IMG/VR virus record: IMGVR_UViG_3300021400_000341
Coordinates: 2,595-66,594 of that record
Length of the DNA: 64,000 bases
Strand: one strand, 5' to 3'
Source of the DNA: a virus
Taxonomy: Duplodnaviria > Caudoviricetes
The notes below the pieces were generated by a model. That model was not told the origin of the DNA. It ran no database searches and worked only from the letters and a program-made list of their open reading frames with translations. Every line of letters begins with the position of its first letter. Within the stretch, counting starts at the first letter, position 1. Of the stretch, positions 1 through 64,000 are shown one piece after another. The position numbers and the translations under genes are program-made.

Positions 1-359
1 TGCCATTTCTTACCATCTATATGATTTACTTCTAAATCTGATATAGTATAACCTTGTTTTGTAAGTCTTTTAGGAACTTTAATAAATGCTATAGCAACAA
101 GTCTATGTATGGACATATTTCTTTTAGATATAATCATTCGACAATAACCATTAGTACCTACTCTTATTTTAAATATACGACCATTTCTCATTACTCTACC
201 TTTTGATGATACGAAATAATCACTTTCCATATTATCAATTTTAACGCGTTTCCATTTTTCTTTTTTATGTAGATAATCATTTTCTAAAATATCTACATCA
301 AGGAAAATTCCATTTGGTAAATTATGTGGTATAAAATCACTAAGTTGATTCTTTTTCAT
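1..359 (-). CDS. NUMOD4-HNH homing endonuclease (partial, runs off the left edge)
   Basis: Manual translation from ATG at 359: MKKNQLSDF...KWKRVKIDNMESDYFVSSKGRV (NUMOD4-like)...IHRLVAIAFI...LEVNHIDGKKW (HNH). SD AAGAAAGGAA upstream. Not in the ORF track. Confidence 0.85.
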   Translation of the reverse strand, partial: MKKNQLSDFIPHNLPNGIFLDVDILENDYLHKKEKWKRVKIDNMESDYFVSSKGRVMRNGRIFKIRVGTNGYCRMIISKRNMSIHRLVAIAFIKVPKRLTKQGYTISDLEVNHIDGKKW

Positions 360-454
360 ATTTTTAAATTCCTTTCTTATAGTATTTTTAAAAATATGTA
401 TGTATACTTATTTTATTTTAAAGTAGGTAAAACAGTGTAATAATATGATATTTT

Positions 455-1252
455 TTAATTTATTTTTACGGCTTTTGGATATGAACCCGTTACAACTGAA
501 GTACCAAATGGTGATATATCTTCTTTTGTAATACCATCCATAAATGCTGATGATAATACTTTATATTCACCTGTAACTATATCTTTGTATGCTCCCTTCA
601 TTATATTCATATTTTGATAATTACCAAGACCACCTCTTGCTCCTGATATATATAAATCTAATCCGGGATCTTTAGCAAGGTCTTTTTTAACATCATTCAT
701 TAATTCACCAATGATTTTTTCAGAAGTCGGTATATCATTATTTTTCAATTCTTTTTTATATTTAGTAAATAACTCTTTCTTCTTTTTCAAAACATCTGCA
801 GGTAGTGTAATAGAGTTTCTTGTAAATGACGTAGTTATTACTGAATTTAATTGAAATCCTAATGTATCTCTATAATCAATCCATTTAGTATAATCATCAG
901 TAGTTATTTGGTCATTTAATAATGCATTAGTTAATTTTTTCTCTATACCACCATAGGCTCCTTTAGTTAATGGGATATTTACATATCCTAATACTTTTTG
1001 AAACCCACATCTTTCAATAAGATATTTATTAAATATAAATCTTCCTACAGTAGTTTCTGTATTTGTTTTTACAAAATAATCTGCCGGTGTTAAAGTAAAA
1101 GTATCAGTAGGATTAAACTTACTTTTCTTTAATGGTTTATTTGGAAGTTCATCATTTCTTGTATCTCCAATAAGTCCTACTAAAAAAGAAAAAGTCATAT
1201 CTTCAGGTTTAATAGATAATAAATATTCTTTATCAGAATTTGAAAGTTTCAT
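455..1252 (-). CDS. RNA polymerase beta' middle fragment (probably virion RNAP), ending at the bridge helix
   Basis: TTVGRFIFN and LYISGARG match beta' motifs (TTVGRVIFN, SGARG). The ORF stops at GSYPKAVKIN, where beta' normally continues into the T-A-x-S-G-Y half of the bridge helix. Confidence 0.8.
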   Translation of the reverse strand: MKLSNSDKEYLLSIKPEDMTFSFLVGLIGDTRNDELPNKPLKKSKFNPTDTFTLTPADYFVKTNTETTVGRFIFNKYLIERCGFQKVLGYVNIPLTKGAYGGIEKKLTNALLNDQITTDDYTKWIDYRDTLGFQLNSVITTSFTRNSITLPADVLKKKKELFTKYKKELKNNDIPTSEKIIGELMNDVKKDLAKDPGLDLYISGARGGLGNYQNMNIMKGAYKDIVTGEYKVLSSAFMDGITKEDISPFGTSVVTGSYPKAVKIN

Positions 1253-1259
1253 AATTATA

Positions 1260-1994
1260 TTAAGCCTCCTCTTCTTTTAAAGTTTTCTTTAACATAAGAC
1301 CTTTTGTAACAAGGTCTGAATTTAATCCCATTCCTAATAAAAATGTATCTACTGTATTTAATGTAGTTTTATTAACTACATCACTATCTAATTCTTCTAA
1401 TGAAACATATCCTTTATTAGAAATAGCTGTTATCATTTCTTCTTTCATAACCATATCATCTGATCTTGGTCCATTTAATTCTTTTAACGTATCTTTCATA
1501 TTATATGATATTAGCATGAAATTTTCAAGGTCAGACTGTCTACCATTTTTATCAGAAGCTGTAACCTGACCTGTTAAAGCAGATCTAATATCACTTGCTG
1601 TTGATAGTCCATTTTTCTTTGCAAGAATTTGCTGAGTTCTCTTTATATGACAATATCCAACAGGAACAGGTTCTTTAGTGGATATTACATTTCCTTTATC
1701 CATAGTATAATGAGGACAATATACTTTTTCAAATAAAGGAATCTTTAATATACCGGCAGCTTTCTCTATACTTTCAAATGTAAGTTCTATCTCGTAATCT
1801 ACTACAGTCAATGTTAAGTAATCATTCTCATTAGCAAATAAGTCTTTAAAAAAAGAATCAAATTGCTTATCTGACATAGCAGAAAACTCTTCACGGTAAT
1901 GCTTTGTATTTTTACCGGTAGGGTCTAATGCTGAGAATACTGAATAGATTAAATCTTCCATTCGTTTTCTTTTTAATGAGGTTATCATTAACAT
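1260..1994 (-). CDS. RNA polymerase beta C-terminal fragment (probably virion RNAP)
   Basis: GYCHIKRTQQ...GRQSDLENFMLISYN...LKELNGPRSDD parallels the beta C-terminus (GYMYMLKL..H...GQRFGEMEVWALEAYG...LQEILTVKSDD). Late-type promoter at 2020-2031. Confidence 0.8.
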   Translation of the reverse strand: MLMITSLKRKRMEDLIYSVFSALDPTGKNTKHYREEFSAMSDKQFDSFFKDLFANENDYLTLTVVDYEIELTFESIEKAAGILKIPLFEKVYCPHYTMDKGNVISTKEPVPVGYCHIKRTQQILAKKNGLSTASDIRSALTGQVTASDKNGRQSDLENFMLISYNMKDTLKELNGPRSDDMVMKEEMITAISNKGYVSLEELDSDVVNKTTLNTVDTFLLGMGLNSDLVTKGLMLKKTLKEEEA

Positions 1995-2164
1995 GACCTC
2001 CTTTTCTTTTATTAATGATTATCTAAATGTTTCCTGCCACTTTTTATATTACCGTATGTCGATAGAAGATATAGAGGCTATGGAGGAAGAGGGTTAATCC
2101 CTCTTCTTTTTTTATAGTTTTACATTTATTTAAATATAAAACTAAAATAAAGGAGGAGATTGTA

Positions 2165-3301
2165 TTGAGTTTAGTCAAGGCTCTTTTTTTGGAAAAAGGA
2201 CATGATCTTGGAACGGGATTAATATCTATTAGAAAATTTGAATCTGATATGATTGAGCTTCCGGAAAATGCCATATATCTATTAGATAGTGCTTCCTCAA
2301 GTGCTTGTAATAAATCGGCTTTTATATACAATAACAAAGTATATGTTATAATGAAAACATATTATGATATAGATGCGGATACTATTATATTAATTGCTAA
2401 ATTAGATACTGAAAATAATAATGATTATAAAGATCCTGAGGAAGTAATAGTTATAGAACCTGAGATTACAGTAAATGGTGTAGTATATGATAATATAAGT
2501 GATGCTATAGCAAATGCTGAAGAAGGTCAAACTATTAAAGGAAATGGATGTACTATAAATGATGCAGTAAATTTAACTAAAGCTGTTAATATTAAAAATC
2601 TTATATTCAAAGGAAATGTTACAGCTAATATTACATCTGATAAATCTATGGAAATATCAAATAGTGAATTTATTGGTTCTTCATTAAACATAGTATCTAA
2701 TTCAGAGAATAATACTATTTCCATTAATAATAATAAATTTAGTACTGATACTTTTATAAGAAATCCTCTTATATTAAATACAAAAGGAAAAGTAGTTGTA
2801 AAGGGAAATGTATTTAACGGTGGAGATAAAGTATATTATAATCCTGTAGAGACAGGTGTTAATACAGAAATATCAGGAGCCGATATTTCCGACAATAAAT
2901 TCTATGGCTCATTCAAAAACAATGCTATAAATATATTTGCAGTCAAAGATAATATAAGTATTAATATCAATAATAATTACTTTGAGAATCCTTCAAACTG
3001 TGTAAGATTAAGTAATGTAACTAATCATAATGCAATATTCTATTTTAAGAAAAATCAATACTGTAATGAAGTTCTTGAAGGTGATGCTGCTAAATATATG
3101 GGATTTTTATTATGTCAATCATTTACTGAGACTCCTCAGGATTTCAGTAAATATAATTTAGTATTCAGTGCTCACATGTATAAAAATACTGTAATCACAA
3201 GGCAGATAGATGAATCTGTTCCTCAAAGAACTTATTATACATATGATAATAACACAGGTGGATCTACTGAAACTAATCCTAAAGTCACATTTATCAAATA
3301 A
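2165..3301 (+). CDS. Right-handed beta-helix protein, putative virion/receptor-binding protein
   Basis: YDNISDAIANAEEGQTI followed by Asn-rich ISNNKF/VKGNVF/ISDNKF rungs typical of pectin-lyase-like helices. Confidence 0.5.
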   Translation: MSLVKALFLEKGHDLGTGLISIRKFESDMIELPENAIYLLDSASSSACNKSAFIYNNKVYVIMKTYYDIDADTIILIAKLDTENNNDYKDPEEVIVIEPEITVNGVVYDNISDAIANAEEGQTIKGNGCTINDAVNLTKAVNIKNLIFKGNVTANITSDKSMEISNSEFIGSSLNIVSNSENNTISINNNKFSTDTFIRNPLILNTKGKVVVKGNVFNGGDKVYYNPVETGVNTEISGADISDNKFYGSFKNNAINIFAVKDNISININNNYFENPSNCVRLSNVTNHNAIFYFKKNQYCNEVLEGDAAKYMGFLLCQSFTETPQDFSKYNLVFSAHMYKNTVITRQIDESVPQRTYYTYDNNTGGSTETNPKVTFIK

Positions 3302-3321
3302 TAGAAAAGGAGTGATGATAT

Positions 3322-4095
3322 ATGGCTTCAAAGACAGCTAAATTTAAAAAGAAAATCAATGGTGTTATTTATGATCTTAATATTATAAGTGATGCTAATA
3401 GTATTAAGGTAGATGATAAAGGTGGTACTGTAGCAAGTATGCTTGAAGGTTTTAATACAAAACTTCAGGATTTAGATACTACTATACAGGAAGCTGACCC
3501 TGCTGGTTTAAGAACAGATATAACCACTATTCAGGGAGAAATTGCTACCTATAATACTAAAATATCAACATTAGAAACTACTGTAGCAAATCAGGCAACA
3601 GAAATTGATAGTAAAGCTAATGCTGATGATGTATATGACAAAATTGAAGTAGATACTGCTCTTGCTGCCAAGACTGATAAAGAAGTCGCTGGTACCAATG
3701 GTAAAGCACTTATCTTTAATGAAGGTGACGGTGGCGGAGCTAAATTTGAAAATAGTGATAATGTAACAAAGTCATTTGCCGGTGTAAATGATGGCGTTGC
3801 TGGTATATATGCTCAACTCTATGCAGTTGAAAAACAATCTAGTGGTAAATCTAGAGGTTCTAAATTTGATGTTACTCTCGGTGGTATATATTATACTACA
3901 GGTCAAGACAGTGAAGGATCACCTACTGATAGAGATGTATCTGCAAATGAACTTGCAGTAAAAGGTGATTTAGCTGATTTAGCTGATACTGTATACACAA
4001 AAGCTGAAGTAGATGCTGCTATTGCTGCAGCTGTGCCTACTACACAGGCTATTGAAGCTATTATAGAGAATTATCTCAACACACACAATAATTAA
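3322..4095 (+). CDS. Putative tail fibre/structural protein
   Basis: Coiled-coil N-half; VYDKIEVD/VYTKAEVD fibre-type repeats; SD AAGGAG. Confidence 0.45.
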   Translation: MASKTAKFKKKINGVIYDLNIISDANSIKVDDKGGTVASMLEGFNTKLQDLDTTIQEADPAGLRTDITTIQGEIATYNTKISTLETTVANQATEIDSKANADDVYDKIEVDTALAAKTDKEVAGTNGKALIFNEGDGGGAKFENSDNVTKSFAGVNDGVAGIYAQLYAVEKQSSGKSRGSKFDVTLGGIYYTTGQDSEGSPTDRDVSANELAVKGDLADLADTVYTKAEVDAAIAAAVPTTQAIEAIIENYLNTHNN

Positions 4096-4210
4096 TTTTT
4101 TTATAATACCATAGTCAAATGGCTATGGTATTATATACCGTAATTTGAATTATATTTTATACTTCTCACATTTAAATAAATTATTAAATGAAAGGAGATA
4201 TAAATTAAGT

Positions 4211-5779
4211 ATGAATGAAGATATTAAAAAAGATGAAAGCATGGACATTAATTCTTTGATAAAGAAAGAAAAGAATTCTAAACAGAATATAGATAGTAGT
4301 AATAATGAAGAAAATGTAAAAGGACTTATTGTTGATAATAAAGAATTAGAAGAAAAGAATAAGCCTGCTGAAATTGTTCATAAGAGTGTGGATGATGCAA
4401 GAAATGAAACATCTGAATATTTAGATGAACAAGATAAAATGATTAGTGCTACTGAAAAAATTAAACTTGTAAGACAGCCTAAAGACCAAATGGAAATGGT
4501 TCAAATAATGAATACAGTTTCAGCTGTAGCAGATGGTTCTATTACACCTGAAGAAGCTGAAAAATCTTCAGACTTATTTGAGGCTGTAGGTAGTGATAAG
4601 AAAGCTGTTATTAATGAAGATGTAGATATGTCTGAAGAAGATAATTCTATACCTGTCTTAGATGATGATAAGAAAAAGTATATTGAAATTATTATAGATA
4701 AGACCGGTATGGGTGCTAATCTTGACTTTACTGCTGAAGAGAGAGATAAAGTAAAAACAGCTGATGTTATACAAGTAAAAGAAATTAAAGAAGTAAATCT
4801 TTCATGTATTAAAGTAAAGAAATCTAGAAAATCTTTTATGGATGATATTAAGGAATTCCAAATTGGTTCTGATAAAGTTCCTGTTGTATTCCCTGCTTCA
4901 AGATTTAGAGCATATATGAGTGGTTTATCATATGGTGAAATGGGTGATATTGCTTTAAATACAAACAATGTTACTTTTGACCAGATGCATAAAAAACTTA
5001 GTGTAATATATAATAAGATGGTAAATCCTTCTATTGGAGAATTTAAGAGTTTTGAAGATTTCTTAAGAAAGTTTGCTTATACTGATATTGATATAGCTGT
5101 ATATGGATTATTGGTAGCATCTATTCCTGAATTTACAGAAATAGCTTTAACTTGTACAGATAAGAAATGTGGCAAGACATTTGAACATAAATATTCTCCG
5201 AGAGAACTTCTTAGGTTTGACAAAGCAAATGATCAATTTCTTAAAACATTAGAGAAGATTGCTGATTGTCCTCGTAAAGATGCTAAGGCATTATTTGAGG
5301 AATCTCCTGTAAATAGTCATAAGATGTATGAACTTCCTAATTCAGGATATATTATCGAAGTTGGAGTAGCATCTGCTTATGATTATCTATATAAGATAAT
5401 AGATAATACTCTTGGCGATAAATTTAAAGAAGAACATCCTGATGATGTAAACAATGTTCTTAGATTTAACACAGTATTACTTTCTCTTGTAGATAAAATT
5501 TATGTACCTAATGGTGATGAGTATATTGAATATACAGAAGCTGAAGATATTATTAATGCATTATATTACATTAAACCTGATGAGATTGCAATGATAGTAG
5601 ATATTCTTCAGAAGTATGGTAATACTTATAGTACTACTTTTGAATTTAGAGATATTCAATGCCCTCATTGTGGTTATAAGACTGAACTTATCCCTATTAA
5701 TATTAATGATCTGGTTTTTCTCAAATATCAACAGTTGATGAATACAACCGTAGATGTGAACAACATTATAGTGAACTAA
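4211..5779 (+). CDS. Putative tail/baseplate assembly protein with Zn-binding Cys pairs
   Basis: CTDKKC and CPHC motifs resemble T4 gp26-type hub/chaperone proteins. Start moved to ATG 4211 because of SD GAAAGGAG. Confidence 0.4.
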   Translation: MNEDIKKDESMDINSLIKKEKNSKQNIDSSNNEENVKGLIVDNKELEEKNKPAEIVHKSVDDARNETSEYLDEQDKMISATEKIKLVRQPKDQMEMVQIMNTVSAVADGSITPEEAEKSSDLFEAVGSDKKAVINEDVDMSEEDNSIPVLDDDKKKYIEIIIDKTGMGANLDFTAEERDKVKTADVIQVKEIKEVNLSCIKVKKSRKSFMDDIKEFQIGSDKVPVVFPASRFRAYMSGLSYGEMGDIALNTNNVTFDQMHKKLSVIYNKMVNPSIGEFKSFEDFLRKFAYTDIDIAVYGLLVASIPEFTEIALTCTDKKCGKTFEHKYSPRELLRFDKANDQFLKTLEKIADCPRKDAKALFEESPVNSHKMYELPNSGYIIEVGVASAYDYLYKIIDNTLGDKFKEEHPDDVNNVLRFNTVLLSLVDKIYVPNGDEYIEYTEAEDIINALYYIKPDEIAMIVDILQKYGNTYSTTFEFRDIQCPHCGYKTELIPININDLVFLKYQQLMNTTVDVNNIIVN

Positions 5780-5793
5780 ATGCATTCTTAGCA

Positions 5794-5967
5794 ATGTTTA
5801 AAAGTGAACTAAGTTTACATAACATACTTTATGATTTAACATATAAAGAATTGATATATCTTGCAAAAGCAAGGGAAGCTCAAATTCTAAAAGAACATAA
5901 AGAAAATGAGACTATGTTGAAAAATCAAGAAAATATGAATATAAGAAATAGTATTCTTAAGAAATGA
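5794..5967 (+). CDS. Small ORF (57 aa), possibly a -1 frameshift extension of the upstream gene
   Basis: MFKSELSLHNILYDLTYKELIYLAKAREAQ...; frame open from 5710; no SD before the ATG. Confidence 0.5.
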   Translation: MFKSELSLHNILYDLTYKELIYLAKAREAQILKEHKENETMLKNQENMNIRNSILKK

Positions 5968-6010
5968 TGATACATTAATTTAAAATTTTTAATTTGAGGG
6001 GGATAAGATT

Positions 6011-6337
6011 TTGGATAAAGATATGGCCTGCTGTATAAATCATTTAGCCGGGTCTTCTTTAGAAATCTTTGAAAATATAATAAGCCTTCAATATGTTAAA
6101 TTTATAAAATTTTATAGACTTATTGAAAAATATCTAAGTAATATAGATTCTATGGAATATGGTTCCATTTCACAATCGTCATTAGATGTTATACTTATAT
6201 TCAAAAATGATAATGATTTGAAATCTATAAAATCTGATATGTTAGATTATATTGATACTAATAATTATGATGGCGATGTTAAGATTTCTAAAAGTAAAAA
6301 TAAATTAAGTGTTAGTATAAGACTTAATGAAGATTAG
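6011..6337 (+). CDS. Hypothetical protein
   Basis: ORF with GAGGGG SD and TACA-N6-TA motif at 5971-5982. Confidence 0.7.
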   Translation: MDKDMACCINHLAGSSLEIFENIISLQYVKFIKFYRLIEKYLSNIDSMEYGSISQSSLDVILIFKNDNDLKSIKSDMLDYIDTNNYDGDVKISKSKNKLSVSIRLNED

Positions 6338-6346
6338 GCTGTTGAT

Positions 6347-6448
6347 ATGATTGATATAGAATACATTTACGAAACAAAAGAAATTGTTTTTGTTAGTGTA
6401 GTATTATTTATAACTATACTGATATTAATATTTAAAGGAAATCTATAA
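6347..6448 (+). CDS. Small single-TM protein (33 aa)
   Basis: MIDIEYIYETKEIVFVSVVLFITILILIFKGNL, followed by a hairpin terminator; SD weak. Confidence 0.35.
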   Translation: MIDIEYIYETKEIVFVSVVLFITILILIFKGNL

Positions 6449-6505
6449 TAAAATAATCTACCTATTATTAATAGGTAGATTATTTTTTATTAAGGAGGAC
6501 TTTAT

Positions 6506-8635
6506 ATGAGTAGAATAAAACGAATAAAAAATAAGTTTTATGATGTTGGTACAAGTAATAAAAGTTTTTTACAAGTAGCAAAAGATTTAAAGAATTTAGG
6601 TATTAGAAATTATTATTTCATGTTAGAAATATATGATTACTCATTAATAAATGTAGATCCCTATGCAGATAATTTAACACAAGACCAAATTAGTAGAATA
6701 ATGATGGAATGTGTAAAGAATCCATGGTATTATCTAAGAGAAGTTTGTAGAATACCTTCTCAAGGTGGTGTACCTGTTAGATATAGAGCAAATAGAGGTA
6801 ACATTGCTCAAACATGGTGTAATTTACATGGTATAGACTCTTGGTTATGTTTACCTCGTCAGCAAGGTAAAACTGTATCTGCTATTGCATTATATGCATG
6901 GGCATATTCATTTGGTACAAATGATTCACAAACTATATTTATACATAAAGATGCAGATGGTTCTAAAGCAAATTTAGGAAGATTAAAAGACCAAATAGAT
7001 TGCTTACCTGAATATCTTAGATTTGAATCTTTAATGATTGAAGACAGTAGTGGCAAACTAAAAACAGTAAAAGCTGTTAAGAATGCAACATCATTAAAAC
7101 ATCCTATAACTAATAATGTAATAAATACTAAATCTAAAGCTACTAATTATGAAGCAGCATTATCATTAGCTCGTGGTTTAAGCTGTCCGTTATTATATTT
7201 CGATGAACCTGAGTTCACAAATGAAATAAAAACTATAATAGAAAACTCAGCTCCTACTTTTAATACAGCTGCGAGAAATGCTAAACAAAATAATGCTTTA
7301 TATAGTAGATGTTTTACTTGTACGCCTGGCGACCTTGATACAGCTCCGGGTGAGCAATCTCAAAAAATACTTGCAGATACTGCTACATGGACTGAAAAAA
7401 TGTATGATATGCATTATGATAAAGATGATGATAAAAATGAAGTATTACAATATGTTTATAATAATAGTAGAAATAATATAGTTTATATAGAGTATAGCTA
7501 TAAACAATTAGGATTATCTAATGACTGGTTCTATAATATATGTAGAGAAATTAATAACCCTATAACTGTAAAAAGAGAAGTATTATTACAAAGAATAAGA
7601 GGTTCTTCAGATTCTCCTTTTGACCAAGAAGATATTGAGTATATTATGAACTCAGTTAAAAGTGTAATTGAAGAATTATTTATATTAGAATACTTTAAAT
7701 TTGATGTATATACTCCTTTAAATAGAACTACTCCTTATATAGTGGGAGTAGACTGTTCTACAGGTACTAATGAAGATAATAATGCTATAACTATAATAGA
7801 CCCATATACAGAAGAACCTGTAGCTGATTTTAAATGTCCTTATATAGGTGAAACTAAATATGAGCAGTTGTTAATGACTCTTGTTAAAGAACATATACCA
7901 AGAGCTATATTATGTATAGAGAGAAATAGTGTTGGTGATGGTATAATAGACCATCTATTAAATTCATCAATTAGACAAAATGTTTATTATGATAAGAATA
8001 AAGATTTAGTTGAAGATAATTTAAAAGATAGCTCTACAATAACAAGTATGCTTAAAAAACAAGCTGAGCAAAAGAAATTCTATGGTGTATATACTGGTCC
8101 ACAGAGTAGAGAAGATATGATGGCTATATTATTTAGAAGAGTTGCAGAATTTAAAGATAAATTTGTTACTAAAAATATAGCTGATGATATAGCTCATTTA
8201 GTAAGAACAAGGTCAGGTAAAGTTGAAGCAGGACCCGGTATGCATGATGATAATGTCATGTCATATCTAATAGGAATGTATATATTCTATCATGGTAATA
8301 ATCTTCCTATGTTTGGATTTATCAGAGGTTCTGAAGAGATAGTTTCTAAAGCAGACAAAAACTATACTATAGATGATATTGAAAGATTGGGAATATTACC
8401 TGAGAAAGATATTATTACTATGAAACAACAAGAAGCTGTAGCTAAGGAAAATGATTATGATAAATTATTACAAAAAGCTATAGCTCAAGCACAAACTGAA
8501 ACAAGAGTTCTTGCTGAAAGAGGACTAATTAGAAATAGTGTATATGAAAATACTCCTAAAGAAGTATTAAATGAATCAGATTATTCAAGTGGAGATATAG
8601 ATTTAGATATATTTAATGAATTAAATGGATTCTAA
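6506..8635 (+). CDS. terL: Terminase large subunit
   Basis: Walker A LPRQQGKT, Walker B YFDE, RNase H-like GVDCSTG and HDDNVMS. Confidence 0.9.
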   Translation: MSRIKRIKNKFYDVGTSNKSFLQVAKDLKNLGIRNYYFMLEIYDYSLINVDPYADNLTQDQISRIMMECVKNPWYYLREVCRIPSQGGVPVRYRANRGNIAQTWCNLHGIDSWLCLPRQQGKTVSAIALYAWAYSFGTNDSQTIFIHKDADGSKANLGRLKDQIDCLPEYLRFESLMIEDSSGKLKTVKAVKNATSLKHPITNNVINTKSKATNYEAALSLARGLSCPLLYFDEPEFTNEIKTIIENSAPTFNTAARNAKQNNALYSRCFTCTPGDLDTAPGEQSQKILADTATWTEKMYDMHYDKDDDKNEVLQYVYNNSRNNIVYIEYSYKQLGLSNDWFYNICREINNPITVKREVLLQRIRGSSDSPFDQEDIEYIMNSVKSVIEELFILEYFKFDVYTPLNRTTPYIVGVDCSTGTNEDNNAITIIDPYTEEPVADFKCPYIGETKYEQLLMTLVKEHIPRAILCIERNSVGDGIIDHLLNSSIRQNVYYDKNKDLVEDNLKDSSTITSMLKKQAEQKKFYGVYTGPQSREDMMAILFRRVAEFKDKFVTKNIADDIAHLVRTRSGKVEAGPGMHDDNVMSYLIGMYIFYHGNNLPMFGFIRGSEEIVSKADKNYTIDDIERLGILPEKDIITMKQQEAVAKENDYDKLLQKAIAQAQTETRVLAERGLIRNSVYENTPKEVLNESDYSSGDIDLDIFNELNGF

Positions 8636-8691
8636 TATTCTATTATACATTATACTAAATCTATTTTTAATTGTAAAGGAGTGTTTATAGT

Positions 8692-10338
8692 ATGCCTATA
8701 AAAGACGATATAAAAACTGTAAAAGAAATGCTTTCAATGGCAGACACGGCTATTGAAACTGCCAATAGCTTATTAAGTAATAAAATAAGTTCTTATGGAT
8801 TAAATGATTTAATCATACAAAGATTAAACATTCCAAATACTAAAGAGATAAGTGAATATACTGATAACGATATTGATAAGATATTAATTAGTATAGATGC
8901 TAATAAAGAAGAAACCTATATAGATGCTTTGCGTAAAAGTTATGAAGAGTTACCTAATAATAATCCCGATAGTGAAGATTATAAAACTTTTTATGATTAT
9001 AAGAAAGAAATCTTTTTGGATATAAAAAGAGATTTAGTTAATATAAGAGATATCTATAAAGAAAAAGAAAGCCTTATCGCTGAGATAAATAAAATAAGTG
9101 AAGACTATTTTAATTATAAACACTCAGATGAATATAAAGAAAAAAGAAATGCTTATATAGAAAAATTAAAACAAGATATAGAAGCAACTTCTGATTCATC
9201 TGAAAAGAAAAAGTTAACAAAGATGTTAGATGCTCTTACTAATGAAGAGTCTATAGATTTTCTTTTTGAAAGAGTTAATAAATTAGGTGATAAGGAAATT
9301 AAAAACATTAAAGATATTTTCTTTAATAATAAACGAAGCGAACTTGTAATGGATAGATTTAGAAGTAGACTTCCAAGATTTGGATATAGTAAAGATATAT
9401 ATAAAATATTCTTTAATATTGAAGAGAAATTTCTTCCTGAAGAATATCATGTATATAATAATATATTCTTATTCCATGTTACAAGATATATTGCATATAT
9501 AAACCCTGAGAATAAAGTAGATTCTTTACATGCTTCAATTATATTAAGTAAACTTTATAATCTTATTTATCATAAATTTTCAAGTGAAGAATTGGAAAAT
9601 GAGTTTATTAACAAGATTAAAGAATTTGATGATAGATTTAAAGAATATAAAGATTACTTTGAAGAGAATAATGTAACAGCTCCTTCACATCCCAGCAGAA
9701 AAGAAAAAGATAAAGAGTATGACGAAAGAAAGAGAATGCTTATTATCACAAGTTTACAAAATGCCGGTATGGAAGATATTGATACTACAATGGAAACTGA
9801 TGAATTGGAAAATCTTTTATTAGAATATACCAAACCTCATGAAGAAATAGTAGATAAAGTTGAAGAAGTATCTGAAGAAGAGGTTACAGAAGAATCTACT
9901 GAAAAAGAAGCTGAACCTATCACTGAGCCTTTAGAGGAAATTGTTAACCAAGTAGGTGAAGAGGCAACAATATCATCCGAAGAAGTTATTGAAGAGTCTA
10001 ATGAAGAAGAAGTAGAAGATGAAGAATTACCTGATATAGATATAGTAATCAATCCTGCTGATTATTGTAATGACTTAGATTTAGCTAAAAAATATATATT
10101 GCAGTTTATTAAAGATAATAATTATAATGTAACTGTAAAAGATATAAATGATAGATTTAAGGTATATGTAGATTTATATGGTGACTTCTATGGTAATTTA
10201 AAATCTGATACTGAATATACTTTATTTGGAAAAAGTTCTGATATAGTAGAGGATAATATTCCTGAAGAACAAATATTAAGATTATTAAATGTAAATGCTC
10301 TTAATAAGATAACATTTGATATATCTACTAAAGAGTAA
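8692..10338 (+). CDS. Hypothetical protein with an acidic linker
   Basis: Long ORF with SD AAGGAG and TACA-N6-TA motif at 8646-8657; E-rich stretch near residues 380-450. Confidence 0.7.
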   Translation: MPIKDDIKTVKEMLSMADTAIETANSLLSNKISSYGLNDLIIQRLNIPNTKEISEYTDNDIDKILISIDANKEETYIDALRKSYEELPNNNPDSEDYKTFYDYKKEIFLDIKRDLVNIRDIYKEKESLIAEINKISEDYFNYKHSDEYKEKRNAYIEKLKQDIEATSDSSEKKKLTKMLDALTNEESIDFLFERVNKLGDKEIKNIKDIFFNNKRSELVMDRFRSRLPRFGYSKDIYKIFFNIEEKFLPEEYHVYNNIFLFHVTRYIAYINPENKVDSLHASIILSKLYNLIYHKFSSEELENEFINKIKEFDDRFKEYKDYFEENNVTAPSHPSRKEKDKEYDERKRMLIITSLQNAGMEDIDTTMETDELENLLLEYTKPHEEIVDKVEEVSEEEVTEESTEKEAEPITEPLEEIVNQVGEEATISSEEVIEESNEEEVEDEELPDIDIVINPADYCNDLDLAKKYILQFIKDNNYNVTVKDINDRFKVYVDLYGDFYGNLKSDTEYTLFGKSSDIVEDNIPEEQILRLLNVNALNKITFDISTKE

Positions 10339-10444
10339 TTTTAATATTCCCTTTTTATAATAGAAAAACAATTGAGTAAGTAGTATACTCAATTGTTTTT
10401 TCTATTGACGTAGTATTAAAATAATAAGAGAGGTGAGATGATAT

Positions 10445-12604
10445 ATGGCAATTCTTAATAAAGATGATTTAACATTTGATGGGACTTATGTCGAAACTAT
10501 AGATAATGTCGAAGTGACAAGAAATTATAGTATAGACATAAATCCAAATATAATTAGTCATATAACAACAGATTTAGAAGAAAATATTTTAGGGTCATTG
10601 TCAATTAACCCTAAAAATTTTGTATTTAATTTTAGTAATAGTTTATGTAATTTTAACATAAATACATCAAGTTTAGGTATAACTACACCATCCTTAACAT
10701 TTGGTGTAAATCCGAGTGGTATATCGTATACAAGTACAACAAATACTTTCAATGTTACGTCTACAAGTGTAATATATACCGGAACATCTAATTTTAAACT
10801 TGATGTAAATAGTACAGCATTTGCTTATTATACTCCGAGTATTAATGCGTCAAAACAACAGCCTACTATAGCATCAATGTTACTTGATACTACTAGTTCT
10901 ACTTTTGTTTTGAATAGTCAGGCATTATCTCCTACAACAAATACAGATAAACCTTGGCTTTTAATCAATTCAAGTGATTTAAATTTTAGACCTTTTCAAT
11001 CTAGTAGTACTTATGGTTTTAGTTATTCGTTTAATACAGGATTTAATTATAGAGCAGTAAATAATGCTGTTACACTAACTCATAACGGTGGCGGTTTTGA
11101 TGTTAGTGTAGGTACTAATCAGCATTTTGCATATGATTATAATAGTAACTTCAAGATATGGAGAAATGCTAATACATATGAAGCAGCAACTACTCAGTAT
11201 AGATTACTTGCATCAATGTCAATTGGAGATCTTGATTTTAGAGAAAACAGTCAATCCCAAGGAGCTATTAATAAGGGTATATTGTTCCGGCCTGATTCAG
11301 GAACATTTGAGTTTATTAGTAGTCTTGGTAAATTTATAGTTAATACTAATACTGATGGTATAACTCTTAATTGTCAAGGACATACTAATCCACCTATTTT
11401 ATTTAAAGCAGGTGTTAATGGATTAATTTGGGAACGTTCTTACCCTACTACTAATATTAGTCATTTTAGGTTTTCAGATGCAGGATTTTCAATGGAATTA
11501 CCTGATAACGATACTTCACATACATTAACATTTGATACTCTTGGTAAATTAAAAATAGATGGTGTTGAAGTTGGTACAGGCGGTTCATCTAATTCAATAA
11601 AAACTCCTACTGTAAATAATAAATATAGTGAACTTACTGTAAATAACAGTGGAGATGTTATTATAAATACATATGAAGTAGATTCTGTAAATGAAACTGA
11701 AACTGTAGTTGATACTTTAAGATATTCACTTGATGGAACATTATCTACTGAGAAATGGTCAATTACATCTAGTGGAGTTTTAACTATAGATAAATTAATA
11801 ACGAAAGAAATAGAATTGTTAAGTGAAAATTGGTGGTTTGATAATAAGGATATATTCATAACTCCAAGTGTTAATTCTATATCATTCGGTTTATATGTAT
11901 ATAATGAAGGTGAGACTTGTGGTATTGATTGGGGTGATGGTACTACTGAAATTGTTACTCCTAGTAGTGCTGATGATTATATTGTATCACATACATATAC
12001 TGAAACGGGTGTATATACAATAGAAGTTGCATATAATGGTAGTGTTAGTTATCAGAATTATGAGGATACATGGGTAAATAAATTTACCAAGATAGGATTA
12101 TCAAATAGTTATCCTTGTATAGGATTAGGAACTATAGATACAACATTAACAGATTTCTATTGTAATTGTACTGATTTCCATAGAGGACAGATACTGGGTG
12201 TATTCCAGAATTATAATGCTTTAAGAGAAGTTACATTAGGTGATAATGTACAAGCTTGGGGAGACGATAATATGAGTGGTAATGCATCAACATTTGTAGA
12301 TTGCACTGCTCTTGAAAAAGTTACAGTCGGCACAGGTCTTACCAGTGTACAACACGGATTTGTTACTTTCTATGGATGCACTGCGATGAAAGAATTCCAT
12401 ATTAAAGCAACTGTACCTCCTACAATAGATGATAGTGAATATACTGGTCCTGCTCCTATCATGTTATTCGGATATGATACAACTAATAGTAGAATAATTG
12501 ACCCTCCTACAGGATTTAAGATTTATGTACCTATGAATAGTGTAAATGCTTATAAAACTGCTACAGGTTGGTCAGATTGGGCAAGTTATATTGAAGGAGA
12601 ATAA
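10445..12604 (+). CDS. Putative tail fibre/adhesin with PKD-like and BspA-type LRR C-terminal domains
   Basis: IDWGDG...SHTYTETGVYTI (PKD-like); FVDCTALEKVTVG/FYGCTAMKEFHIKATVPPTI and KIYVPMNSVNAYKTATGWS (BspA/LRR_5 C-cap). Confidence 0.7.
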   Translation: MAILNKDDLTFDGTYVETIDNVEVTRNYSIDINPNIISHITTDLEENILGSLSINPKNFVFNFSNSLCNFNINTSSLGITTPSLTFGVNPSGISYTSTTNTFNVTSTSVIYTGTSNFKLDVNSTAFAYYTPSINASKQQPTIASMLLDTTSSTFVLNSQALSPTTNTDKPWLLINSSDLNFRPFQSSSTYGFSYSFNTGFNYRAVNNAVTLTHNGGGFDVSVGTNQHFAYDYNSNFKIWRNANTYEAATTQYRLLASMSIGDLDFRENSQSQGAINKGILFRPDSGTFEFISSLGKFIVNTNTDGITLNCQGHTNPPILFKAGVNGLIWERSYPTTNISHFRFSDAGFSMELPDNDTSHTLTFDTLGKLKIDGVEVGTGGSSNSIKTPTVNNKYSELTVNNSGDVIINTYEVDSVNETETVVDTLRYSLDGTLSTEKWSITSSGVLTIDKLITKEIELLSENWWFDNKDIFITPSVNSISFGLYVYNEGETCGIDWGDGTTEIVTPSSADDYIVSHTYTETGVYTIEVAYNGSVSYQNYEDTWVNKFTKIGLSNSYPCIGLGTIDTTLTDFYCNCTDFHRGQILGVFQNYNALREVTLGDNVQAWGDDNMSGNASTFVDCTALEKVTVGTGLTSVQHGFVTFYGCTAMKEFHIKATVPPTIDDSEYTGPAPIMLFGYDTTNSRIIDPPTGFKIYVPMNSVNAYKTATGWSDWASYIEGE

Positions 12605-12669
12605 TTTATAAATACGAGTTTTTACTGTTTCTCTAAAAAACAGTAATTATTTAAAATAGAGGTGATTTT

Positions 12670-13419
12670 ATGATTATTAAAGATAATAAAATTACAGGAA
12701 ATTTGAATGTTGATGGAGATTTAAAAGCTAATTCATTTGAAACTAATGATAATAAACAATTCTTACCTTTAAGTGGTGGTGCTTTAACCGGTGATGTTAC
12801 AACAACACTTAGTAATAATCAATTTACATTAACTTCATTAGTTAATAAATCTTATGTTGATTCAGCTATAGGTCAAATATCAGGTGGAATACCTGATGCC
12901 GGAAATACTACGACAGGTAATTTTACATTAACAAGAAAAAATATAACCCTTAATGTAAATACTTCAAATAGTGAAACCAGTGAATTTAAAGTAACGGCAA
13001 ATTCAAAAATATTTATTTATGGGTATTATAATAGTAATTCTGATTATCAGTTTATTTTAGGCGACCCGACAAGTAGTGGTTTAGGTCGTTTAAATATTAC
13101 AAATGGAGGAATTAACCTTGAAACAAATGGTGCATTAGTTCTTGGTACAAGTTCTTCTATAACTACTTATAATACTGAGATTTTTGGTGGTAAAGGTATA
13201 AACTTAACTGCTTATGGTAATACTGCACAAAATAAAGGAAATATAAGTGTAGTAACTAATGGTGGTGATATCTTATTACAACCCGGTGAAGGTGCTAGTG
13301 GTGAAAGCTTAACAGGTAAAACATATTACGGTACAGCTAATGCAAATAATGAAGTTGCAACAGTTGGATATGTACAAAGTTATATAAATACTTTAAATGC
13401 TAATTCTGTAGCTTATTAA
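12670..13419 (+). CDS. Putative tail fibre protein
   Basis: FLPLSGGALTG, LVNKSYVD and VATVGYVQ are common phage fibre repeat motifs. Confidence 0.6.
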   Translation: MIIKDNKITGNLNVDGDLKANSFETNDNKQFLPLSGGALTGDVTTTLSNNQFTLTSLVNKSYVDSAIGQISGGIPDAGNTTTGNFTLTRKNITLNVNTSNSETSEFKVTANSKIFIYGYYNSNSDYQFILGDPTSSGLGRLNITNGGINLETNGALVLGTSSSITTYNTEIFGGKGINLTAYGNTAQNKGNISVVTNGGDILLQPGEGASGESLTGKTYYGTANANNEVATVGYVQSYINTLNANSVAY

Positions 13420-13435
13420 AAGATAGGATGGTATT

Positions 13436-14164
13436 ATGAATATATTTAAAGTTGATGGAAATTTCATATCATTAAATACAGATTATTGTGAATTTTATAT
13501 ACCAATTAACTATTTTGATCCCACTGTAAAATTAGCTACTGAAATGGATAAGAAAATTAAAGTATTTGGATTATTTAAAATTGGTATATTTGAAAAAGGT
13601 AAATTTAAAGAAATGAGAATATTTAATTTACCAATGGGAATAGATTTATATACATATGAGACTGATATAAGTGAAATTAATCTTGTTGATAATAATGGAG
13701 ATAAAACTCAATGTAGAGTATTAAAATATACTAAAGGTTCAAAAATAATGGATTATGGATATTTCCCTGATGATGAATATGTTAAACAGTTTTTGAATAT
13801 GTTATTAGACGGTAATATCCCTAGTAATATTCCTTATAGTAAACTTCTTAGTGTATGGAATAAGAATACAGAAATATGTGGAGTAAATTTTGGTTTAAAT
13901 TCTTTTTATATGGAATTAGTATTATCTACAGTATATAGAAATCCTAATGATTTATCACAAAAATTTTCTAAAATAGCTTCAGATAAAGGTGTTAGTGATT
14001 ATGATTACAAGACAGCATCTATTAGACAGATTTGTCAGTATAATTCAACTTTCACTGCTGTAACATTTGAAGATATTGATAGTATGATAACTACATCATT
14101 AAATAAGACAAGAACAAAAGGTAATGAAAAATTTTCTCCGTTGGAAGAAATTATTAAATATTAA
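13436..14164 (+). CDS. Probable RNA polymerase beta' extreme C-terminal fragment
   Basis: GVNFGLNSFYMELVLSTVYR resembles GVxINDKHIEVIVRQMLR; NSTFTAVTFEDIDSMITTS resembles SFISAASFQETTRVLTEA. Confidence 0.55.
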   Translation: MNIFKVDGNFISLNTDYCEFYIPINYFDPTVKLATEMDKKIKVFGLFKIGIFEKGKFKEMRIFNLPMGIDLYTYETDISEINLVDNNGDKTQCRVLKYTKGSKIMDYGYFPDDEYVKQFLNMLLDGNIPSNIPYSKLLSVWNKNTEICGVNFGLNSFYMELVLSTVYRNPNDLSQKFSKIASDKGVSDYDYKTASIRQICQYNSTFTAVTFEDIDSMITTSLNKTRTKGNEKFSPLEEIIKY

Positions 14165-14264
14165 GAAACCGATAACTTCATTTATTAGGTTGATTTTTTT
14201 ACAATTATATAAAATTTAGTTACTAAACTAATTAATAAATTCTAAGTAAAGGAGTGAAATAGAT

Positions 14265-16316
14265 ATGCCGCAAACAAATCAGATTGTACCTAGATATTTC
14301 CATCCTCATGTGATGACGGTAATTAATGATAATACTATATACGAAGATGCAATTAATGTTGTAAATGATGACAATTCTTCTAAGTTTATATCAGTATTTA
14401 CATCAGATAAAGGTATTGATAACAAATTAATCAAGTTTACAAGCACTACTGATTTTGTTAATACATTTGGTAAATCTAATTATAAAAAACATGGGCAGCC
14501 TTTGATGATGCCTATAGCTCTTCTTAATACAGGCTACGCTACAGTAAATGCTATGCGTATAATGCCTGATAATTCATTCCCTGCTAATAGTGTACTTTAT
14601 TTATACTATAAACAGAATGATGAAGACCCTGATAATAAAAAATTCCAAATTAAATTTGCTATAAGAAATATTGATTCTTCTTCATTCGCAGCTGGAACAG
14701 ATACCGGATATGATAACTTCATGAAGGTAGCTGAAACTTTCGTTGAAAAGACTACTATGGAAGTTGATGACAATTACGAGAGAAGTTCAACTGATAAATC
14801 CACTAGTGTTGATGATGAAGATCTTATAGCAGGAAATTGGGTTAGAGTACCCTTATGTATAATTTCTATGGCTGGTAGAGGCTCATATGGTAATAACTAT
14901 AGATGGAGAATTGCCAGAAATAAGTATTATGAAAAAGATTATGGTATTAAGATATTTAATTTTGAGTTATTAAATACAGAGAATAATACCATAAATGTTG
15001 AACAGACTTTCTCTGGTTCAATTGTAACAAGTCCCAGATATAATACATTGACTCTTATTGACGATATTGTAGATAATCAGGACTTAGGTAAATCTTATAT
15101 TCGTATTCATACATTTGAAGATAATGTTGAATTAGTTTATAATGCATATAAGAATTTTGCCGGTAAAGATGATTCAGGTGTTTATAGTGATGAGAATCTT
15201 CCTGTAGGATTCCCTACTATAGATGAATTTGACCCCTTCTTTGCAAGAGTTATTGTAGATGATGATTATCTTCCTTTACTCGATATTCTTGAAGAGGCTG
15301 AAGGTCAATCTCAGATTACTGTTGATAGAATAGCAGGTATGATTATGGCTTCAGGTAGTGATGGTGATTTTGATAGAAATGCTACATATACTGACCCTAT
15401 TACTGGTGAAGTTATAGATACTGATGAGTATGTTGACGGTAAGATTAAAGAAACTTATATCAGAGCATTTACAAATGATAGCACATACGGTAAAATTTTA
15501 GATAATTCTATTCTTAGTACAAAGAGAGTACCTTGTAATGCTATCTTTGATGCTAATTATGATTTTGATGTTAAATTAGCTATTTCTGATATGATTCTTA
15601 ATAAGAGACAGGATTGTGTATTCTATATTGACTGTGGTTTAACTGATGGAGATGTTGATACAGTTGTTTCACAGATGGAACCTCTTTCAGTAAGTAGAAA
15701 TAACTCTATTAACTGGAACTGGTATTATACAAAAGACCCTGTAACTAAGAAAAAGATAGCTGTTACTATTACATACTTCTTAGCACAGACATTACCCAGA
15801 CACTTATCTGTTACAGGTAGTCACATACCTTTCGTTAAAGCTCCTACACAGTTAAGTGGTCATATTAAAAATCAGGTTTATCCTGTATTAAGTGATGCTG
15901 ATACTGAGACAAAAGAAATTCTTTATAATAACAGAATTAACTACTATGAGATTTTAGCTGAGAATGTATATCAGAGAAGAACTCAGAGTACTGCTATTAA
16001 GTATAATTCTGATTTACTTGAAGAAAATAATGTTCATACTCTTTGCGAGATGAGAAAGATTATTGAGAAGGATTGTTTCGATGCTCTCTATGATTTTACA
16101 TCTGTTGAGGCAAGAGCTAATTTCACAGAGTATGAAAAAGCTAAATTTGCTAATTGGATTGGTGTTAAAGTACAATCTTTTGATATTAATTTCAGTGTAA
16201 ATGAGTGGGAAGCTGAAAGATCTATTGTACATTGCTATGTTGCAGTACAGTTCAGAAATCTCATGAAGAGAGTTATTATTGAGATTGATATTAATAAGAG
16301 AGACTTTTTAGCTTAA
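14265..16316 (+). CDS. Contractile tail sheath protein
   Basis: N-terminal FTSDKG...FVNTFG...NAMRI and C-terminal LYNNRINY...EENNVH...VAVQFRNLMKRVIIEI; size and position before a tube-like gene. Confidence 0.85.
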   Translation: MPQTNQIVPRYFHPHVMTVINDNTIYEDAINVVNDDNSSKFISVFTSDKGIDNKLIKFTSTTDFVNTFGKSNYKKHGQPLMMPIALLNTGYATVNAMRIMPDNSFPANSVLYLYYKQNDEDPDNKKFQIKFAIRNIDSSSFAAGTDTGYDNFMKVAETFVEKTTMEVDDNYERSSTDKSTSVDDEDLIAGNWVRVPLCIISMAGRGSYGNNYRWRIARNKYYEKDYGIKIFNFELLNTENNTINVEQTFSGSIVTSPRYNTLTLIDDIVDNQDLGKSYIRIHTFEDNVELVYNAYKNFAGKDDSGVYSDENLPVGFPTIDEFDPFFARVIVDDDYLPLLDILEEAEGQSQITVDRIAGMIMASGSDGDFDRNATYTDPITGEVIDTDEYVDGKIKETYIRAFTNDSTYGKILDNSILSTKRVPCNAIFDANYDFDVKLAISDMILNKRQDCVFYIDCGLTDGDVDTVVSQMEPLSVSRNNSINWNWYYTKDPVTKKKIAVTITYFLAQTLPRHLSVTGSHIPFVKAPTQLSGHIKNQVYPVLSDADTETKEILYNNRINYYEILAENVYQRRTQSTAIKYNSDLLEENNVHTLCEMRKIIEKDCFDALYDFTSVEARANFTEYEKAKFANWIGVKVQSFDINFSVNEWEAERSIVHCYVAVQFRNLMKRVIIEIDINKRDFLA

Positions 16317-16330
16317 GAAAGGAGGGTTAA

Positions 16331-17299
16331 TTGATGGCTAATACATTTCAAACTAATATAAAAGAACATAGTGGCGATATGAGCAAATATTCACTTTTCT
16401 TAGGTGGATTAAATGTTACAAGAGATTCATTGATTCAATATGATCCTCTTAGATCAGGTTATGGTCGTATATTTATGATTCGTCAGCCTATTTTCGTTAC
16501 AAATGGTCTTGGCGAAGATAAGATGAGAAACTTTAAACATATATTGGAATATGGTAATACCAGTATAACTGGTCCCGGTGGAAGTTTACAACTTGATAAC
16601 AGTCCCATGACAGGTGGATATGTAGGTAGGCAAGTAGAGATTCCTACTGTTACAAAGGATAATACTAATGATTTAACTATACAAGTGTATGAATTTGCAG
16701 GATCCCCTGTAAGAGAAGTCCTTCAGTATTGGATTACAGGTATTTCTGATCCTTTATCTGGATATAGCACATATCATAGAAGTTCTGCTTTAGATAATGT
16801 AGGATTAAATTCTTCTCTTGCTAATGAAACAGCGGAGTTTATATATGTTGCAACTGATAATACAGGTTATAATGTAGAGTATGCTTGTATGTTTGCAAAT
16901 TGCTGGCCTACAGAAGTTAATCTTGATCATTTCAATTATACAGCAGGACAGCATGATGTTGTACAAGTTAATATACAGTTCAACGCAACAAGATATATTT
17001 CTCCTCAGATTAATGACCAGGCTAAGAAGCTTATTAGAAAATATAATGTCCTTATGGATAGTCTTAACTTCCATTCTGGATATAGTATTGATAACGATGA
17101 GGTAGAAAAAGGAAAACCCGGTACTTTCTATGAAGGTAGAGATAATGACAATAGAGGTCAGATTGCTAATAAAGATAAAGATGATACTGATGTATTTGTT
17201 GAAACATATGATGAAACAGTATTCAAGACGCCCAATATTGGACCTGTGCTCAATAGTATTCTTGCAAAAACTGAACAATCTAAAGATGGTACATCCTAA
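16331..17299 (+). CDS. Tail tube protein
   Basis: Directly follows the sheath; EFAGSPVRE...W..GI.DP and YACMFANCWP.EV pattern of tube proteins. Confidence 0.7.
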   Translation: MMANTFQTNIKEHSGDMSKYSLFLGGLNVTRDSLIQYDPLRSGYGRIFMIRQPIFVTNGLGEDKMRNFKHILEYGNTSITGPGGSLQLDNSPMTGGYVGRQVEIPTVTKDNTNDLTIQVYEFAGSPVREVLQYWITGISDPLSGYSTYHRSSALDNVGLNSSLANETAEFIYVATDNTGYNVEYACMFANCWPTEVNLDHFNYTAGQHDVVQVNIQFNATRYISPQINDQAKKLIRKYNVLMDSLNFHSGYSIDNDEVEKGKPGTFYEGRDNDNRGQIANKDKDDTDVFVETYDETVFKTPNIGPVLNSILAKTEQSKDGTS

Positions 17300-17315
17300 T
17301 AAAATAATAAATAAT

Positions 17316-17344
17316 TAAAGGAGCTCAATGAGCTCCTTTAATTA
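17316..17344. terminator. Bidirectional intrinsic terminator between convergent genes
   Basis: AATTAAAGGAGCTC-AAT-GAGCTCCTTTAATT perfect inverted repeat. Confidence 0.8.
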
Positions 17345-17596
17345 TTTTATATCAATTTTATATCCATTATATGAGAAATTATCAATTAAACTAATTACTG
17401 CCTTTAATTCATTTACAAGAGTTTGTATTGCTCCTGTATTGTTTTCTTCATAAAGTGATGGTGCTGTAAATATTATAGCAACCTTAGGAGTAGTAGTTAG
17501 ATTTATTGTAAATTCAGGGTTTATATCTCTAACACTTTCTCTTAATTTTAAAAATTCCTCATTTAATCTATCTAATTTAACTAACATAATAATCAC
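17342..17596 (-). CDS. Hypothetical protein
   Basis: ORF with SD GAGGTG and late motif at 17613-17624. Confidence 0.6.
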   Translation of the reverse strand: MIIMLVKLDRLNEEFLKLRESVRDINPEFTINLTTTPKVAIIFTAPSLYEENNTGAIQTLVNELKAVISLIDNFSYNGYKIDIK

Positions 17597-17634
17597 CTCA
17601 TATCTATAAAATTATAGATATGTTTTTGTTATTA

Positions 17635-18870
17635 TTAATAATCCATCTCTTCTTGTACAATATCCATTTCTTCAGGTTTTATTGAAGATATATTCTTTTC
17701 AAGTACAGGTACTATTAATGAATACATAATCTTATATAATTCTCTGTTTTCTTTAAAATCATTATGTATATTAGTTATTGTAAACTTATTATCTTTATGA
17801 CCTTCAAAATAGTATCCATTTTTATTTCCACCTACATATCCTAAATTCTTAGCCAATATAAATGATGACATAAGTGAATCATATCCTGTTACTTTATTAA
17901 ATACTAATGGAGCTATAGTTCCATTCGCATTACTTCTATTTTTAACAAATTGGCATTGTACTCCAAACCCATCGAAATTATGTTCTTCAGGAGTATATTT
18001 TTCTGCTCCTACTGAAGTTAATCTTATCATTGTATTTGTATAATATTGAACTGCCTTACCACAAGGTAAAGTTTCATCTTGTTTTAAATACATTAACTCT
18101 GCGGCTTGTGGCATACCTAAACCGGGTCTAAGTTTAATATGATTAATTAAAAACATAATTATATTTGAAGTTTTCATCATAGGTATAGATTCTTTTAAAA
18201 ATCTACCAATCTCAGCAGTCAATCTCATAACTTCAGTTTGACTTGTTATATCTTCAAGAGTTTTTAATCCATCTTTAGTATTCTCGTTAATATAAGTTGA
18301 TAAAGATGCTACTGAATCTATTATTATACAAGTAGGTTCATATGTAACTATCTCTTTACCAAATTCATCTAATTTACCTGTATTATATTGATACTTAGTT
18401 GGATTATTAACTTTCTCTAAATATATCTTAGCTATAGATTTTTTAATTTCTTCTATAGAAAATTGTGATTGTCTTAAAATATATTTACCATCTTCCATCT
18501 CAGTAGGAGTAAATTTACTAACACTGGCTATTCTACTATAATTAGCTCCACCCTCTAAATCATAATGAATAACAGTACCATTTTCAAATGGTCTTACTAT
18601 ATTAGAAGCTATTTGTATTGCTAATGTGGTTTTACCAACTTGTGATTTTCCTATAATAGTTACTATAGAACCAGCTGTTATTCCTAATGATGGATAAGTT
18701 TCTTTTACTTTATTATTTTCATCAAATACATTTATCATGCATCCTAAATTAAAATCCAATGCAGGAAAACCTGTTTTATAACTAACAAAAGTTCCATTTG
18801 CATTAAATAAATAACCTGTCTTATCATCAGCTCTTAATGCTTCAATTAAAATATTTTTACTCATTAGCAT
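17635..18870 (-). CDS. uvsX: UvsX/RecA-like recombinase
   Basis: Walker A GKSQVGKTT, Walker B IIIDSVASL, MFLINHI and GKAVQYY RecA-family motifs. Confidence 0.85.
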   Translation of the reverse strand: MLMSKNILIEALRADDKTGYLFNANGTFVSYKTGFPALDFNLGCMINVFDENNKVKETYPSLGITAGSIVTIIGKSQVGKTTLAIQIASNIVRPFENGTVIHYDLEGGANYSRIASVSKFTPTEMEDGKYILRQSQFSIEEIKKSIAKIYLEKVNNPTKYQYNTGKLDEFGKEIVTYEPTCIIIDSVASLSTYINENTKDGLKTLEDITSQTEVMRLTAEIGRFLKESIPMMKTSNIIMFLINHIKLRPGLGMPQAAELMYLKQDETLPCGKAVQYYTNTMIRLTSVGAEKYTPEEHNFDGFGVQCQFVKNRSNANGTIAPLVFNKVTGYDSLMSSFILAKNLGYVGGNKNGYYFEGHKDNKFTITNIHNDFKENRELYKIMYSLIVPVLEKNISSIKPEEMDIVQEEMDY

Positions 18871-19231
18871 CTTCCTCCTTTAAATTTGATATCTCTTCTT
18901 TAAGTTCTTTTCTATATTCAGGACTATATTTCTTTAAAATTTCATGTACTATTCTTACATTTACTTGTTCTGGATGTGTAGCACCACTTGAGTCATACCA
19001 ATCTTCACCAAGTAAATAATCTGTTAAAAAATTTATTGCTTCTTGTGCTTTTAAAGGTGGAGCAAATATATTATCTTTTTCCCAATTTCTAATTACCCAA
19101 TCAGAGTATTTGTTTTTAATAGATTTTTTAAATCTTAAATTTATAGTTAATTTTATGATGCATAATAATATAACGCATATAACTATAACGCATATAACTA
19201 TAAAAAGTACAGTACTTAACATATATATCAT
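18857..19231 (-). CDS. Membrane-anchored hypothetical protein
   Basis: N-terminal hydrophobic segment LSTVLFIVICVIVICVILLCII. Confidence 0.65.
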   Translation of the reverse strand: MIYMLSTVLFIVICVIVICVILLCIIKLTINLRFKKSIKNKYSDWVIRNWEKDNIFAPPLKAQEAINFLTDYLLGEDWYDSSGATHPEQVNVRIVHEILKKYSPEYRKELKEEISNLKEEDANE

Positions 19232-19316
19232 CTCCTTTTTTAATTACTAAAAAGTTATAGTATAGATTTTAATATATTTATGTTAAATGAAACAAGGTAT
19301 ATTTATAATACTGAAA

Positions 19317-19328
19317 AACATTAATATA
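19317..19328 (+). promoter_or_regulatory. Late promoter motif AACA-N6-TA (representative copy)
   Basis: The same motif precedes genes at + 10367, 29571, 32782, 34251, 59756 and - 2020-2031, 17613-17624, 34179-34190, 47677-47688, 55794-55805, 61267-61278, 63842-63853; TACA variants at + 5971, 8646, 14200, 39903. It resembles the AR9 late consensus. Confidence 0.75.
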
Positions 19329-19362
19329 AATACTTATATTATTAAGAAAGGAGTTTGATTAT

Positions 19363-20313
19363 ATGGCTTATATACGAGAATCAACTCTTGAAGATTCTTT
19401 TATTTATAAAACATTAAATGTATCAAATGCTATCATTGATAAAATGGTAAAAGTTATAAAGACTGCTATAACCATAGATAAAACTGCTATAGAGGAACAG
19501 TATTTACAATTAAAAAGATTTAAAGCTTCTCCTTTAGCACCTAAAGTAATAGATGCTTATGATAAAGGTTTAATAGAGATATTATTTTCAAAAGATTATA
19601 AAGTAACTAATTCTATTCCTTTTATAGTAAGAAAAAAGAATGGTAATATAATTTCTACTATTTTTATTAATGGATTTTGTACTTTAGATAAAGAAACAGG
19701 AAATTTAAATATTCCTGTTAAACAATTATATGCTTTAATGGAAGGTGCATATATTGCATTAAAGATACAGATAGAACCTGCGAGAGTTGAAAGAAATATA
19801 ACCTTAATGAGAATATGTTCTGATGTATATACTAAGATGTGTATAGGTATATTAAATAGAGATTATTCATTAAATACTAATAAAGACTTATTGGATAAAG
19901 TCACTTTTGTAGTTAAGAAATTCTTCTTAACTAAAATATGGGAATATAAAAGTACTGAATTGATAAATAACTATGCATCATTAGGATTAGAGTTTGTTCA
20001 ACAGATGGATTTAGAGATGTTACAAGAAGAATATGATGCTGCTGATATTAAAGATATAAATGAACTTATTGTATTCTTATCTAAACTTAATCCAAGAATG
20101 AGTGGATTAAATACTAAATATTATATTGAAAAATATTTGATGATTTATCATCAAGTAGGTTTATTAAGTATGGATTATTTACCGTACTTATTTTTTGTTA
20201 TAATAAATACTATATTAGGAAGCTTTTTAATTACACAGCCCTCATTAAATGAGATAATTAAAAACACCCCTAATATAAATAAATTTTATATCGAATTAAG
20301 TAAAAATATGTAA
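19363..20313 (+). CDS. Hypothetical late protein, probably structural
   Basis: SD GAAAGGAG; late motif at 19317-19328. Confidence 0.6.
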   Translation: MAYIRESTLEDSFIYKTLNVSNAIIDKMVKVIKTAITIDKTAIEEQYLQLKRFKASPLAPKVIDAYDKGLIEILFSKDYKVTNSIPFIVRKKNGNIISTIFINGFCTLDKETGNLNIPVKQLYALMEGAYIALKIQIEPARVERNITLMRICSDVYTKMCIGILNRDYSLNTNKDLLDKVTFVVKKFFLTKIWEYKSTELINNYASLGLEFVQQMDLEMLQEEYDAADIKDINELIVFLSKLNPRMSGLNTKYYIEKYLMIYHQVGLLSMDYLPYLFFVIINTILGSFLITQPSLNEIIKNTPNINKFYIELSKNM

Positions 20314-20327
20314 GGAGGTATTTACTA

Positions 20328-23036
20328 ATGAGTAAAAATTATATAAGTGGAATCTTATTTAAAAAAGAATTAGATTCTAATAATAATATAATTGGAAGAA
20401 CTCCTATATTACCGAGAACTCTGACTTCAGAGATTATTACAAATGAGAAAAATGATAGCGATAAATATGTAAAATTATCTGATATATTAGATAATATTAC
20501 TACTATAACTAATTCATCAAATAATAAGGTAGAAATATCTTCTATAAAAACAAATACTTTATATACAGATAAAATTGCAGGTAAAACTGATCCGAATGTT
20601 GTAGAAATATCCATATCTACTATAAAAGTAAATACTTTATATACGGATAGCATTACAAGTAAAACTGATTCAAATACTTCAATATTATTTAATAAAAATA
20701 TAGTACCACAATCAGATATAATTTATAATATTGGAGATACTAATAACAGATTTAATAATATCTATGCTAGAAATGTACATGCTGACACGCATGTAATTAC
20801 TGGTGGCAATGCTGATGATAGTATGCGTAATAGTGGCAAATTTAATATATCCGGAGTAGATAATTCACAAAATTCCGAATTATTTAGTTTAAGATTAGAT
20901 TATACTCCTAGTGATAATAGTACAGATATATTATTAGAAGTAACCCCTTCTGAAACTATTGATAGTGTCATACATAAAGGTGCAGTAACTTCATATTTAC
21001 CTATAAAAGTAAATAATATAAGAGTTACTGTTAATAGTAAAACATGTTATATAGGATATGGAACAAATGAATACCATTATAATTTAGATATAAATAATAC
21101 TATATATAATAAAATAATTCAATTCCAAAATGCAATTAAAGATGCTATTGAAAGTGGTTATAATGAAATTATAATATTATCTGGGGTTTATTATTTAGGA
21201 TGTCCTATTATAGTAACAAGAGCAAATATAACTATAAAAGGATTAGGCTATAATACAAGTATAAGAACACCTTATCATACACCTACATTTATAGTAGAAA
21301 GTGACGGTGTATGCATAAGAGATATGAGTATATGTAAAGTAATAGGTAGTATATTATATGATACTTTATATAATACAGATATTAGTGATATGAAAACATG
21401 GTGGAACAATGGTCAACCAAGCATTTTCCCTATATGTGATGGTACTTATAGTAAAGATAGTGTAACACCTGAATATACTTCAGACATAATCTTAAAAGCA
21501 AGTAGTTGTACTGTTGATAATATTAATTTTGTTAATATGAAATCTGATTATGCTATAGATATAGTAGATAGATCTGATGAAGAGGCTAATTATAAGACAT
21601 ATGCAAATCAATTTATTAATTATTTTAATACCACAATAACTATCACGGCAGGTGATTTAATAGGTAATATAAATAAATTAATAAGATATGGTTTTGTAGT
21701 ATTACTGAGTAGTGTACAAAATTGGTATAATTTCATACCTAAATCATCCAGTACTAGTGATGAAATAGCTGTTGGTAATAATGATGGTGTAAACCAAGGT
21801 CTTAATTATATATACAAAATTAAAATTGATGAATATGATATTAATCCAAATTATACTATAAAATATATGATGATAAATTCAGAATCTACTAGATGTAAAA
21901 TTATCTTCAATGAATCACCTAATGAGGAAACTGTTATTGAACTGAACGGTTCTATGAATTTTAATTTTAGTAAAGCTTGTAAAAATATAGATAATAGTAT
22001 AGTAACATGGGCTTCATTTTGGAAATTTAATAGTATTGATATAACTGCAACATCCTATAACAATTTTAAAGAATTTATCACCAGTACATTACATGGCACC
22101 GTAAAAGAGCATGAGACAGATAATTCTGTTACAATTACATTTAGTAATATATCCTTAAGAATTAATTACAACAAAACAAATTTTGATGATTCTTTAATTT
22201 GTGATAAAATATATATAGTTGATAAAACAGAATTTACTACTAGTGACGGTATTAATATTAAATTATATTATAAAGATAAATTGGTAGATAGTAGTAGTTC
22301 AACTAAATTAATAAAATTCTGGTATCCTTATAGGAAAATTGGTTCTGAAGAAGATCCTAAAATTGATACTGGATTAGAAGTTATTTCTATAAAAGATAAC
22401 ATCCTTTATACTGTTGGTGATATAACCAGCTCTTCAGGATTTGATCCTATAAACAGAAGCAACATTTCTATCACACCAGATAATTGTTTTTATGATTCAA
22501 GAACTGATGATCAATCTAAATATCTGAAAGACACTACATTTTTTAGTGATAATGACAACTATGATATATATTCTAAGTATTTAGGATTTAGTTCTATATT
22601 TGTAGATTGGCATTGGCAATTATTTACATCTAATACAACAAAAGCTGTAAAGTATGCTTATAGTTATAATAAGATTACGAATTGTTTATTCCAAAATAGT
22701 TACCAAATGTTCAAAGTATATGAAAATGATTATTACACATATAGGTATAATAATGCTAAAATTATAACTCTAAATGACTTTACGACTGATAATGTTAATT
22801 ATAATAATGGAAGCCTTGATACATGCCCCAAAACTATAGTTAGTAATTCGACATCAACTAATGCTAGATTTAGAATTTGTGATACTTTATATAGTGGTAT
22901 ATTCGGTGGGCATGAGTATAAAGAAGATGTTGTATCTTATAAGACAACAAATGATATAGAAGGATATGCTAGTGTAAATATAACTATGAATCCAAGACTT
23001 ATAAAATTACTTAAAGGCGAAGATTTGCATAGATAA
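20328..23036 (+). CDS. Putative tailspike/depolymerase with a beta-helix region
   Basis: FQNAIKDAIESGYNEIIILSGVYYL...ITIKGLG is a typical pectate-lyase-like entry motif; internal repeat VEISSIKTNTLYTD / ISTIKVNTLYTD. Confidence 0.6.
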   Translation: MSKNYISGILFKKELDSNNNIIGRTPILPRTLTSEIITNEKNDSDKYVKLSDILDNITTITNSSNNKVEISSIKTNTLYTDKIAGKTDPNVVEISISTIKVNTLYTDSITSKTDSNTSILFNKNIVPQSDIIYNIGDTNNRFNNIYARNVHADTHVITGGNADDSMRNSGKFNISGVDNSQNSELFSLRLDYTPSDNSTDILLEVTPSETIDSVIHKGAVTSYLPIKVNNIRVTVNSKTCYIGYGTNEYHYNLDINNTIYNKIIQFQNAIKDAIESGYNEIIILSGVYYLGCPIIVTRANITIKGLGYNTSIRTPYHTPTFIVESDGVCIRDMSICKVIGSILYDTLYNTDISDMKTWWNNGQPSIFPICDGTYSKDSVTPEYTSDIILKASSCTVDNINFVNMKSDYAIDIVDRSDEEANYKTYANQFINYFNTTITITAGDLIGNINKLIRYGFVVLLSSVQNWYNFIPKSSSTSDEIAVGNNDGVNQGLNYIYKIKIDEYDINPNYTIKYMMINSESTRCKIIFNESPNEETVIELNGSMNFNFSKACKNIDNSIVTWASFWKFNSIDITATSYNNFKEFITSTLHGTVKEHETDNSVTITFSNISLRINYNKTNFDDSLICDKIYIVDKTEFTTSDGINIKLYYKDKLVDSSSSTKLIKFWYPYRKIGSEEDPKIDTGLEVISIKDNILYTVGDITSSSGFDPINRSNISITPDNCFYDSRTDDQSKYLKDTTFFSDNDNYDIYSKYLGFSSIFVDWHWQLFTSNTTKAVKYAYSYNKITNCLFQNSYQMFKVYENDYYTYRYNNAKIITLNDFTTDNVNYNNGSLDTCPKTIVSNSTSTNARFRICDTLYSGIFGGHEYKEDVVSYKTTNDIEGYASVNITMNPRLIKLLKGEDLHR

Positions 23037-23134
23037 ATTTAGACAAAAAATAGAGGTTATGTTTAGAACATAACCTCTATTTTTTAAGGAAGATACCAAT
23101 GAAAATCTGACTTTAAAATTATAATTATTTAAAT
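23030..23134 (+). repeat. Direct repeat copy 1 (~105 bp, contains a bidirectional hairpin)
   Basis: TAGATAAATTTAGACAA...TAGAGGTTATG..CATAACCTCTA...TAAGGAAGAT..CAATGAAAATCTGACTTTAAA.TTATAATTATTTAAAT recurs at 23934-24042. Confidence 0.9.
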
Positions 23135-23874
23135 ACTGGAAATGCTGTAACGATATAACCGTTATTAAAATCATATAAGAATCTAATAGTTATATTTTTA
23201 TATTTACCTTTATATACTCTATGACCTTGTATATAACCACTAGTTTTCTCAGCAGTTTTATAAGCTTCTCTAATAGACTTCATTATTTCTAAATCACTCA
23301 TATAATAAGGAAAATGATCAACAGAATCATTTTGTCTACCATACTTATCATAATAATCTACTCTACTTATTAATTTTAATTCAACATTACTAAATAATTT
23401 ATTTTTAGTAAAAGAATTTCCTAGATCAGTGTTATAGATTATTCCATTTATTATACGTATTTTATATTTTATTGATGTAATAATAGATTCAAACATTGTT
23501 TTAGAATGTATTCTCAAATCATTTTTTAATGATGATTCAAAATCTCTGCATGTTATATCAATTCTTTTTCTAATAGAATGTCCATCTATAATATGTTTCA
23601 TTCTATTAAGAGGCAATGTGTGATTATTTTTATAATCAAAATCCGGTTCATCATAATCTATTTCTATCTTATAATAACTATATAATTCTCCTTTCCATTT
23701 AGGTAAATTATTTCTTACACTTTCTCCATAATATTTCTCTAAATAATAATCTATATTATCTACTAGATAACCACTATCCATATAATCTTCATATATAATA
23801 GAATCTATACCCGGATAATCAATAGACTTATTACCAATAATAGAATTAATTTCATTAAATATATTATTAACCAT
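23125..23874 (-). CDS. EndoU-like ribonuclease
   Basis: KHIIDGH plus C-terminal HFPYYMSDLEIMKSIREAY...YKG...ITIRF...GYIVTAFP match the bacterial EndoU toxin pattern; the usual Lys before FP is not obvious. Confidence 0.6.
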   Translation of the reverse strand: MVNNIFNEINSIIGNKSIDYPGIDSIIYEDYMDSGYLVDNIDYYLEKYYGESVRNNLPKWKGELYSYYKIEIDYDEPDFDYKNNHTLPLNRMKHIIDGHSIRKRIDITCRDFESSLKNDLRIHSKTMFESIITSIKYKIRIINGIIYNTDLGNSFTKNKLFSNVELKLISRVDYYDKYGRQNDSVDHFPYYMSDLEIMKSIREAYKTAEKTSGYIQGHRVYKGKYKNITIRFLYDFNNGYIVTAFPVFK

Positions 23875-23933
23875 AATATAATCCTCCTTTTATATAAATA
23901 AATTATTACATAAAGATGATATATAAATAAAAA

Positions 23934-24042
23934 TAGATAAATTTAGACAACAATAAATAGAGGTTATGCATTAAGCATAACCTCTATTTACCTAAGGAAG
24001 ATGTCAATGAAAATCTGACTTTAAAGTTATAATTATTTAAAT
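23934..24042 (+). repeat. Direct repeat copy 2
   Basis: Aligns with 23030-23134; hairpin stem conserved, loop differs. Confidence 0.9.
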
Positions 24043-24046
24043 GTTA

Positions 24047-24409
24047 TTATATTACTAATTGAAATATACTTACTTTATATTTTCTTATAGTATTATCATT
24101 TACTATGTCATCTAACTTACTTAATAAATAATCTATATTTATATCACTCATTAAACATATATCTTCACTCTTTAAGAAACTTAAAGAATCTTGATATATA
24201 TTTTCATAATATACATATCTTCTACATAAACTTTCTTCACCATTATCAACTAAATCTTTTAAGTTTTTATCTTTCATATTACGGATTATCCATTTTTTAC
24301 TATTTACATAATCCATAGCAGCTTGTGCTATAATAGCATTAGCTAAACAATAGATTGCATCTATACCATTTTGTCCACGTAATAATTTACCCTTAATATA
24401 ATCTGCCAT
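24047..24409 (-). CDS. Hypothetical protein
   Basis: LANAIIAQAAMDY motif familiar from Bacillota phage hypotheticals; SD GAGG. Confidence 0.65.
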   Translation of the reverse strand: MADYIKGKLLRGQNGIDAIYCLANAIIAQAAMDYVNSKKWIIRNMKDKNLKDLVDNGEESLCRRYVYYENIYQDSLSFLKSEDICLMSDINIDYLLSKLDDIVNDNTIRKYKVSIFQLVI

Positions 24410-24428
24410 AATAAATACCTCATCTATA

Positions 24429-25655
24429 TTAACCTTCGTAACCTTCAGGATATTGTATGGTTAATCCATATTTTATCTCAGGTAAAGGTCTAGTTAATAC
24501 CATTTCTCTATATTTATTTAATAAGTTTTTCATATTAATTAATGATTCTCTGGAGTGTGGTACTATGTATCTATTATTTTTAGAATCTAATATGTTTATG
24601 TAGTAATTAACAGTATCCAATTTATTATATATGAGAGATAAAACTAACATCTTATCATCGTTATTTCTAATATTACCAATTTCTAATCCTATATAATCTA
24701 TACTTGCAGGGTCAATTCTTTTAAGCTTATTTACTCTACTAAAAAATCCCTCAGTTACATATTTAGTAGAGTCTTCTAAAATAGAATTAATATATTCATC
24801 ATTTCTTGATTCATTAACTCCATTATTACCTAAACCTGTAGATACTTTATTAAATAGCTTACTTGCTATTTTACTCGGTGTACTTGCAACCATATGTGCA
24901 ATATTTCTTCTAGCTATATTATTTTGTCTTTTCTCAAGTTGTTTTAAAGTATCTATAGAAAATCCCATTAATTCAATAGTATCTTTATCAACATCTGTTG
25001 TACCAATATATCCTACTATTTTATCAATAGCAGAATTAAGTTCCATACCATAACCGGCTTTAACAGCATAGTTATCTGCTCTAATTTCATTTCTTAAAGT
25101 ATCTTTATCTTTCTTTCCTCCACATAGATTAAGAAGAGGGAAATATAATAACTTGCTAAGCAAACTGTTTTTTAAAGCATATTTTGAAAGTAAATCATTC
25201 TTAGCAAATTCTATTTTTATTACTCTATTAATCTTAACAGGTACAGAATTAGAATATACAAAATGTCCAATCTCATGCATTAATAATGCTGTTAATTCTC
25301 TTTCTGTTAATCCGGCTTTAGCTGTAAGAATTCTTGAGTCAATTTCAACATTCCAACTATCACTACCATTCCAAATATTAGTAATCTCATCATCAGTATT
25401 CTCTGAAACGATAGCTTCTATTATTTTATTAATAACAGACTCTGATGGATATATACTCATTATTACACAAGATTGATTCATACTTGTAGGTTTAACTGTA
25501 TCTACACTAAATGCTTTGCCTGTAATACTTCTTAAAGCATCAGCTATAGTTCTTTGTGCAGCTATATCAGAATCATTTGCTTTTAATCTTGTGAAAGCAT
25601 TTTCTATATCATTTAACTTATCTTTACTTATTAAAATTCTCATATGTAAAATCAC
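24429..25655 (-). CDS. Zincin-like metallopeptidase, putative virion protein
   Basis: LMHEIGH (HExxH) and downstream NEIRADNYA (ExxAD). Confidence 0.65.
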   Translation of the reverse strand: MILHMRILISKDKLNDIENAFTRLKANDSDIAAQRTIADALRSITGKAFSVDTVKPTSMNQSCVIMSIYPSESVINKIIEAIVSENTDDEITNIWNGSDSWNVEIDSRILTAKAGLTERELTALLMHEIGHFVYSNSVPVKINRVIKIEFAKNDLLSKYALKNSLLSKLLYFPLLNLCGGKKDKDTLRNEIRADNYAVKAGYGMELNSAIDKIVGYIGTTDVDKDTIELMGFSIDTLKQLEKRQNNIARRNIAHMVASTPSKIASKLFNKVSTGLGNNGVNESRNDEYINSILEDSTKYVTEGFFSRVNKLKRIDPASIDYIGLEIGNIRNNDDKMLVLSLIYNKLDTVNYYINILDSKNNRYIVPHSRESLINMKNLLNKYREMVLTRPLPEIKYGLTIQYPEGYEG

Positions 25656-25747
25656 CTCTCTATTATATGTTATTAATACTTAATATAAAGTTCAATAGAT
25701 ATATTGAAAAGAAATAGAATAGTCATCTATTCTATTTCTTATCCATA

Positions 25748-26173
25748 TTATATAGGTTTATTCTTTTCTAAAATATATATCGGTATATTTTCAAATACTT
25801 CATCAAGAGAACTTGATTCTAATAATCCTAATAAATATAAATTAAATGGATTAAAATTTGCATCTAATTCAGTAATAAAATCTTCAGATACAGGAGTTTC
25901 GACTAATGTTGCAATTGGATCAGAATCTTCATGTATAAGATATTCTACTAATAAATCAGAGTCTTTTGATACGAATTTAGTAAATTCATATTTTTTATTA
26001 GCAGTATCCTGCCATTCTGTAAAGTTCTCACATAAAAATTTAGTTATCTTTTCTAGTAATACATCTTTATCTAATACAAAATCAATAGATTCTCCCTTAT
26101 CATCATATAATGTAATTTCATCTCCTTTAGTTAATTCATTTTTAAGAGCTTCAATAACTTTTTCATTTACCAT
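25748..26173 (-). CDS. Hypothetical protein
   Basis: ORF with SD AAGAAAGGAAG. Confidence 0.7.
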   Translation of the reverse strand: MVNEKVIEALKNELTKGDEITLYDDKGESIDFVLDKDVLLEKITKFLCENFTEWQDTANKKYEFTKFVSKDSDLLVEYLIHEDSDPIATLVETPVSEDFITELDANFNPFNLYLLGLLESSSLDEVFENIPIYILEKNKPI

Positions 26174-26192
26174 AACTATAACTTCCTTTCTT

Positions 26193-26525
26193 TTAGTTAA
26201 TTTTTATTTTCATTGCAAGCATTCCAAAGAAATTTATAAACTCGTCTTTAGTCATAAATATATCAATTAAATCATAACCATCTCTTGTACGAATAGTTAC
26301 ATTATTGAAATCATCATCTAATTGATTATCTGAAATGTATATTTTATATGTATTATCGTCATCTTTATATATAGATGCCATATTTAATAATACTATCTTA
26401 TCATCTCTCTTAAATTCAGCAACTACTGTTTTACCTAATTTTTTAAATATAAGATCTTTATTTATAATCTTATATTTAGAAATATCCCATATTTTGTCTA
26501 TTTTCATTTCATAAACATCCTCCAT
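26193..26525 (-). CDS. Hypothetical protein
   Basis: ORF in tandem with 25748-26173. Confidence 0.6.
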   Translation of the reverse strand: MEDVYEMKIDKIWDISKYKIINKDLIFKKLGKTVVAEFKRDDKIVLLNMASIYKDDDNTYKIYISDNQLDDDFNNVTIRTRDGYDLIDIFMTKDEFINFFGMLAMKIKIN

Positions 26526-26608
26526 TTAGTTTATTTAAACATATGTAACCATAATGATTATTTTATATATCATTTAAAACTTTTGATTAATGTAAAAATA
26601 AAGGAGTT

Positions 26609-27775
26609 ATGAATATGGATATAGAATTAAATGAAGACCAAGTATATGCTTTATATGATATGGAAAAATGGTGGTATGATTCAAATAACCAAATATTTGA
26701 ATTATCAGGAGCAGGTGGTACAGGTAAAACATTTTTAGTTAAGTATTTTATAGATAGAATAAATTTAGATATGAGTCATGTTAAATTTATTGCCTATATG
26801 GGTAAAGCTGCTATGGCTTTAGCGAGGACAGGTTTACCTGCTCAAACAATACATTCATTAATATATGACTTTAATAAAGATGTTAAGATAGACCCTGAAA
26901 CAGGTAAGAAATCATATAAGTATTATTTTACATTGAAAGATAAAGTAGAATTAAAAGGTATTAAACTTTTAGTATTAGATGAAGGTTCAATGGTAAATGA
27001 ACAGATAGCTAAAGATTTATTAAGTTTTAATATACCTATGTTAATATTAGGAGATTTAAATCAGTTACCTCCAGTTATAGGTAACTCTGTATTTTTAAAA
27101 AACCCTAATTATATATTAACTAAAATTATGAGACAAGCAGAAAATGACCCTATAATATATTTATCTCAGAGAGTATTAAATGATGAACCATTACATTATG
27201 GAGTATATGGTAATTCTTCAGTTATAAAGAAATCTGAATTACAAGATTTTCATCTAAAAGAAGCTGATATAGTTTTAACTGCAACTAATAATCTTAGAGA
27301 TAAAATAAATAGTTTATATAGAGAAAACATTATGGATATAAAAAGATTGGATATACCTAATGTTGGAGAGAAAGTAATATGTAGGAAAAATTATTGGAAT
27401 AGGTCTATTAATGAAAATATATTTTTAATAAATGGAATGACAGGTACTTTTACATATATAGATATTAGTTCTTTAACTAAGAATAGAGGAGTTAAATGTG
27501 ATTTCCATCCTGATTTCTTAAAAGATAAGAAATTTAAAAATTTAAATGTATCAATAGATAGATTATTTGATAAACCTACTGATAATAAATTTAAGTATTT
27601 AGGTATGTATGAATTTGAATTTGCATATGCAATAACAACTCATTTATCACAAGGCAGTCAATATGATAATGTAGTATATCTTGATGAAGATGGTGTTTTT
27701 GATAAAGATACTATGAGAAGATTAAGATATACAGCAATAAGTAGGGCTGCCAAAAAATTAATAATAGTAAAATAA
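26609..27775 (+). CDS. Dda/RecD-like SF1 helicase
   Basis: LSGAGGTGKT, VLDEGSMV, GDLNQLPPV, FAYAITTHLSQGSQY, YTAISRA. Confidence 0.9.
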   Translation: MNMDIELNEDQVYALYDMEKWWYDSNNQIFELSGAGGTGKTFLVKYFIDRINLDMSHVKFIAYMGKAAMALARTGLPAQTIHSLIYDFNKDVKIDPETGKKSYKYYFTLKDKVELKGIKLLVLDEGSMVNEQIAKDLLSFNIPMLILGDLNQLPPVIGNSVFLKNPNYILTKIMRQAENDPIIYLSQRVLNDEPLHYGVYGNSSVIKKSELQDFHLKEADIVLTATNNLRDKINSLYRENIMDIKRLDIPNVGEKVICRKNYWNRSINENIFLINGMTGTFTYIDISSLTKNRGVKCDFHPDFLKDKKFKNLNVSIDRLFDKPTDNKFKYLGMYEFEFAYAITTHLSQGSQYDNVVYLDEDGVFDKDTMRRLRYTAISRAAKKLIIVK

Positions 27776-27819
27776 ATATATTAAAATTTATATTCTAACT
27801 ATTTTATAGAGGTGATAAT

Positions 27820-29490
27820 ATGAGTGGTAAAATAAAAATACCTACTGTGGAAGAGATTCGCAGTAAAAAACTTAATTTAAAATTAGATATCAATTTATTG
27901 GAACTTATATTATCTTTTCTTAGAAAAGATAGTGTTTTAAAAACAAGGAAGGTTTTAAATAATACAAAAAAATTATTTGAAATAACAGATGAAAGTGTTT
28001 ATAAAGATAATATAGAATTATCTTCAAGAGTATGGTTAATAAAAAAATACTTAGACAAATTATTGGATAAAGATTTAACTGAAGATAGTATAATTTATCA
28101 GGAAATAAAAGATGATCCTGAATTTAATGACTTTATAGACAGTATATATAAAAATAATGATATAAAAAATATTTCATATAATAATATGAAAAGTATAATT
28201 AAATCTATAGATGATAGACTTGAATACGGTTATGTAATGACAATAAAAGATGTATATCAAGGATTATTAAATGCTATAGATGATAATGATTTTAATTCCT
28301 ATAAAGCTGTTTCTAATGATTTACAAGATATAGCTTTATCAGTTATTAATATAAAAAGAAGTACACGGAATATGGAATCTGATACAACTTTTTCATTAAG
28401 ACCTGAAGTGTTTGAAAATATAGTATCAGATTCTTTATCTAAACTAAAAGATAAACAAAAAGTATTTTTAACAGGAATTCAAGCATTAAATGTATTATTA
28501 TCTCCCGGATATATGGGAAAAAGATTATATATGTATTTAGCATTTCCGGGTGGTGGTAAATCTCAAGTATTATTAAAAGCGGCTTTAGATATTAAAAGAT
28601 ATAATGGCCACATTAAAGCAAAAAATCCTGATAATAATCCTGCTGTACTTTTAATTACAATGGAAAATGATATAGATGAAACTATTGAAAGAATGTTTAA
28701 TATGCTTGTAGATGATGAAGATATTAGAAATTATAATACATCTAAAGTAATTAAATCATTAAGAACTGATGGTGAACTTACTATTACTAATAAAAATAGT
28801 ATGGATATAATCATAAAATATTTTCCTAATAGAAGTATAAGTACAGATGATTTGTATACAATAATACAAGATTTGGAAGATGATAATATAGAAGTAGTTG
28901 CATTAATATTGGATTATGTTAAAAGAATAAGACCTACAGAAAAAGCCTCAAGTGAAAAAGAGGAACTTAAAAATATTACTAATGAATTGAAAACACTTGC
29001 TAAGATAAAAGAAATACCCGTTATTACAGCTCAACAGTTGAATAGAACTGCATCAAGTATAGTAGATGCTGCTGTTGGTGCAAATAAAGAAGATGTTACA
29101 AGATTAGTTGGTAGAGACGGCGTTGCAGGTTCTTGGGAAATAATTGAGAATAGCGATGTTGTTATAATAATAAATCAAGAAATTAAGAAAGATACAAATG
29201 ATCTTTATTTAACTTTTAAATTACTTAAAAGAAGATACAAATCAACAATGTCCGGTAAATATAAAAAACTGGATTACTTTAATCATCCTTATGCTGAAAA
29301 TAGTACTATTAGATTAGTTGATGATATATATGAAGCAAAATCAAAATCATTAACGAGTCTATCAAGTCAATTTATTGGAACAGATGAGGGTAAAAGAGGT
29401 AAGAGTAATGTAGTTGAAAGAGATGTTATTGATAGTAAAGATTTGAAAAAATCAAAAAATAAAGATGAATTTGATCCTTTTGAGTTTTAA
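27820..29490 (+). CDS. DnaB-like replicative helicase
   Basis: AFPGGGKS Walker A, LITMEN, LILDYV, TAQQLNR. Confidence 0.85.
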   Translation: MSGKIKIPTVEEIRSKKLNLKLDINLLELILSFLRKDSVLKTRKVLNNTKKLFEITDESVYKDNIELSSRVWLIKKYLDKLLDKDLTEDSIIYQEIKDDPEFNDFIDSIYKNNDIKNISYNNMKSIIKSIDDRLEYGYVMTIKDVYQGLLNAIDDNDFNSYKAVSNDLQDIALSVINIKRSTRNMESDTTFSLRPEVFENIVSDSLSKLKDKQKVFLTGIQALNVLLSPGYMGKRLYMYLAFPGGGKSQVLLKAALDIKRYNGHIKAKNPDNNPAVLLITMENDIDETIERMFNMLVDDEDIRNYNTSKVIKSLRTDGELTITNKNSMDIIIKYFPNRSISTDDLYTIIQDLEDDNIEVVALILDYVKRIRPTEKASSEKEELKNITNELKTLAKIKEIPVITAQQLNRTASSIVDAAVGANKEDVTRLVGRDGVAGSWEIIENSDVVIIINQEIKKDTNDLYLTFKLLKRRYKSTMSGKYKKLDYFNHPYAENSTIRLVDDIYEAKSKSLTSLSSQFIGTDEGKRGKSNVVERDVIDSKDLKKSKNKDEFDPFEF

Positions 29491-29610
29491 TAAATAAGAA
29501 TACCATGAATCATTTGTTTATAATGGTTCATGGTATTATATTAAGTCGTACTATAGTATTAATAGCAGAAAACATTAATATAAATACTTCATATACTTAA
29601 GAAAGGAGAT

Positions 29611-30873
29611 TTGAATATGTCCTTTATAGAAAAATATATAGAGAATAGAAAAAACAATGAAATATATATAGATGAAAATGCTACTGATTCTTATATAATG
29701 GAAGCTAATACTACTTCTACTATATATAAGGATACTATTGAACCTAAGGTTAACAAAATTCTATCAACTCCTGAGGGACATAGAAAATTCATAAATTTAG
29801 TAGGTAATTATATAAATAAGAATAATGCTAAATTAACAACAGCCGGTCCTGTTTATCAATTAGCATTTACTCAATTTGATAAAGAGGAATTTTTTAAATT
29901 ATTTGATATTACAGTTAATGATATAAATAATTTAACTAAAGTAGTTACTACTAAAATTAATGATAAAGCATCATGGCCTTTAATAAAACAAAATCCTATA
30001 TTTGTTTTATTTTATTATATAATAAGGTTTTATACTCTTAAAAAAGATGCAAAGGCATTAAATAGTTCTCTTATAATATTAGCATTAGCAATATACCCTT
30101 CAGTATTTTCTCATTTTTTTAAATATGAACCTAATGTTGGTGTAATGCAATATACGATAGATAATCTATCTCAAAGATTTATTATCAAAAAGAGTAATCA
30201 TATATTTGGTACACTAACATATTCAATACAAAATTCTTGGAAGTTCCATGAGAAAGATTTTAAGAATGGTGCAGATATTGATTGTATTACATTTATAAGA
30301 AGAATTAGAAATGACCAGAGTTCTTTATTAAGAAAAATAGCTAATAATTATTATGATAATTATAAAAAAGGATTATCTGTATATACTACAGTTGATAATT
30401 ATGAAGATAATATAAATGTAGATATTGAGAATAATACTAATAAAGTTGAATTATTAACAAATAGAATAGTTACTCAAATATTAATAAATGGATTAAATTT
30501 AGATATTACAGGCTTTGCATCCAATGCTTGTAATATAAGTAACTTAGAATTAAGAAACTATTTAAATAAAATAATAGTACATAAGAAAAATGATGAAATA
30601 CGTTCATTTATTGGAAGTATACTATTCTTATTCTTATATACAGATAAACATTCTGTTGAAGAAATACATAGTAAACTATTTTTAAGTTATACTATAGCCC
30701 TATTTAAAAAGACTAATAGTAAAGATAAGAATATAGCTAATGTGAAAAATATATTAGATAAATGGGGAGAAGATACAGGATTATATGGTAAATTTAGTAG
30801 AAAAGCTACAAGAGTAGATTATACAAGAGGTATGTTTTTATACTTTGTAATTTCTATTCAAAGATATAGTTAA
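29611..30873 (+). CDS. Putative virion structural protein
   Basis: Late motif at 29571-29582; first gene of a structural-looking run. Confidence 0.5.
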   Translation: MNMSFIEKYIENRKNNEIYIDENATDSYIMEANTTSTIYKDTIEPKVNKILSTPEGHRKFINLVGNYINKNNAKLTTAGPVYQLAFTQFDKEEFFKLFDITVNDINNLTKVVTTKINDKASWPLIKQNPIFVLFYYIIRFYTLKKDAKALNSSLIILALAIYPSVFSHFFKYEPNVGVMQYTIDNLSQRFIIKKSNHIFGTLTYSIQNSWKFHEKDFKNGADIDCITFIRRIRNDQSSLLRKIANNYYDNYKKGLSVYTTVDNYEDNINVDIENNTNKVELLTNRIVTQILINGLNLDITGFASNACNISNLELRNYLNKIIVHKKNDEIRSFIGSILFLFLYTDKHSVEEIHSKLFLSYTIALFKKTNSKDKNIANVKNILDKWGEDTGLYGKFSRKATRVDYTRGMFLYFVISIQRYS

Positions 30874-30891
30874 AAAGGTGGTGCTTAATAT

Positions 30892-32760
30892 ATGCATGAT
30901 ATACATGATATGTTTAGTGAATTCAATTTAGATATTGCTTTATTAGAAAGTGATGTGGATGCTAAGATAAATAGATATTTATCTAAAAAATATTTATACT
31001 ATACAGTAGAAGAAACTGAAAGTGAAGGTAAAAACCTTATTTCAGAGGCTACTGAATTTATTCGTAAGATAATTGAAAAAGTTAAAGAATTTTTTAAAAA
31101 CCTTATTGAAAAAATATCTAAAAAAATAATTGAGGCTAAAGAGTTATTAACCGATAGAGTGGAAATCGAAAATGCTTTAGTTGATATAAAAAATATTAAT
31201 GGTACATTTACTATTTTTGATAGGGTTAAATTTATAAATGCTTATGAAAAATTTAGAAAAGAAGTAATAAATCTGTATAAATCAGATATCCCGATTGATG
31301 AAAAAGTAGAGAAATTTACTGATTTAGTAAAAGAATATGATATAAATGCAACGGATATCTTTTTCTTATCAATTAATATTAAAGATAGTTTAAAACATTA
31401 TGATGATATTGTAAATAATACAGATAACGATTTATCCACTTTTAATGATAAATGTACTGAAACAGTTGATGATTTAAAATCTATCATTGTAAAAATAGAG
31501 GATGCCTCTAAGCTTAGTGCATATAAAAAGATGCTTACTAAATTTGTTGCAGTAAATAATGAATATGCTTCAACTTATATAGAGAATTCTTTTAAATCTT
31601 TAAATATCATTAAAAGAATATTACCTACATCACATAAAGAAATAGAAGCCATTAGAAGAAAACGTAATATGGATTTATTAAAAAATAAATATGATTATGA
31701 TGGTAAAACTATTAATGTCCGTGGTAAACGTGTACCTGTAAAGTTATATGATTCTAAAGATAATTATACTGCTGTAGATAGAATGGAAGGTGTTATTTAC
31801 TTAGCTGACGAGTTCTTCTTAGCTGATAAAGTAAATGAGGCAGAAGCTGTATTACAGCATGAAATAGGTCATGGTAGTGTACAAGCTCTTGCAAATCATT
31901 CTTTAGCTAATGAAGAATTTTTACCCAAAAGTAAAGCTTTACAATTTGTTGATAAATTATGTTATGATAAAGAATTTGAAACTCTACCTTCTGAAGTATT
32001 AAATGATATAAAATATAAAATCATTCTAAAATATGCTAAAGATACAAAAGGTCTAACTAAAAGAGATATATCTAATATAGTTAAACATAAACTAGCTAAA
32101 TATTCTAAAGGTGGTCACGCTAATCCGCTTGAGTTTGAAGCCGATTTATATGCATCTCAACATACTAAAAATAAAAATGATATTACTAATGCTGTGGATA
32201 AAGTTTATAAACCTTATCATAAATATTATATTAAAGGATACCATAAAGCATTGGACTATACAGCTAAAAAAGGACGTAATAGTGATATGAAGCAAGATTT
32301 TATAAAGGCTAGTAAAGAGGCTTTAGATGCTGAGAAACGAGGTATGGAAGATGATATTAATAGTCGTAAAGAAGCTTTAAAAGATAGAAGTATAACTGAT
32401 GATATGAAAAAAATTTATAAAGAAAATTATGATGATATTAGATTAGATATATATGAAGCATATGATAATGATGAGATTACATATGGTGAAAAAGAATATT
32501 TATTAGAAGAAGTAAATGATGCATATCATGAAAGTTTTAAAGATATATTTACGAGTAATAAAGCTAAAGAATTATTTAACAAAATAAATAAAGATAATAA
32601 ATATAATGATAAAAATGAAGATCCTACTATAACTAAAATGAAAGAAAATTTAGAAGAATTGAAAAAACGTAATGAGTATATTAACAAACTTAATGATAGC
32701 ACTGCAAAAAATCTTAACGCTATTAATAGAAGATTTGGTATAAATACTGTAATGAAATAA
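30892..32760 (+). CDS. Putative internal head protein with HExxH metallopeptidase domain and an internal copy of the shared leader
   Basis: LQHEIGH...NPLEFEADLYA; YDDIRLDIYEAYDNDEITYGEKEYLLEE at about 32428-32510. Confidence 0.6.
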   Translation: MHDIHDMFSEFNLDIALLESDVDAKINRYLSKKYLYYTVEETESEGKNLISEATEFIRKIIEKVKEFFKNLIEKISKKIIEAKELLTDRVEIENALVDIKNINGTFTIFDRVKFINAYEKFRKEVINLYKSDIPIDEKVEKFTDLVKEYDINATDIFFLSINIKDSLKHYDDIVNNTDNDLSTFNDKCTETVDDLKSIIVKIEDASKLSAYKKMLTKFVAVNNEYASTYIENSFKSLNIIKRILPTSHKEIEAIRRKRNMDLLKNKYDYDGKTINVRGKRVPVKLYDSKDNYTAVDRMEGVIYLADEFFLADKVNEAEAVLQHEIGHGSVQALANHSLANEEFLPKSKALQFVDKLCYDKEFETLPSEVLNDIKYKIILKYAKDTKGLTKRDISNIVKHKLAKYSKGGHANPLEFEADLYASQHTKNKNDITNAVDKVYKPYHKYYIKGYHKALDYTAKKGRNSDMKQDFIKASKEALDAEKRGMEDDINSRKEALKDRSITDDMKKIYKENYDDIRLDIYEAYDNDEITYGEKEYLLEEVNDAYHESFKDIFTSNKAKELFNKINKDNKYNDKNEDPTITKMKENLEELKKRNEYINKLNDSTAKNLNAINRRFGINTVMK

Positions 32761-32826
32761 TAAGTATGTACTTTAAATAAAAACAGTATATTAATAAAAA
32801 TAACATGAAAGGTGTGAATTTATACT

Positions 32827-33468
32827 ATGAGTGATTTTAATTATTTATTAAGTCAACCCCTTCCTTCAAAACTTTATACTGAAGGTCTTGATTGTTGCGT
32901 TAATAGTGAGTTAAATAATGGACCTGTTATAGATACAAGTTTAAATAATCCTGATTATCAGCCGGCACCTATGGAGGTTCCGAGAGTTCCTGATGTAGAA
33001 TTCCCTTCAACAACTCCTGTAAGTAATCCTGTTTCTACAGAGTTAACTCCTGAAGAGGATAGAAAAGTTGATGATACAATGAATGCTGTTGCTACACCAA
33101 TAATGATTCAATCTGAATTAACTGATAAAGAGATTGAGGAATTTGTTGAATCTGTTGATAGTGACATTGCTATTAATGAAGGATTATTAACTGAAAGAAC
33201 TATTGTTAGATTTGATAAGAATGCTAGAAAGAACCAGCTTATGGCTGTTGCTGTTCTTGCAGTAGCAAGAGAAAAGAAAGATCCATTATATAAAAAGCTT
33301 AATACTATTTATAAAATGGAGAGAATTATTGAAGCTAAACTTCGTAAAAAATATTATTCTCAAGCAACGAGAAAAGTTCAAGAATATCTTAAGAGAGCAA
33401 GACAGAGTAAATCCGGTATATTAGCCAGAGCAGCTGCTAAACTCTCCGGTATATTTAAAAAGAAATAA
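32827..33468 (+). CDS. Putative virion protein with acidic propeptide and basic C-terminal domain
   Basis: Late motif at 32782-32793; acidic Pro-rich N-half, K/R-rich C-half. Confidence 0.55.
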   Translation: MSDFNYLLSQPLPSKLYTEGLDCCVNSELNNGPVIDTSLNNPDYQPAPMEVPRVPDVEFPSTTPVSNPVSTELTPEEDRKVDDTMNAVATPIMIQSELTDKEIEEFVESVDSDIAINEGLLTERTIVRFDKNARKNQLMAVAVLAVAREKKDPLYKKLNTIYKMERIIEAKLRKKYYSQATRKVQEYLKRARQSKSGILARAAAKLSGIFKKK

Positions 33469-33479
33469 TTTAGTAAATA

Positions 33480-33511
33480 ATATAGAGAAGGTTATAAAAC
33501 CTTCTCTATAT
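33480..33511. terminator. Bidirectional terminator
   Basis: ATATAGAGAAGGTT-ATAA-AACCTTCTCTATAT between convergent genes. Confidence 0.8.
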
Positions 33512-33518
33512 TTATTCT

Positions 33519-34148
33519 TTAAATATCTAATTCATATTCAGGATATGAATCATAAACATACTCATTAGTATTATTCCAAGCATTATGATGTTTAGTTATC
33601 GTATTTGGATCATATTTAATATATACACTAGGATCATTTTTATAATCTTCAATAAGTTTTTCCAGTTTTTTAACAGCTACTTTATCTAATGGATGTTTTG
33701 ATTTTTGTAAAGTTTTAATTAAACTTTTTGTATAACAAAGACCAACTGGAGGAACATTGACACCCGGAAGTGAAGTTACAGCTTGATTAACTCCTACAAC
33801 ACCGAGAGTTTTTACTCCCATTCTAACTCTATTTCTTAATTTATGAGCTTTTGGTGAATTTACTTTTATTTTTTTACCAACATAATCAGCTGCTTTATTT
33901 ATTCCGTTATTAATAGGTGTATTTATTTTATCAACAACACCATCTTCTACTTTTTTACCTACATATTTTGCTGCATTTATTACTTTGCGTCCTAACTTTT
34001 TGTTTTCTTTTTCTTTATCTAATCTATCTTCTAATTCGTATGGGTCTTCTCCAACGGCTTCTAAGAGATATTCTTTTTCATCATATGAGATTTCTCCATT
34101 ATCGTATGCTTCATAAATCTCTAATCTAATACTATCATAATAATTCAT
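33519..34148 (-). CDS. Leader-bearing cargo protein (putative internal head protein)
   Basis: Starts MNYYDSIRLEIYEAYDNGEISYDEKEYLLE; ATG 34148 follows SD GAAAGGAG; late motif at 34179-34190. Confidence 0.7.
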   Translation of the reverse strand: MNYYDSIRLEIYEAYDNGEISYDEKEYLLEAVGEDPYELEDRLDKEKENKKLGRKVINAAKYVGKKVEDGVVDKINTPINNGINKAADYVGKKIKVNSPKAHKLRNRVRMGVKTLGVVGVNQAVTSLPGVNVPPVGLCYTKSLIKTLQKSKHPLDKVAVKKLEKLIEDYKNDPSVYIKYDPNTITKHHNAWNNTNEYVYDSYPEYELDI

Positions 34149-34299
34149 AACACAGTCTCCTTTCATTAGTATATAGGTTATATTAATGTTTTTAAATAGT
34201 AAAAAACATTATAATGGTTTTTATTTTAAATGATTATGATATATAATAAAAACAATATTTTAATTAAATATAATCTTATAATGAAAGGAGAGAATATGA

Positions 34300-35799
34300 A
34301 TGGGTTATCTTGAAGATATTACAAAATTCATTAAAGATGGTAGTAAATATGCTAAAGATGCTAAATCTGCTTTTGATAAGAATAGACCTTCAGGAAGTAT
34401 TGCAAAAAAAGCATTAAATGGTACTTTACAATTCCCTTGCTTAGTGTCTAATTCTATACCTATTGATATGGCAAGTACTTTAGCAAAAACCTTTGAAAGA
34501 GTATATGCATCTTTTATTCAGACATATCTATCATTAAATAGTACAGTAGATATTTCTGTAGACAAAAACCCTTCAGATTTTTTAAAGAAAATTCATAAGA
34601 ATATTAAATTGGAATCTACTGAGTTAGATATGTATGTTGAGAATTGTTTTGAAGCTGATGAGGATTTTGATAATTTATTAAGCAGAATATACAATGGTAC
34701 TACTAAAGCATATATTAATGAAAACGAAAATAAAATGATAGTTTTCAATTTATCTGAAAAATTATCTCCTGAAGTATTTCATGAAAATAAAGATTTATTA
34801 GAAGAATCCTTAAAAGAAATAGATTTTAAACCTTTTCCCAATATTGGAAATAGTCCTTTTTATGAAGGTCATTGGAATGGTGATACATATATCCCAAGCA
34901 CCTTACGTGAAGTACGTGACAATATAGTTGACAATGCGAGTAGCAGTTTAATAGGAAATGTAATAGGTGCTGTTAGAGATGCAGGTAGAGCAGCATGGGA
35001 TCAGAATAGAGGCCCCAGTAATGTTGAAAAATGGAGAAATGATCAAGATTTTAAAAAAACTGAATTGGGTGCTAAACTTAAAGGTAATTATGATTTGAGA
35101 AATGAAGTTTTAACTGCTGATAAATTTGTAATTCCTCAGATATTAAATGACCAAGATGTTAAGAAAGCTAATGAAATGCAACCTTATTTAATGCAAGTTA
35201 GGTTAATGGCTGTTAATGATGAAAATGAATTTGTACAATTCATGGATTTCATTGTAGGTATAAAGGTTGTATTACATCCAATAAAGTCTGATGAAATGAT
35301 TACTAATTTACAAAGAGTAATGCAGAATAATAATAAGTTCTTTAATTTCATTAGATGGACTACCGGTGAAAAGGCTTTCTTTAAAGATTTCTTATTTGAT
35401 ATAAAGAATATGAAATTAGATGTAGCTAATAGATCCATGGGAGCTTCAAGTTGGTGGAATACATTAAAGAGATTAAAAGATAGATCAAATTATACTACTG
35501 CATTATTCAATAGAAATCAGATGATACCAAATGCTACTATGATAATTACTTCATTTGAAGTAGATGCTCTTAGAGAAGATTTTGGTATGGATTTGAGAAA
35601 TGTTGCATATGCTATTAAATTAATGCAATCATTATTCTTAATGAGCTTTGTTATAGTTAATAATGATACAAGAACAGTTGAAATATTATATGAGGGTGAG
35701 AGATCATATCAAACATATGCTCTTGAAACTCTTGAAAGAGAAGTTACTCTTAATTCTAATAAAGTTGGTAGAGAACTTACCAGAATGATTAGTAGATAA
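34300..35799 (+). CDS. Putative virion structural protein
   Basis: SD GAAAGGAG; late motif at 34251-34262. Confidence 0.55.
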   Translation: MGYLEDITKFIKDGSKYAKDAKSAFDKNRPSGSIAKKALNGTLQFPCLVSNSIPIDMASTLAKTFERVYASFIQTYLSLNSTVDISVDKNPSDFLKKIHKNIKLESTELDMYVENCFEADEDFDNLLSRIYNGTTKAYINENENKMIVFNLSEKLSPEVFHENKDLLEESLKEIDFKPFPNIGNSPFYEGHWNGDTYIPSTLREVRDNIVDNASSSLIGNVIGAVRDAGRAAWDQNRGPSNVEKWRNDQDFKKTELGAKLKGNYDLRNEVLTADKFVIPQILNDQDVKKANEMQPYLMQVRLMAVNDENEFVQFMDFIVGIKVVLHPIKSDEMITNLQRVMQNNNKFFNFIRWTTGEKAFFKDFLFDIKNMKLDVANRSMGASSWWNTLKRLKDRSNYTTALFNRNQMIPNATMIITSFEVDALREDFGMDLRNVAYAIKLMQSLFLMSFVIVNNDTRTVEILYEGERSYQTYALETLEREVTLNSNKVGRELTRMISR

Positions 35800-35811
35800 G
35801 GAGGTGTTTTT

Positions 35812-36816
35812 GTGGCTTATTATAATTATAAACAAGATGCATTTAAAATATTAAAAGAGTCTTCAGATTTAGCTGTATATGATAATAAACATGTTAATGC
35901 TATATTTGAAGATATAAATTCTCCAGCTACTAATAATTATTTAGAGAAGTTATATTCTTCTGTAATAGACAAATCACATGTAGATTTTGGAGATATTCCT
36001 AATTCCAGAGGAAATATTGAAAAATATTCCGGATATGCAAGTATGAATGAGATACTTGATACATTAGAAGTTTTTGCTAGAGAGAAAAAATCTTCCTCAT
36101 TAGCAAATTATATTAAAATTGTAAAAGATAGTATTTCATATTTAAAAATAAATTCCAGCAGATATCAGAAAGGTTATCTTGCTAAAAATGATATTATTAT
36201 AACAGAATATAATATTATAGTATATACAGTAATACAGGCTGTAAGTACTTTATTATATGAATTTGTTGATTACATTAAGAGACCTGATCAAGATACTGTT
36301 GAAATTGTATTAAAAGATACAAAATATAAAGCAAATCTTTTCTATATTCAACAACTCGAAAAATATAATAAAATAAACTCTAATATGAAATATGCTGAAT
36401 ATTTAGATGGTATATTGGCAAATGGTAGAGAAGCTTTTACAGGTATAGAAGCTATTGGATTAGGTGCTGTGGTTGCAGTAGCTTTAGCAATAGTTCCTAT
36501 AACAAGAGAAGTTATATATCAGATATATAATATAAGATCTAAAATTTCAGATTGTCTTGCACAACAAGCATATTTCTTAGAGATGAATAAATCTATAGTT
36601 GAAGCTAATAAAGAATTTAATGCTGCTAAGAAGAAAAACATTTTAATGAGACAAGAGAAAGTTAGAAATACATTCTTAAGATTATCTGATAAGTTAAGAG
36701 TTGCTGCGGTTGATGCAGATATTAAATCAAAAACAATGCTTAAAAACGATAATCGAAGATTAACTATAGATGTAGCTAAACAACAAAGTGATAATGATAC
36801 TTTGAGTTTACTATAA
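35812..36816 (+). CDS. Putative virion protein with a hydrophobic segment
   Basis: AIGLGAVVAVALAIVPIT segment; GTG start after AAGGAGG. Confidence 0.55.
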   Translation: MAYYNYKQDAFKILKESSDLAVYDNKHVNAIFEDINSPATNNYLEKLYSSVIDKSHVDFGDIPNSRGNIEKYSGYASMNEILDTLEVFAREKKSSSLANYIKIVKDSISYLKINSSRYQKGYLAKNDIIITEYNIIVYTVIQAVSTLLYEFVDYIKRPDQDTVEIVLKDTKYKANLFYIQQLEKYNKINSNMKYAEYLDGILANGREAFTGIEAIGLGAVVAVALAIVPITREVIYQIYNIRSKISDCLAQQAYFLEMNKSIVEANKEFNAAKKKNILMRQEKVRNTFLRLSDKLRVAAVDADIKSKTMLKNDNRRLTIDVAKQQSDNDTLSLL

Positions 36817-36844
36817 AATTATTTTTAGAAAGGAGAGTTAGAAA

Positions 36845-37510
36845 ATGAATATAGAAAATCCTTTTGAGGAATTAAGTATCATTTTTAATAATACAAGTTC
36901 TAAAATAGAGGAGAATTTTCAATTTTCTGAATCACATATATCATTCTCTTTTTTAGAAATAATTAAAAATGAGTTTGATTCTTATAGTAAATTACTAAAA
37001 GAATATTTTTCAAATAACTTAGATTCTATTAATGATATATTTAATAGTCCTAAAGATGATTTTACAAATATATGTAATATAGATAATGCTATAAATATTT
37101 ATGAGGAATATTATAAAGGATTACTAGATTATATTAGAAAATATATAGATAGCAATAGTGCTGAGTTTGATGTGCATTTTGTTATGGATAAAGATAGCGA
37201 ATTTGTATCTAAGATATTTGAACCTGACCCTAATAAAATAGTAACAAAAGATGTTGCTATTTCTAATATTACAGATATTACATTAATGATAGATAATATT
37301 CTATCTGATAAATTTACAGATATAAAAAATATTCTTATGAGTATAAAGGATAGTAATAATAATTTAAATTCTGATGTATTTAAATTATTAGTATACTCTG
37401 TAAGAAATTTTATATTTAATATAATAAATAATATATTTAAGAGCTATTATCAATTATTAAATAATAATAATGATACAGATGATAGTGTAATAGAATATAG
37501 ATTATTTTAA
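36845..37510 (+). CDS. Hypothetical acidic protein
   Basis: ORF with SD GAAAGGAG in the late operon. Confidence 0.65.
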   Translation: MNIENPFEELSIIFNNTSSKIEENFQFSESHISFSFLEIIKNEFDSYSKLLKEYFSNNLDSINDIFNSPKDDFTNICNIDNAINIYEEYYKGLLDYIRKYIDSNSAEFDVHFVMDKDSEFVSKIFEPDPNKIVTKDVAISNITDITLMIDNILSDKFTDIKNILMSIKDSNNNLNSDVFKLLVYSVRNFIFNIINNIFKSYYQLLNNNNDTDDSVIEYRLF

Positions 37511-37514
37511 GAAA

Positions 37515-38708
37515 GTGAGGTATTATATTATGAGTACTTTATATGGATATATGTCTCCATTTGAATTAAAATTAGCAAGAGAAGATGCTAAACTCGAACT
37601 TGAAGGTTCTAGACTCATTTATGAATATGAAATGTTAGAAAAAGAGCATGAACTGATGTTAGAGGAAATAGAACTTAAATCCATTTTCATGGAAGGTTGT
37701 ACATCTGATGATTTATATATGATGTATGAAGATGAAAATGAGAGTAATGAAGAGAAAAAAGAAGGTATATTAACTAAAATTTGGAATTGGTTAAAGAATA
37801 TATTTAATGCTATTATCGGAAAGACTAAAGAAACTATACGTTATATTGTAGTCGATGTAAACTATGCTATTGGTTATAGTGTTGATAAGATTAATAATAT
37901 ATTAAACGATGTTGAAAACGTTATAGGTAAGTTTAAAGGTAATAAAGACGCAGAATTAACAAAAGACGACATCAAAAAATATAATCATATTTCGGCCATA
38001 GTTGATATTGATGATAACGGTAACTCTAAAATTAATGAGGATTCATATATAAATGCAATTAAAGATAAAGGATCTGTACCGGGTGATAAATTGAAAAGTG
38101 GATTTGAAAGTTTATCAAATAGATGTAAGGAGATTCTTAATACTATCGGAGATGCTACTACTGCTTTGAGTAGAAGTATTGCTGGTTTTCTTAGAGCTAT
38201 AGTATCAAGAATAAATACTACTGTTACTGTTCTACTTAACCAAATTAAAAATAAAAGCGATAATAGTGGTACTAATGAACTTGCTAATATGACAGATGAA
38301 GAAAAAAATAAAATACTCAACGGAATAAAAAATATAATAAACGATGCAAAAAATAAAATTCCTGATGAAGTTAAACAAGCATTTAAAGATGATGCTAATA
38401 AAGTATTAGATAAATTTGTTGAGAAGTTTGGTAAAAAATCTGTAGAAGTTGCAAATACATCTTCAAGTGCAGCTGTTAATTTCATAGAAAATCTATTTTC
38501 TGGAGGGGAAAATAAAGGAGAAGAACAGAAAAAAGGAGAAGAACATGTAGATCAAAATAGTGTACATGATGTAGATGATGTATATAGTTCTATATTTGAA
38601 TCATTAGATATAGATACTATTGATAGTACTTTTGAGAAGTCTTATTCAGAAAGCTATAATAATGATTTAGATGATTTCGCAAATATATTAGATGATCTCC
38701 TTCAATAA
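37515..38708 (+). CDS. Putative internal head protein (paralogue family)
   Basis: Acidic N-terminal propeptide then GILTKIWNWLKNIFNAIIG amphipathic helix shared with 38721, 39941 and 30892. Confidence 0.55.
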   Translation: MRYYIMSTLYGYMSPFELKLAREDAKLELEGSRLIYEYEMLEKEHELMLEEIELKSIFMEGCTSDDLYMMYEDENESNEEKKEGILTKIWNWLKNIFNAIIGKTKETIRYIVVDVNYAIGYSVDKINNILNDVENVIGKFKGNKDAELTKDDIKKYNHISAIVDIDDNGNSKINEDSYINAIKDKGSVPGDKLKSGFESLSNRCKEILNTIGDATTALSRSIAGFLRAIVSRINTTVTVLLNQIKNKSDNSGTNELANMTDEEKNKILNGIKNIINDAKNKIPDEVKQAFKDDANKVLDKFVEKFGKKSVEVANTSSSAAVNFIENLFSGGENKGEEQKKGEEHVDQNSVHDVDDVYSSIFESLDIDTIDSTFEKSYSESYNNDLDDFANILDDLLQ

Positions 38709-38720
38709 GAGAGGAGGATA

Positions 38721-39896
38721 TTGATTATGATGTATAATGAATTATCCTTGGATGAATATATTTTATTTACAGAACATAGTTTAAATAGGATATTCTTAAA
38801 CTTAGATAAATTATTTATGGAAAGTGATTTATTAGAAAAAGAATATGAATTAAAGTTACTTACAGAAAATCCTGATATAGATAAATTAGATAATTTCTAT
38901 TTTGAAGATACTGATGTAAAAAAGAAGTCTGATGAAATCGATATGAAAAAAGATGGATTATTTGGAAGTATATGGAAGTTACTTAAAGGCTTAATTGCTA
39001 AAGTAAAAGAATTTTTATTTGGAATTAAAAAAGAGGATCTTCCGGAAAAAGTAGAAACTCATGTTACTGTAGATAGACTAGAACAAAATACAAATACTTT
39101 ATTTCAGGCTTTAGAACAATTAAAAGCAGGTGCTAAGGATAAAGCTGAAAAATTATTAGGGTTTGCTAAAAAACATCCTGTACTAACTGCTTCAGCAATT
39201 CTTCTTATTGGTAAAAACAAAGTCAATAGAGAATGGGAAGATGCTAAAGTATATATAAATAATGTGGACCAGCGTCTAACTGAGTATGAACAATTTAAAA
39301 TAGATGATAATGATGAAGAGAAAAAAAGTCTTTTTAAGAAAATCGTGAGTGGCATTAAGGCAAATGTAGCAAAAGCAAAAGATGTTATTCATTACCATGA
39401 TGAAAAGAGAAAAGGAGGAGAAGAAAAACTTACTCCTAAAGATGGAACTGATGTTGCTGCTGAACAAAAAGAAGTTCGTGCTAAAATTGAAAAACTTCCT
39501 GAATTAAATAAATATATAGATAGTCTTAGACAAGAAATTGAAGATATTCCTAAAAAAATTGCAAATGTAGAGCTTCGATTAAGGTTTAAAGATTATATTG
39601 ATTTGGAAGATAAAGAAAGTAGTGGCAACTTAGAAACAAAACCCCGTAGCTTTAAACGGTATACAAATGAAGAAAAAAAATTAAAAGATCTAAGAGACAT
39701 GGATAAAAACGGTGAAGGGTTCAACGCATATAATCAAATAAAAAAACTTAGGGAAAAACTTAAAGTAAAAGAAGCAGAGAGAGATGCTATATATTCTGCT
39801 GCTAAATCACATAATATTAGTATAGAAAAATATTTTAAGAACTCTAAAAAAGATGCAGCTAATAAAGCTATATCTGGTGACAATTCAAAAAATTAA
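38721..39896 (+). CDS. Putative internal head protein (paralogue family)
   Basis: Acidic propeptide to NFYFE, then GLFGSIWKLLKGLIAKVKEFLFG. Confidence 0.55.
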   Translation: MIMMYNELSLDEYILFTEHSLNRIFLNLDKLFMESDLLEKEYELKLLTENPDIDKLDNFYFEDTDVKKKSDEIDMKKDGLFGSIWKLLKGLIAKVKEFLFGIKKEDLPEKVETHVTVDRLEQNTNTLFQALEQLKAGAKDKAEKLLGFAKKHPVLTASAILLIGKNKVNREWEDAKVYINNVDQRLTEYEQFKIDDNDEEKKSLFKKIVSGIKANVAKAKDVIHYHDEKRKGGEEKLTPKDGTDVAAEQKEVRAKIEKLPELNKYIDSLRQEIEDIPKKIANVELRLRFKDYIDLEDKESSGNLETKPRSFKRYTNEEKKLKDLRDMDKNGEGFNAYNQIKKLREKLKVKEAERDAIYSAAKSHNISIEKYFKNSKKDAANKAISGDNSKN

Positions 39897-39940
39897 AACT
39901 AATACAATATAATAAAATATTTAAAGAAAGGAGCTATTTT

Positions 39941-41182
39941 ATGTTAGGTGAGATTGTTAATAATATGAAGCAGATTTCAGCTATTTATGATATAAATGAA
40001 GCTAAGACTAATGCATATTACGAAGCAGCTATAAATGAGTATATAATAAATTGTAAAACTGCTCAACTTAAAGTATTTCAAGAGTCAGGAACAGAAGATG
40101 ATTTATTATATCTTGAAGCTGAAGCTGGAAAAAGTTTCTTTGATAAAATAGTTGATACTTTACAGGGTATATTAAATAATATATTAACATTTTTTAAAAA
40201 TCTTTTTGAAAAAATTACTGGTTTATTTAAGAAAAATTCTGAAAAAATAGATAAACTTGAAAAAATAGCAAAATCTAATCCTGCTATAGGTAATGCTAAA
40301 ATAGACCTGCCTGATAATAAAGCATTAAATGATAATTATAATAAAGCTATGGCTGAATTAGATAAATTAGAAGCTAAGATGAAAGCTGGTAAAGAAATTA
40401 GTGAAGATGAATTAGATAATATTGAAAAAAATTTCTTTGAAAGACATAGAAAAATATTAACTGGTGCTGGAGTTGTTGCTGGAACAGTTGTTGCAGGAAT
40501 TGCTTTATACAAGAAATTGGCTACATCTGATACTCTTAAAGGTGATAATTTCGTTGTCAATAATTTAAACAAATTGATAACATGGTGTAATTCTAAGAGA
40601 GAAAAAAATATAGATAAAGCTATATCTAAAGATACAGGTGTAAGAAACTTACCAAGTTTTATGTATGCACCTAAAATTGCAATGCTTAGAAATTCCATCG
40701 CCAGAGCTAAATCACAAGGTTTAGTATATCAAATGCAAGGATTATTAACTATACTTAAAACTTATACTGGTAAAGGTATTAGTGACACTGAGTATTCTGA
40801 TATACATCTAAGTTCTAAATTACGTCCGTTTGATGATCCTCATAGTGATAGAGTGGCGTCGGATATGGTAAAGATTAAGAATGGTAGTGATGTAAATATT
40901 GTAAAGAATATAGCCGCTAGTATGGAATCATATACAGATTATGATAATGATTTTATGAATAATTATGATAATACTGATGACGATTCATCATCAGATATAA
41001 CGGATTACGATAATAATTTAAATGAAGGATATTCAGATAAGTTTAGTGAAATAATCAATAAATTATGTACTGATGGTTTATCAGATAGAAATAAATTTAC
41101 TGAATTACAAAATAAAATATATAATAATTTGAATACATCCGATTTAGTGGATGATAATAATGACGATTCTTTTTTTAGATAA
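39941..41182 (+). CDS. Putative internal head protein (paralogue family)
   Basis: Propeptide to LLYLE, then SFFDKIVDTLQGILNNILTFFKNLFEKI; hydrophobic ILTGAGVVAGTVVAGIAL; acidic C-tail. Confidence 0.55.
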   Translation: MLGEIVNNMKQISAIYDINEAKTNAYYEAAINEYIINCKTAQLKVFQESGTEDDLLYLEAEAGKSFFDKIVDTLQGILNNILTFFKNLFEKITGLFKKNSEKIDKLEKIAKSNPAIGNAKIDLPDNKALNDNYNKAMAELDKLEAKMKAGKEISEDELDNIEKNFFERHRKILTGAGVVAGTVVAGIALYKKLATSDTLKGDNFVVNNLNKLITWCNSKREKNIDKAISKDTGVRNLPSFMYAPKIAMLRNSIARAKSQGLVYQMQGLLTILKTYTGKGISDTEYSDIHLSSKLRPFDDPHSDRVASDMVKIKNGSDVNIVKNIAASMESYTDYDNDFMNNYDNTDDDSSSDITDYDNNLNEGYSDKFSEIINKLCTDGLSDRNKFTELQNKIYNNLNTSDLVDDNNDDSFFR

Positions 41183-41225
41183 ACCTATATAAAATAAATT
41201 GTATATATGAAAGGAGACTTTAATT

Positions 41226-42050
41226 ATGTTTTATTACGAAAATGCTACTGAAAAATATGATAGTATTAAATTAGAGATTTATGAAGCATATGATAATGGA
41301 GAAATATCATATGATGAAAAAGAATATTTATTAGAAGAAAATGCCGATGATTATCTTAGTAATTATTCCGATGATTATTACTCAGAGGGTTTCGGTGATA
41401 CTTTTCATAAGATAACAAGTAAGTTTAATACAACTCCTGACAAAGATCATAAATATCATTATAATGATGAGGATGCTGTAAAAGCACAAATGATGAAAGA
41501 TTATAATGGTGCTGGCGATGATTCTGTTATAGGTAATAAGTTTAAGAAATTTGTCACTGATATATATACCGGTATGAGTCTAGGACAAACTGTAGAACAA
41601 ATAAAAGGTGATCTTAATAGGAGTAGTGTTTCATATCCCGCGGCATGGGAAAATCATGTGAATACTGTATATGCTGCACTTAAGAAGTCTGGAGGTTCTC
41701 CAACAAAGAAAGAGATCAGTGATCTCAGAAAACAGCTTATTAGTGATAAAGTTGCTAATGCTGAATTAGATGCACATTATAATGATAAAAGAACAGGAGT
41801 TACTTTAAGTGGACAAATCAAACGCGACAACGATATTAAACTTAAAAAACAACAAAAGGCTGCAAATGCTAAAAATAAATCTGAAGAACCTGATGATCCT
41901 ACTCATGCAAGACATTTGGGTAAGGTAGAAGAATTAAATAAGAAACGTGAAGCAGATAAATTAGCTGCAGACGAAAAAGCAGCTAGAGAAGAAAAAGCCG
42001 CGGAAGCTAGACGAAAATCTTTGGAGAGAAGATTTAGAATACGTAGATAA
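41226..42050 (+). CDS. Leader-bearing cargo protein (putative internal head protein)
   Basis: YDSIKLEIYEAYDNGEISYDEKEYLLEE near the N-terminus; basic coiled-coil C-terminus. Confidence 0.7.
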   Translation: MFYYENATEKYDSIKLEIYEAYDNGEISYDEKEYLLEENADDYLSNYSDDYYSEGFGDTFHKITSKFNTTPDKDHKYHYNDEDAVKAQMMKDYNGAGDDSVIGNKFKKFVTDIYTGMSLGQTVEQIKGDLNRSSVSYPAAWENHVNTVYAALKKSGGSPTKKEISDLRKQLISDKVANAELDAHYNDKRTGVTLSGQIKRDNDIKLKKQQKAANAKNKSEEPDDPTHARHLGKVEELNKKREADKLAADEKAAREEKAAEARRKSLERRFRIRR

Positions 42051-42204
42051 TAAAGATTGGATAAATATCCATAATTATAATAAATAGAGAGTGATAACAT
42101 TATTGCTCTCTATTTATTTCTTTCCATTTTAATTTTTATTACAAAAAAAGATTCCAGTACAATGTACTGGAATCTTTCTCTTATCGTTCTTCAATGATTA
42201 TTTC

Positions 42205-42396
42205 TTAGATTATTGAATCGTCAAAGTCATCTAAGAAATATTCATTTCTATTTTTATTATCACTGGTATTTTTAAATACCAGCCATCCCATAAAACCGAA
42301 TACTCCTATACCGCTAATAGCAGCTTCTATGATACTCAGATCTATACTCAACCCTTTATTGCCCGGGCCAGGCTTCATACTAAATCTATCTGTCAT
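42205..42396 (-). CDS. Small single-TM protein (63 aa)
   Basis: IIEAAISGIGVFGFMGWLVF segment; ATGA overlap with the upstream ORF. Confidence 0.65.
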   Translation of the reverse strand: MTDRFSMKPGPGNKGLSIDLSIIEAAISGIGVFGFMGWLVFKNTSDNKNRNEYFLDDFDDSII

Positions 42397-42569
42397 CTCT
42401 TTTCACCTACTTTCATAATTTTCTTAATGATAAAGTATCCTGCAGCACCAGTTAAAAATGCTATACCTAAGCCAACTTCTATTTCATTGAAATCGGCATG
42501 GTATCCTGTTGTTTTACCCCAGAAGTTTTTGTTCTCTTTGATGCTAAAGTTGTTAAAGTTATTTTTCAT
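42393..42569 (-). CDS. Small single-TM protein (58 aa), not in the ORF track
   Basis: MKNNFNNFSIKENKNFWGKTTGYHADFNEIEVGLGIAFLTGAAGYFIIKKIMKVGEKR; SD AAAAAGGA at the end of the conserved RNA leader. Confidence 0.75.
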   Translation of the reverse strand: MKNNFNNFSIKENKNFWGKTTGYHADFNEIEVGLGIAFLTGAAGYFIIKKIMKVGEKR

Positions 42570-42574
42570 TTGGT

Positions 42575-42631
42575 TCCTTTTTACAGGCTCAACTCACTGG
42601 TTGCCTGAGGGTGCTCTTGATATTATCTCCA
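42575..42631 (-). ncRNA. Conserved structured 5' leader, copy A
   Basis: GGAGAUAAUAUCAAGAGCACCCUCAGGCAAC-CAGUGA-GUUGAGCCUGUAAAAAGGA. Confidence 0.75.
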
Positions 42632-42702
42632 CACCAATATATTTATTATTTTTTATGACGCAATAAATTATAGCCGGTAAATATTATACCAGTTATAATT
42701 TT

Positions 42703-43041
42703 TTAGACGTTTCTACTAAATACTGTTAAAGCCTCTTCATTAAGTTTACCAATGTACTTAGCTTCCTTTTCACGAAGCTTTCTTAATATTATCTTATCAG
42801 ACTTTGACATATCAAAACTGATAATTACATTTAGTTCACTATCGTTAAAAGTTACTATTGTAGGTGATAGATTACCGGACTGGTGTCTTTCACCTCTATA
42901 CACGTAACAAATCCTATCAGATTCATTTTCGTGTAATTTATTTGACGGCTGTACACCATTTATTAAGGCATATGTACCGTCATTCAGCAGATAGATTTGA
43001 TAATCTTCATATCTGTTGATATGGTTCTTTAATTTAACCAT
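42703..43041 (-). CDS. Hypothetical protein (putative early)
   Basis: SD AAGGAGG; TTATACATAAT motif at 43122-43132. Confidence 0.7.
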   Translation of the reverse strand: MVKLKNHINRYEDYQIYLLNDGTYALINGVQPSNKLHENESDRICYVYRGERHQSGNLSPTIVTFNDSELNVIISFDMSKSDKIILRKLREKEAKYIGKLNEEALTVFSRNV

Positions 43042-43153
43042 TTTGAATTCCTCCTTTATGATTAAAATAAAGTGGCTATCTCCATAATGAAGATAACCAC
43101 TTCTTATTTTATTACACTAATATTATGTATAATTAAAAATACATTTAAATACA

Positions 43154-44854
43154 TCAACAGCCATCTATGATATATAATAAATCATAAGTTAATTTATTTA
43201 TATTAACTTCTATAGGTTGTCCTGTTAATTCTTGATTATAATAATTAACATATGTAAACTTTGTATTTATAAACGGAGATATTATACTTATAATATATCC
43301 CGGTTTAGATTTTTCAAGTTCACTATATTTCTCATTAATCAATCTTTTGTATATATCACTTTGTCCTATAGTGATTAAATACTTTTCATTCTTAATTATT
43401 CTATTATTAGTATTACCATACTTGTTACCTGTTAATATATAAGCTAACGGAGCATAGTTTTGTAAATCTACAGCTCCTTTACAATCAACACATCCATTAT
43501 TGTATAATAATATGTTTTTAGTAATTATTAATAACTTAGTTTGATCTCTTTTTGTTAACATAGCAACAGTTTTTGCTGAACCAAAATATTTAGCCCAGTA
43601 ATTATATAATAAATTCATTTGTAATTTATCATATTTATAATTTTCCATGAAATAATCTATTTCTTCATCACATATGTTTTCTCCATACATTTTCCATATG
43701 TAATCCATTTGTGTAGATATATTAACATCATTAAATACAACTTTACCCTCATCTATTTTTTCAAGATTCATTTCAAGTTTATCCATACCTGATAATCCAT
43801 CATCACCATCACGGTCTAAAACTATCTCAGTATGATTTCTTGCTAATTTCTCTTTACAGAAGAAGAATAATTGACATCTTAATAATGTTTTATTTAAACC
43901 TATTATAGATTCATTATATCCACCTTTTAAACTATTCCATGTAGACGGAAAAGTATATTTTACAATATTCTCACTTATGAAAGTATGTCTTAAGAATAAA
44001 TCTATATTAGTATTCATATCTTTTCCTAATATTTCTCTTTGCTTATATATAGGTGTATTGTAAGATTGATGCTCAGCTACTTTAGTTTTTACATATACAT
44101 ATAATTTGTTATATATATTAATACCTTCTCTTTTTACAGAGAAAATATCAAATAGCTTAATGTAGAAATTGTATATAATATCATCATTCTTATCTACCTT
44201 TATATTATTGATAGCTAAAAAGTGAAATAATACAGGAGCTATACATCTCATACCAAATGATATTCTAAGTAATATTTTAATATGAATATTTTTAAACTCA
44301 AGACTTTCTAAGTGTTTCTTTTTCTTTTTATTATAATTGAGAGTCTCAACAGTTTCACTTTCAATATCATCAATATAATTATCTTCAACCATATCACATA
44401 TTTTATCTACCATAGTATCTGTAAACATGAATTTATAGATATATGAAATAAGTTGATCATAATTATCAATAGTGAATCTTCTCTCTTTATCAATCATATA
44501 CTTTAGTTTTAAATAAGCTAATAATAACTCATTTTCAGTATCGTGAAATTTCATAAAATAATTTATATACTTCACAATAACCGGTAATTGATTTTCATAT
44601 GAATTTTTCTTTATGATAAAAGTATTATAATTCTTAATATTCTCAGCATTAAAATACTTATCAAAATTAATACAAAATAAATTCCTGTCCTGATACACTT
44701 TCATATCAGAAGCTTTTGGTTTCCACTTAGCAATCTTACAAACCTTATCATTAGGTTTTTTAAATTTAGCACCAATAACGAAACCATTATTATCGTAAAC
44801 GTATTCATCGTTTACTTGTTCTGCTATTATTTCATTTGTATTATTTACCTCCAT
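43154..44854 (-). CDS. Probable non-virion RNAP promoter-specificity (sigma-like) subunit, AR9 gp226-like
   Basis: Helical protein of fitting size, two genes from the chaperonin as in AR9 gp226/gp228 (recalled numbering), with its own early-type motif. Sequence match not verified. Confidence 0.5.
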   Translation of the reverse strand: MEVNNTNEIIAEQVNDEYVYDNNGFVIGAKFKKPNDKVCKIAKWKPKASDMKVYQDRNLFCINFDKYFNAENIKNYNTFIIKKNSYENQLPVIVKYINYFMKFHDTENELLLAYLKLKYMIDKERRFTIDNYDQLISYIYKFMFTDTMVDKICDMVEDNYIDDIESETVETLNYNKKKKKHLESLEFKNIHIKILLRISFGMRCIAPVLFHFLAINNIKVDKNDDIIYNFYIKLFDIFSVKREGINIYNKLYVYVKTKVAEHQSYNTPIYKQREILGKDMNTNIDLFLRHTFISENIVKYTFPSTWNSLKGGYNESIIGLNKTLLRCQLFFFCKEKLARNHTEIVLDRDGDDGLSGMDKLEMNLEKIDEGKVVFNDVNISTQMDYIWKMYGENICDEEIDYFMENYKYDKLQMNLLYNYWAKYFGSAKTVAMLTKRDQTKLLIITKNILLYNNGCVDCKGAVDLQNYAPLAYILTGNKYGNTNNRIIKNEKYLITIGQSDIYKRLINEKYSELEKSKPGYIISIISPFINTKFTYVNYYNQELTGQPIEVNINKLTYDLLYIIDGC

Positions 44855-44908
44855 TTTATTTTTACCTCCAATATATTTTTATGTGCAATTATATAATATA
44901 TAATTTTT

Positions 44909-45790
44909 TTATTTTTTAGTAGATTTTTTAGCTGTAACTTTATTTTTTCTACCGCCTGCTTTTACAACTTTACTATTATTAGATTTATCTTTATAAGTAC
45001 TCGAATTTGCTTTTCTTTTATTAATTCCTTTTATTACACTTGGTCTATTTTGATCCAAATCTTTTGCTAATTTACCACCATTATCTCTTAGCTTCTTTTC
45101 CTTAACAGCAGTTGCTTGTAAGTCATTATTTATTTCAGCCTTAAGTCTTCTCTCAAGACTAACTACATCTTTAGATATATTAACTTCTTCTGTATCTTGA
45201 ACTCTACTAAAGAATTTATTAGGGTCTTTAGTTCCCCACATTCTAAGATACATCTTACTGAAATATAATAATCTATGGTCAAGCATATATCTACAAGCAT
45301 AGTAAATAGAAGAGTCATATGATAATTCATATTTACTATTAGCTTTATCAGGAAGAACATTCAATGCACCTACTGGAAATTTATCATATAATGATTCTAT
45401 TAAATATCCTTCTAATTTATATAGTGAAGCATATCTATAAACAAATCCCGGACTGTTTGAAAAGAATTGTACATAGTACTTCCTAAGATCGCCTCTCTTT
45501 TTTAAAAGGTCTTTATCAGTAAAAAATTGTATAATAACATCATATTTTGTAATATGAATATGACTTTTGTCACCTTTTTTAATTTCGGACTCTGATGGTA
45601 CTTGTATATGTATAAAGAAATTATCTTCATATTCCAAAGCATTTACAAATTTAATACCTTTATTAGTTTTAGAGAATTTTAAATATCTATCCTCATAATC
45701 AGTTTTTTTAGTAAAGTCTTTTCTGTGAAATGGATTTTCTAAAAAATCTTCTAAAGTTTGGTCAGATATATTTATACTATTTAAGGGCAA
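44909..45790 (-). CDS. Hypothetical protein with a basic C-tail
   Basis: Lies between the chaperonin and the sigma-like gene. Confidence 0.7.
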   Translation of the reverse strand: MPLNSINISDQTLEDFLENPFHRKDFTKKTDYEDRYLKFSKTNKGIKFVNALEYEDNFFIHIQVPSESEIKKGDKSHIHITKYDVIIQFFTDKDLLKKRGDLRKYYVQFFSNSPGFVYRYASLYKLEGYLIESLYDKFPVGALNVLPDKANSKYELSYDSSIYYACRYMLDHRLLYFSKMYLRMWGTKDPNKFFSRVQDTEEVNISKDVVSLERRLKAEINNDLQATAVKEKKLRDNGGKLAKDLDQNRPSVIKGINKRKANSSTYKDKSNNSKVVKAGGRKNKVTAKKSTKK

Positions 45791-45806
45791 TTTAAATCAC
45801 CTTACC

Positions 45807-47648
45807 TTAACGAAGAACTAATTGGTTACCTGTTATTAATAAGGAAATTAAATCGATTATAGCTTTCAATATCTCTTTATCTGTTTCAGCACTATTTATT
45901 ACGTTCCCAGTAAAATCTTTATGTCTAATATCATAAACTACATTAGAATCTATTGATTTATTAATTATATTATCAATAACTTCTTCATCTACCATAACAT
46001 TAGATAATACTGTTTTATATACATTATAAAAGCCTTTATATAAAATATCTATGAAAAGTTTTGTAGTCTCATCTATATTAGTATCATCTTTTAAAGATTT
46101 TAATTTTCTTAATATAGTTAAACTACATCCGGGAACTATACCATTATCATATGCAGAAGCTGCTGCTTTTACAGAATCATCAACAACATCTTTTTTATAT
46201 CCTAAAGATAATTCACTATCTGCAGTAACTTCAATAACACCTGTCTTTAATTTCAAAGAATAATATCTTTTCTGTTTCTCAACCATATCAATACTAAATA
46301 CACCCATAGTTTCACATTTCTTACGAATCTCTTCATATGAGTCTTTAGCATCTTCAACAAATTGATTGTATAGTTTTTCATCATAACAAAATCCTGAGAA
46401 AGTACTCTCACTTAATCCTATCTCAGATTTTCTTGCATAACCTACAACAATACCATCTTTTTCATTGAATTTATAATCAAGAACATCAGTGTCTTTATTG
46501 TATAATGATATAGAACCATCACTGGTAACAACTTTACTATTTTTAATGTTTCTATTATTTACATTGAATAAGGTTGTTAATTGTGTACCTGAATTAAGCT
46601 TTTTTATAATATCACTAGCCATCTCTTTTGTAATAATAGTTGTGTTAAGAAGCATAGCTAAATCGTTTAATTTAACCTTAGATATTCCTGCCAATTTAGT
46701 ACATGTTGTAAGTACTAAACTAATAGTACCTAATCTCTTATACTCTAATAATAAATCTTTACTTATTACGTTATCTAATGCATATTCATCATAAAATGGA
46801 GCAATACAAACTAATTTTCTTCCACAGTGAGTTGAAAATCCGGCTAAACTTTTGAGTATATGATCATAAATATATCTATCTACTTTATGGTCAAATATAA
46901 TAAAATCAGCTTCATCTAATAGTAAAGTTGAATTATCATTATTTATATAAAGTTTATCAGTTAAAGATACATCTATATTATAACCATTTATTATTTTATA
47001 AGGTAGTGATGTTGTTGCAGACATACTACCTTCTGTAGTAACAGTAATAGCAGGATATTTTAACTCTTCATATAAATTACTTATACTTTCAGTAATTGAG
47101 ATATCTCCATTTGAAGATATATCAACAACTTTACTTATATAATCTTTTAATTTATCACTATCTTCAGTTTGTATTGATATTGATTTTTCATTAATATCTT
47201 TTAAAAGAATATCTTTGATATTATCAAAAATATCAAGTATATTCTTAGGAAGAATATTTTCATTCTTAAGTTTTTCCTTAATCTTGTAATATTCTTTATA
47301 TATAGTATTTGTAGCAATAATAGCTGTCGTAGTACCATCACCTACAGTGAAGTTTAATCTACGACATATACTCATTGCGATATCACATATAACCTGATCT
47401 AATTTCTTATCAAAGGCTATATTCTTCATTATAGTAAATCCATCTTTAGTATTAAAATAAGACGGGTATACTGAAATAAAAGCACCTGCTCCACCGGGAC
47501 CAAATGACTTTGATAATTTTTCCCAAAGTATATTAAATACTTTAGCAACCCTCTCTTCAAACGCATCCTCATCAATAACATTTACTGAGGGCTCGGAATC
47601 AAATTGATAATCAATGAAATTAACATCTTCTGTTTTTTTAAATTCCAT
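45807..47648 (-). CDS. groEL: Phage GroEL-like chaperonin
   Basis: SKSFGPGG, KDGFTIMKNI, VGDGTTTAII, DVVDDSVKAA...GIVPG. Confidence 0.9.
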   Translation of the reverse strand: MEFKKTEDVNFIDYQFDSEPSVNVIDEDAFEERVAKVFNILWEKLSKSFGPGGAGAFISVYPSYFNTKDGFTIMKNIAFDKKLDQVICDIAMSICRRLNFTVGDGTTTAIIATNTIYKEYYKIKEKLKNENILPKNILDIFDNIKDILLKDINEKSISIQTEDSDKLKDYISKVVDISSNGDISITESISNLYEELKYPAITVTTEGSMSATTSLPYKIINGYNIDVSLTDKLYINNDNSTLLLDEADFIIFDHKVDRYIYDHILKSLAGFSTHCGRKLVCIAPFYDEYALDNVISKDLLLEYKRLGTISLVLTTCTKLAGISKVKLNDLAMLLNTTIITKEMASDIIKKLNSGTQLTTLFNVNNRNIKNSKVVTSDGSISLYNKDTDVLDYKFNEKDGIVVGYARKSEIGLSESTFSGFCYDEKLYNQFVEDAKDSYEEIRKKCETMGVFSIDMVEKQKRYYSLKLKTGVIEVTADSELSLGYKKDVVDDSVKAAASAYDNGIVPGCSLTILRKLKSLKDDTNIDETTKLFIDILYKGFYNVYKTVLSNVMVDEEVIDNIINKSIDSNVVYDIRHKDFTGNVINSAETDKEILKAIIDLISLLITGNQLVLR

Positions 47649-47712
47649 ATTTTGTATACCTCCTTTTTAAGTAAATTATATTGTTGTTAGTTTAATAATT
47701 TATTTTTATAAG

Positions 47713-48408
47713 TTATTCTGTACATGTTCGCACATAAGATAATTTAAATGGATTCTCTTTATATAATTCATTAAAATCAAATCTTAAATTACCATCATTA
47801 TCAATATTATAACTATAATCAATAGCTAAAGTAATTGAAGACATTTTTAATTGGTCTTTATCTTTTAATTTAAAAATATTTCTATAATCTGAAAAGAAGT
47901 ATGTTGAGTTGTTTTTAGTTAAATCTATCAATTCATCTATATTATAAATGAACTTATTATCTGTATTAGTTTTAGCATCTAAGTGTTTCTTTACATAAGG
48001 ATTTTCATAAGGGTAATATATGATAACATCTTTACATACTTTAAGAGTCTTTACTTTCCTTGGTACATCTAACAATAATAGATTTAATGCATGTTCATAG
48101 AATACTTCATTTGTTTTTAATTCATCCTCAAATAACTTATCTAATTCTTCATTACTTATTTTATCAGGATATCTATTTAAATCATACAGTATATTTACAT
48201 TATTTCGTTTTACATACCATTCTAATAATCCTGTTTCACTTAAATAATCTATATCTTCTAATTTTAATATTTTATATAAATTCTTATTATACTTCATTAA
48301 TGATAAAAATCTATAATAAGGAGCTTGTAACATATCAGCATATTCTATAACAACATATTCCGAATTTAAAAAAATATTAGCACTATCAGCAGGCATATTA
48401 ATAAACAC
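47713..48408 (-). CDS. Hypothetical protein
   Basis: ORF with SD GAGGTG. Confidence 0.7.
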   Translation of the reverse strand: MFINMPADSANIFLNSEYVVIEYADMLQAPYYRFLSLMKYNKNLYKILKLEDIDYLSETGLLEWYVKRNNVNILYDLNRYPDKISNEELDKLFEDELKTNEVFYEHALNLLLLDVPRKVKTLKVCKDVIIYYPYENPYVKKHLDAKTNTDNKFIYNIDELIDLTKNNSTYFFSDYRNIFKLKDKDQLKMSSITLAIDYSYNIDNDGNLRFDFNELYKENPFKLSYVRTCTE

Positions 48409-48471
48409 CTCTTTCTTGAAAATATTAGAGTATAAGAATTTCTTATACTCTAATAATATTAATTTATTAAC

Positions 48472-49170
48472 TTATAACATATCTCCTATTCCGGAAAAAC
48501 TGGATACCGGAGCATTGTAATCATTCTGTGTATTAGATTGATTACTCTGTGTATTAAAATTAGCACTTCTATTAGCTTTAAAAGAATTATCTAAATTTAT
48601 ACTATGTGCTGAATCTCCTAAAACATTAACAAAATTTTTAAATTTATTATATACAAATAATAATTCACTATAACTTGTTTCAGTCTTAGGTTCATTTGTA
48701 ATAGCATCTATTACAATCGTATTTGTATTAAATTTATAAGTATATGCATTTGTAGTATCATAACTACCATCAGTATTTACAGGAGTTAATGTTAAGTATA
48801 CATTATCTGTACCATTTTCTTTCTTATAAGAAAATGTGGTAAGTATTTTTTGTCCTTTTACGCTAACTGATATCTCTTTACCATTATCTTGGTTATTGGC
48901 ATCTAATCTGGGTAATATATATTTACCAATAGCATTTGCTAATGCAGTTGTATTTTCAACAGTAAGAGCAGTCTGAATTCTCTTATTATAATCATATTGT
49001 CTTAATCCTTCAGATGAAACATTTTGTATAGGATTAATTTTTATAGAAATTTTATCACTCCAATATGATAATTGAAGTGATGCTGTATCACCAAAAAATG
49101 TTTTTATATTAGTATTTACATTATCAATTTTATTATTATTATAATTAGTTGTATTATTATTTGCAAACAT
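48472..49170 (-). CDS. Hypothetical protein, possible ssDNA-binding protein
   Basis: Beta-rich core and low-complexity N/Q/S tail ending GIGDML; weak inference. Confidence 0.35.
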   Translation of the reverse strand: MFANNNTTNYNNNKIDNVNTNIKTFFGDTASLQLSYWSDKISIKINPIQNVSSEGLRQYDYNKRIQTALTVENTTALANAIGKYILPRLDANNQDNGKEISVSVKGQKILTTFSYKKENGTDNVYLTLTPVNTDGSYDTTNAYTYKFNTNTIVIDAITNEPKTETSYSELLFVYNKFKNFVNVLGDSAHSINLDNSFKANRSANFNTQSNQSNTQNDYNAPVSSFSGIGDML

Positions 49171-49198
49171 GTAAGTTTACCTCCTTAATTTAATTTAT

Positions 49199-49339
49199 TT
49201 ATTTTATAACAGCATTTCCACAATGTGGACATTTGTATATGAAATCTAAAGATGGTTTATAATCTGTTTTATTACCACCTACTGTAAGTTTATCCATTAT
49301 ATTACCACATTTAAAACATATGCTATTTAATGGTATCAT
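49199..49339 (-). CDS. Zn-ribbon mini-protein (46 aa), not in the ORF track
   Basis: MIPLNSICFKCGNIMDKLTVGGNKTDYKPSLDFIYKCPHCGNAVIK: two CxxC pairs. Confidence 0.7.
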   Translation of the reverse strand: MIPLNSICFKCGNIMDKLTVGGNKTDYKPSLDFIYKCPHCGNAVIK

Positions 49340-49365
49340 ATCTTTCTTCAAAATAACCCCCATTT

Positions 49366-49680
49366 CTAAAAATTATCAAGATCTAATAAATTATTGTTTT
49401 CACCTAATAAATCACCATAAGAAAGCCATCTTATAATTATATCATAAATATCAGTACATTTACTTCCTTCAACTAATAATATTTCTTGAGTATTATTTTT
49501 TACAAGATATAATTTATCAGGTTCTAATAAATCCTCATTTACATCAGTTTCAGGGTTATAATTATCATTTTCATAATGATGTACAGGATAAACAAATCCT
49601 TTTTCATATACAATCTTATCTGAATTATCAAGTGTATATATGACAGATATATTATCAGTTGTAAGTTTTATATATTTCAT
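49366..49680 (-). CDS. Hypothetical protein
   Basis: ATGA overlap with 49677-50483. Confidence 0.65.
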   Translation of the reverse strand: MKYIKLTTDNISVIYTLDNSDKIVYEKGFVYPVHHYENDNYNPETDVNEDLLEPDKLYLVKNNTQEILLVEGSKCTDIYDIIIRWLSYGDLLGENNNLLDLDNF

Positions 49681-50483
49681 ACATCATCATCCTCATCAAT
49701 ACTAAATTTACTATCTTGATATTTTTTAAGTATTCTATTTCTTACAATACTTTCTATATGATAAAGGAAATCATAATTTACCATATCAATATATTTTCTT
49801 GTAAAGTTTCCTGTTATATTAAACTTATCATATCCTTCTTTCATGAATCTTGTTTCTAATGAAGAATCATCATCACAATTATCAAGGAAATCATCTATAT
49901 CTATATTAGATTTAAGAATACTTTCTATAATAGTAGGTAATGATGATAATATGTAAACATCAACAGGGTCAATAGAATCTTTCTTAAAAGATATAGTTGT
50001 AATATCTTTTTTCTTATTTACATTATCTAAATAAGTATCTCTATTTGCTTCTATTTTATTTAATATGAAGCATATAAAATTCTGTTTTATATTTATGATA
50101 AAAAATCTATATACAAAATGAATTAAATCATCTTGTTCATCTGGTGATAAATTATCGAATTCAGGAAATCCTATGTCAAAATATTCTTTAAACATATTTT
50201 GCATAAATATATAAAAATCATCTCTTAATTCTTCTAATTTATCCAGTTCTTCATCTTCATAAATATTTGCATTGTCTTTACTCATTTTATACATATTTAT
50301 GAATGTAGTGACATGGTCTCTTTTACCATATTCAAGGACGTCTTCAAATTGAGATTCTATATTTTCCTTAATCAAATTCAAAGGCATCTCTGATAAAAGC
50401 ATATCCACATCAAATTCATTTGGTTTATATTCATCATTAATATCAAACATATTATTTATCATCCTTTCTAATAAATATTTCAT
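49677..50483 (-). CDS. Hypothetical acidic protein
   Basis: Long ORF in an operon. Confidence 0.7.
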   Translation of the reverse strand: MKYLLERMINNMFDINDEYKPNEFDVDMLLSEMPLNLIKENIESQFEDVLEYGKRDHVTTFINMYKMSKDNANIYEDEELDKLEELRDDFYIFMQNMFKEYFDIGFPEFDNLSPDEQDDLIHFVYRFFIINIKQNFICFILNKIEANRDTYLDNVNKKKDITTISFKKDSIDPVDVYILSSLPTIIESILKSNIDIDDFLDNCDDDSSLETRFMKEGYDKFNITGNFTRKYIDMVNYDFLYHIESIVRNRILKKYQDSKFSIDEDDDV

Positions 50484-50558
50484 TTAGTAAATGGTTATTG
50501 TGTATATTTAAAAATATATTTAGTTATAATATGGATTAATATTAATATCACTTTACAA

Positions 50559-50589
50559 AAAGACTGAGGGAATTTCCCTCAGTCTTTTA
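50559..50589. terminator. Terminator after infA
   Basis: AAAAGACTGAGGGAATTTCCCTCAGTCTTTT. Confidence 0.8.
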
Positions 50590-50590
50590 T

Positions 50591-50809
50591 TTACTTAATT
50601 CTATATATTATTCTACCCTTTTTAGTATCATAAGGAGATACCTCTATTTTCACTTTATCCCCTCTTACTATATTAATGTGATTAATTCTTAATTTACCTG
50701 CTAATGTACACTCAACAAGTAAATCATCTATATCGTCAACTTTTACAACTGATATATTAGGTCTTATATCTATTACTTCACCTGTAAAAACTAAATCACT
50801 TTTAGACAT
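50591..50809 (-). CDS. infA: Translation initiation factor IF-1
   Basis: GEVIDIRPN...CTLAGKLRINHINIVRGDKVKIEVSPYDTKKGRIIYR matches IF-1 over its full length. Confidence 0.92.
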   Translation of the reverse strand: MSKSDLVFTGEVIDIRPNISVVKVDDIDDLLVECTLAGKLRINHINIVRGDKVKIEVSPYDTKKGRIIYRIK

Positions 50810-50835
50810 AGTATTTATCCTTCCTTTATAACTAT

Positions 50836-51519
50836 TTAAAAAATAATATCATTGAAGTAAGGTAATTCTTTAATTGTTTCACAAAACTTTACCCATTCAT
50901 CTAATTTATGTCCATGTCTATTTACATACATATTAGATAAAACTTCATAATTTAAATCTATAGTTCTTTTTTGATTAAATGATGAAGGTAATAATTGTAT
51001 AATTTGCCACCATATTAATTTTTGTAAATCAATAGCATCTTTTCTATTAGTTTCATTTTCAAAATCATCTTTTTTAATTTTTTCAGTTATATTTAAATAT
51101 CTTTCTCTTAATCCATTTAAGAATATAATAAGATTTTTAAGCATTACTACAGATGAGTCATATAATTTATCATGTGAGAACATATCTAATGTAAATTCAT
51201 ATGCAGTTATTTTATGCATAGTAGAACAACTATTAGCTACAGTTCCAACTTTATAAGTATCAAATTCTTTCCACCAATATAAAGGTGCCGTTATATCCAT
51301 TGATACATGTATCATTCTCTTAAATTTAGAATGAACGGGTCCTGCTTTATGTAATGTAGTAGCAAGTTTTAAATCATTATCTCCTAATATATAAACATCA
51401 TGACAAGAACTTTCAATATATTTAGAATCTATTTTATCCCATGAATCTTTTGGATTTCTCATTCCTCTTATAGCGGCTTCAAATCCATATACATCTATGT
51501 TTTCTATTAATATTGACAT
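50836..51519 (-). CDS. ThyX-like (flavin-dependent thymidylate synthase-related) phage protein
   Basis: GFEAAIRGMRNP, HSKFKRMI...DITAPLYWWKEFDTYKVGT..NSCSTMH, QLLPSSFNQKRT, R..HKL.EW..FC; the canonical RHR motif is absent. Confidence 0.6.
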   Translation of the reverse strand: MSILIENIDVYGFEAAIRGMRNPKDSWDKIDSKYIESSCHDVYILGDNDLKLATTLHKAGPVHSKFKRMIHVSMDITAPLYWWKEFDTYKVGTVANSCSTMHKITAYEFTLDMFSHDKLYDSSVVMLKNLIIFLNGLRERYLNITEKIKKDDFENETNRKDAIDLQKLIWWQIIQLLPSSFNQKRTIDLNYEVLSNMYVNRHGHKLDEWVKFCETIKELPYFNDIIF

Positions 51520-51546
51520 AATATTGTCCTCCTTGTTTAATTTATT

Positions 51547-54500
51547 TTATGAATTATATATTTCTTTTAATTTTCTTTTTAATTCTACTAATACTTTATT
51601 TCCTAATACTGTAAGTGTAATTGAAGGAGTCTGTCTTGCTAATATTGCAGAAGGTCCTATGAAACTGGATATTTCTTCATCAGGTCTAAACTCTGAATAA
51701 GGTTCATAACCTTTAGGAATAACTTCACCAACTACTCCTTTTAATGCTGTGAAATATGCTATCTTACTACCAACACCTAATATATCAGTATGTTCTACAT
51801 AAAATTCTATAAGTACAGAATCTTCAACTTTATTTCCTTTTAATACACCATATACATTAGGTTCAACTTTACCTGTAGTTTCATTTAATAACATTCCACA
51901 TTTAACAAGAGAACTTGTATTCTCTTTATCAAAAGCACTTACATATTTCTTTTTATCTAATATACCTTTATAATACTTCTTTACTATTTTTTGTAATGAA
52001 GGCGATAATTCATCAGCTTCTACAGTAGAATATATTTTTATTCCAACTATAGTTCCATTGTGTTTAGTTTTAATTTCATTTACTGAATTTTCATTTAACA
52101 CATCTTTATTTTCTGCAGATAAGTTATTAAGTAATTTATTAAGATCAGAATCTTCAAATGATGTATCAAATGATATTAAAACATCTCCTATGTCTACATG
52201 GTCTCCAACATTTTTAATAGTATTTATAGTAGCATTCTTTCCTATAACTACAGATTTACAAAATGTTATGGGAGTTTTACAATCATTAGCCATCTTTTCT
52301 GTTATAACAGCAGAATCTTCAAATGTATTATATGATGAAGTTATTGCAACTTTTTCTAATGTACCTAAATTAAATCTAACACCATTTACTTTACTTCCGG
52401 TAAAGAAATCTTTATGCCATGCTAAAGTATCATTCTTTTTAAATGAATCACCATTTTTTAGATTAGTAACTAATTTATTTACAAGGTAGAAACCTCCACC
52501 ACCATTTTTATCTATTCTATCACCTAAATTAATAGCTTTTCTTTTACCACTTTTATATTCAACCATCATTATATTTAATTCAGGATTGATGTCTATTACT
52601 TTACCATCTTCTTCAGCTATTTCTACATAATCACTGGATAGATTATATTTGATTACTTCATCACATCCATTAGTTATTAATCCCGGAGATGAATTAGCTA
52701 CAGGAACAACATGTTTAGATTGCTTAACTGCCATAGCTGTTCTTACGCTATCATCTTTTCTTGCACCTAAAGGATATAATAATTCTGCAGGCGAAAATAA
52801 ATTAACATCTGTTAATTCTTCTTTTTTATTATTTTTAACGTCAACATAACCTCTTTCTGTTGTTATTGTAGGTTCTAAAGTTAATGCTCTAGTAATACCA
52901 CAATTTCCATCAGGGGATGTTGACAAAGCTATTAATCCTACCATAGTATCATGATGAGTTCTTTTAGCTTCTGTATATGCTCTATCTTTATTAACACCAT
53001 TAAATCCTTTAGATGATATAGTTCTATCTTTTTCTAATTCAACCATAGGGTTTAATGTATCATAATTTTCTACAGTTTGTAGGGCTAATAATCTTTTAAT
53101 TACAGCATCTCTTGGTACACTTAGTTTCTTCTTACCACCACTGTTTTTATATTCTAAGTATGCTGCACTTAATTCTTTATATACCATAGCAGGTATAATC
53201 TCAATAGACCTTACTCTTGATAATGTTTGATTATTTTCCCAAGTATATTTCTCATCAGATAGTAATTTATTAGCATAAATACAAAGTTCTACTATTCCAG
53301 TAGGTAAATTAATATCTTCTAATATCTCTTTAGTAATAGGGTCTACCATAAATTCATAATAGTTTTGTAAAGCATTTAATACATTAACTCTACCATATTT
53401 AGTTTTAAAGAAATCTACAAAAGGTTCTATTGTATTAAATTCTTCTAATGTATACTGCTCAGTTTTAATAAACTTTAAGCCGTTCATTAATAATCCTATT
53501 GCTATATCTTCTTTATATATCATATAACCATCTTTAAATCTAATAAAGTTCTCATTAGATTTTAATTCTTTTACTCTTGTATCAAAATAATATTGGAGAT
53601 CAAGTTTCTTTATTACTGAACTTATTCCTTCCCAAAATACTAATAGTACCATTAATGGAATAGTCTGTGACATTATAGTTATAGTAGTATATGATAGTTT
53701 CTTAGTTACTTTAGTAGTATTATATTCTTTTTGTAATTCCTCAGGGAAATTATTTACTATTATATCCATAATACTATAATTAGTAACATTTTGTAATTGA
53801 GTATTTGTATTTATCATTATTGGCTCATTATCTAATACACCTATAAACATCTCATCTTCTACAATTTCTATATTATGTTTATTAGCGTAATCTAACGCCT
53901 TAGTTTGGCTAAACATAATATAGCAGTTATCAGATTTATACTCACTATACAATTTACCTAATTCATCATATTCAATAGTGCTAATATAACCATCATTATT
54001 TTGTCCGGGAACTGCAGGTTTAAATAATGATAATATTTTAGCTTGAGATTTTTCATCAACACTTTCATTCTTAATAAGTTTTTCCAATCTCTCTACTGTG
54101 CTTATACTCTTACTACCAATTCTCTCTAAGAATAATTTATTATAGTTAGTTACTATCTGTACTTTATTCTCTTCTGTTTTTACTACAGGATAATAAAAGT
54201 TCTGTCTATTTATAATCTTCTTATTACCACCTATATACAAAAACTTATTATCTAAGAATTTAGGTATATCTATATTTATAGTATGTTTTTGTTTCTTTTC
54301 ATCTTCTAATACAACTCTATATGTTTCTAAATAATTCAATTCATCTGAATGGTCTTTTATCTCTATATCTCTGATAAATAATTTCATTTCTTTATCATTT
54401 AATGAGGTAAAAGCATTTTTCATATCTGCAGGTAAAACATTTTCTATATAATCCTTATTAATATTATTAAACTTAATTTTTTTCATATGAGGATTTATAC

Positions 54501-55761
54501 TCTTAATATTTTTACTTATATCTTTTTCAGGAACTAATCTCTTAGAAGCATTGATTTTATCTATATCAGAAAATGATAAATTATTTAATTTCAAAGATGC
54601 TTGTCTTGCTCTTAACTGTTTATCTCTTGCTGAAGATAAAGGAGTAGTAGGAACTTTCTGTTGTTGCATAAATTTATACATACCATCAATAAGCATCTTA
54701 TCATTTTCAATATCTATTTCAGCATTAGTTTTAACTAAGTCTTTACCTGATTCACTATTAACAACATCAGTGTTTACTATATTTTTTACATCACTAATCT
54801 GTTTATCTACTGAATCACTTATTTTGTCTTCAATTACTTTATTTATAATTTCATTTTTTCTATCTTCTTCAGGTTTTTTAATTTCTTCAGTAGGTTTAGG
54901 AATATGAGTTACATCAGAAACATCTTTCTTAGGACCTGTCATTTGATATTTTTCAACTAAGTTTTCTTTTATATCATCTTTTTGTATTTCAGTATCAACC
55001 AATTCTTCTTTTATTTCTCTAAAACTTAATTTATTGAATATCTTATTCATTTCAGTTTTTAATAAAGTAAAAGTCTTACTATCTGCTTTTGAAGGATTTA
55101 TTTTAAGAATATTATTCTTATAATAAATGACTATATCTATATCTAAATCAGATATGAGATTAAAGTATTTATACATTGTATAATAAATGATGAATAACGG
55201 ATTATCAATAGAATCTCTAATATTATAAGTATTAAATTTACTATATTGCTCAGCATTTATCACAACCACCTTAGTAGGATAATTTACAGTATTCTGTGAA
55301 AACCATATACTCCTAAAGAAATTCCAAAAAATATTCAGTCTTCTAACAGCTGAAAGTTTTTTAGTCATATATGTATAAATTTCAAAATACTTACTCATTT
55401 CAAAATAAGTATTTTTATTTGCAGTAGCTCCTAATAAAGTAAGTGGATGAGGCTTAACTCCTGCTATATTCATTGCATTTAAATTAGCATAAATATTTTT
55501 TCTTTCTTTAGTATCCTTTATGTAATATCTTCTATTATTTAATCTACCTGAATATAATAGATTATAATAATACATATATTGTACCGAAGCAGGTCTAATA
55601 CAATTATCTTTATTATTAATTATCTCAAAAGTATCAGCTACAGATTTACATAAAGGAAATATTAAAACACCTGTACCATTTCTACTACCTATATCTTTAA
55701 CAGGTACAAATATTTTTTTTATTTGTGTTTTAAAGTAAGGAATACTATCTATATATAACAT
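51547..55761 (-). CDS. RNA polymerase beta subunit (probably virion RNAP), lacking the C-terminal piece, with a long N-terminal extension
   Basis: YIGGNKK, STSPDGNCGITRAL, RTAMAVKQSKHVVP, YNTFEDSAVITE, GSKI...KGVVG...ARQTPS; late motif at 55794-55805. Confidence 0.85.
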   Translation of the reverse strand: MLYIDSIPYFKTQIKKIFVPVKDIGSRNGTGVLIFPLCKSVADTFEIINNKDNCIRPASVQYMYYYNLLYSGRLNNRRYYIKDTKERKNIYANLNAMNIAGVKPHPLTLLGATANKNTYFEMSKYFEIYTYMTKKLSAVRRLNIFWNFFRSIWFSQNTVNYPTKVVVINAEQYSKFNTYNIRDSIDNPLFIIYYTMYKYFNLISDLDIDIVIYYKNNILKINPSKADSKTFTLLKTEMNKIFNKLSFREIKEELVDTEIQKDDIKENLVEKYQMTGPKKDVSDVTHIPKPTEEIKKPEEDRKNEIINKVIEDKISDSVDKQISDVKNIVNTDVVNSESGKDLVKTNAEIDIENDKMLIDGMYKFMQQQKVPTTPLSSARDKQLRARQASLKLNNLSFSDIDKINASKRLVPEKDISKNIKSINPHMKKIKFNNINKDYIENVLPADMKNAFTSLNDKEMKLFIRDIEIKDHSDELNYLETYRVVLEDEKKQKHTINIDIPKFLDNKFLYIGGNKKIINRQNFYYPVVKTEENKVQIVTNYNKLFLERIGSKSISTVERLEKLIKNESVDEKSQAKILSLFKPAVPGQNNDGYISTIEYDELGKLYSEYKSDNCYIMFSQTKALDYANKHNIEIVEDEMFIGVLDNEPIMINTNTQLQNVTNYSIMDIIVNNFPEELQKEYNTTKVTKKLSYTTITIMSQTIPLMVLLVFWEGISSVIKKLDLQYYFDTRVKELKSNENFIRFKDGYMIYKEDIAIGLLMNGLKFIKTEQYTLEEFNTIEPFVDFFKTKYGRVNVLNALQNYYEFMVDPITKEILEDINLPTGIVELCIYANKLLSDEKYTWENNQTLSRVRSIEIIPAMVYKELSAAYLEYKNSGGKKKLSVPRDAVIKRLLALQTVENYDTLNPMVELEKDRTISSKGFNGVNKDRAYTEAKRTHHDTMVGLIALSTSPDGNCGITRALTLEPTITTERGYVDVKNNKKEELTDVNLFSPAELLYPLGARKDDSVRTAMAVKQSKHVVPVANSSPGLITNGCDEVIKYNLSSDYVEIAEEDGKVIDINPELNIMMVEYKSGKRKAINLGDRIDKNGGGGFYLVNKLVTNLKNGDSFKKNDTLAWHKDFFTGSKVNGVRFNLGTLEKVAITSSYNTFEDSAVITEKMANDCKTPITFCKSVVIGKNATINTIKNVGDHVDIGDVLISFDTSFEDSDLNKLLNNLSAENKDVLNENSVNEIKTKHNGTIVGIKIYSTVEADELSPSLQKIVKKYYKGILDKKKYVSAFDKENTSSLVKCGMLLNETTGKVEPNVYGVLKGNKVEDSVLIEFYVEHTDILGVGSKIAYFTALKGVVGEVIPKGYEPYSEFRPDEEISSFIGPSAILARQTPSITLTVLGNKVLVELKRKLKEIYNS

Positions 55762-55833
55762 AAAAAAATAACCATCCTTTCCTTGTATTTGATTATCTAA
55801 ATGTTTTCAGACTTAATAAATATCTAATGTAAA

Positions 55834-55862
55834 AAAGAAGTTGGGAATATCCCAACTTCTCT
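55834..55862. terminator. Terminator after the beta' C-half gene
   Basis: AAGAAGTTGGGAATATCCCAACTTCTT. Confidence 0.8.
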
Positions 55863-55865
55863 TAA

Positions 55866-57977
55866 TTATTTAGATTCTTTCTTTAATTTATCATTTCTAA
55901 GTTTATCATGTATCTTATGAATAACATCAACATCTATATCTTCTTTAAAGTAATTATCTATATAAGATGTAGAAGTTTTCACAGTAACAGTTTCATCTGA
56001 TAATAACTGTTTTTCAATATAACTAAATGATTGACCTATAAAGAAAGATTTATTATGCTCTAATGCATGGTTCATTGTTATTAACTTATAAGCAGGTTCT
56101 TCTTTATGTGAAAAATCAGGTCTAATAAATTTCTTATCAGGATCCCTTCTCATAAGTCTATTAATTATAACTTCACATGCAATACTCATAACATTTATTC
56201 CTGACTTAATTAACAAGTCTACAAATATTTGTACCATATCATGATATGTAATTCCTGTACTTATTACTTTATTAGTATTAAGCAATTTCATAATATCATA
56301 TAAAGGTTTAGTTAATTCATTATTTGTAAATATCAAGGTAAAGATTTCAGAATCAGAATCTATATCTTTTAAATATATATAATCATTCTTTCTTAATCCA
56401 ATAACTTCTTCAGTAAGATAAATATCCAAATCATCCATAGAAGCTATCTCTAATTCTTCACCTGTAATTATATTATGAATTATAAATTTAGTATCTATAT
56501 ATGAATTAAATGATGACATATCATCCAATTCATCATTTTTAATAATCTCATTATCAGGTAAATATATAGCCCAATCTTTAAGATTATATTCTGAATTTTC
56601 ATTCAAATAAATACTATCAGCAACCATATCAAAGAATTTATAAAAGTTATCATTAAACTTTATCATATTAGTTATAGTTGTTAATAAGTGTTTAGTTGAT
56701 AAAATCATTTGTTGTAACGGATGTCCAATCTCACCTGCTTCATATTCACAAACACCACTTGATATATCAGTATTTAATATAGCAGTCTTACCAAAACATA
56801 CATCACAAATTTCATCATTACTACAACAACATGTTACAGGAGACCTAAAATATAAAGTCTTTCCTATTAAACTATTATCCTTTTTAGCATCTAATGTTAA
56901 TAAAGGTGTATCAGGATTACCATCTAAATTATAATATCTGTTATTGAACTTACTAAGAACATTTTTATCAGTTATATCTATTTTCAATAAATGTCTTGTT
57001 CTACAATCATGCACTTCATTAGATAAACCAACTGTTCTTGTTATTAACCATATAATTTTAGCAAAGTATCCTGCTTTACCCATTACATCTTTATTTTGTA
57101 TTAAAGACTTTCTTGCAGCAGATGCATCTATATAATGATATGAAGGTTTATTTGCACCACCTGTTATATTACTATTATTTAAAGCAAGTGGTATTGTATC
57201 ACCGGTTATTGTAGGTTTTAAACCTTGAGATACAAAGAATTCTATAAGCTGTTTCTCTTTAATACAATTACCGGATTTTAATAACAGAGATAATCCATTA
57301 TCCATACTTTTTATTATACTAATAACTTCTTTTTGAATTTTACTTAATTCAAATTCTATCTCTGCAGGTTGTACATTTTCAGGAAATTCTGTAGCCATTA
57401 ATTCAGCTAATCTATCAGAACTTCTATACATATTTATTACATCTCTAATACTAAACTGAATATTTAATAATAAAGCAAACTTATTTAATTTAGATTGTAA
57501 ATCATAATAAATATCAGCTATAGTTCTATTTATAGTATCAGATTTGATATTGTAATACTGAAGCAATCTCAATATCTTATCATTTAAGAAATTATTTATT
57601 TTAGCAGCTTCTTCAGGAGTTTCACCATTAAAGATAAAAGTATCATTCATCACTTTATCTATAGTAGCTAATTCTGTAAAAGCGTACCATATAAATACAT
57701 TATACATGAAATTAGTAAATCTAAGTTTATGTACTTTAGTATCAGTTTTATAAAACTTAAAACTGATTTTATAATCTCTACAAGATTTATGCTCTATACA
57801 TCCTGATAAATATGAAAACAATTTTTCTTTAAAATCTATATATACATATTTATCATGTATATAATCATCTATTATATATAGAGGTTTTATATGTTTCTTT
57901 AATTCAGTAGTATTCTTAATAACTACTGTTTTATAAGTTGTATTAAAGTCTATCTTCTTCATTTTTATCACCATCAA
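55866..57977 (-). CDS. RNA polymerase beta' C-half (probably non-virion RNAP)
   Basis: GLKP...AARKSLIQNK..MGKAGYFAK (bridge helix); CRT...RSPVTC...ICDVCFG (Zn site); early-type motif upstream of the operon. Confidence 0.85.
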   Translation of the reverse strand: MMVIKMKKIDFNTTYKTVVIKNTTELKKHIKPLYIIDDYIHDKYVYIDFKEKLFSYLSGCIEHKSCRDYKISFKFYKTDTKVHKLRFTNFMYNVFIWYAFTELATIDKVMNDTFIFNGETPEEAAKINNFLNDKILRLLQYYNIKSDTINRTIADIYYDLQSKLNKFALLLNIQFSIRDVINMYRSSDRLAELMATEFPENVQPAEIEFELSKIQKEVISIIKSMDNGLSLLLKSGNCIKEKQLIEFFVSQGLKPTITGDTIPLALNNSNITGGANKPSYHYIDASAARKSLIQNKDVMGKAGYFAKIIWLITRTVGLSNEVHDCRTRHLLKIDITDKNVLSKFNNRYYNLDGNPDTPLLTLDAKKDNSLIGKTLYFRSPVTCCCSNDEICDVCFGKTAILNTDISSGVCEYEAGEIGHPLQQMILSTKHLLTTITNMIKFNDNFYKFFDMVADSIYLNENSEYNLKDWAIYLPDNEIIKNDELDDMSSFNSYIDTKFIIHNIITGEELEIASMDDLDIYLTEEVIGLRKNDYIYLKDIDSDSEIFTLIFTNNELTKPLYDIMKLLNTNKVISTGITYHDMVQIFVDLLIKSGINVMSIACEVIINRLMRRDPDKKFIRPDFSHKEEPAYKLITMNHALEHNKSFFIGQSFSYIEKQLLSDETVTVKTSTSYIDNYFKEDIDVDVIHKIHDKLRNDKLKKESK

Positions 57978-58335
57978 ATTCTATATTTTCCATAAACAAC
58001 ATATCTTTATCATACATTTTTGCTGCCATGAATTCAATTTTACAACCTCGTGTATCTTGCCAGTTATGACTAAATACAATGATATCAGCAGTAGCTAATA
58101 TTTGTATTGCCCTACCTAATAGCCATAAACTTTTTGAAGATTCATCTTCTATCCCATCTAATTGATTTACTTCTTCAAAGATTGGGTCTTCTTGTGTAAA
58201 AAATGATGATATAAATTCTATATTATCATATTCATCTTTATATTTTTCAATAAAGACTTCTTTTATATGTTCCCTTTCTTCAAGAATTTGACTGTCAGTT
58301 AATCCTGACATTGGTTGACTTATAAAAACTTTCAT
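57943..58335 (-). CDS. DUF4406 / nucleoside deoxyribosyltransferase-like protein
   Basis: MKVFISQPMSG...LATADIIVF...W..TRGCKIE...A pattern. Confidence 0.65.
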   Translation of the reverse strand: MKVFISQPMSGLTDSQILEEREHIKEVFIEKYKDEYDNIEFISSFFTQEDPIFEEVNQLDGIEDESSKSLWLLGRAIQILATADIIVFSHNWQDTRGCKIEFMAAKMYDKDMLFMENIEFDGDKNEEDRL

Positions 58336-58448
58336 TTGTTATTGTACCTCCTTAATTTTAATTAACTTATAGTTTTTATAAATATATTTTATAATACCTA
58401 AAGATAATATATAAATTATCTGAACTTTTATATAAAATATATAGAAAG

Positions 58449-59045
58449 GTGGGAATTTATATGATCGACCCAACTAATTTATACTTATTGGTAGATAATG
58501 AATTAGTTACACACTCGCATGATCAAGTTAATAGTTCCTCATCTTCTGTTGAAACTGTTTCAGAATTTACCCAGTTAAGTAATACCTACGGATTTATGAC
58601 AGTATTTAGTGTAGTGGTATTATTACTTATTACCGGGTTTATGATAATGACACAAAGAACTGCCGCAAAGAGACAGAAGAGTGAGATAACATTATTAGAA
58701 AAAGAACGAACTAATAATATGGAACAAAATAACAAAATGTACGACATAGTTATTAATGTTCAATCAGAACAAGTTTCACAATTAAGAGAGATGACAAACA
58801 CATTAAAGGTTATAAATGATAAAAGTGTTGAAACGCGTGATAAAATAACAGATATGGATATAACAATGCACCATATGGATTCATCATTAGAAAATATTTC
58901 TACTAAAGACGACACTATATTGAAAACCTTAGCTGAGATATTAGCATATGTCAAATCAAATGATCATTGCAATAAGGATATCTTAGCTAAGGTTAAAAAG
59001 ATTGATGAATTTTTACAACAAGAATATAAAATAAATAATCAATAA
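58449..59045 (+). CDS. Single-TM coiled-coil protein, possible holin-like
   Basis: TM FMTVFSVVVLLLITGFMIM followed by a coiled coil; likely start ATG 58461. Confidence 0.45.
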   Translation: MGIYMIDPTNLYLLVDNELVTHSHDQVNSSSSSVETVSEFTQLSNTYGFMTVFSVVVLLLITGFMIMTQRTAAKRQKSEITLLEKERTNNMEQNNKMYDIVINVQSEQVSQLREMTNTLKVINDKSVETRDKITDMDITMHHMDSSLENISTKDDTILKTLAEILAYVKSNDHCNKDILAKVKKIDEFLQQEYKINNQ

Positions 59046-59179
59046 ATTAAGTCTATGTTTTTTCATACCTCCTTAAAAGTCCACATACAAGAATTACTGC
59101 CACTTGTATGTGGACGCCTTCTGTTACTCAAATATATTAATATAATAAAAAAATAAGGGAGCTAGTGCTCCCCCATTTT

Positions 59180-59608
59180 TTAATTTAGATTACTATAGAC
59201 CTCCTCGCCCCTTTTGATAACAGTCTTTAACGCGTCCTCGAAATTCCCAAAATGGGAATAACGATATCCTCGTTGTGTTAACTTGCAATGTAAGTTTACA
59301 ATACGGTCACCGCTAACGATAACCATATAATTGATCACATCACCCTCTACGTGTCCCTCTAATAATGAGAGAGGGACATAGTCGATTAGTCCACAGTATT
59401 CTGCATAACTGCCATCCGGCAGCTGGAAACCATGGCTTCCGAAGTCACTAGACTTATCATTGGTTAACCAACAATGAACATACATACTGTTATCTGTAAC
59501 TCCATTGAGTCTATCTTTTAGGTCCAATGAAGCGAGCTCACTGCGATAATCCGACTTTTTTGTAGCCGGATTAGGTACTATAAACATATTGCAATTTACA
59601 TTCATCAT
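59180..59608 (-). CDS. Hypothetical accessory protein
   Basis: Follows RNA leader copy B and an early-type motif; visibly more GC-rich than its neighbours. Confidence 0.75.
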   Translation of the reverse strand: MMNVNCNMFIVPNPATKKSDYRSELASLDLKDRLNGVTDNSMYVHCWLTNDKSSDFGSHGFQLPDGSYAEYCGLIDYVPLSLLEGHVEGDVINYMVIVSGDRIVNLHCKLTQRGYRYSHFGNFEDALKTVIKRGEEVYSNLN

Positions 59609-59613
59609 AGTTT

Positions 59614-59672
59614 CTCCTTTTACAGGCTCAACCTCTTAGGGTTGCCTGAGGGGACTCTTGATATTATCTCCA
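59614..59672 (-). ncRNA. Conserved structured 5' leader, copy B
   Basis: GGAGAUAAUAUCAAGAGUCCCCUCAGGCAACC-CUAAGA-GGUUGAGCCUGUAAAAGGAG. Confidence 0.75.
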
Positions 59673-59797
59673 TCCCATAATTAATTATTTTTATTATACT
59701 TTTATTATGTATAATCAAAAAAAAAACAAAATACGCTATATTTTTGATAGTAGAAAACATTACTATAACCTATATACTAATGAAAGGAGACTATGTT

Positions 59798-60430
59798 ATG
59801 AATTATTATGATAATATTAAATTAGAGATTTACGAAGCATACGATAATGGTGAAATAAGTTATGATGAAAAAGAATATTTATTGGAAGAAGTAAATGAAG
59901 TAATATATGAAGATAGTAAAGATGTATTTAAAGCTGCTGGTATTGGTGCAGCAATAGGAGGAGCAATAGGTGCATTTAAAGGTTATAAATCATCCAAAAA
60001 ACCTAAAGATGTAACTATGAAAGATGTATGTATTGAAGATTTTAATAATACTTCAGAAGGTAAAAAACTTTTAACTGTGATAAATACAATGTATGATGAA
60101 ATTTTAGCAACAAAGCTTAAATTGGATAGATATTGTAATTCAGGTAGAACTTATTCAGATAAATCTTATGGTGATATATTAAAACTCAATATTAAAGAAC
60201 TGAATGATAAAATGCAAGAAACAACAGATAAATATAATGAAAAATTAAAAGAATATTTAGATGAGCATTTAGAAGAATGTAAGGATGACCCCGAACATTT
60301 AGATAGATTAAAAGAACTTAAAAAGAAAGTAAAATCTGAGATGTGGAAAAATATTGGAAAGTCTACTTCAAAATCCATGGATGGAGGATTTAGAGTTGGT
60401 CTTGGTTATGGTGTTATAAAAAATCTTTAA
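59798..60430 (+). CDS. Leader-bearing cargo protein (putative internal head protein)
   Basis: MNYYDNIKLEIYEAYDNGEISYDEKEYLLEEVNEVIYED; start at ATG 59798 after GAAAGGAG; late motif at 59756-59767. Confidence 0.7.
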   Translation: MNYYDNIKLEIYEAYDNGEISYDEKEYLLEEVNEVIYEDSKDVFKAAGIGAAIGGAIGAFKGYKSSKKPKDVTMKDVCIEDFNNTSEGKKLLTVINTMYDEILATKLKLDRYCNSGRTYSDKSYGDILKLNIKELNDKMQETTDKYNEKLKEYLDEHLEECKDDPEHLDRLKELKKKVKSEMWKNIGKSTSKSMDGGFRVGLGYGVIKNL

Positions 60431-60458
60431 ATGATTATGATTACACAATTTGGGTATA

Positions 60459-60490
60459 AATAAGAATGAGGTTAAACCTCATTCTTATTT
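60459..60490. terminator. Bidirectional terminator
   Basis: AATAAGAATGAGGTTAAACCTCATTCTTATT. Confidence 0.8.
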
Positions 60491-60506
60491 AATTATAAGT
60501 ATTTTT

Positions 60507-60644
60507 TTAATTCATATTACTCAATTTCTTTTTAGCCATTTCTATAGCTTCTTTTTTACTAAATCCAGCATTTATGAATTTTTTAACTAATTTATTAAGT
60601 TTCAAATATTTATTAGGTTTCTTATTAGCAAGTTTATCTGGCAT
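60507..60644 (-). CDS. Small basic protein (45 aa), not in the ORF track
   Basis: MPDKLANKKPNKYLKLNKLVKKFINAGFSKKEAIEMAKKKLSNMN; ends just before a terminator hairpin. Confidence 0.4.
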   Translation of the reverse strand: MPDKLANKKPNKYLKLNKLVKKFINAGFSKKEAIEMAKKKLSNMN

Positions 60645-60825
60645 TGATGTTTTTCTAGCTTAGCTCTATCTCTCTATCCCTTATATAATCCATTTTTAGA
60701 CCATTATCAAATGAATAATAAGTATTTACATTATTATTAAGACTAAAGAAAAAATAAATTCATTATAAAAATATAGGCTGATATTAATATCAGCCTATAT
60801 TTTATAGTTATATGTAATAAAATTA

Positions 60826-61233
60826 TTATTTATAAATATCATCTAATAAAGAATTGAATACAGATTCACCCATTATTTTATTTACCTCATTTGAAAATTT
60901 ACCAAAATCTGTAACATTATCAATTCTACCACCAGAAGCTTTACGTACTATTTCTCTATATCTACTAGCAGGTACGTCCTCAGGATTCTTATAACCCATA
61001 TCCATAATTACCTTTAGCATATTTCTAGGCGATATATGGTATTGATTCATGAGTTTTTTTATTTCACGGGGATAACCACGATCAGACAAGCGATTATATC
61101 CAAATCTATTCGCAGCATCCTCATATATTACTTCATTTACTTCCTCTAAGAGGTATTCTTTTTCATTATATGATATCTCTCCATTATCATATGCTTCATA
61201 GATATCTAATTTAATATTATCATAATAATTCAT
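60826..61233 (-). CDS. Leader-bearing cargo protein (putative internal head protein)
   Basis: MNYYDNIKLDIYEAYDNGEISYNEKEYLLEEVNEVIYED; late motif at 61267-61278. Confidence 0.7.
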   Translation of the reverse strand: MNYYDNIKLDIYEAYDNGEISYNEKEYLLEEVNEVIYEDAANRFGYNRLSDRGYPREIKKLMNQYHISPRNMLKVIMDMGYKNPEDVPASRYREIVRKASGGRIDNVTDFGKFSNEVNKIMGESVFNSLLDDIYK

Positions 61234-61333
61234 AATATACTCTCCTTTCTATGATTAATATTAATTTATATATATGTTCCATTAGATTAATATTAAATAT
61301 AGTTATATATACTGCATTCTATAATTTTTTTGA

Positions 61334-61344
61334 TTATATATCAT
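61334..61344 (+). promoter_or_regulatory. Putative early promoter motif TTATAYATHAT (representative copy)
   Basis: Also at + 26563, 62333 and - 23916-23926, 34236-34246, 43122-43132, 44893-44903, 58404-58414, 59704-59714. Confidence 0.6.
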
Positions 61345-61374
61345 AAAGGTACGATTTAGAAATGATAATTGGGT

Positions 61375-61432
61375 TGGAGATAATATCAAGAGACCCCTCC
61401 AGCAATCTAAGAGATTGAGACTGGTAAAAAGG
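61375..61432 (+). ncRNA. Conserved structured 5' leader, copy C (divergent)
   Basis: GGAGAUAAUAUCAAGAGACCCCUCCAGCAAUCU-AAG-AGAUUGAGACUGGUAAAAAGG, with compensatory stem changes. Confidence 0.7.
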
Positions 61433-61439
61433 CAAAAAG

Positions 61440-62216
61440 ATGAAAATAACAAAAACTTATGAAATTAAGGAATCCGCCAAGCTTAGAAGAGCAGATCTGT
61501 ATAAAGTAGATCTTAAAGAGGTAAACCTTAAGGGGGCAGACCTTTACAAAGCAAACCTTGAAGGTGCAAATCTTCAGGGGGCAAACCTTAGCAAAACAAA
61601 TCTTGAATCAGCAAACCTTTGGTATGCAAATCTTCAGGGAGCAGACCTTGAAGGGGCAGACCTTAGTGGGACAAATTTTGAGGATGCAAACCTTAGGGGA
61701 ACAAACCTTTGGCGTGCAAACCTTAGTGATGCATGCCTTAAATGGGCGGACCTTAATGGAGCAAACCTTAAATGGGTAGACCTTTACAAAGCAAACCTTG
61801 AAGGTGCAAATCTTCAGGGGGCAAACCTTAGCAAAACAAATCTTGAATCAGCAGACCTTAGTGGAGCAAACCTTCGGGAAGCCAACCTTAGTGATACATG
61901 CCTTAAATCAGCAGACCTTAGTGGAGCAAACCTTAAATGGGTAGACCTTAGATGGGCAAAGCTTTACAACGCAGACCTTAAATGGGCAAACCTTGAATGG
62001 GCGGACCTTAAGAGCACTAACCTTGGAAATACAGACCTTACAGGTGCAAACCTTTACAAAGCAAACCTTGAAGGTGCAAATCTTCAAGGGGCTAACCTTG
62101 ATGGAGCTAACCTTGAGGGAGCTAACCTCAAGGATGCTGACATTACAGGTGCAAACTTTCAGGGGGCACATTACTTAGGGAATCTAAGTGATTTGATAAA
62201 GAAAGGGGCTCAATGA
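61440..62216 (+). CDS. Pentapeptide repeat protein
   Basis: About 45 tandem A[DN]Lxx repeats; underlying 15-bp DNA periodicity. Confidence 0.95.
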   Translation: MKITKTYEIKESAKLRRADLYKVDLKEVNLKGADLYKANLEGANLQGANLSKTNLESANLWYANLQGADLEGADLSGTNFEDANLRGTNLWRANLSDACLKWADLNGANLKWVDLYKANLEGANLQGANLSKTNLESADLSGANLREANLSDTCLKSADLSGANLKWVDLRWAKLYNADLKWANLEWADLKSTNLGNTDLTGANLYKANLEGANLQGANLDGANLEGANLKDADITGANFQGAHYLGNLSDLIKKGAQ

Positions 62217-62372
62217 GCCCCTTATTTTTTTATTTATGAACCATATTTATGAACCATATACTCTATATAAAATAGTAATATAATTTATATTAATATTTAA
62301 AGAGAATATTATCGTATTTTGTTTTTTTTTGATTATATATAATAAAGGTATATTAAATAACATACTACGGTG

Positions 62373-62430
62373 TGGAGATAATATCAAGAGCACCCTCAGG
62401 CAACTTTAATAGGTTGAGCCTGTAAAGGAG
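62373..62430 (+). ncRNA. Conserved structured 5' leader, copy D
   Basis: GGAGAUAAUAUCAAGAGCACCCUCAGGCAAC-UUUAAUAG-GUUGAGCCUGUAAAGGAG. Confidence 0.75.
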
Positions 62431-62436
62431 AAAAGT

Positions 62437-62808
62437 ATGAGAAAAACAAGTTTTGATCAAGAAATAGTATCTAGTGTCGATTATTACATAGGATTTGCTC
62501 ATTTTATTAAAACCATGGGAATAGCGTTTTTTAGAGATCTTAGTAGGATATATGATATAAGTGATATTTATATCATTACATCAAGTAAGATAAATTTAGA
62601 AACCATTAATTTTACTGAATGGTATGAAGCAAACAAAACCATCCTATGGGAGTTCTCTGAAAAATTTGTTAAACTTGTTTTTGATAATGTGATTGATATG
62701 TTTAATAAGGGAGAGATCCATATCATCCATGTGGATGGATACTTTCCGCTAGCTAATACGAAATTAAGAGGTGAAAGAATAAAAAAATTGTTGGATGAAT
62801 TGGAGTAA
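62437..62808 (+). CDS. Hypothetical accessory protein
   Basis: Follows RNA leader copy D; ends before a hairpin terminator. Confidence 0.75.
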   Translation: MRKTSFDQEIVSSVDYYIGFAHFIKTMGIAFFRDLSRIYDISDIYIITSSKINLETINFTEWYEANKTILWEFSEKFVKLVFDNVIDMFNKGEIHIIHVDGYFPLANTKLRGERIKKLLDELE

Positions 62809-62822
62809 GCTATTGAGCCAAT

Positions 62823-62856
62823 AAAGAATGGGGATTCTTAATCCCCATTCTTTTTT
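62823..62856. terminator. Bidirectional terminator
   Basis: AAAGAATGGGATT-CTT-AATCCCCATTCTTTTTTT between convergent genes. Confidence 0.75.
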
Positions 62857-62859
62857 TGT

Positions 62860-63804
62860 TTATGAACCATATACCCTATATAAAATAGTCAATTCTTTAG
62901 TCAATCCAAGAGGTTCACTTGCCATATTGAATTTACTAAATAATCTTACATTAGCATAGTCTGTATCAGAACTTGCATCTAAAGGTCTATATGCAGAGAA
63001 TAATCCAATACTATTTATTCTTGTTTCTTCAATGTTTCCATTATAATCAAACCATTCTTTTATATCAGCTTTATTTATTATTAACTTAGCTTCTACATAA
63101 GATTCTATTGTACTTGTATTACTATAATCAGGACTAAATGGATTAATACTACTTGAGCCATTAGTCTTTAATTCAGTTCCATCAGAATATTCATCTGAAT
63201 CATTTAATCTATGGTAAAATTCTATATTATCAAATTTCTTTAAGAAATATGCAGTTTTGCCTGCAGCAAGTTTATTGGTTACTTTACCAAAATAAATATC
63301 TTGTTCAGCTACAGTTAAACCATTATTGTTATTACTGTCTATAAATCTAAATGGAACCATTCCATCTAACATATAGTCTTTATATTCAGGAGATACTATA
63401 GTGATATTATTAGAAGCTGTTCCATTACATCCAACACCAAATAGACATACTTTTTCATTCCAGTTATGAGGTAAAGGAATACCTTGTTCAACATCAATAT
63501 CATTTGTATCTAATGTAATATTACTTAGAGTACCATCTTCAACATCACCTATATCAATAGGTGTATTATGTAATGTAGGTATTTCAAAACTTGATTTACC
63601 AATACCAAATACTTGTTCAAATACAAATTGAACACCGCCTATTGGTACTATATTGGTTTCTTCAAAAACAACTTCTCCTAATTGAGAAATTCCTTTATCA
63701 TCTTTATAATAATCATATCCACCTATTATTTGAGTCTTAGCCCATATATTAGGTTTTATGCCGTCTTTAGTATTTATTTTGTCATTTATCTTTATACTTT
63801 TCAT
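62860..63804 (-). CDS. Putative virion structural (tail/baseplate) protein
   Basis: Late motif at 63842-63853; SD GAAAGGAG; beta-rich sequence. Confidence 0.5.
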   Translation of the reverse strand: MKSIKINDKINTKDGIKPNIWAKTQIIGGYDYYKDDKGISQLGEVVFEETNIVPIGGVQFVFEQVFGIGKSSFEIPTLHNTPIDIGDVEDGTLSNITLDTNDIDVEQGIPLPHNWNEKVCLFGVGCNGTASNNITIVSPEYKDYMLDGMVPFRFIDSNNNNGLTVAEQDIYFGKVTNKLAAGKTAYFLKKFDNIEFYHRLNDSDEYSDGTELKTNGSSSINPFSPDYSNTSTIESYVEAKLIINKADIKEWFDYNGNIEETRINSIGLFSAYRPLDASSDTDYANVRLFSKFNMASEPLGLTKELTILYRVYGS

Positions 63805-63854
63805 AAATAATACTCTACTCCTTTCATTTAGTAATATTGGTTATTTAAATGTTT

Positions 63855-64000
63855 TCAAGTATTATATCTTGTGATTTGTATCTTATCATTTAAATTCATA
63901 TTATCATTAAGTTTATTATCTGTAATATTTATAAAATGTATATTATCATAATAAGTAGTATTATCATCTATTGTAAATTTACTATCAATTACATTTACTA
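63855..64000 (-). CDS. 3' end of a gene running off the right edge
   Basis: Open frame ...DDNTTYYDNIHF...KIQITRYNT stop. Confidence 0.5.
   Translation of the reverse strand, partial: VNVIDSKFTIDDNTTYYDNIHFINITDNKLNDNMNLNDKIQITRYNT

Follow-up and report, generated by a model that had tools for sequence, protein, structure and literature searches.

The stretch of DNA analyzed here (the window, 64,000 nucleotides) corresponds to positions 2595-66594 of a 66.6-kb viral contig, G000:C1, and the 2,594 further bases to its left were examined as well. The source is an uncultured, AT-rich, AR9-like jumbo phage. All of the relevant features lie on the minus strand, and their positions are given in window numbering unless they are called contig positions. 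Near the window start, an ORF of 265 amino acids (455..1252) encodes the 'mid' piece of the virion RNA polymerase beta' subunit, a homologue of AR9 g264. The match of the ORF to PHROG 2962 ('RNA polymerase beta subunit') covers only positions 70-294 of the 433 in the profile, and the C-terminal end of the ORF reads ...GTSVVTGSYPKAVKIN-stop. The stop codon of the upstream neighbour (1260..1994) lies 7 nt before the ATG of this ORF. This neighbour is a separate virion RNA polymerase piece of 244 amino acids that matches PHROG 3233 (likewise 'RNA polymerase beta subunit', E 1.6e-39); it belongs to the context and lies outside the intron described below.

A preliminary description of the window had reported an AT-rich spacer of about 95 nt between the end of the beta' ORF and the start of an HNH ORF. 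The spacer is exactly 95 nt long (window 360-454). The TACA-N6-TA motif reported after the ORF end, TACATATTTTTA, was found at 389..400, and a second copy lies at 428-439. The motif resembles the AR9 late promoter, whose consensus is AACA-N6-TA/G (PMC7598289), and may be used as a promoter. Since the window shows no enrichment of (W)ACA-N6-TA (123 matches versus 194 expected), the presence of the motif alone carries little weight and is weak evidence. A Shine-Dalgarno-like AAAGGA occurs at 370..375, 10 nt before the ATG of the HNH ORF at 359; this site had been called strong, but its strength is moderate.

Only the first 119 codons of the HNH gene lie in the window (1..359), where a NUMOD4 match is found. 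The full ORF encodes 269 amino acids (contig 2953..2144), and the complete protein adds an HNH_3 match (Pfam: HNH_3, 27.6 bits with a cut-off of 24.8; NUMOD4, 26.5 bits with a cut-off of 23.4). The ORF also matches PHROG 59 ('HNH endonuclease', E 2.9e-42), and its HNH motif, EVNHIDG..NLEW..KEN..H, aligns with that of AR9 g271. Weak helix-turn-helix matches were found in the C-terminal half. Thus, the product is a predicted HNH homing endonuclease of the I-HmuI-like kind (NUMOD4 plus HNH_3), as had been noted for the part inside the window.

The preliminary description had predicted a downstream beta' exon starting near GTxxSGY. It was found to the left of the window, and it starts with GTAESGY (a slash marks the exon junction in the sequences below). 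An ORF at contig 1751..1350 matches PHROG 2962 positions 304-430, which is the part missing from the first ORF, and the seven codons of GTAESGY precede the ATG of this ORF immediately after a TAA. The exon 2 sequence TAESGYMSKKLLAAMQ aligns with TAESGYLTRRLVDVSQ of a bacterial beta' (7l7b_D, residue 766 onward), and exon 2 residues 2-40 compare with the same chain from residue 766 as follows: TAESGYLTRRLV. The whole of exon 2 matches the AR9 non-virion polymerase chain 7s00_D with an E-value of 3.4e-9, while the Pfam Rpb1 domain 5 scores 24.6 bits on it, under the cut-off of 28.5. Judging from these alignments, the interrupted segment is a homologue of the bridge helix of the multisubunit RNA polymerase beta' subunit. 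The alignments to bacterial beta' and 7s00_D also confirm that the first ORF stops in the middle of the bridge helix (..PKAV-KIN-stop).

Is the break also present in the homologues? AR9 g264 is uninterrupted and reads SYSRAV/GTREGGY. In tblastn, its matches to exon 1 (residues 1-262) and to exon 2 (from the first residue) abut on the nucleotide sequence, at coordinates 221558 and 221559. Uninterrupted uncultured relatives (~57% identity) read YPKAVGTAESGY. In all 32 of the 32 distinct uninterrupted relatives, the spacing is unchanged and the ..PKAV/GTAESGY.. segment shows no change in length. Either of two findings had been named as speaking against an interrupted gene, namely homologues ending at the same position or the lack of a further beta' segment. 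The opposite was found in both cases: the homologues continue past the break, and the remaining beta' segment follows the HNH gene. Since the uninterrupted homologues keep the spacing, the mature message must read gcc gua ggu aca, and thus the cut lies either after gccgu or after gccgua.

The ribozyme core and its guide sequence

The insert between the two exons is very probably a mobile group I intron of 1,288 nt that interrupts the bridge-helix gene of the virion polymerase beta'. It would occupy contig positions 3061..1774 on the minus strand, from window position 467 leftwards past the window start, and its predicted insertion point follows position 2 of the Val codon in ..YPKAV/GTAESGY.. 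Exon 1 (468..1252) then spans the ATG at 1252 to the U at 468, which is position 2 of this Val codon (..PKAV). From 5' to 3', the intron comprises a 108-nt leader, the 269-aa NUMOD4-HNH gene, a guide region (UACCU-GCGGCUUU), P3-P9, and a 12-nt tail. The AT-rich leader (360..467) precedes the HNH gene and makes up the 5' portion of the P1 loop, and the 5' splice site at its start is set by a U.G pair with the distal guide. In unspliced RNA, the first 13 nt of the intron are translated as ..(V)KIN-stop.

Between the HNH gene and exon 2, there are 370 nt without an ORF. When the 421-nt stretch after the HNH gene was searched alone, the group I covariance model RF00028 matched contig 2160..1786 on the minus strand (45.9 bits, E 1.1e-10, model positions 26-253). 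The 5' end of this match is cut by the stretch searched, and its score is below the family gathering score of 50. It came from this search only; Rfam scans of the whole 4.7-kb locus (E<=1) and of the 64-kb window (E<=0.01) gave no group I match, and these wider negatives are a sensitivity effect. Group I core elements had been proposed as something to be sought left of the window, and the fallback reading of the preliminary description, an intron whose core lies beyond the window, agrees with what is there: the RF00028 core follows the HNH gene, and the GTAESGY exon comes next.

The terminal G placed by Rfam at contig 1786 was rejected as a splice site. This G closes the P9 stem, which keeps its pairing in L007, a same-lineage contig, through two swapped U.G/U-A pairs, and a splice at this point would put stop codons upstream of GTAESGY in all frames. 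Rfam misplaces the terminal G likewise in the related L025 intron, 47 nt before its exon.

No guide sequence was found locally in the 108-nt leader. The leader holds a partial guide look-alike (uaccuacuuuaaaa versus uaccugcggcuuuaaaa), which could be due to chance. Each G in the intron was tested, with no preselection, for combined P1 and P10 pairing. The best partner in the intron lies 925 nt from the 5' splice site (+925) and offers 8 and 5 base pairs, respectively. The guide GCGGCUUU is located at contig 2136-2129 and is preceded by UACCU at 2141-2137. P1 consists of 8 bp between aaagccgU and Gcggcuuu, with the U.G pair at the splice site, and P10 consists of 5 bp between AGGUA of exon 2 and UACCU, adjoining P1. 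AAAA-P3 comes next after the guide, an arrangement shared with the relatives that have their guide at +10 to +39 nt. Covariation is seen between exon 2 position +1 and its partner in P10, which form an A-U pair here and in L081 and a C-G pair in L025, L036, and L058. The earlier remark that no U-G P1 helix is visible at the junction is true within the window; the guide lies past the left edge.

The guide region starts 2 nt after the HNH stop codon. Since the guide comes just after this stop codon and 925 nt from the 5' splice site, the HNH gene lies in the P1 loop. That P1 must close over a 925-nt loop is a point against the group I intron reading; such a closure is known for nuclear introns but is not known to occur in phage introns. 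P1 is among the listed locations of endonuclease genes in nuclear introns (PMC3679873).

The structure of the core was assessed by counting covariation in P7, P7.1, P7.2, P8, and P9 on 10 aligned related introns. In these helices, 95% of the cells are paired and both sides have changed in 23 of the 38 pairs. None of 500 shuffles reached the observed covariation values, and slid controls pair at 22-52%. P3 is compensatory by eye, with CCUCUC and GGGAGG here, CUCUCU and AGAGAG in L081, and CCGUGUG and CGCACGG in L025. The guanosine-binding pair in P7 (columns 9-175) is G-C in 10 of the 10 introns, and the P7 pair A7-U176 with the bulged C8 is invariant in them. P7.1/P7.2 separate P7 from the 3' strand of P3, a hallmark of phage IA-type introns. 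The intron lacks the P9.1-like hairpin of its same-site relatives and has a P5 extension of ~120 nt.

Is the ribozyme maintained? The same arrangement was found at 95% identity in L007 (IMGVR_UViG_3300021431_000301), and L022 and L023 have 3' junctions identical to those of this contig. Between this contig and L007, the exons show a pS of 0.09-0.17 and a pN of about 0.01 (exon 1, pN/pS 0.008/0.090). The HNH gene gives a pN of 0.044 and a pS of 0.075, which suggests relaxed or diversifying selection on its sequence. The leader has 1 mismatch in 104 nt. The ribozyme core differs by 1.4%, including a pairing-preserving double change in P9, and is about 7 times more conserved than the synonymous exon sites. 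This comparison shows purifying selection on the ribozyme, a pattern not expected of a decaying relic.

It was the intron-less split of the gene that the preliminary description had preferred. A split gene should have no ribozyme and should have its own start at the break. However, the core is present and, as the comparison above indicates, under purifying selection, and GTAESGY follows the TAA directly without a start codon. The sole in-frame AUG comes after GTAESGY and has no properly spaced ribosome site. The intron-less split is thus not supported by the sequence. A group II intron, an intein, and ribosomal bypass were also considered and dropped, as the insert has no GUGYG start, does not leave the frame open, and is 1.3 kb long.

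If the intron is active, guanosine-initiated self-splicing would join gcc gu/a ggu aca and restore ..PKAVGTAESGYMSKKLL.., giving a 402-aa protein collinear with AR9 g264. The ligated exons would read gccguagguaca, and the spliced protein would hold the tryptic peptide AVGTAESGYMSK. A search of 5.8 billion predicted proteins found only the 265-aa unspliced form in this lineage and no protein of the spliced form. The HNH enzyme may nick or cut this highly conserved site where co-infecting relatives carry it without the intron, and repair of the cut allele would insert a copy of the intron (homing). A ribosome that completes the HNH ORF would sit over the guide sequence. Translation of the HNH gene and splicing of one and the same RNA molecule would probably be mutually exclusive.

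Introns at the same site and the apparent terminal A

Several contigs of uncultured jumbo-phage relatives carry an intron at the identical insertion point, in phase 2 of the Val/Ile codon before GT. These introns have related IA-type cores, and their guides are matched to their own exons. In L036/37/38/53/54 and L067-69, among which L036 has near-identical copies, the HNH gene lies in the P6 loop, the guide is at +11 to +13 nt, and the last base is G. L058 and L081 have the same layout, with the HNH gene inside the intron, a guide at +10 to +11 nt, and a last base G. The intron of L025 is ORF-less and 315 nt long, its guide is at +39 nt, and its last base is A; it matches the whole RF00028 model (positions 1-253) at 97.9 bits. 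More introns of the L025 type were sought in viral contigs, and the four matches obtained were due to chance, none being real. The HNH protein of the present intron is 46% identical over its full length to that of the L036 intron. Thus, one endonuclease family would serve one target site from two loops, P1 and P6.

The site is not the only one that is used. In the clade, about 10 of the 44 protein clusters stop a few residues after ..PKAV, and other insertion points exist within ten codons, namely A/RN in L089 and G/T and GG/Y in the phages Machias and PB50. With at least 4 points within ten codons across the relatives, the bridge-helix codons are an insertion hot spot.

The homologues and P10 dictate the junction ..uuaauauaaauA/agguaca, which would make A the last base of the intron. 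Terminal G is near-universal in group I introns, and the second step of splicing needs it docked in the P7 pocket. The present intron would lack this G, whereas its ORF-bearing same-site relatives all end in G (..aaauG/). The terminal A is identical in this contig, L007/L057, L022, and L023. L025 alone among the other same-site introns shares it, and ends in A independently (..gaauacaaauA/cgguacg). The tails of the intron and its relatives align base for base except for the terminal G (auauaaauG/a gg in L081, auauaaauG/g gg in phiKSUM), and so does the tail of a Fusobacterium phage nrdD intron. The terminal A is not compensated in P7, where the guanosine pair is G-C throughout the ten introns. 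A terminal A combined with a G-C pocket should slow exon ligation severely. A literature search for naturally occurring group I introns whose last base is not G returned nothing relevant.

How can the terminal A be explained? My proposal, which is tentative and which I consider slightly less than evenly balanced, is that this intron and, independently, that of L025 are natural ribozymes that may ligate their exons accurately with a terminal A while keeping the ordinary G-C pocket. The accurate ligation would perhaps be carried by the strong P10 that adjoins P1. Alternatively, the gene may be functionally split: the insert would stay in the RNA, ..PKAVKIN and MSKKLL.. would assemble non-covalently in the manner of Aeh1 NrdA/mobE, and the ribozyme would be a relic disabled by a terminal G-to-A change. 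The crippling of exon ligation expected from the terminal A would fit such a relic, and an in-frame AUG is indeed present at the eighth codon of exon 2, both here and in the A-ending L025. Splits at other places are found in jumbo-phage polymerase genes (PMC7598289). However, the two fragments would lose GTAESGY, including the invariant T and GY of the bridge helix, and yet the GTAESGY codons are in frame and differ from those of the 57%-identity relatives by synonymous changes only. Upstream of the AUG of exon 2 there is only an AGGA, at a distance of 3 nt, which does not resemble the ribosome sites of the neighbouring genes, and the same Met is present in the uninterrupted L024 and in the G-ending L036. 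A relic would have decayed, but the conservation of the core exceeds that of the synonymous sites, as described above, and the guide fits both exons. Moreover, a ribozyme performing the first step alone would cut the mRNA and be harmful. A functionally split gene is thus very improbable.

Canonical splicing at the next G (..aaauaagG/uaca) may also be considered. It would join gcc gu/u aca to give ..PKAV-TAESGY.., with a bridge helix one residue shorter, and it would keep the U.G 5' splice site and a terminal G, in frame and with the G-C pocket in P7 intact. That it is in frame is not evidence by itself, because the Gly codon supplies G residues and the option is therefore in frame for every same-site intron. 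I consider it very unlikely, for the length of the segment is altered in none (0/32) of the distinct uninterrupted homologues. An exon starting with UACAG has no P10, whereas the homologue-consistent exon has 5 bp adjoining P1, and exon position +1 covaries across lineages. The alignment of the tails with those of the G-ending relatives likewise puts the A at the terminal position.

Comparison with known systems

For annotation, this corrects a probable error: what would pass for two ORFs and an HNH gene most likely encodes one 402-aa bridge-helix subunit, interrupted by an intron with its endonuclease gene. The locus is a further example of mobile introns that target the catalytic centre of the RNA polymerases of jumbo phages. 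If splicing occurs as proposed, the terminal A would be informative on the extent to which G is required in the second step of group I splicing. With the HNH gene in the P1 loop and the guide only 2 nt away from it, the intron would offer a natural means of coupling translation of the nuclease to splicing.

With regard to the terminal A, an engineered Tetrahymena ribozyme that also has A as its last base is said, from the work of Michel in 1989 and of Been and Perrotta in 1991, to need a pocket changed from G-C to A-U. In contrast, the pocket here is G-C, including in the A-ending introns. With regard to the arrangement of the genes, nrdA of the Aeromonas phage Aeh1 is reportedly split by the free-standing mobE, with no ribozyme and with the halves translated separately. 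The likeness consists of an HNH-family mobile endonuclease gene between the two halves of an essential gene. Unlike in Aeh1, a complete ribozyme and a matched guide flank the endonuclease gene here, and the downstream half has no start at the exon boundary.

The same ten codons also contain the interruptions of the orthologous gene in Machias and PB50, two jumbo phages of Staphylococcus, and the annotation of Machias gp171 shows a joined CDS. The introns of these phages differ from the present one in site (G/T and inside GG/Y), in length (~165-175 nt), in the lack of an endonuclease gene, and in the terminal G.

The preliminary description had mentioned homing endonucleases in group I introns of the RNA polymerase genes of phiKZ/AR9-like phages. 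Such cases are annotated in AR9 and published for PhiPA3. In the Pseudomonas jumbo phage PhiPA3, the HNH gene gp210 likewise lies in an intron of a virion RNA polymerase subunit gene, and homing and inter-phage interference are the expected biology, as here. The gp210 intron endonuclease acts against phiKZ (Birkholz et al. 2024, PMC11620839). PhiPA3 differs in being a nucleus-forming, phiKZ-like phage, and the subunit and the site are others; the activity is demonstrated there, whereas here it is predicted from the sequence.

The Bacillus phage AR9, also an AR9-like jumbo phage, has a NUMOD4-HNH intron at a catalytic motif of a multisubunit polymerase gene (g270/g271). Its core shares 68.6% of the sequence over 133 nt and has the same P3/P4/P7-P9 layout, and the catalytic region of the g271 HNH protein is 52% identical over 60 residues. 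The AR9 intron differs in that it interrupts the other (non-virion) polymerase beta' at the DYDGD motif, while g264, the orthologue of the gene described here, is uninterrupted. Furthermore, its guide adjoins the 5' splice site, its ORF lies further inside, and its terminal G is canonical. Thus, NUMOD4-HNH group I introns in jumbo-phage polymerase genes are already known from AR9 g270/g271, and two details of the present case are unusual, namely a P1 loop that contains the endonuclease gene, with the guide far from the 5' splice site, and an apparent terminal A.

Group I introns in related polymerase genes

In Staphylococcus phage Machias (MW349128.1, about 2265-2610), it was found that two small group I introns interrupt the bridge-helix codons with a spacing of only 16 nt. 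The micro-exon between them, actcaagaaggtgggt, encodes TQEGG and supplies the first base of the Y codon. Phage PB50 has only the second of these introns (about 1965-2150), and its sequence reads ALGTQEGG|YQAKKL. Since the GenBank CDS of Machias gp171 joins two pieces only, the deposited protein may lack the micro-exon residues.

In Bacillus phage vB_BpuM-BpSp (KT895374.1), the conserved 5′ strand of P7, the core helix carrying the guanosine pocket, was found three times within 1.4 kb (TTCAACGACTATCG at 1480, 2502, and 2879), downstream of a gene annotated as the RNA polymerase beta C-terminus. This repetition suggests that several introns have escaped annotation there and that 'hypothetical' ORFs in the stretch are split. 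IMGVR_UViG_3300043122_000207 carries another group I intron without an ORF, at 3216-3490 (..YFRA|RNTAMGGY); it is inserted two codons upstream of the bridge-helix site studied here and ends in the canonical G. Upstream of it, an HNH-like ORF lies close to a DYDGD motif, an arrangement suggesting that the neighbouring polymerase piece of this genome is interrupted by an intron as well.

Sequence elements of exon 1 and the intron leader

A 42-nt segment surrounding the start codon of exon 1 and its ribosome site (window 1217-1258) recurs twice elsewhere in the viral contig (G000:C1), at 35059-35099 and 105-145, each with 81% identity. The three places could thereby share an element for translation initiation, or a leader. 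In the intron leader, the sequence uaccuacuuuaaaa (window 416-429, minus strand) resembles the real guide region uaccugcggcuuuaaaa (G000:C1 2141-2125) but has ac in place of the central gcggc. It may be a scar that the endonuclease cassette left on entering the P1 loop; alternatively, the likeness may be due to chance in AT-rich sequence.

The gene downstream of exon 2

Directly adjoining exon 2 on its downstream side is a gene for an NrdG-like anaerobic ribonucleotide reductase activase (PHROG 626, E 1.5e-56), encoded on the minus strand at G000:C1 849-1328, outside the window to its left. The neighbouring gene points to an anaerobic host for the phage. In Fusobacterium phage phiKSUM, nrdD carries related intron cores.

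Follow-up and report, generated by a model that had tools for sequence, protein, structure and literature searches.

What does a near-identical stretch of about 30 residues do on a series of otherwise unrelated proteins encoded by one phage? An earlier note on this DNA had taken it for a portable leader that comes with its own promoter and ribosome-binding site and turns arbitrary genes into packaged, injected effectors. In this study, we analyzed the module and its carriers in a window of 64,000 nucleotides (the whole stretch of DNA under study), which is part of a contig of 66.6 kb, itself 28% complete according to CheckV, with a full genome of about 240 kb. The copies in the window are labelled c1-c5 and the one outside it c6. 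Based on the sharp boundaries of the module, the purifying selection acting on it, its independence of position, the late-promoter motifs and the homologs of virion proteins nearby, we favor the reading that it would be a portable docking tag for virion incorporation, common to all carriers, with a probability of roughly one half.

Source phage and distribution of the module

The source phage is a giant one, AT-rich and uncultured, and has Bacillus phage AR9 among its relatives. Its lineage, the AR9-like jumbo phages with multisubunit RNA polymerases, differs from that of T4. When the region was compared with GenBank phages by megablast, nothing matched. No homolog of the module was found in cultured phages, either with the module profile in the genomes of the relatives AR9, AH12 and JD-Fnp1, which returned nothing, or by tblastn against 50,697 phage records with the module and a two-copy relative as queries, which returned chance matches only. 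Scans of IMG/VR (pattern-based and confirmed by tblastn) recovered the module only in the window's own record. When the module profile was compared with 1.8 billion proteins, 33 matches were obtained, 28 of them beyond the five of the window, and all came from uncultured sequences.

Conservation and boundaries of the module

The module (MNYYDxIKLEIYEAYDNGEISYDEKEYLLE; about 30 residues, acidic) was present on at least six otherwise unrelated late proteins. All five near-identical copies described in the earlier note were found where it had placed them, and the degenerate DNA pattern for IYEAYDN[GD]EI matched five times, compared with no match in 100 shuffles. In the six-frame translation of the 66.6-kb contig, the module profile gave six matches of 75-88 bits (next best, 7 bits), a number of copies far above chance for a sequence of this length. 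The sixth copy, c6 (contig positions 59-388, 2.5 kb upstream of the window start), belongs to a protein of 109 aa whose tail is poly-acidic. The copy of c1 is internal, and the other five are at or near the N-terminus. Twenty of the 30 residues are invariant across the six copies; Glu24 is among the residues found in all of them, and Gly18 occurs in five, with Asp in its place in c1.

Nucleotide identity was 83-89% inside the module and dropped to background (0.3-0.4) immediately beyond it. The similarity ended sharply after codon 30, or after codon 40 for the pair c4/c5, and the conserved block ends exactly at L-L-E, with I-Y-E both inside and just after it. The claim that the cargos are unrelated was borne out by BLASTP, which detected no significant similarity among them, apart from 10 further residues (EVNEVIYED) common to c4 and c5. 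The module appears to have been joined to many unrelated late proteins through recombination.

The similarity might also be a mere remnant of recent duplication or gene conversion, with no common function. The regions upstream of the carriers are indeed near-identical in the pairs c2/c4 and c5/c6, and in strain L014 the c1 ortholog has a module whose DNA is 94% identical to that of the window's c3 but 85% identical to that of the window's c1. However, the module copies showed a mean dS of 0.73 and a dN/dS of about 0.12, and differences among them were concentrated at third codon positions (92, vs 39 and 32 at the other two). These values indicate that the copies are old and that almost every residue is under selection, and the module is moreover conserved across distinct lineages with different cargos. 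The remnant reading is largely refuted by this long-term purifying selection and has very little probability left. The copies are old paralogs maintained by purifying selection at the protein level, and such near-complete conservation of residues is as expected if they presented a common binding surface. Gene conversion between module copies was considered and set aside, as the evidence was too thin (81 nt, 85% vs 94%). Recombination at the module was likewise rejected as the cause of a 16-kb inversion relative to L014, whose breakpoint lies between genes, on the upstream side of the c2 promoter and outside the module.

Carrier genes and their neighbourhood

The carriers in the window and the features around them are as follows (window positions).

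30892..32760, + strand: c1, 622-aa protein; N-terminal helical module in common with the 397-, 391- and 413-aa paralogs; metalloprotease-like region with HExxH and EFEAD, aa 241-510; common module at aa 512-539, then an 83-aa basic tail
32425..32508, + strand: internal module copy of c1, helix-loop-helix, sequence NYDDIRLDIYEAYDNDEITYGEKEYLLE
32827..33468, + strand: virion structural protein homolog, 213 aa, between c1 and c2 (phrog_26909, E 1.9e-14)
33519..34148, - strand: c2, 209 aa; module at aa 1-30 (34059-34148); basic cargo that includes a hydrophobic stretch rich in Gly/Val; orthologs P0005/P0006
34179..34190, - strand: AR9-type late-promoter motif AACATTAATATA, 42 nt upstream of the c2 ATG
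34300..36816, + strand: two genes, homologs of AR9 virion proteins g214 (499 aa) and g215 (334 aa)
37515..41182, + strand: three helical paralogs of 397, 391 and 413 aa, with an N-terminal module in common with c1
38670-38705, + strand: acidic tail DDFANILDDLLQ at the end of the 397-aa protein (37515-38708)
41226..42050, + strand: c3, 274 aa; module at aa 8-37 (41247-41336); Lys/Glu/Ala-rich cargo ending in RRFRIRR
59756..59767, + strand: late-promoter motif AACATTACTATA, 42 nt upstream of c4
59798..60430, + strand: c4, 210 aa; module at aa 1-30 (59798-59887); cargo with a glycine-zipper-like segment, then helical sequence
60826..61233, - strand: c5, 135 aa; module at aa 1-30 (61144-61233); small cargo
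60829-60870, - strand: acidic C-terminal tail of c5, GESVFNSLLDDIYK
61267..61278, - strand: late-promoter motif AACATATATATA, 45 nt upstream of c5

When all six carriers were scanned with Pfam and PHROGs, the module had no match, and neither had most cargos. Sequence and profile searches of c1 against the PDB returned nothing meaningful, the AF2 model of its residues 240-622, built from a 4-sequence alignment, had a pLDDT of 47, and the ESM Atlas offered weak leads for the HExxH region at 0.87 (ATLF, Peptidase_M90 and Phage_min_cap2). The cargos had been described previously as basic, which fits those of c2-c5 (pI 7.8-9.4) and the tail of c1 (pI 9.1), but not that of c6, which is strongly acidic (pI 4.1). 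The acidic C-terminal tails reported for some carriers proved real: they stand at the very C-terminal end of c5, the 397-aa protein and three relatives.

Genes c1, c2 and c3 flank or interleave with the homologs of AR9 g214 and g215 and of the PHROG virion structural protein, whereas c4, c5 and c6 are located outside this virion-gene cluster. The latter three, together with the hydrophobic or transmembrane segments in several cargos and relatives, could point to a tag that directs its carriers elsewhere than to the capsid, for instance to the membrane of the host, to one of its proteins as a target, or to a replication compartment. On the other hand, the module has no signal-peptide-like feature, is strongly acidic and helical, and no supporting precedent for such a tag was found; we regard this destination as improbable.

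Promoters and upstream regions

The late-promoter motif used here, AACA-N6-T[AG], is the AR9 consensus (PMC5312081) and was inferred from that phage. The late AACA-N6-TA motif noted previously for three copies was confirmed 42-45 nt upstream of the ATG of c2, c4 and c5, and c6 has it as well. Gene c3, which directly follows the 413-aa gene, is without a promoter motif of its own. AACA-N6-T[AG] was enriched upstream of genes generally (14 of 62 genes, vs 3.9% of random windows). A plain count of AACA-N6-TA was rejected as evidence because the motif is not enriched across the window (65 found vs 96 expected), but only upstream of gene starts. The proposal that the Shine-Dalgarno region travels with the module stood in part: a 58-nt upstream region is 86% conserved, though only within the pairs c2/c4 and c5/c6, and GAAAGGAG is the general Shine-Dalgarno sequence of this phage. 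These data support the view that the module travels with promoter-RBS cassettes of two variants.

Position of the module in relatives

Relatives of the carriers also have the module at the C-terminus, internally, or in two or three copies per protein. Other lineages place their own variant on several cargos: the MNELDLIKLNIYEAYDNGEITYGEKEYLLEQ group uses at least six, and at least six degenerate copies occur within 13 kb of locus L031. In several relatives, the protein joined to the module has transmembrane segments, a feature of ejection-type virion proteins. For most of the distant family members, the genomic context is a short contig. Together with an HExxH domain that has the module on its C-terminal side in c1 and at the N-terminus in the relative P0011, these arrangements indicate a position-independent domain and not simply an N-terminal leader. 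The portability asserted in the earlier note, and the unrelated cargos, thus hold, whereas its view of the module as a leader does not extend to the internal, C-terminal and repeated copies of the wider family.

These observations bear on a strict T4-style arrangement, in which an N-terminal leader would be cut at x-x-E by the prohead protease and basic cargos injected as anti-defence effectors. A copy of the module is N-terminal in 26 of the 35 family proteins, and the block end at L-L-E, with I-Y-E nearby, fits the (L/I)-x-E rule of T4 gp21 cleavage. Peptidase_S77-like ORFs of AR9, AH12 and JD-Fnp1 (E 5e-7 to 9e-4, just under the cut-off) are candidates for a T4 gp21-like head protease. Giant-phage propeptides can contain multiple internal cleavage sites (PMC5694885). 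Between near-identical strains, moreover, c1 and c2 have diverged rapidly (79% and 71% aa identity, respectively, vs 97-99% for their neighbours), as arms-race genes would. However, extreme C-terminal, internal and tandem copies cannot be N-terminal leaders, and the two positions of the HExxH cargo conflict with that role. In addition, [IL]-x-E is expected by chance in such Glu-rich sequence, the c6 cargo is poly-acidic instead of basic, no cargo matched a known anti-defence family in the Pfam and PHROGs scans, and this contig, a 28% fragment, has no protease gene. We therefore consider the strict T4-style arrangement unlikely.

Predicted fold of the module

AF2 predicted a helix-loop-helix in both modules of a two-copy relative (pLDDT about 90; helix 3-16, loop, helix 22-40). 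Most likely, the module is a small, acidic, independently folding helix-loop-helix that can occupy any position in a protein. The earlier note had held that a leader retained as a folded functional domain would count against its proposal, and the confident predicted fold, along with the variable position, leans towards such a retained domain. For the AF2 model of P0027, a Foldseek comparison with the PDB yielded nothing below E 0.6, and the ESM Atlas returned only generic helical hairpins for the module. An EF-hand, which needs a loop of 12 residues whose positions 1, 3 and 5 provide Asp/Asn ligands, was rejected: by eye, the loop agrees at positions 5, 6, 8, 9 and 12 but has Glu at position 1 and Tyr at position 3, and no EF-hand family appeared in any Pfam scan of carriers and family members.

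A parallel in design is SHOCT (PF09851), a pair of amphipathic helices in which a Gly and a Glu are conserved and which can be found at the N- or C-terminus and in multiple copies (PMC3581485). The module shares with it the length of about 30 residues, the two amphipathic helices with a short loop, the Gly...Glu pattern, and the occurrence at either terminus, in multiple copies and in many architectures. SHOCT, SHOCT_2 and DUF1707 also matched the module in distant members below threshold (best, P0026, 21.9 bits, E 1.4e-4). The module might thus be a generic SHOCT-like interaction or oligomerization domain that bundles carriers with one another or with a different partner and plays no part in loading the capsid. 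The proteins with two and three copies would suggest pairing between modules, and a general interaction domain could give the same pattern without any link to packaging. In contrast with SHOCT proper, however, no family member reached the gathering score of 27 bits, and the copies in the window were missed by the SHOCT model even at E 10. Oligomerization by SHOCT was not supported in a published test (PMC3581485), and a generic domain leaves the late promoters, the virion-cluster context and the multi-cargo pattern per genome unexplained. Overall, a purely generic interaction role seems doubtful.

Proposed role and significance

On the docking-tag reading, each carrier would use the module to bind the same partner during particle assembly, probably the prohead core, the scaffold or the portal region, and this binding would bring the carrier into the virion. 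The head protease may subsequently remove the tag, or the cargo may be delivered to the host cell. A more specific version is tentative: in AR9-like jumbo phages of Gram-positive hosts, the module might be a plug-and-play, position-independent capsid-loading domain that binds one prohead receptor, serves from either end of the protein, and sends its carriers out with the DNA. It would then possibly have arisen independently as a structured counterpart to the T4 capsid targeting sequence (CTS), and be a conceivable tag for protein delivery.

The phage belongs to an uncultured branch of the phiKZ/AR9-like jumbo phages, about whose head contents almost nothing is known. With a virion-docking tag, the set of internal or ejected proteins of this branch would become readable from sequence alone, and the HExxH metalloprotease-like, membrane-active-looking and poly-acidic cargos would be candidates for early host takeover. 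The T4 principle of one address for many cargos would have arisen independently, by means of a folded module usable at either end, and the tag could load foreign proteins into phage heads.

Comparison with known systems

One docking element with interchangeable cargos is also found in encapsulin targeting peptides, in MuF-type polymorphic toxins of phage heads and in cohesin-dockerin plugs; this is an analogy only, without sequence or structural relationship. The phiKZ/SPN3US phages are giant phages with many internal or ejection proteins. Their head proteins have long N-terminal propeptides, with conserved N-termini on diverged paralogs, for which a targeting role has been proposed (PMC5694885). 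However, the bodies are paralogous there (e.g., pfam12699), whereas the cargos here are unrelated, and no carrier body matched the pfam12699 inner-head family in Pfam or PHROGs.

In T4, the CTS is the sole conserved part of a highly diverse set of internal proteins (PMC3012670). As with the CTS of IPI-III and Alt, one short conserved peptide is shared here by otherwise unrelated late proteins, and it ends in a hydrophobic-x-Glu motif. On the other hand, the T4 CTS (MKTYQEFIAE) showed no resemblance to the module in a direct reading of the alignment; it has about 10-20 residues and is strictly N-terminal and unstructured, whereas the present module comprises about 30 residues, is predicted to form a helix-loop-helix, and occurs internally, C-terminally and in tandem as well. 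The module itself is new, while its principle would conceptually parallel that of the T4 capsid targeting sequence.

Occurrence of the module in the contig

An acidic sequence of about 30 residues, the module, was located by ORF listing and alignment in all five window ORFs for which the earlier note had claimed it (carriers c1-c5), and a sixth carrier (c6) was found on the contig just outside the window:

32425-32508: internal module of c1 (622 aa)
33519-34148 (-): c2
41226-42050 (+): c3, module at residues 8-37
59798-60430 (+): c4
60826-61233 (-): c5
contig 59-388: c6, sixth module copy, 109 aa with a poly-Asp/Glu tail

A degenerate DNA pattern recovered exactly the c1-c5 copies in the window and nothing in 100 shuffles, and a six-frame profile search of the whole contig gave six module matches (75-88 bits), the runner-up scoring 7 bits. 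Alignment of the copies revealed 20 invariant positions out of 30. Nucleotide identity was 83-89% within the module and dropped at once to background (0.3-0.4) past it, except in c4 and c5, which were 90% identical across the next 30 nt. The claim that the cargos, i.e. the remainder of each carrier, are unrelated held generally by BLASTP, but not for c4/c5, which have ten further residues in common. Similarly, the upstream region said to travel with the module did so within the pairs c2/c4 and c5/c6 (58 nt, 86% identical), but not in other pairs. Because this conservation was confined to the two pairs, there are two promoter-RBS-module cassettes, besides a promoterless copy in c3 and the internal copy in c1.

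Differences within the module were concentrated at third codon positions (92, versus 39 and 32 at the other two), and the mean dN and dS between copies were 0.088 and 0.73 (ratio 0.12; Nei-Gojobori, 27 codons, noisy for so short a stretch). Based on this third-position excess and these rates, the copies are old paralogs maintained by selection on the peptide. Neither recent duplication nor a DNA or RNA element accounts for them; one Ser codon has switched between TCA and AGT.

In the near-identical strain L014, neighboring genes showed 97-99% protein identity, whereas c1 and c2 showed only 79% and 71%; these module-bearing genes (30892-32760 and 33519-34148) evolve unusually fast. Window positions 34200-50590 (~16.3 kb) were inverted relative to L014:10230-18841, with most proteins 95-99% identical and one breakpoint intergenic, just upstream of the c2 promoter; the inversion may be an assembly artefact.

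Expression signals

The late promoter of the Bacillus jumbo phage AR9 is AACA-N6-T(A/G) (PMC5312081). We confirmed this motif on the three copies for which it had been proposed (c2, c4 and c5) and found it also at c6, in all cases 42-45 nt before the ATG. It was not enriched window-wide; 20-70 nt upstream of crude gene calls it occurred in 14 of 62 cases, compared with 3.9% of random windows and 3/62 when the same upstream windows were read on the opposite strand. On the contig it was often longer (AAAACAT[TA]xAxATAA). By analogy with AR9, c2, c4, c5 and c6 would be expressed late, and the phage as a whole probably relies on promoters for a non-virion RNA polymerase of the AR9 type.

Source phage and the virion-gene block

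The window (24-30% GC) encodes a large terminase, tail sheath, helicases and an RNA polymerase beta-like protein (1404 aa), as well as:

45807-47648 (-): divergent Cpn60-type chaperonin
50591-50809 (-): IF-1 homolog (PF01176, E 3e-13)
61440-62216 (+): pentapeptide-repeat protein, 258 aa (Pfam E 3e-119), in divergent orientation to c5

Pentapeptide-repeat proteins are a family in which DNA mimicry is possible. Two proteins of 499 and 334 aa are homologs of AR9 g214 and g215, labelled virion proteins in that phage, with weaker matches in AH12, a jumbo phage of Staphylococcus, and in the JD-Fnp phages of Fusobacterium. Because of this gene content, these homologs and the lack of a close DNA-level relative among GenBank phages, the source is a jumbo phage, uncultured and AT-rich, with a distant relationship to AR9/PBS1. 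ORFs matching S77, the T4 gp21 head protease family, were present just under the cut-off in AR9, AH12 and JD-Fnp1, and none was found on the 66.6-kb IMG/VR contig, whose bases 2595-66594 form the window and which is 28% complete (CheckV).

The g214 and g215 homologs lie in one block with c1, the gene at 32827-33468, c2, three helical paralogs (397, 391 and 413 aa; 37515-41182, +) and c3. Features in this block and in c5 include:

32827-33468: PHROG match to 'virion structural protein'
30892-31200, 37515-37850, 38721-39050, 39941-40250: second N-terminal helical module, in c1 and the three paralogs
31612-32421: metalloprotease-like domain (c1 residues 241-510), with invariant HE[IV]GHGS and EFEADLYASQ
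60829-60870 (c5), 38670-38705 (397-aa protein): acidic amphipathic C-terminal tail

The second helical module comprises the N-terminal ~100 residues common to c1 and the paralogs (pattern ...G[IL]ϕxKIWxxLKNLϕxKI...) and may be a long propeptide like those of phiKZ/SPN3US head proteins. The metalloprotease-like domain, whose EFEADLYASQ motif resembles ExxAD of M48 proteases, had no match in Pfam, PHROG or PDB, and the searches turned up just three homologs. The acidic tail (ES[VT]F[DN]xLL[DE]xI / DDFANILDDLLQ) forms the very C-terminal end of c5, the 397-aa paralog and three module-bearing relatives (P0007, P0015 and P0017), and looks like a second portable element.

Distribution and position of the module

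When 1.84 billion representative proteins were searched with a profile, only 33 matched at E <= 1e-3, and a word-based search of 5.8 billion proteins found 8; all module proteins found came from metagenome assemblies. The module was absent from the AR9, AH12 and JD-Fnp1 genomes, from 50,697 GenBank phage records and from IMG/VR contigs other than the window's own. Nine loci came from scanning JGI metagenomes, chance matches among them; one locus, L031 (on a 48-kb contig, 35% GC), carried at least six degenerate copies in different proteins within 13 kb.

Re-search of 35 collected proteins revealed 54 module instances. An N-terminal copy was present in 26 proteins, about nine had one at the very C-terminal end or close to it (in many cases with the ending FLEYLDLENYE), several had internal copies only, and 15 contained at least two (tandem in P0013, three in P0016). 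Each distinct lineage had its own module variant and several cargos. Residues 39-359 of the relative P0011 are homologous to c1 residues 241-510 (E 4e-17), and the module directly follows this HExxH-type domain in c1 but directly precedes it in P0011. Thus, the module is a position-independent domain and no leader of the signal-peptide kind. The C-terminal, internal and swapped copies also weaken the strict idea of a cleavable leader on injected effectors, and we consider this sub-case of the virion-docking reading below unlikely. In a close relative (L032:6787-6954; protein P0012), a 45-aa ORF holds nothing but the module before its stop codon, and is either a cassette without cargo or a gene cut short by a frameshift.

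Fold and comparison with known systems

The AF2 model of a two-copy relative (P0027), built from a 7-sequence alignment, placed helices at 3-16 and 22-40 with a five-residue loop between them (pLDDT ~90 in both modules, pTM 0.48); Foldseek found no match to this model in PDB, and Pfam gave no significant match for the module. The loop threads by eye onto an EF-hand at loop positions 5, 6, 8, 9 and 12, whereas positions 1 and 3 misfit, and EF-hand models did not match the module. SHOCT is a ~30-residue two-helix domain of unknown function that can sit at either end of a protein and be present more than once (PMC3581485). Among distant members the module repeatedly drew sub-threshold SHOCT matches (21.9 bits at best, versus a 27-bit cut-off), and the SHOCT model detected nothing in the window's copies; the module is SHOCT-like in pattern, but not a SHOCT member. 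A generic SHOCT-like interaction domain without a packaging link is a serious, if rather improbable, rival. The most economical reading, to which we assign a probability of roughly one half, is that the module would serve as a virion-docking tag, since there are precedents both in T4, whose capsid targeting sequence is the sole common part of a diverse set of internal proteins (PMC3012670), and in the targeting propeptides of giant phages (PMC5694885).

Follow-up and report, generated by a model that had tools for sequence, protein, structure and literature searches.

The T4-type PeSL (promoter-early / stem-loop) cassettes flank hypervariable ORFans. At the RNA level, translational operators include the T4 gp43 hairpin beside the SD, the sites of RegA and, in the RNA phages, the operator hairpins of the coat protein. 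Structured 5'-UTR motifs bound by Aca1 or Aca2 repress early anti-defence operons (PMC13551039).

The leader hairpin presented here was found in a fragment from an uncultured jumbo phage; the whole stretch of 64,000 nucleotides that was analysed is called the window. The hairpin stands at four early cassettes in the window and is present nearly unchanged in dozens of related uncultured phages, and it is therefore very probably a new regulatory RNA.

Four copies of a leader hairpin and their cassettes

The first-pass annotation of the window postulated four copies of a structured leader before the SD and start codon of four ORFs unrelated to one another, and this observation is confirmed. The 17-mer GGAGATAATATCAAGAG has exactly four exact matches in the window, at 42614-42630(-), 59655-59671(-), 61376-61392(+) and 62374-62390(+), and the same four are the only matches when up to three mismatches are allowed (0.41 expected in shuffles). 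Behind every copy come a second hairpin, P2, a stretch rich in A and then an SD-like sequence with its ATG (Table 1).

The 17-mer had been read as a linear invariant leader and the NNCC behind it as a variable spacer, which has to be revised. The 5 nt in front of the 17-mer (GGUGU, GGGAU, GGGUU) pair with G17 plus NNCC (GCACC, GUCCC, GACCC) and form a covarying stem, P1, and the 17-mer is therefore the interior of a hairpin. This core hairpin, 26-30 nt long, consists of P1 (4-7 bp), an asymmetric and near-invariant internal loop with GGA on the 5' and AAGA on the 3' side, a GAU/AUC helix of 3 bp and a variable apical loop. Unprompted, RNAfold gives P1 and the GAU/AUC helix, as does RNAalifold; the stability of the fold is not unusual (z-scores -0.4 to -1.6). 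Of the two small stems proposed earlier GAU/AUC turned out to be the invariant core helix, whereas GAG/CUC is unconserved beyond the lineage of the window. Because the GAU/AUC helix is invariant throughout the alignment its pairing fits but is unproven by covariation. The closing pairs of P1 are mostly U.G, which on the opposite strand would be C-A mismatches, and the orientation of the element is always that of the downstream gene; both observations point to RNA rather than DNA.

P2 is a real hairpin, as first described: it is recovered by RNAalifold, with two compensatory pairs in copy C, and relatives add further covariation in its upper stem. It is present only in some lineages and is a lineage-specific accessory to the core hairpin rather than a part of it.

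The motif TTGATTATAYATMATAAA is found in exact form at only three places in the window, before copies B, C and D; copy A is without it. The mapped early promoter of AR9 is AAATATATATTAT-(6N)-G+1 (PMC5312081), and by this analogy transcription is predicted to start 19-21 nt before copies B, C and D. We infer that the element lies downstream of the transcription start, and not upstream of it as would have spoken against an RNA; a promoter-like motif before three of the four copies had already been seen in the first pass.

The ORFans of cassettes B-D have promoter-like motifs before them, assigned to the early class by their similarity to the AR9 consensus, and terminator-like hairpins after them, which is the PeSL-type arrangement. 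The idea of PeSL-like cassettes receives direct support from a related locus, L027, which is 95-96% identical to window positions 1-2052 and 2084-3624 and has an 820-bp insertion between them. The insertion consists of two terminator/promoter/leader/ORF cassettes, one of them with the leader hairpin, and supports the view that such promoter-leader-ORF-terminator units may be mobile. The junctions of this single event are near a shared terminator, GAGGGTTAATCCCTC, outside the 17-mer. The repeat is probably more than a recombination handle: the motif is near-invariant while P1, the promoters and the flanking genes all vary, which speaks for an independent function. The hairpin is confined to self-contained units of promoter, leader, ORF and terminator, and at least one such unit is an indel between genomes that are nearly identical. 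In one complete carrier genome (G004) the early-type promoter motif has 13 strict matches, and at 5 of these the hairpin is inserted between leader and SD.

Table 1. Positions of the leader hairpins and associated features in the window.
Feature	Position	Strand	Remarks
Copy A core hairpin, P1 GGUGU/GCACC around GGA - GAU(AAU)AUC - AAGA	42610..42635	-	
Copy A P2 (CAGGC-AAC..GUU-GA-GCCUG)	42584..42607	-	then SD-like AGGA 42575-42578, ATG 42569
58-aa ORF behind copy A	42393..42569	-	no Pfam or PHROG family; overlaps 63-aa ORF 42205-42396
Copy B core hairpin, P1 GGGAU/GUCCC	59651..59676	-	
Copy B P2	59623..59648	-	then SD AAAGGAG 59614-59620, ATG 59608
Cassette B promoter-like motif TTGATTATACATAATAAA, AR9 early-promoter type	59701..59718	-	predicted start ~59697, 21 nt before P1; geometry by AR9 analogy (PMC5312081)
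Cassette B 142-aa ORF, no family	59180..59608	-	terminator-like hairpin 59148-59181(-)
Cassette C promoter-like motif TTGATTATATATCATAAA	61330..61347	+	predicted start ~61351
Copy C core hairpin, P1 GGGUU/GACCC	61371..61396	+	
Copy C P2, lower stem CCAG..CUGG, upper CAAUCU/AGAUUG	61399..61424	+	compensatory changes relative to A, B, D; ATG 61440
Cassette C 258-aa pentapeptide-repeat protein	61440..62216	+	terminator-like hairpin 62203-62223(+)
Cassette D promoter-like motif TTGATTATATATAATAAA	62329..62346	+	predicted start ~62350
Copy D core hairpin, P1 GGUGU/GCACC	62369..62394	+	
Copy D P2	62397..62422	+	then SD AAGGAG 62425-62430, ATG 62437
Cassette D 123-aa ORF, no family	62437..62808	+	terminator-like hairpin 62823-62853(+)
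1404-aa homologue, beta subunit of AR9/PBS1-type jumbo-phage virion RNA polymerase	51547..55761	-	enzyme expected to read early promoters

Distribution and conservation among related phages

Viral, genome and metagenome collections were scanned, and 78 distinct copies of the hairpin were found, with 1-7 copies per complete carrier genome; the motif is far wider than a local repeat. The carriers, from samples of rumen and gut, are an uncultured clade of AR9-like jumbo phages which encode multisubunit RNA polymerases of their own. A virion-polymerase homologue is present in 6/6 carrier records tested (five complete genomes plus G011), at 30-52% identity. Some of the carrier contigs have been binned with Clostridia.

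The first-pass annotation had proposed to look for covariation in a larger alignment, and in 72 distinct rows it holds for P1. The stem is paired in 92-93% of cases as against 31-52% with slid partners, 4/5 of its pairs show compensatory changes (87 cells altered on both sides), and its covariation score was reached by 0/500 shuffles. A3-U6 and U11-G17 are invariant in 72/72 rows and the sole substitutions, each seen a single time, are G1>A and G2>A; it should be noted that this apparent invariance is inflated by the exact 17- or 18-mer with which most instances were seeded. Eleven of the 72 rows were unselected by the exact seed, because they were found only by the covariance model. A scan in which the 5' loop triplet was left free gave no leader-context variant among the matches listed. 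Variants of the apical loop which keep the small helix are AAU, AGU, AAC, GAC and GAU, and the helix is also kept with a 6-nt loop (L119), as GAUG-GAAA-CAUC (L121) and with U-A changed to U.G (L065).

An SD and a start codon follow 75 of the 78 distinct hairpins. The spacer between hairpin and SD is 0-4 nt in 38 copies, 5-17 nt in 17 and 18-40 nt in 20, and nearly all of the 18-40 nt spacers fold into a hairpin. Even in settings with completely different promoters and flanks the motif is retained, and the hairpin loop stays near-invariant while the virion-polymerase homologues go down to 30% identity.

The other search proposed at the outset was for known RNA families. At gathering thresholds no Rfam 15 family matched anywhere in the window, and at E<=10 nothing overlapped the element at the four loci, which leaves a structured RNA without a family match. 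The literature searched gave no exact match to the sequence of the element.

Models for the function of the hairpin

The element is very probably a cis-acting RNA motif not described before. Its likeliest function, for which the chances seem about even, is that of a site for a conserved trans-acting factor acting on the translation or stability of some of the early mRNAs. By prediction it belongs to the 5' untranslated leaders of some early-type genes, and its core is directly 5' of the SD or is carried close to it by a hairpin in between (P2 in the window). The internal loop and the GAU/AUC helix would be the recognition surface for the factor, which might be a protein or the 30S subunit itself. 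Since the site adjoins the ribosome-binding site its occupancy would set translation initiation and through this the lifetime of the mRNA, and the early accessory genes would be regulated as a group, in a mode resembling that of Aca2 or of T4 gp43/RegA on leader operators. The near-constancy of the motif, next to phage core proteins that drop to 30% identity, speaks for a host factor, or at least a very conserved one, rather than for a phage regulator that evolves fast. An occupied site might repress as well as activate, and the transcription start is a predicted one.

Searches for a partner in the phages themselves gave the following results. A phyletic screen for genes that the carriers have and AR9 and LPJP1 lack gave just two products, one of them baseplate-like and the other resembling an HExxH metalloprotease. 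The 70 hairpin-linked proteins had no HTH and no known RNA-binding domain; 6 are pentapeptide-repeat proteins, 1 matches MYG1 exonuclease, a few give single matches to other families, and the rest are without family. RegA (PF01818) and RegB (PF10715) gave no match in the five carrier genomes, the control genomes being likewise silent. In a CsrA-regulated leader a GGA in a hairpin loop and a GGA overlapping the SD are found 10-63 nt apart. The leader described here has a GGA in the hairpin loop and a second one overlapping the SD, at a spacing compatible with this type of leader, and no CsrA-family protein was found in the five complete carrier genomes. A CsrA reading leaves 11 further invariant bases unexplained.

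It is possible, though rather unlikely, that the hairpin is a ribosome-docking enhancer or 5' stabiliser, modelled on the STAB-SD element of Bacillus cryIIIA mRNA and on standby sites. The exposed GGAG and the hairpin beside the true SD would recruit the 30S subunit or hold it on a platform, and as a consequence early mRNAs would be favoured over host mRNAs and their 5' end shielded from exonuclease. The conserved loop does have two SD-like strings, GGAG and AAGAG, the hairpin abuts the SD in 38/75 cases and elsewhere P2 brings it close; near-invariance next to proteins of 30% identity fits a ribosome-like conserved target, as does the lack of a phage-encoded partner in the carrier genome searches. 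However, the hairpin is on only a subset of the early genes, and in G004 the early genes without it have equally good SDs. Pairing with the anti-SD accounts for GGAG alone and leaves the invariance of AUCAAGAG unexplained, and E. coli rRNA, in a crude comparison, showed no meaningful counterpart of the internal loop. We would only tentatively suggest that the hairpin is a self-sufficient RNA module binding the host 30S or another universally conserved host component. If this were true, a set of early mRNAs of jumbo phages would be marked by it for preferential translation or survival right after infection, and the hairpin, travelling with mobile gene cassettes, would be the counterpart in bacterial viruses of a viral translation enhancer.

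T4 RegB acts on early mRNAs by cutting at GGAG, and this is the precedent for a model in which the hairpin is a processing or decay-entry site. An endoribonuclease specific for both sequence and structure would cut the loop, e.g. at GGAG, strip the protected 5' end and so shut off this group of early mRNAs at the switch to later expression. The invariant GGAG in an unpaired loop would suit such an enzyme, and the copies examined (B-D of the window and those of G004) are behind early-type promoters. We consider the model decidedly unlikely, since a cut upstream of the SD leaves the coding part translatable, and the RegB family was not detected, though with a silent control.

The pattern [stem]-NNN-GA...GA-[stem] is exact in every copy, so that the hairpin could be drawn as a K-turn or K-loop bound by an L7Ae-family protein, with P1 as C stem, GGA as 3-nt bulge and GA opposite GA. 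This is very improbable: the would-be NC stem is a single U-A pair plus mismatches, the insertions in L119 and L121 lengthen the competing GAU/AUC helix (to 4 bp with a GAAA loop in L121), and the invariance of U11, C12, A13 and A14 is unaccounted for. The L7Ae family (PF01248) is absent from the five complete carrier genomes, while the controls were detected in 7 genomes.

An invariant internal loop, covarying helices and an adjacent SD are also the usual signature of a small translational riboswitch, in which the loop would be an aptamer binding a metabolite or signal and modulating access to the SD. Yet there is no match to an Rfam class, no conserved alternative pairing hides the SD, the distance to the SD varies, and the downstream ORFans are unrelated and without a common metabolic theme, which makes this reading scarcely probable. 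Least probable is that there is no RNA function and that the motif is a DNA-level recombination handle or protein operator travelling with mobile cassettes: a cassette is an indel between 96%-identical genomes and the 9-mer GATAATATC is a 4+1+4 DNA palindrome, but P1 has compensatory changes and strand-specific G.U pairs, the orientation to the downstream gene is constant with SD and start codon nearly always next, 3-nt loop insertions would spoil the half-site spacing and are neutral for a hairpin, and the motif is kept where promoters and flanks are wholly different.

Comparison with known systems

In local architecture the hairpin resembles the distal domain VI of a group II intron that occurs in Bacillus phage AR9 and in Listeria phage LPJP1, where a covarying stem is likewise followed by GGA - GAU..AUC - AAA and the stem again. 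The AR9/LPJP1 site reaches no more than 12-13 bits with the model (E ~1), has AAA on its 3' strand where the leader hairpin has AAGA, and is within a complete intron (RF02004 and RF00029). A domain VI would come together with domain V and the D1-D4 core, and RF00029 has no match in the carrier genomes G001-G005 or the window, which speaks against a domain VI; the likeness may be a coincidence.

With PeSL cassettes the locus shares the cassette indel and small ORFans with their own early promoter, which comes after the stem-loop terminator and T-run that close the preceding unit. The conserved element is a different one, a structured leader within the transcript and beside the SD instead of a terminator stem-loop, and it is conserved in phages with different promoters and terminators.

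The operators of T4 and the RNA phages are also small hairpins adjoining the ribosome-binding site with sequence-specific unpaired bases, and RegA sites define a regulon of early mRNAs. In the leader hairpin the recognition element would be an internal loop, in theirs it is apical, and RegA and RegB were undetected in the carrier genomes (controls silent).

The Aca-type leaders have in common with the present one a short conserved hairpin that lies after the transcription start (predicted here) and before the ribosome-binding site of highly transcribed early genes of accessory or anti-defence type, a motif which can mark several operons in one genome, and an actual or proposed binding of protein that blocks access of the ribosome. 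Cassettes of the window type are without an Aca-like HTH gene (0/70 linked proteins with an HTH Pfam match), where the Aca type has an HTH or RHH regulator in the operon itself. Sequence and structure are unrelated, and whereas the Aca motifs vary with the lineage of the protein, the loop of the leader hairpin is near-invariant across divergent phages.

Anatomy and covariation of the leader

The first-pass annotation had described four repeated leaders, and a search of the window for GGAGATAATATCAAGAG bears this out: there are exactly four exact matches, at the annotated positions, and allowing up to three mismatches adds none (0.41 expected by chance). Downstream of each copy come a second hairpin, an A-rich stretch, a sequence resembling a Shine-Dalgarno sequence (SD) and then ATG. 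The proteins encoded behind the four copies are mutually unrelated (58 aa, 142 aa, a 258-aa pentapeptide-repeat protein and 123 aa).

Of the structure, the annotation had recognized the second hairpin (P2) and overlooked the closing stem. Alignment and folds show that the five nucleotides preceding the invariant 17-mer (GGUGU, GGGAU, GGGUU, GGUGU) complement GCACC, GUCCC, GACCC and GCACC, that is, the last G of the 17-mer plus the next four bases, and the 17-mer is thus enclosed by a covarying stem, P1. Within P1 lies a 3-bp helix, P1a (GAU/AUC), capped by AAU, and the two stems are separated by an asymmetric internal loop with GGA on the 5' and AAGA on the 3' side. The GAG/CUC mini-stem or pseudoknot also proposed is not part of the core because CUC is confined to the lineage of the window.

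In an alignment of 72 distinct rows, pairing in P1 reaches 92.2%; sliding the 3' partners lowers it to 31-52%. Both sides are changed in 87 cells, as many as five pair types occur at a position, and the covariation score was reached by none of 500 shuffles; 11 of the rows were recovered by the covariance model alone and thus not pre-selected by the exact seed. Within the 17-mer, A3-U6 and U11-G17 are unchanged in all rows and G1 and G2 are each replaced by A once. Other variation is limited to the apical loop (AAU, AGU, AAC, GAC, GAU, a 6-nt loop and GAUG-GAAA-CAUC), together with a single change of a U-A to a U.G pair. When the GGA triplet was left unspecified in a truncated scan, no variant turned up in a leader-like setting. 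In the G002 genome one copy has a duplicated or rearranged loop (GGAGATATATCAAGAACAGATGATTATCAAGAG) and an intact P1; it may be a variant in decay or one that has expanded.

Rfam gave no match to the element at gathering or relaxed thresholds, in agreement with the annotation, which had not recognized a known riboswitch or ribozyme. Neither the 17-mer nor its 15-nt core was found in the papers searched as DNA or RNA letters, and keyword searches returned no description. The RNA motif is new, and it is both widespread and well supported.

Positions of the leader hairpins and associated features
Feature	Record	Position (strand)
Core hairpin, copy A	window	42610-42635 (-)
Core hairpin, copy B	window	59651-59676 (-)
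Core hairpin, copy C	window	61371-61396 (+)
Core hairpin, copy D	window	62369-62394 (+)
Pentapeptide-repeat protein behind copy C	window	61440-62216 (+)
TTATAYATHAT before hairpin-less genes	window	8643, 23926 (-), 26563, 34246 (-), 43132 (-), 44903 (-), 58414 (-)
Stretches matching L027	window	1-2052 and 2084-3624
408-aa HExxH protein	window	24429-25655 (-)
Loop variant	L058 (G002:C1)	1501-1553 (63381-63433)
Locus at CRISPR array	L093	5424-6350; hairpin ~6046-6071
Partial second copies	G003:C1, G005:C1 (L019, L032)	~38660, ~9190
GUGACG hairpins	G001:C1	72634, 173259 (-), 235883 (-)
Virion-polymerase homologue with TGA	G011:C1 (record of L010)	121-4173
Intron domain VI, L078	AR9	120451-120486 (-)
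Intron domain VI, L086	LPJP1	120851-120886 (+)

Promoters, cassettes and linked genes

The sequence TTGATTATAYATMATAAAGGTA precedes copies B, C and D and resembles the experimentally mapped early promoter that the virion polymerase of phage AR9 reads, AAATATATATTAT-(6N)-G+1 (PMC5312081). By analogy, the predicted start of transcripts from these three copies is 19-21 nt upstream of P1. In the carrier genome G004 a similar motif matches strictly at 13 places on the + strand. At five of these the hairpin is inserted between the SD and an A/U leader; the other eight lead straight to the SD, so that only a subset of the genes with this motif is marked by the hairpin. In the window a shorter motif, TTATAYATHAT, also precedes several hairpin-less genes and probably serves this phage as its general early-type promoter core; copies with the hairpin have in common a longer form, extended by a T-run upstream.

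Each cassette in the window ends in a terminator-like hairpin. The annotation had suggested a shuffling of such genes, and locus L027 gives direct evidence that cassettes of promoter, leader, ORF and terminator are gained or lost as units. It is 95-96% identical to two stretches of the window and has between them 820 bp which the window lacks. This insertion consists of two cassettes, each with terminator and T-run, promoter, leader and ORF, and the P1+P2 leader of the second is 90% identical to copy B. A separate observation concerns a Bacilli MAG contig (CAKPBC010000001.1), where a hairpin lies ~60 nt past a 9-repeat CRISPR array adjoined by cas1 and a 925-aa protein without Pfam family. The final repeat of the array is decayed and the 85-aa ORF behind the hairpin terminates in another repeat-like stretch, which looks as if the cassette were located inside the array end.

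An SD-like sequence and a start codon follow 75 of 78 distinct hairpins, at a hairpin-to-SD distance of 0-4 nt (38 copies), 5-17 nt (17 copies) or 18-40 nt (20 copies). Nearly all of the long spacers form a hairpin, in the window P2, and the core thereby remains spatially near the SD. In the window lineage the lower stem of P2 is conserved and its upper stem covaries, with a GA bulge on the 3' side; other lineages have in its place a hairpin, P0, adjoining P1 on the 5' side. Some leaders are longer. At one locus each in G003 and G005 a second partial copy lies ~75 nt upstream of the core hairpin, a perfect hairpin without internal loop (GAGAUAAUAUCUC in G003), and these leaders appear to exceed 100 nt and to hold several conserved blocks. 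In the 275-kb genome G001 an upstream hairpin (GUGACG, 13-nt loop, CGUCA) is found only where one of the three core hairpins is present and is preceded by a TGATATAAT-type promoter ~95 nt upstream; the conserved leader is thus much larger in G001.

The hairpin-linked proteins are nearly all ORFans. A scan of 70 found six pentapeptide-repeat proteins, the sole recurrent family, one match to MYG1 exonuclease and a few single matches to other families; none contains an HTH domain, and the remaining proteins match no family. One hairpin copy of G004 lies upstream of a PhuZ-like tubulin. The possibility that the hairpin belongs to one autoregulated conserved gene was rejected, the linked proteins being unrelated except within lineages. 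Pentapeptide-repeat proteins are often DNA mimics, which makes a role in anti-defence or host takeover plausible.

Carrier phages

The window covers 64 kb of a 66.6-kb IMG/VR record with 26% GC (window), for which the CheckV completeness estimate of 28% implies a full genome of roughly 240 kb. Its gene content places the phage among AR9/PBS1-like jumbo phages. One protein, of 1404 aa, is homologous to the beta subunit of the virion RNA polymerase and ~30-35% identical to its counterparts in jumbo phages of Bacillus (AR9/PBS1-type), Staphylococcus, Listeria and Yersinia (that of Yersinia phiR1-37 is annotated as a structural protein), and a DnaB-like helicase and a GroEL-like chaperonin are also encoded.

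Collections were scanned for exact matches, to the 17-mer in IMG/VR and to an 18-mer in species genomes and metagenome contigs. About half of the 35 IMG/VR loci are the core hairpin and the others are chance matches in coding sequence, 11 of them in one giant-virus RING protein. In 185,579 species genomes 20 loci were found, the genuine copies lying on large contigs that look phage-like and are binned with Lachnospiraceae, Clostridia and other rumen or gut MAGs; a single 258-kb contig has seven. Metagenome contigs gave 90 loci, with a P1 of at least 4 bp in 46 of 77 distinct contexts. The covariance model of the core hairpin (R1) finds 1-7 copies per genome in five complete genomes of 223-275 kb with terminal repeats. 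The virion-polymerase homologue is present in all five and in the further carrier G011, with identities to the window protein from 52% down to 30%. The G011 homologue, in a 31.9-kb record flagged with terminal repeats, has one in-frame TGA. A 408-aa protein of the window with a metalloprotease-like HEIGH (HExxH) motif (phrog_2767) is a homologue of one of just two G004 ORFs which are common to G001, G003 and G005 and undetected in AR9 and LPJP1.

Five cultured relatives (AR9, SA1, LPJP1, phiR1-37 and S6) have no genuine copy of the motif, and a blastn search with the leader in 50,697 phage records gave nothing relevant.

Function and comparison with known systems

Whereas P1, the apical loop, the promoters, the accessory hairpins and the genes vary freely, the internal loop and the small helix stay invariant; the element keeps one orientation, next to the SD, amid strongly diverged phage proteomes. 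From this we infer the function of the motif and argue that the RNA offers a specific recognition site to a conserved partner, which would act on either the initiation of translation or the stability of the mRNA. Alternatives are a 30S docking site or stabiliser, a nuclease entry site, an aptamer or a K-turn. A role of the repeat as DNA only is unlikely, since P1 has G.U pairs and compensatory changes and the loop tolerates insertions.

Searches for a partner of the proposed recognition site in the five complete carrier genomes found no L7Ae or CsrA family member and no match to RegA or RegB, for which the control genomes were likewise silent. A phyletic-profile screen left two candidate genes only, both unconvincing. 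For a trans RNA complementary to the loop, 8-mers occurred at chance frequency without a conserved locus, and a crude scan for rRNA mimicry, against rRNA of E. coli, gave nothing meaningful.

Post-transcriptional control is poorly characterized in jumbo phages that bring their own RNA polymerases. What is defined here is a compact motif of ~26 nt with strong covariation support, marking 1-7 early accessory genes per genome over a wide uncultured phage clade. It is a handle for finding early or "moron-like" accessory genes, candidates for host takeover or anti-defence, in metagenomic jumbo-phage contigs, for finding the trans-acting factor, and toward a portable expression-control part for Firmicutes; it is also small enough for direct pull-down, probing and reporter assays. 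The cassette indel shows an exchange route of early accessory genes.

The AR9 transcriptome paper refers only to unnamed 5'-UTR motifs of unknown role, and AR9 early leaders, read directly, are short and without a comparable hairpin. Two loci, one in AR9 and one in LPJP1, are the distal part of domain VI of a group II intron. A link to such introns was rejected, as the carriers have no domain V/VI match; the two loci score 12-13 bits with the model, which is chance level. The likeness is one of layout, which the intron domain has in common with the motif: a covarying stem, GGA, GAU..AUC, AAA and again the stem.
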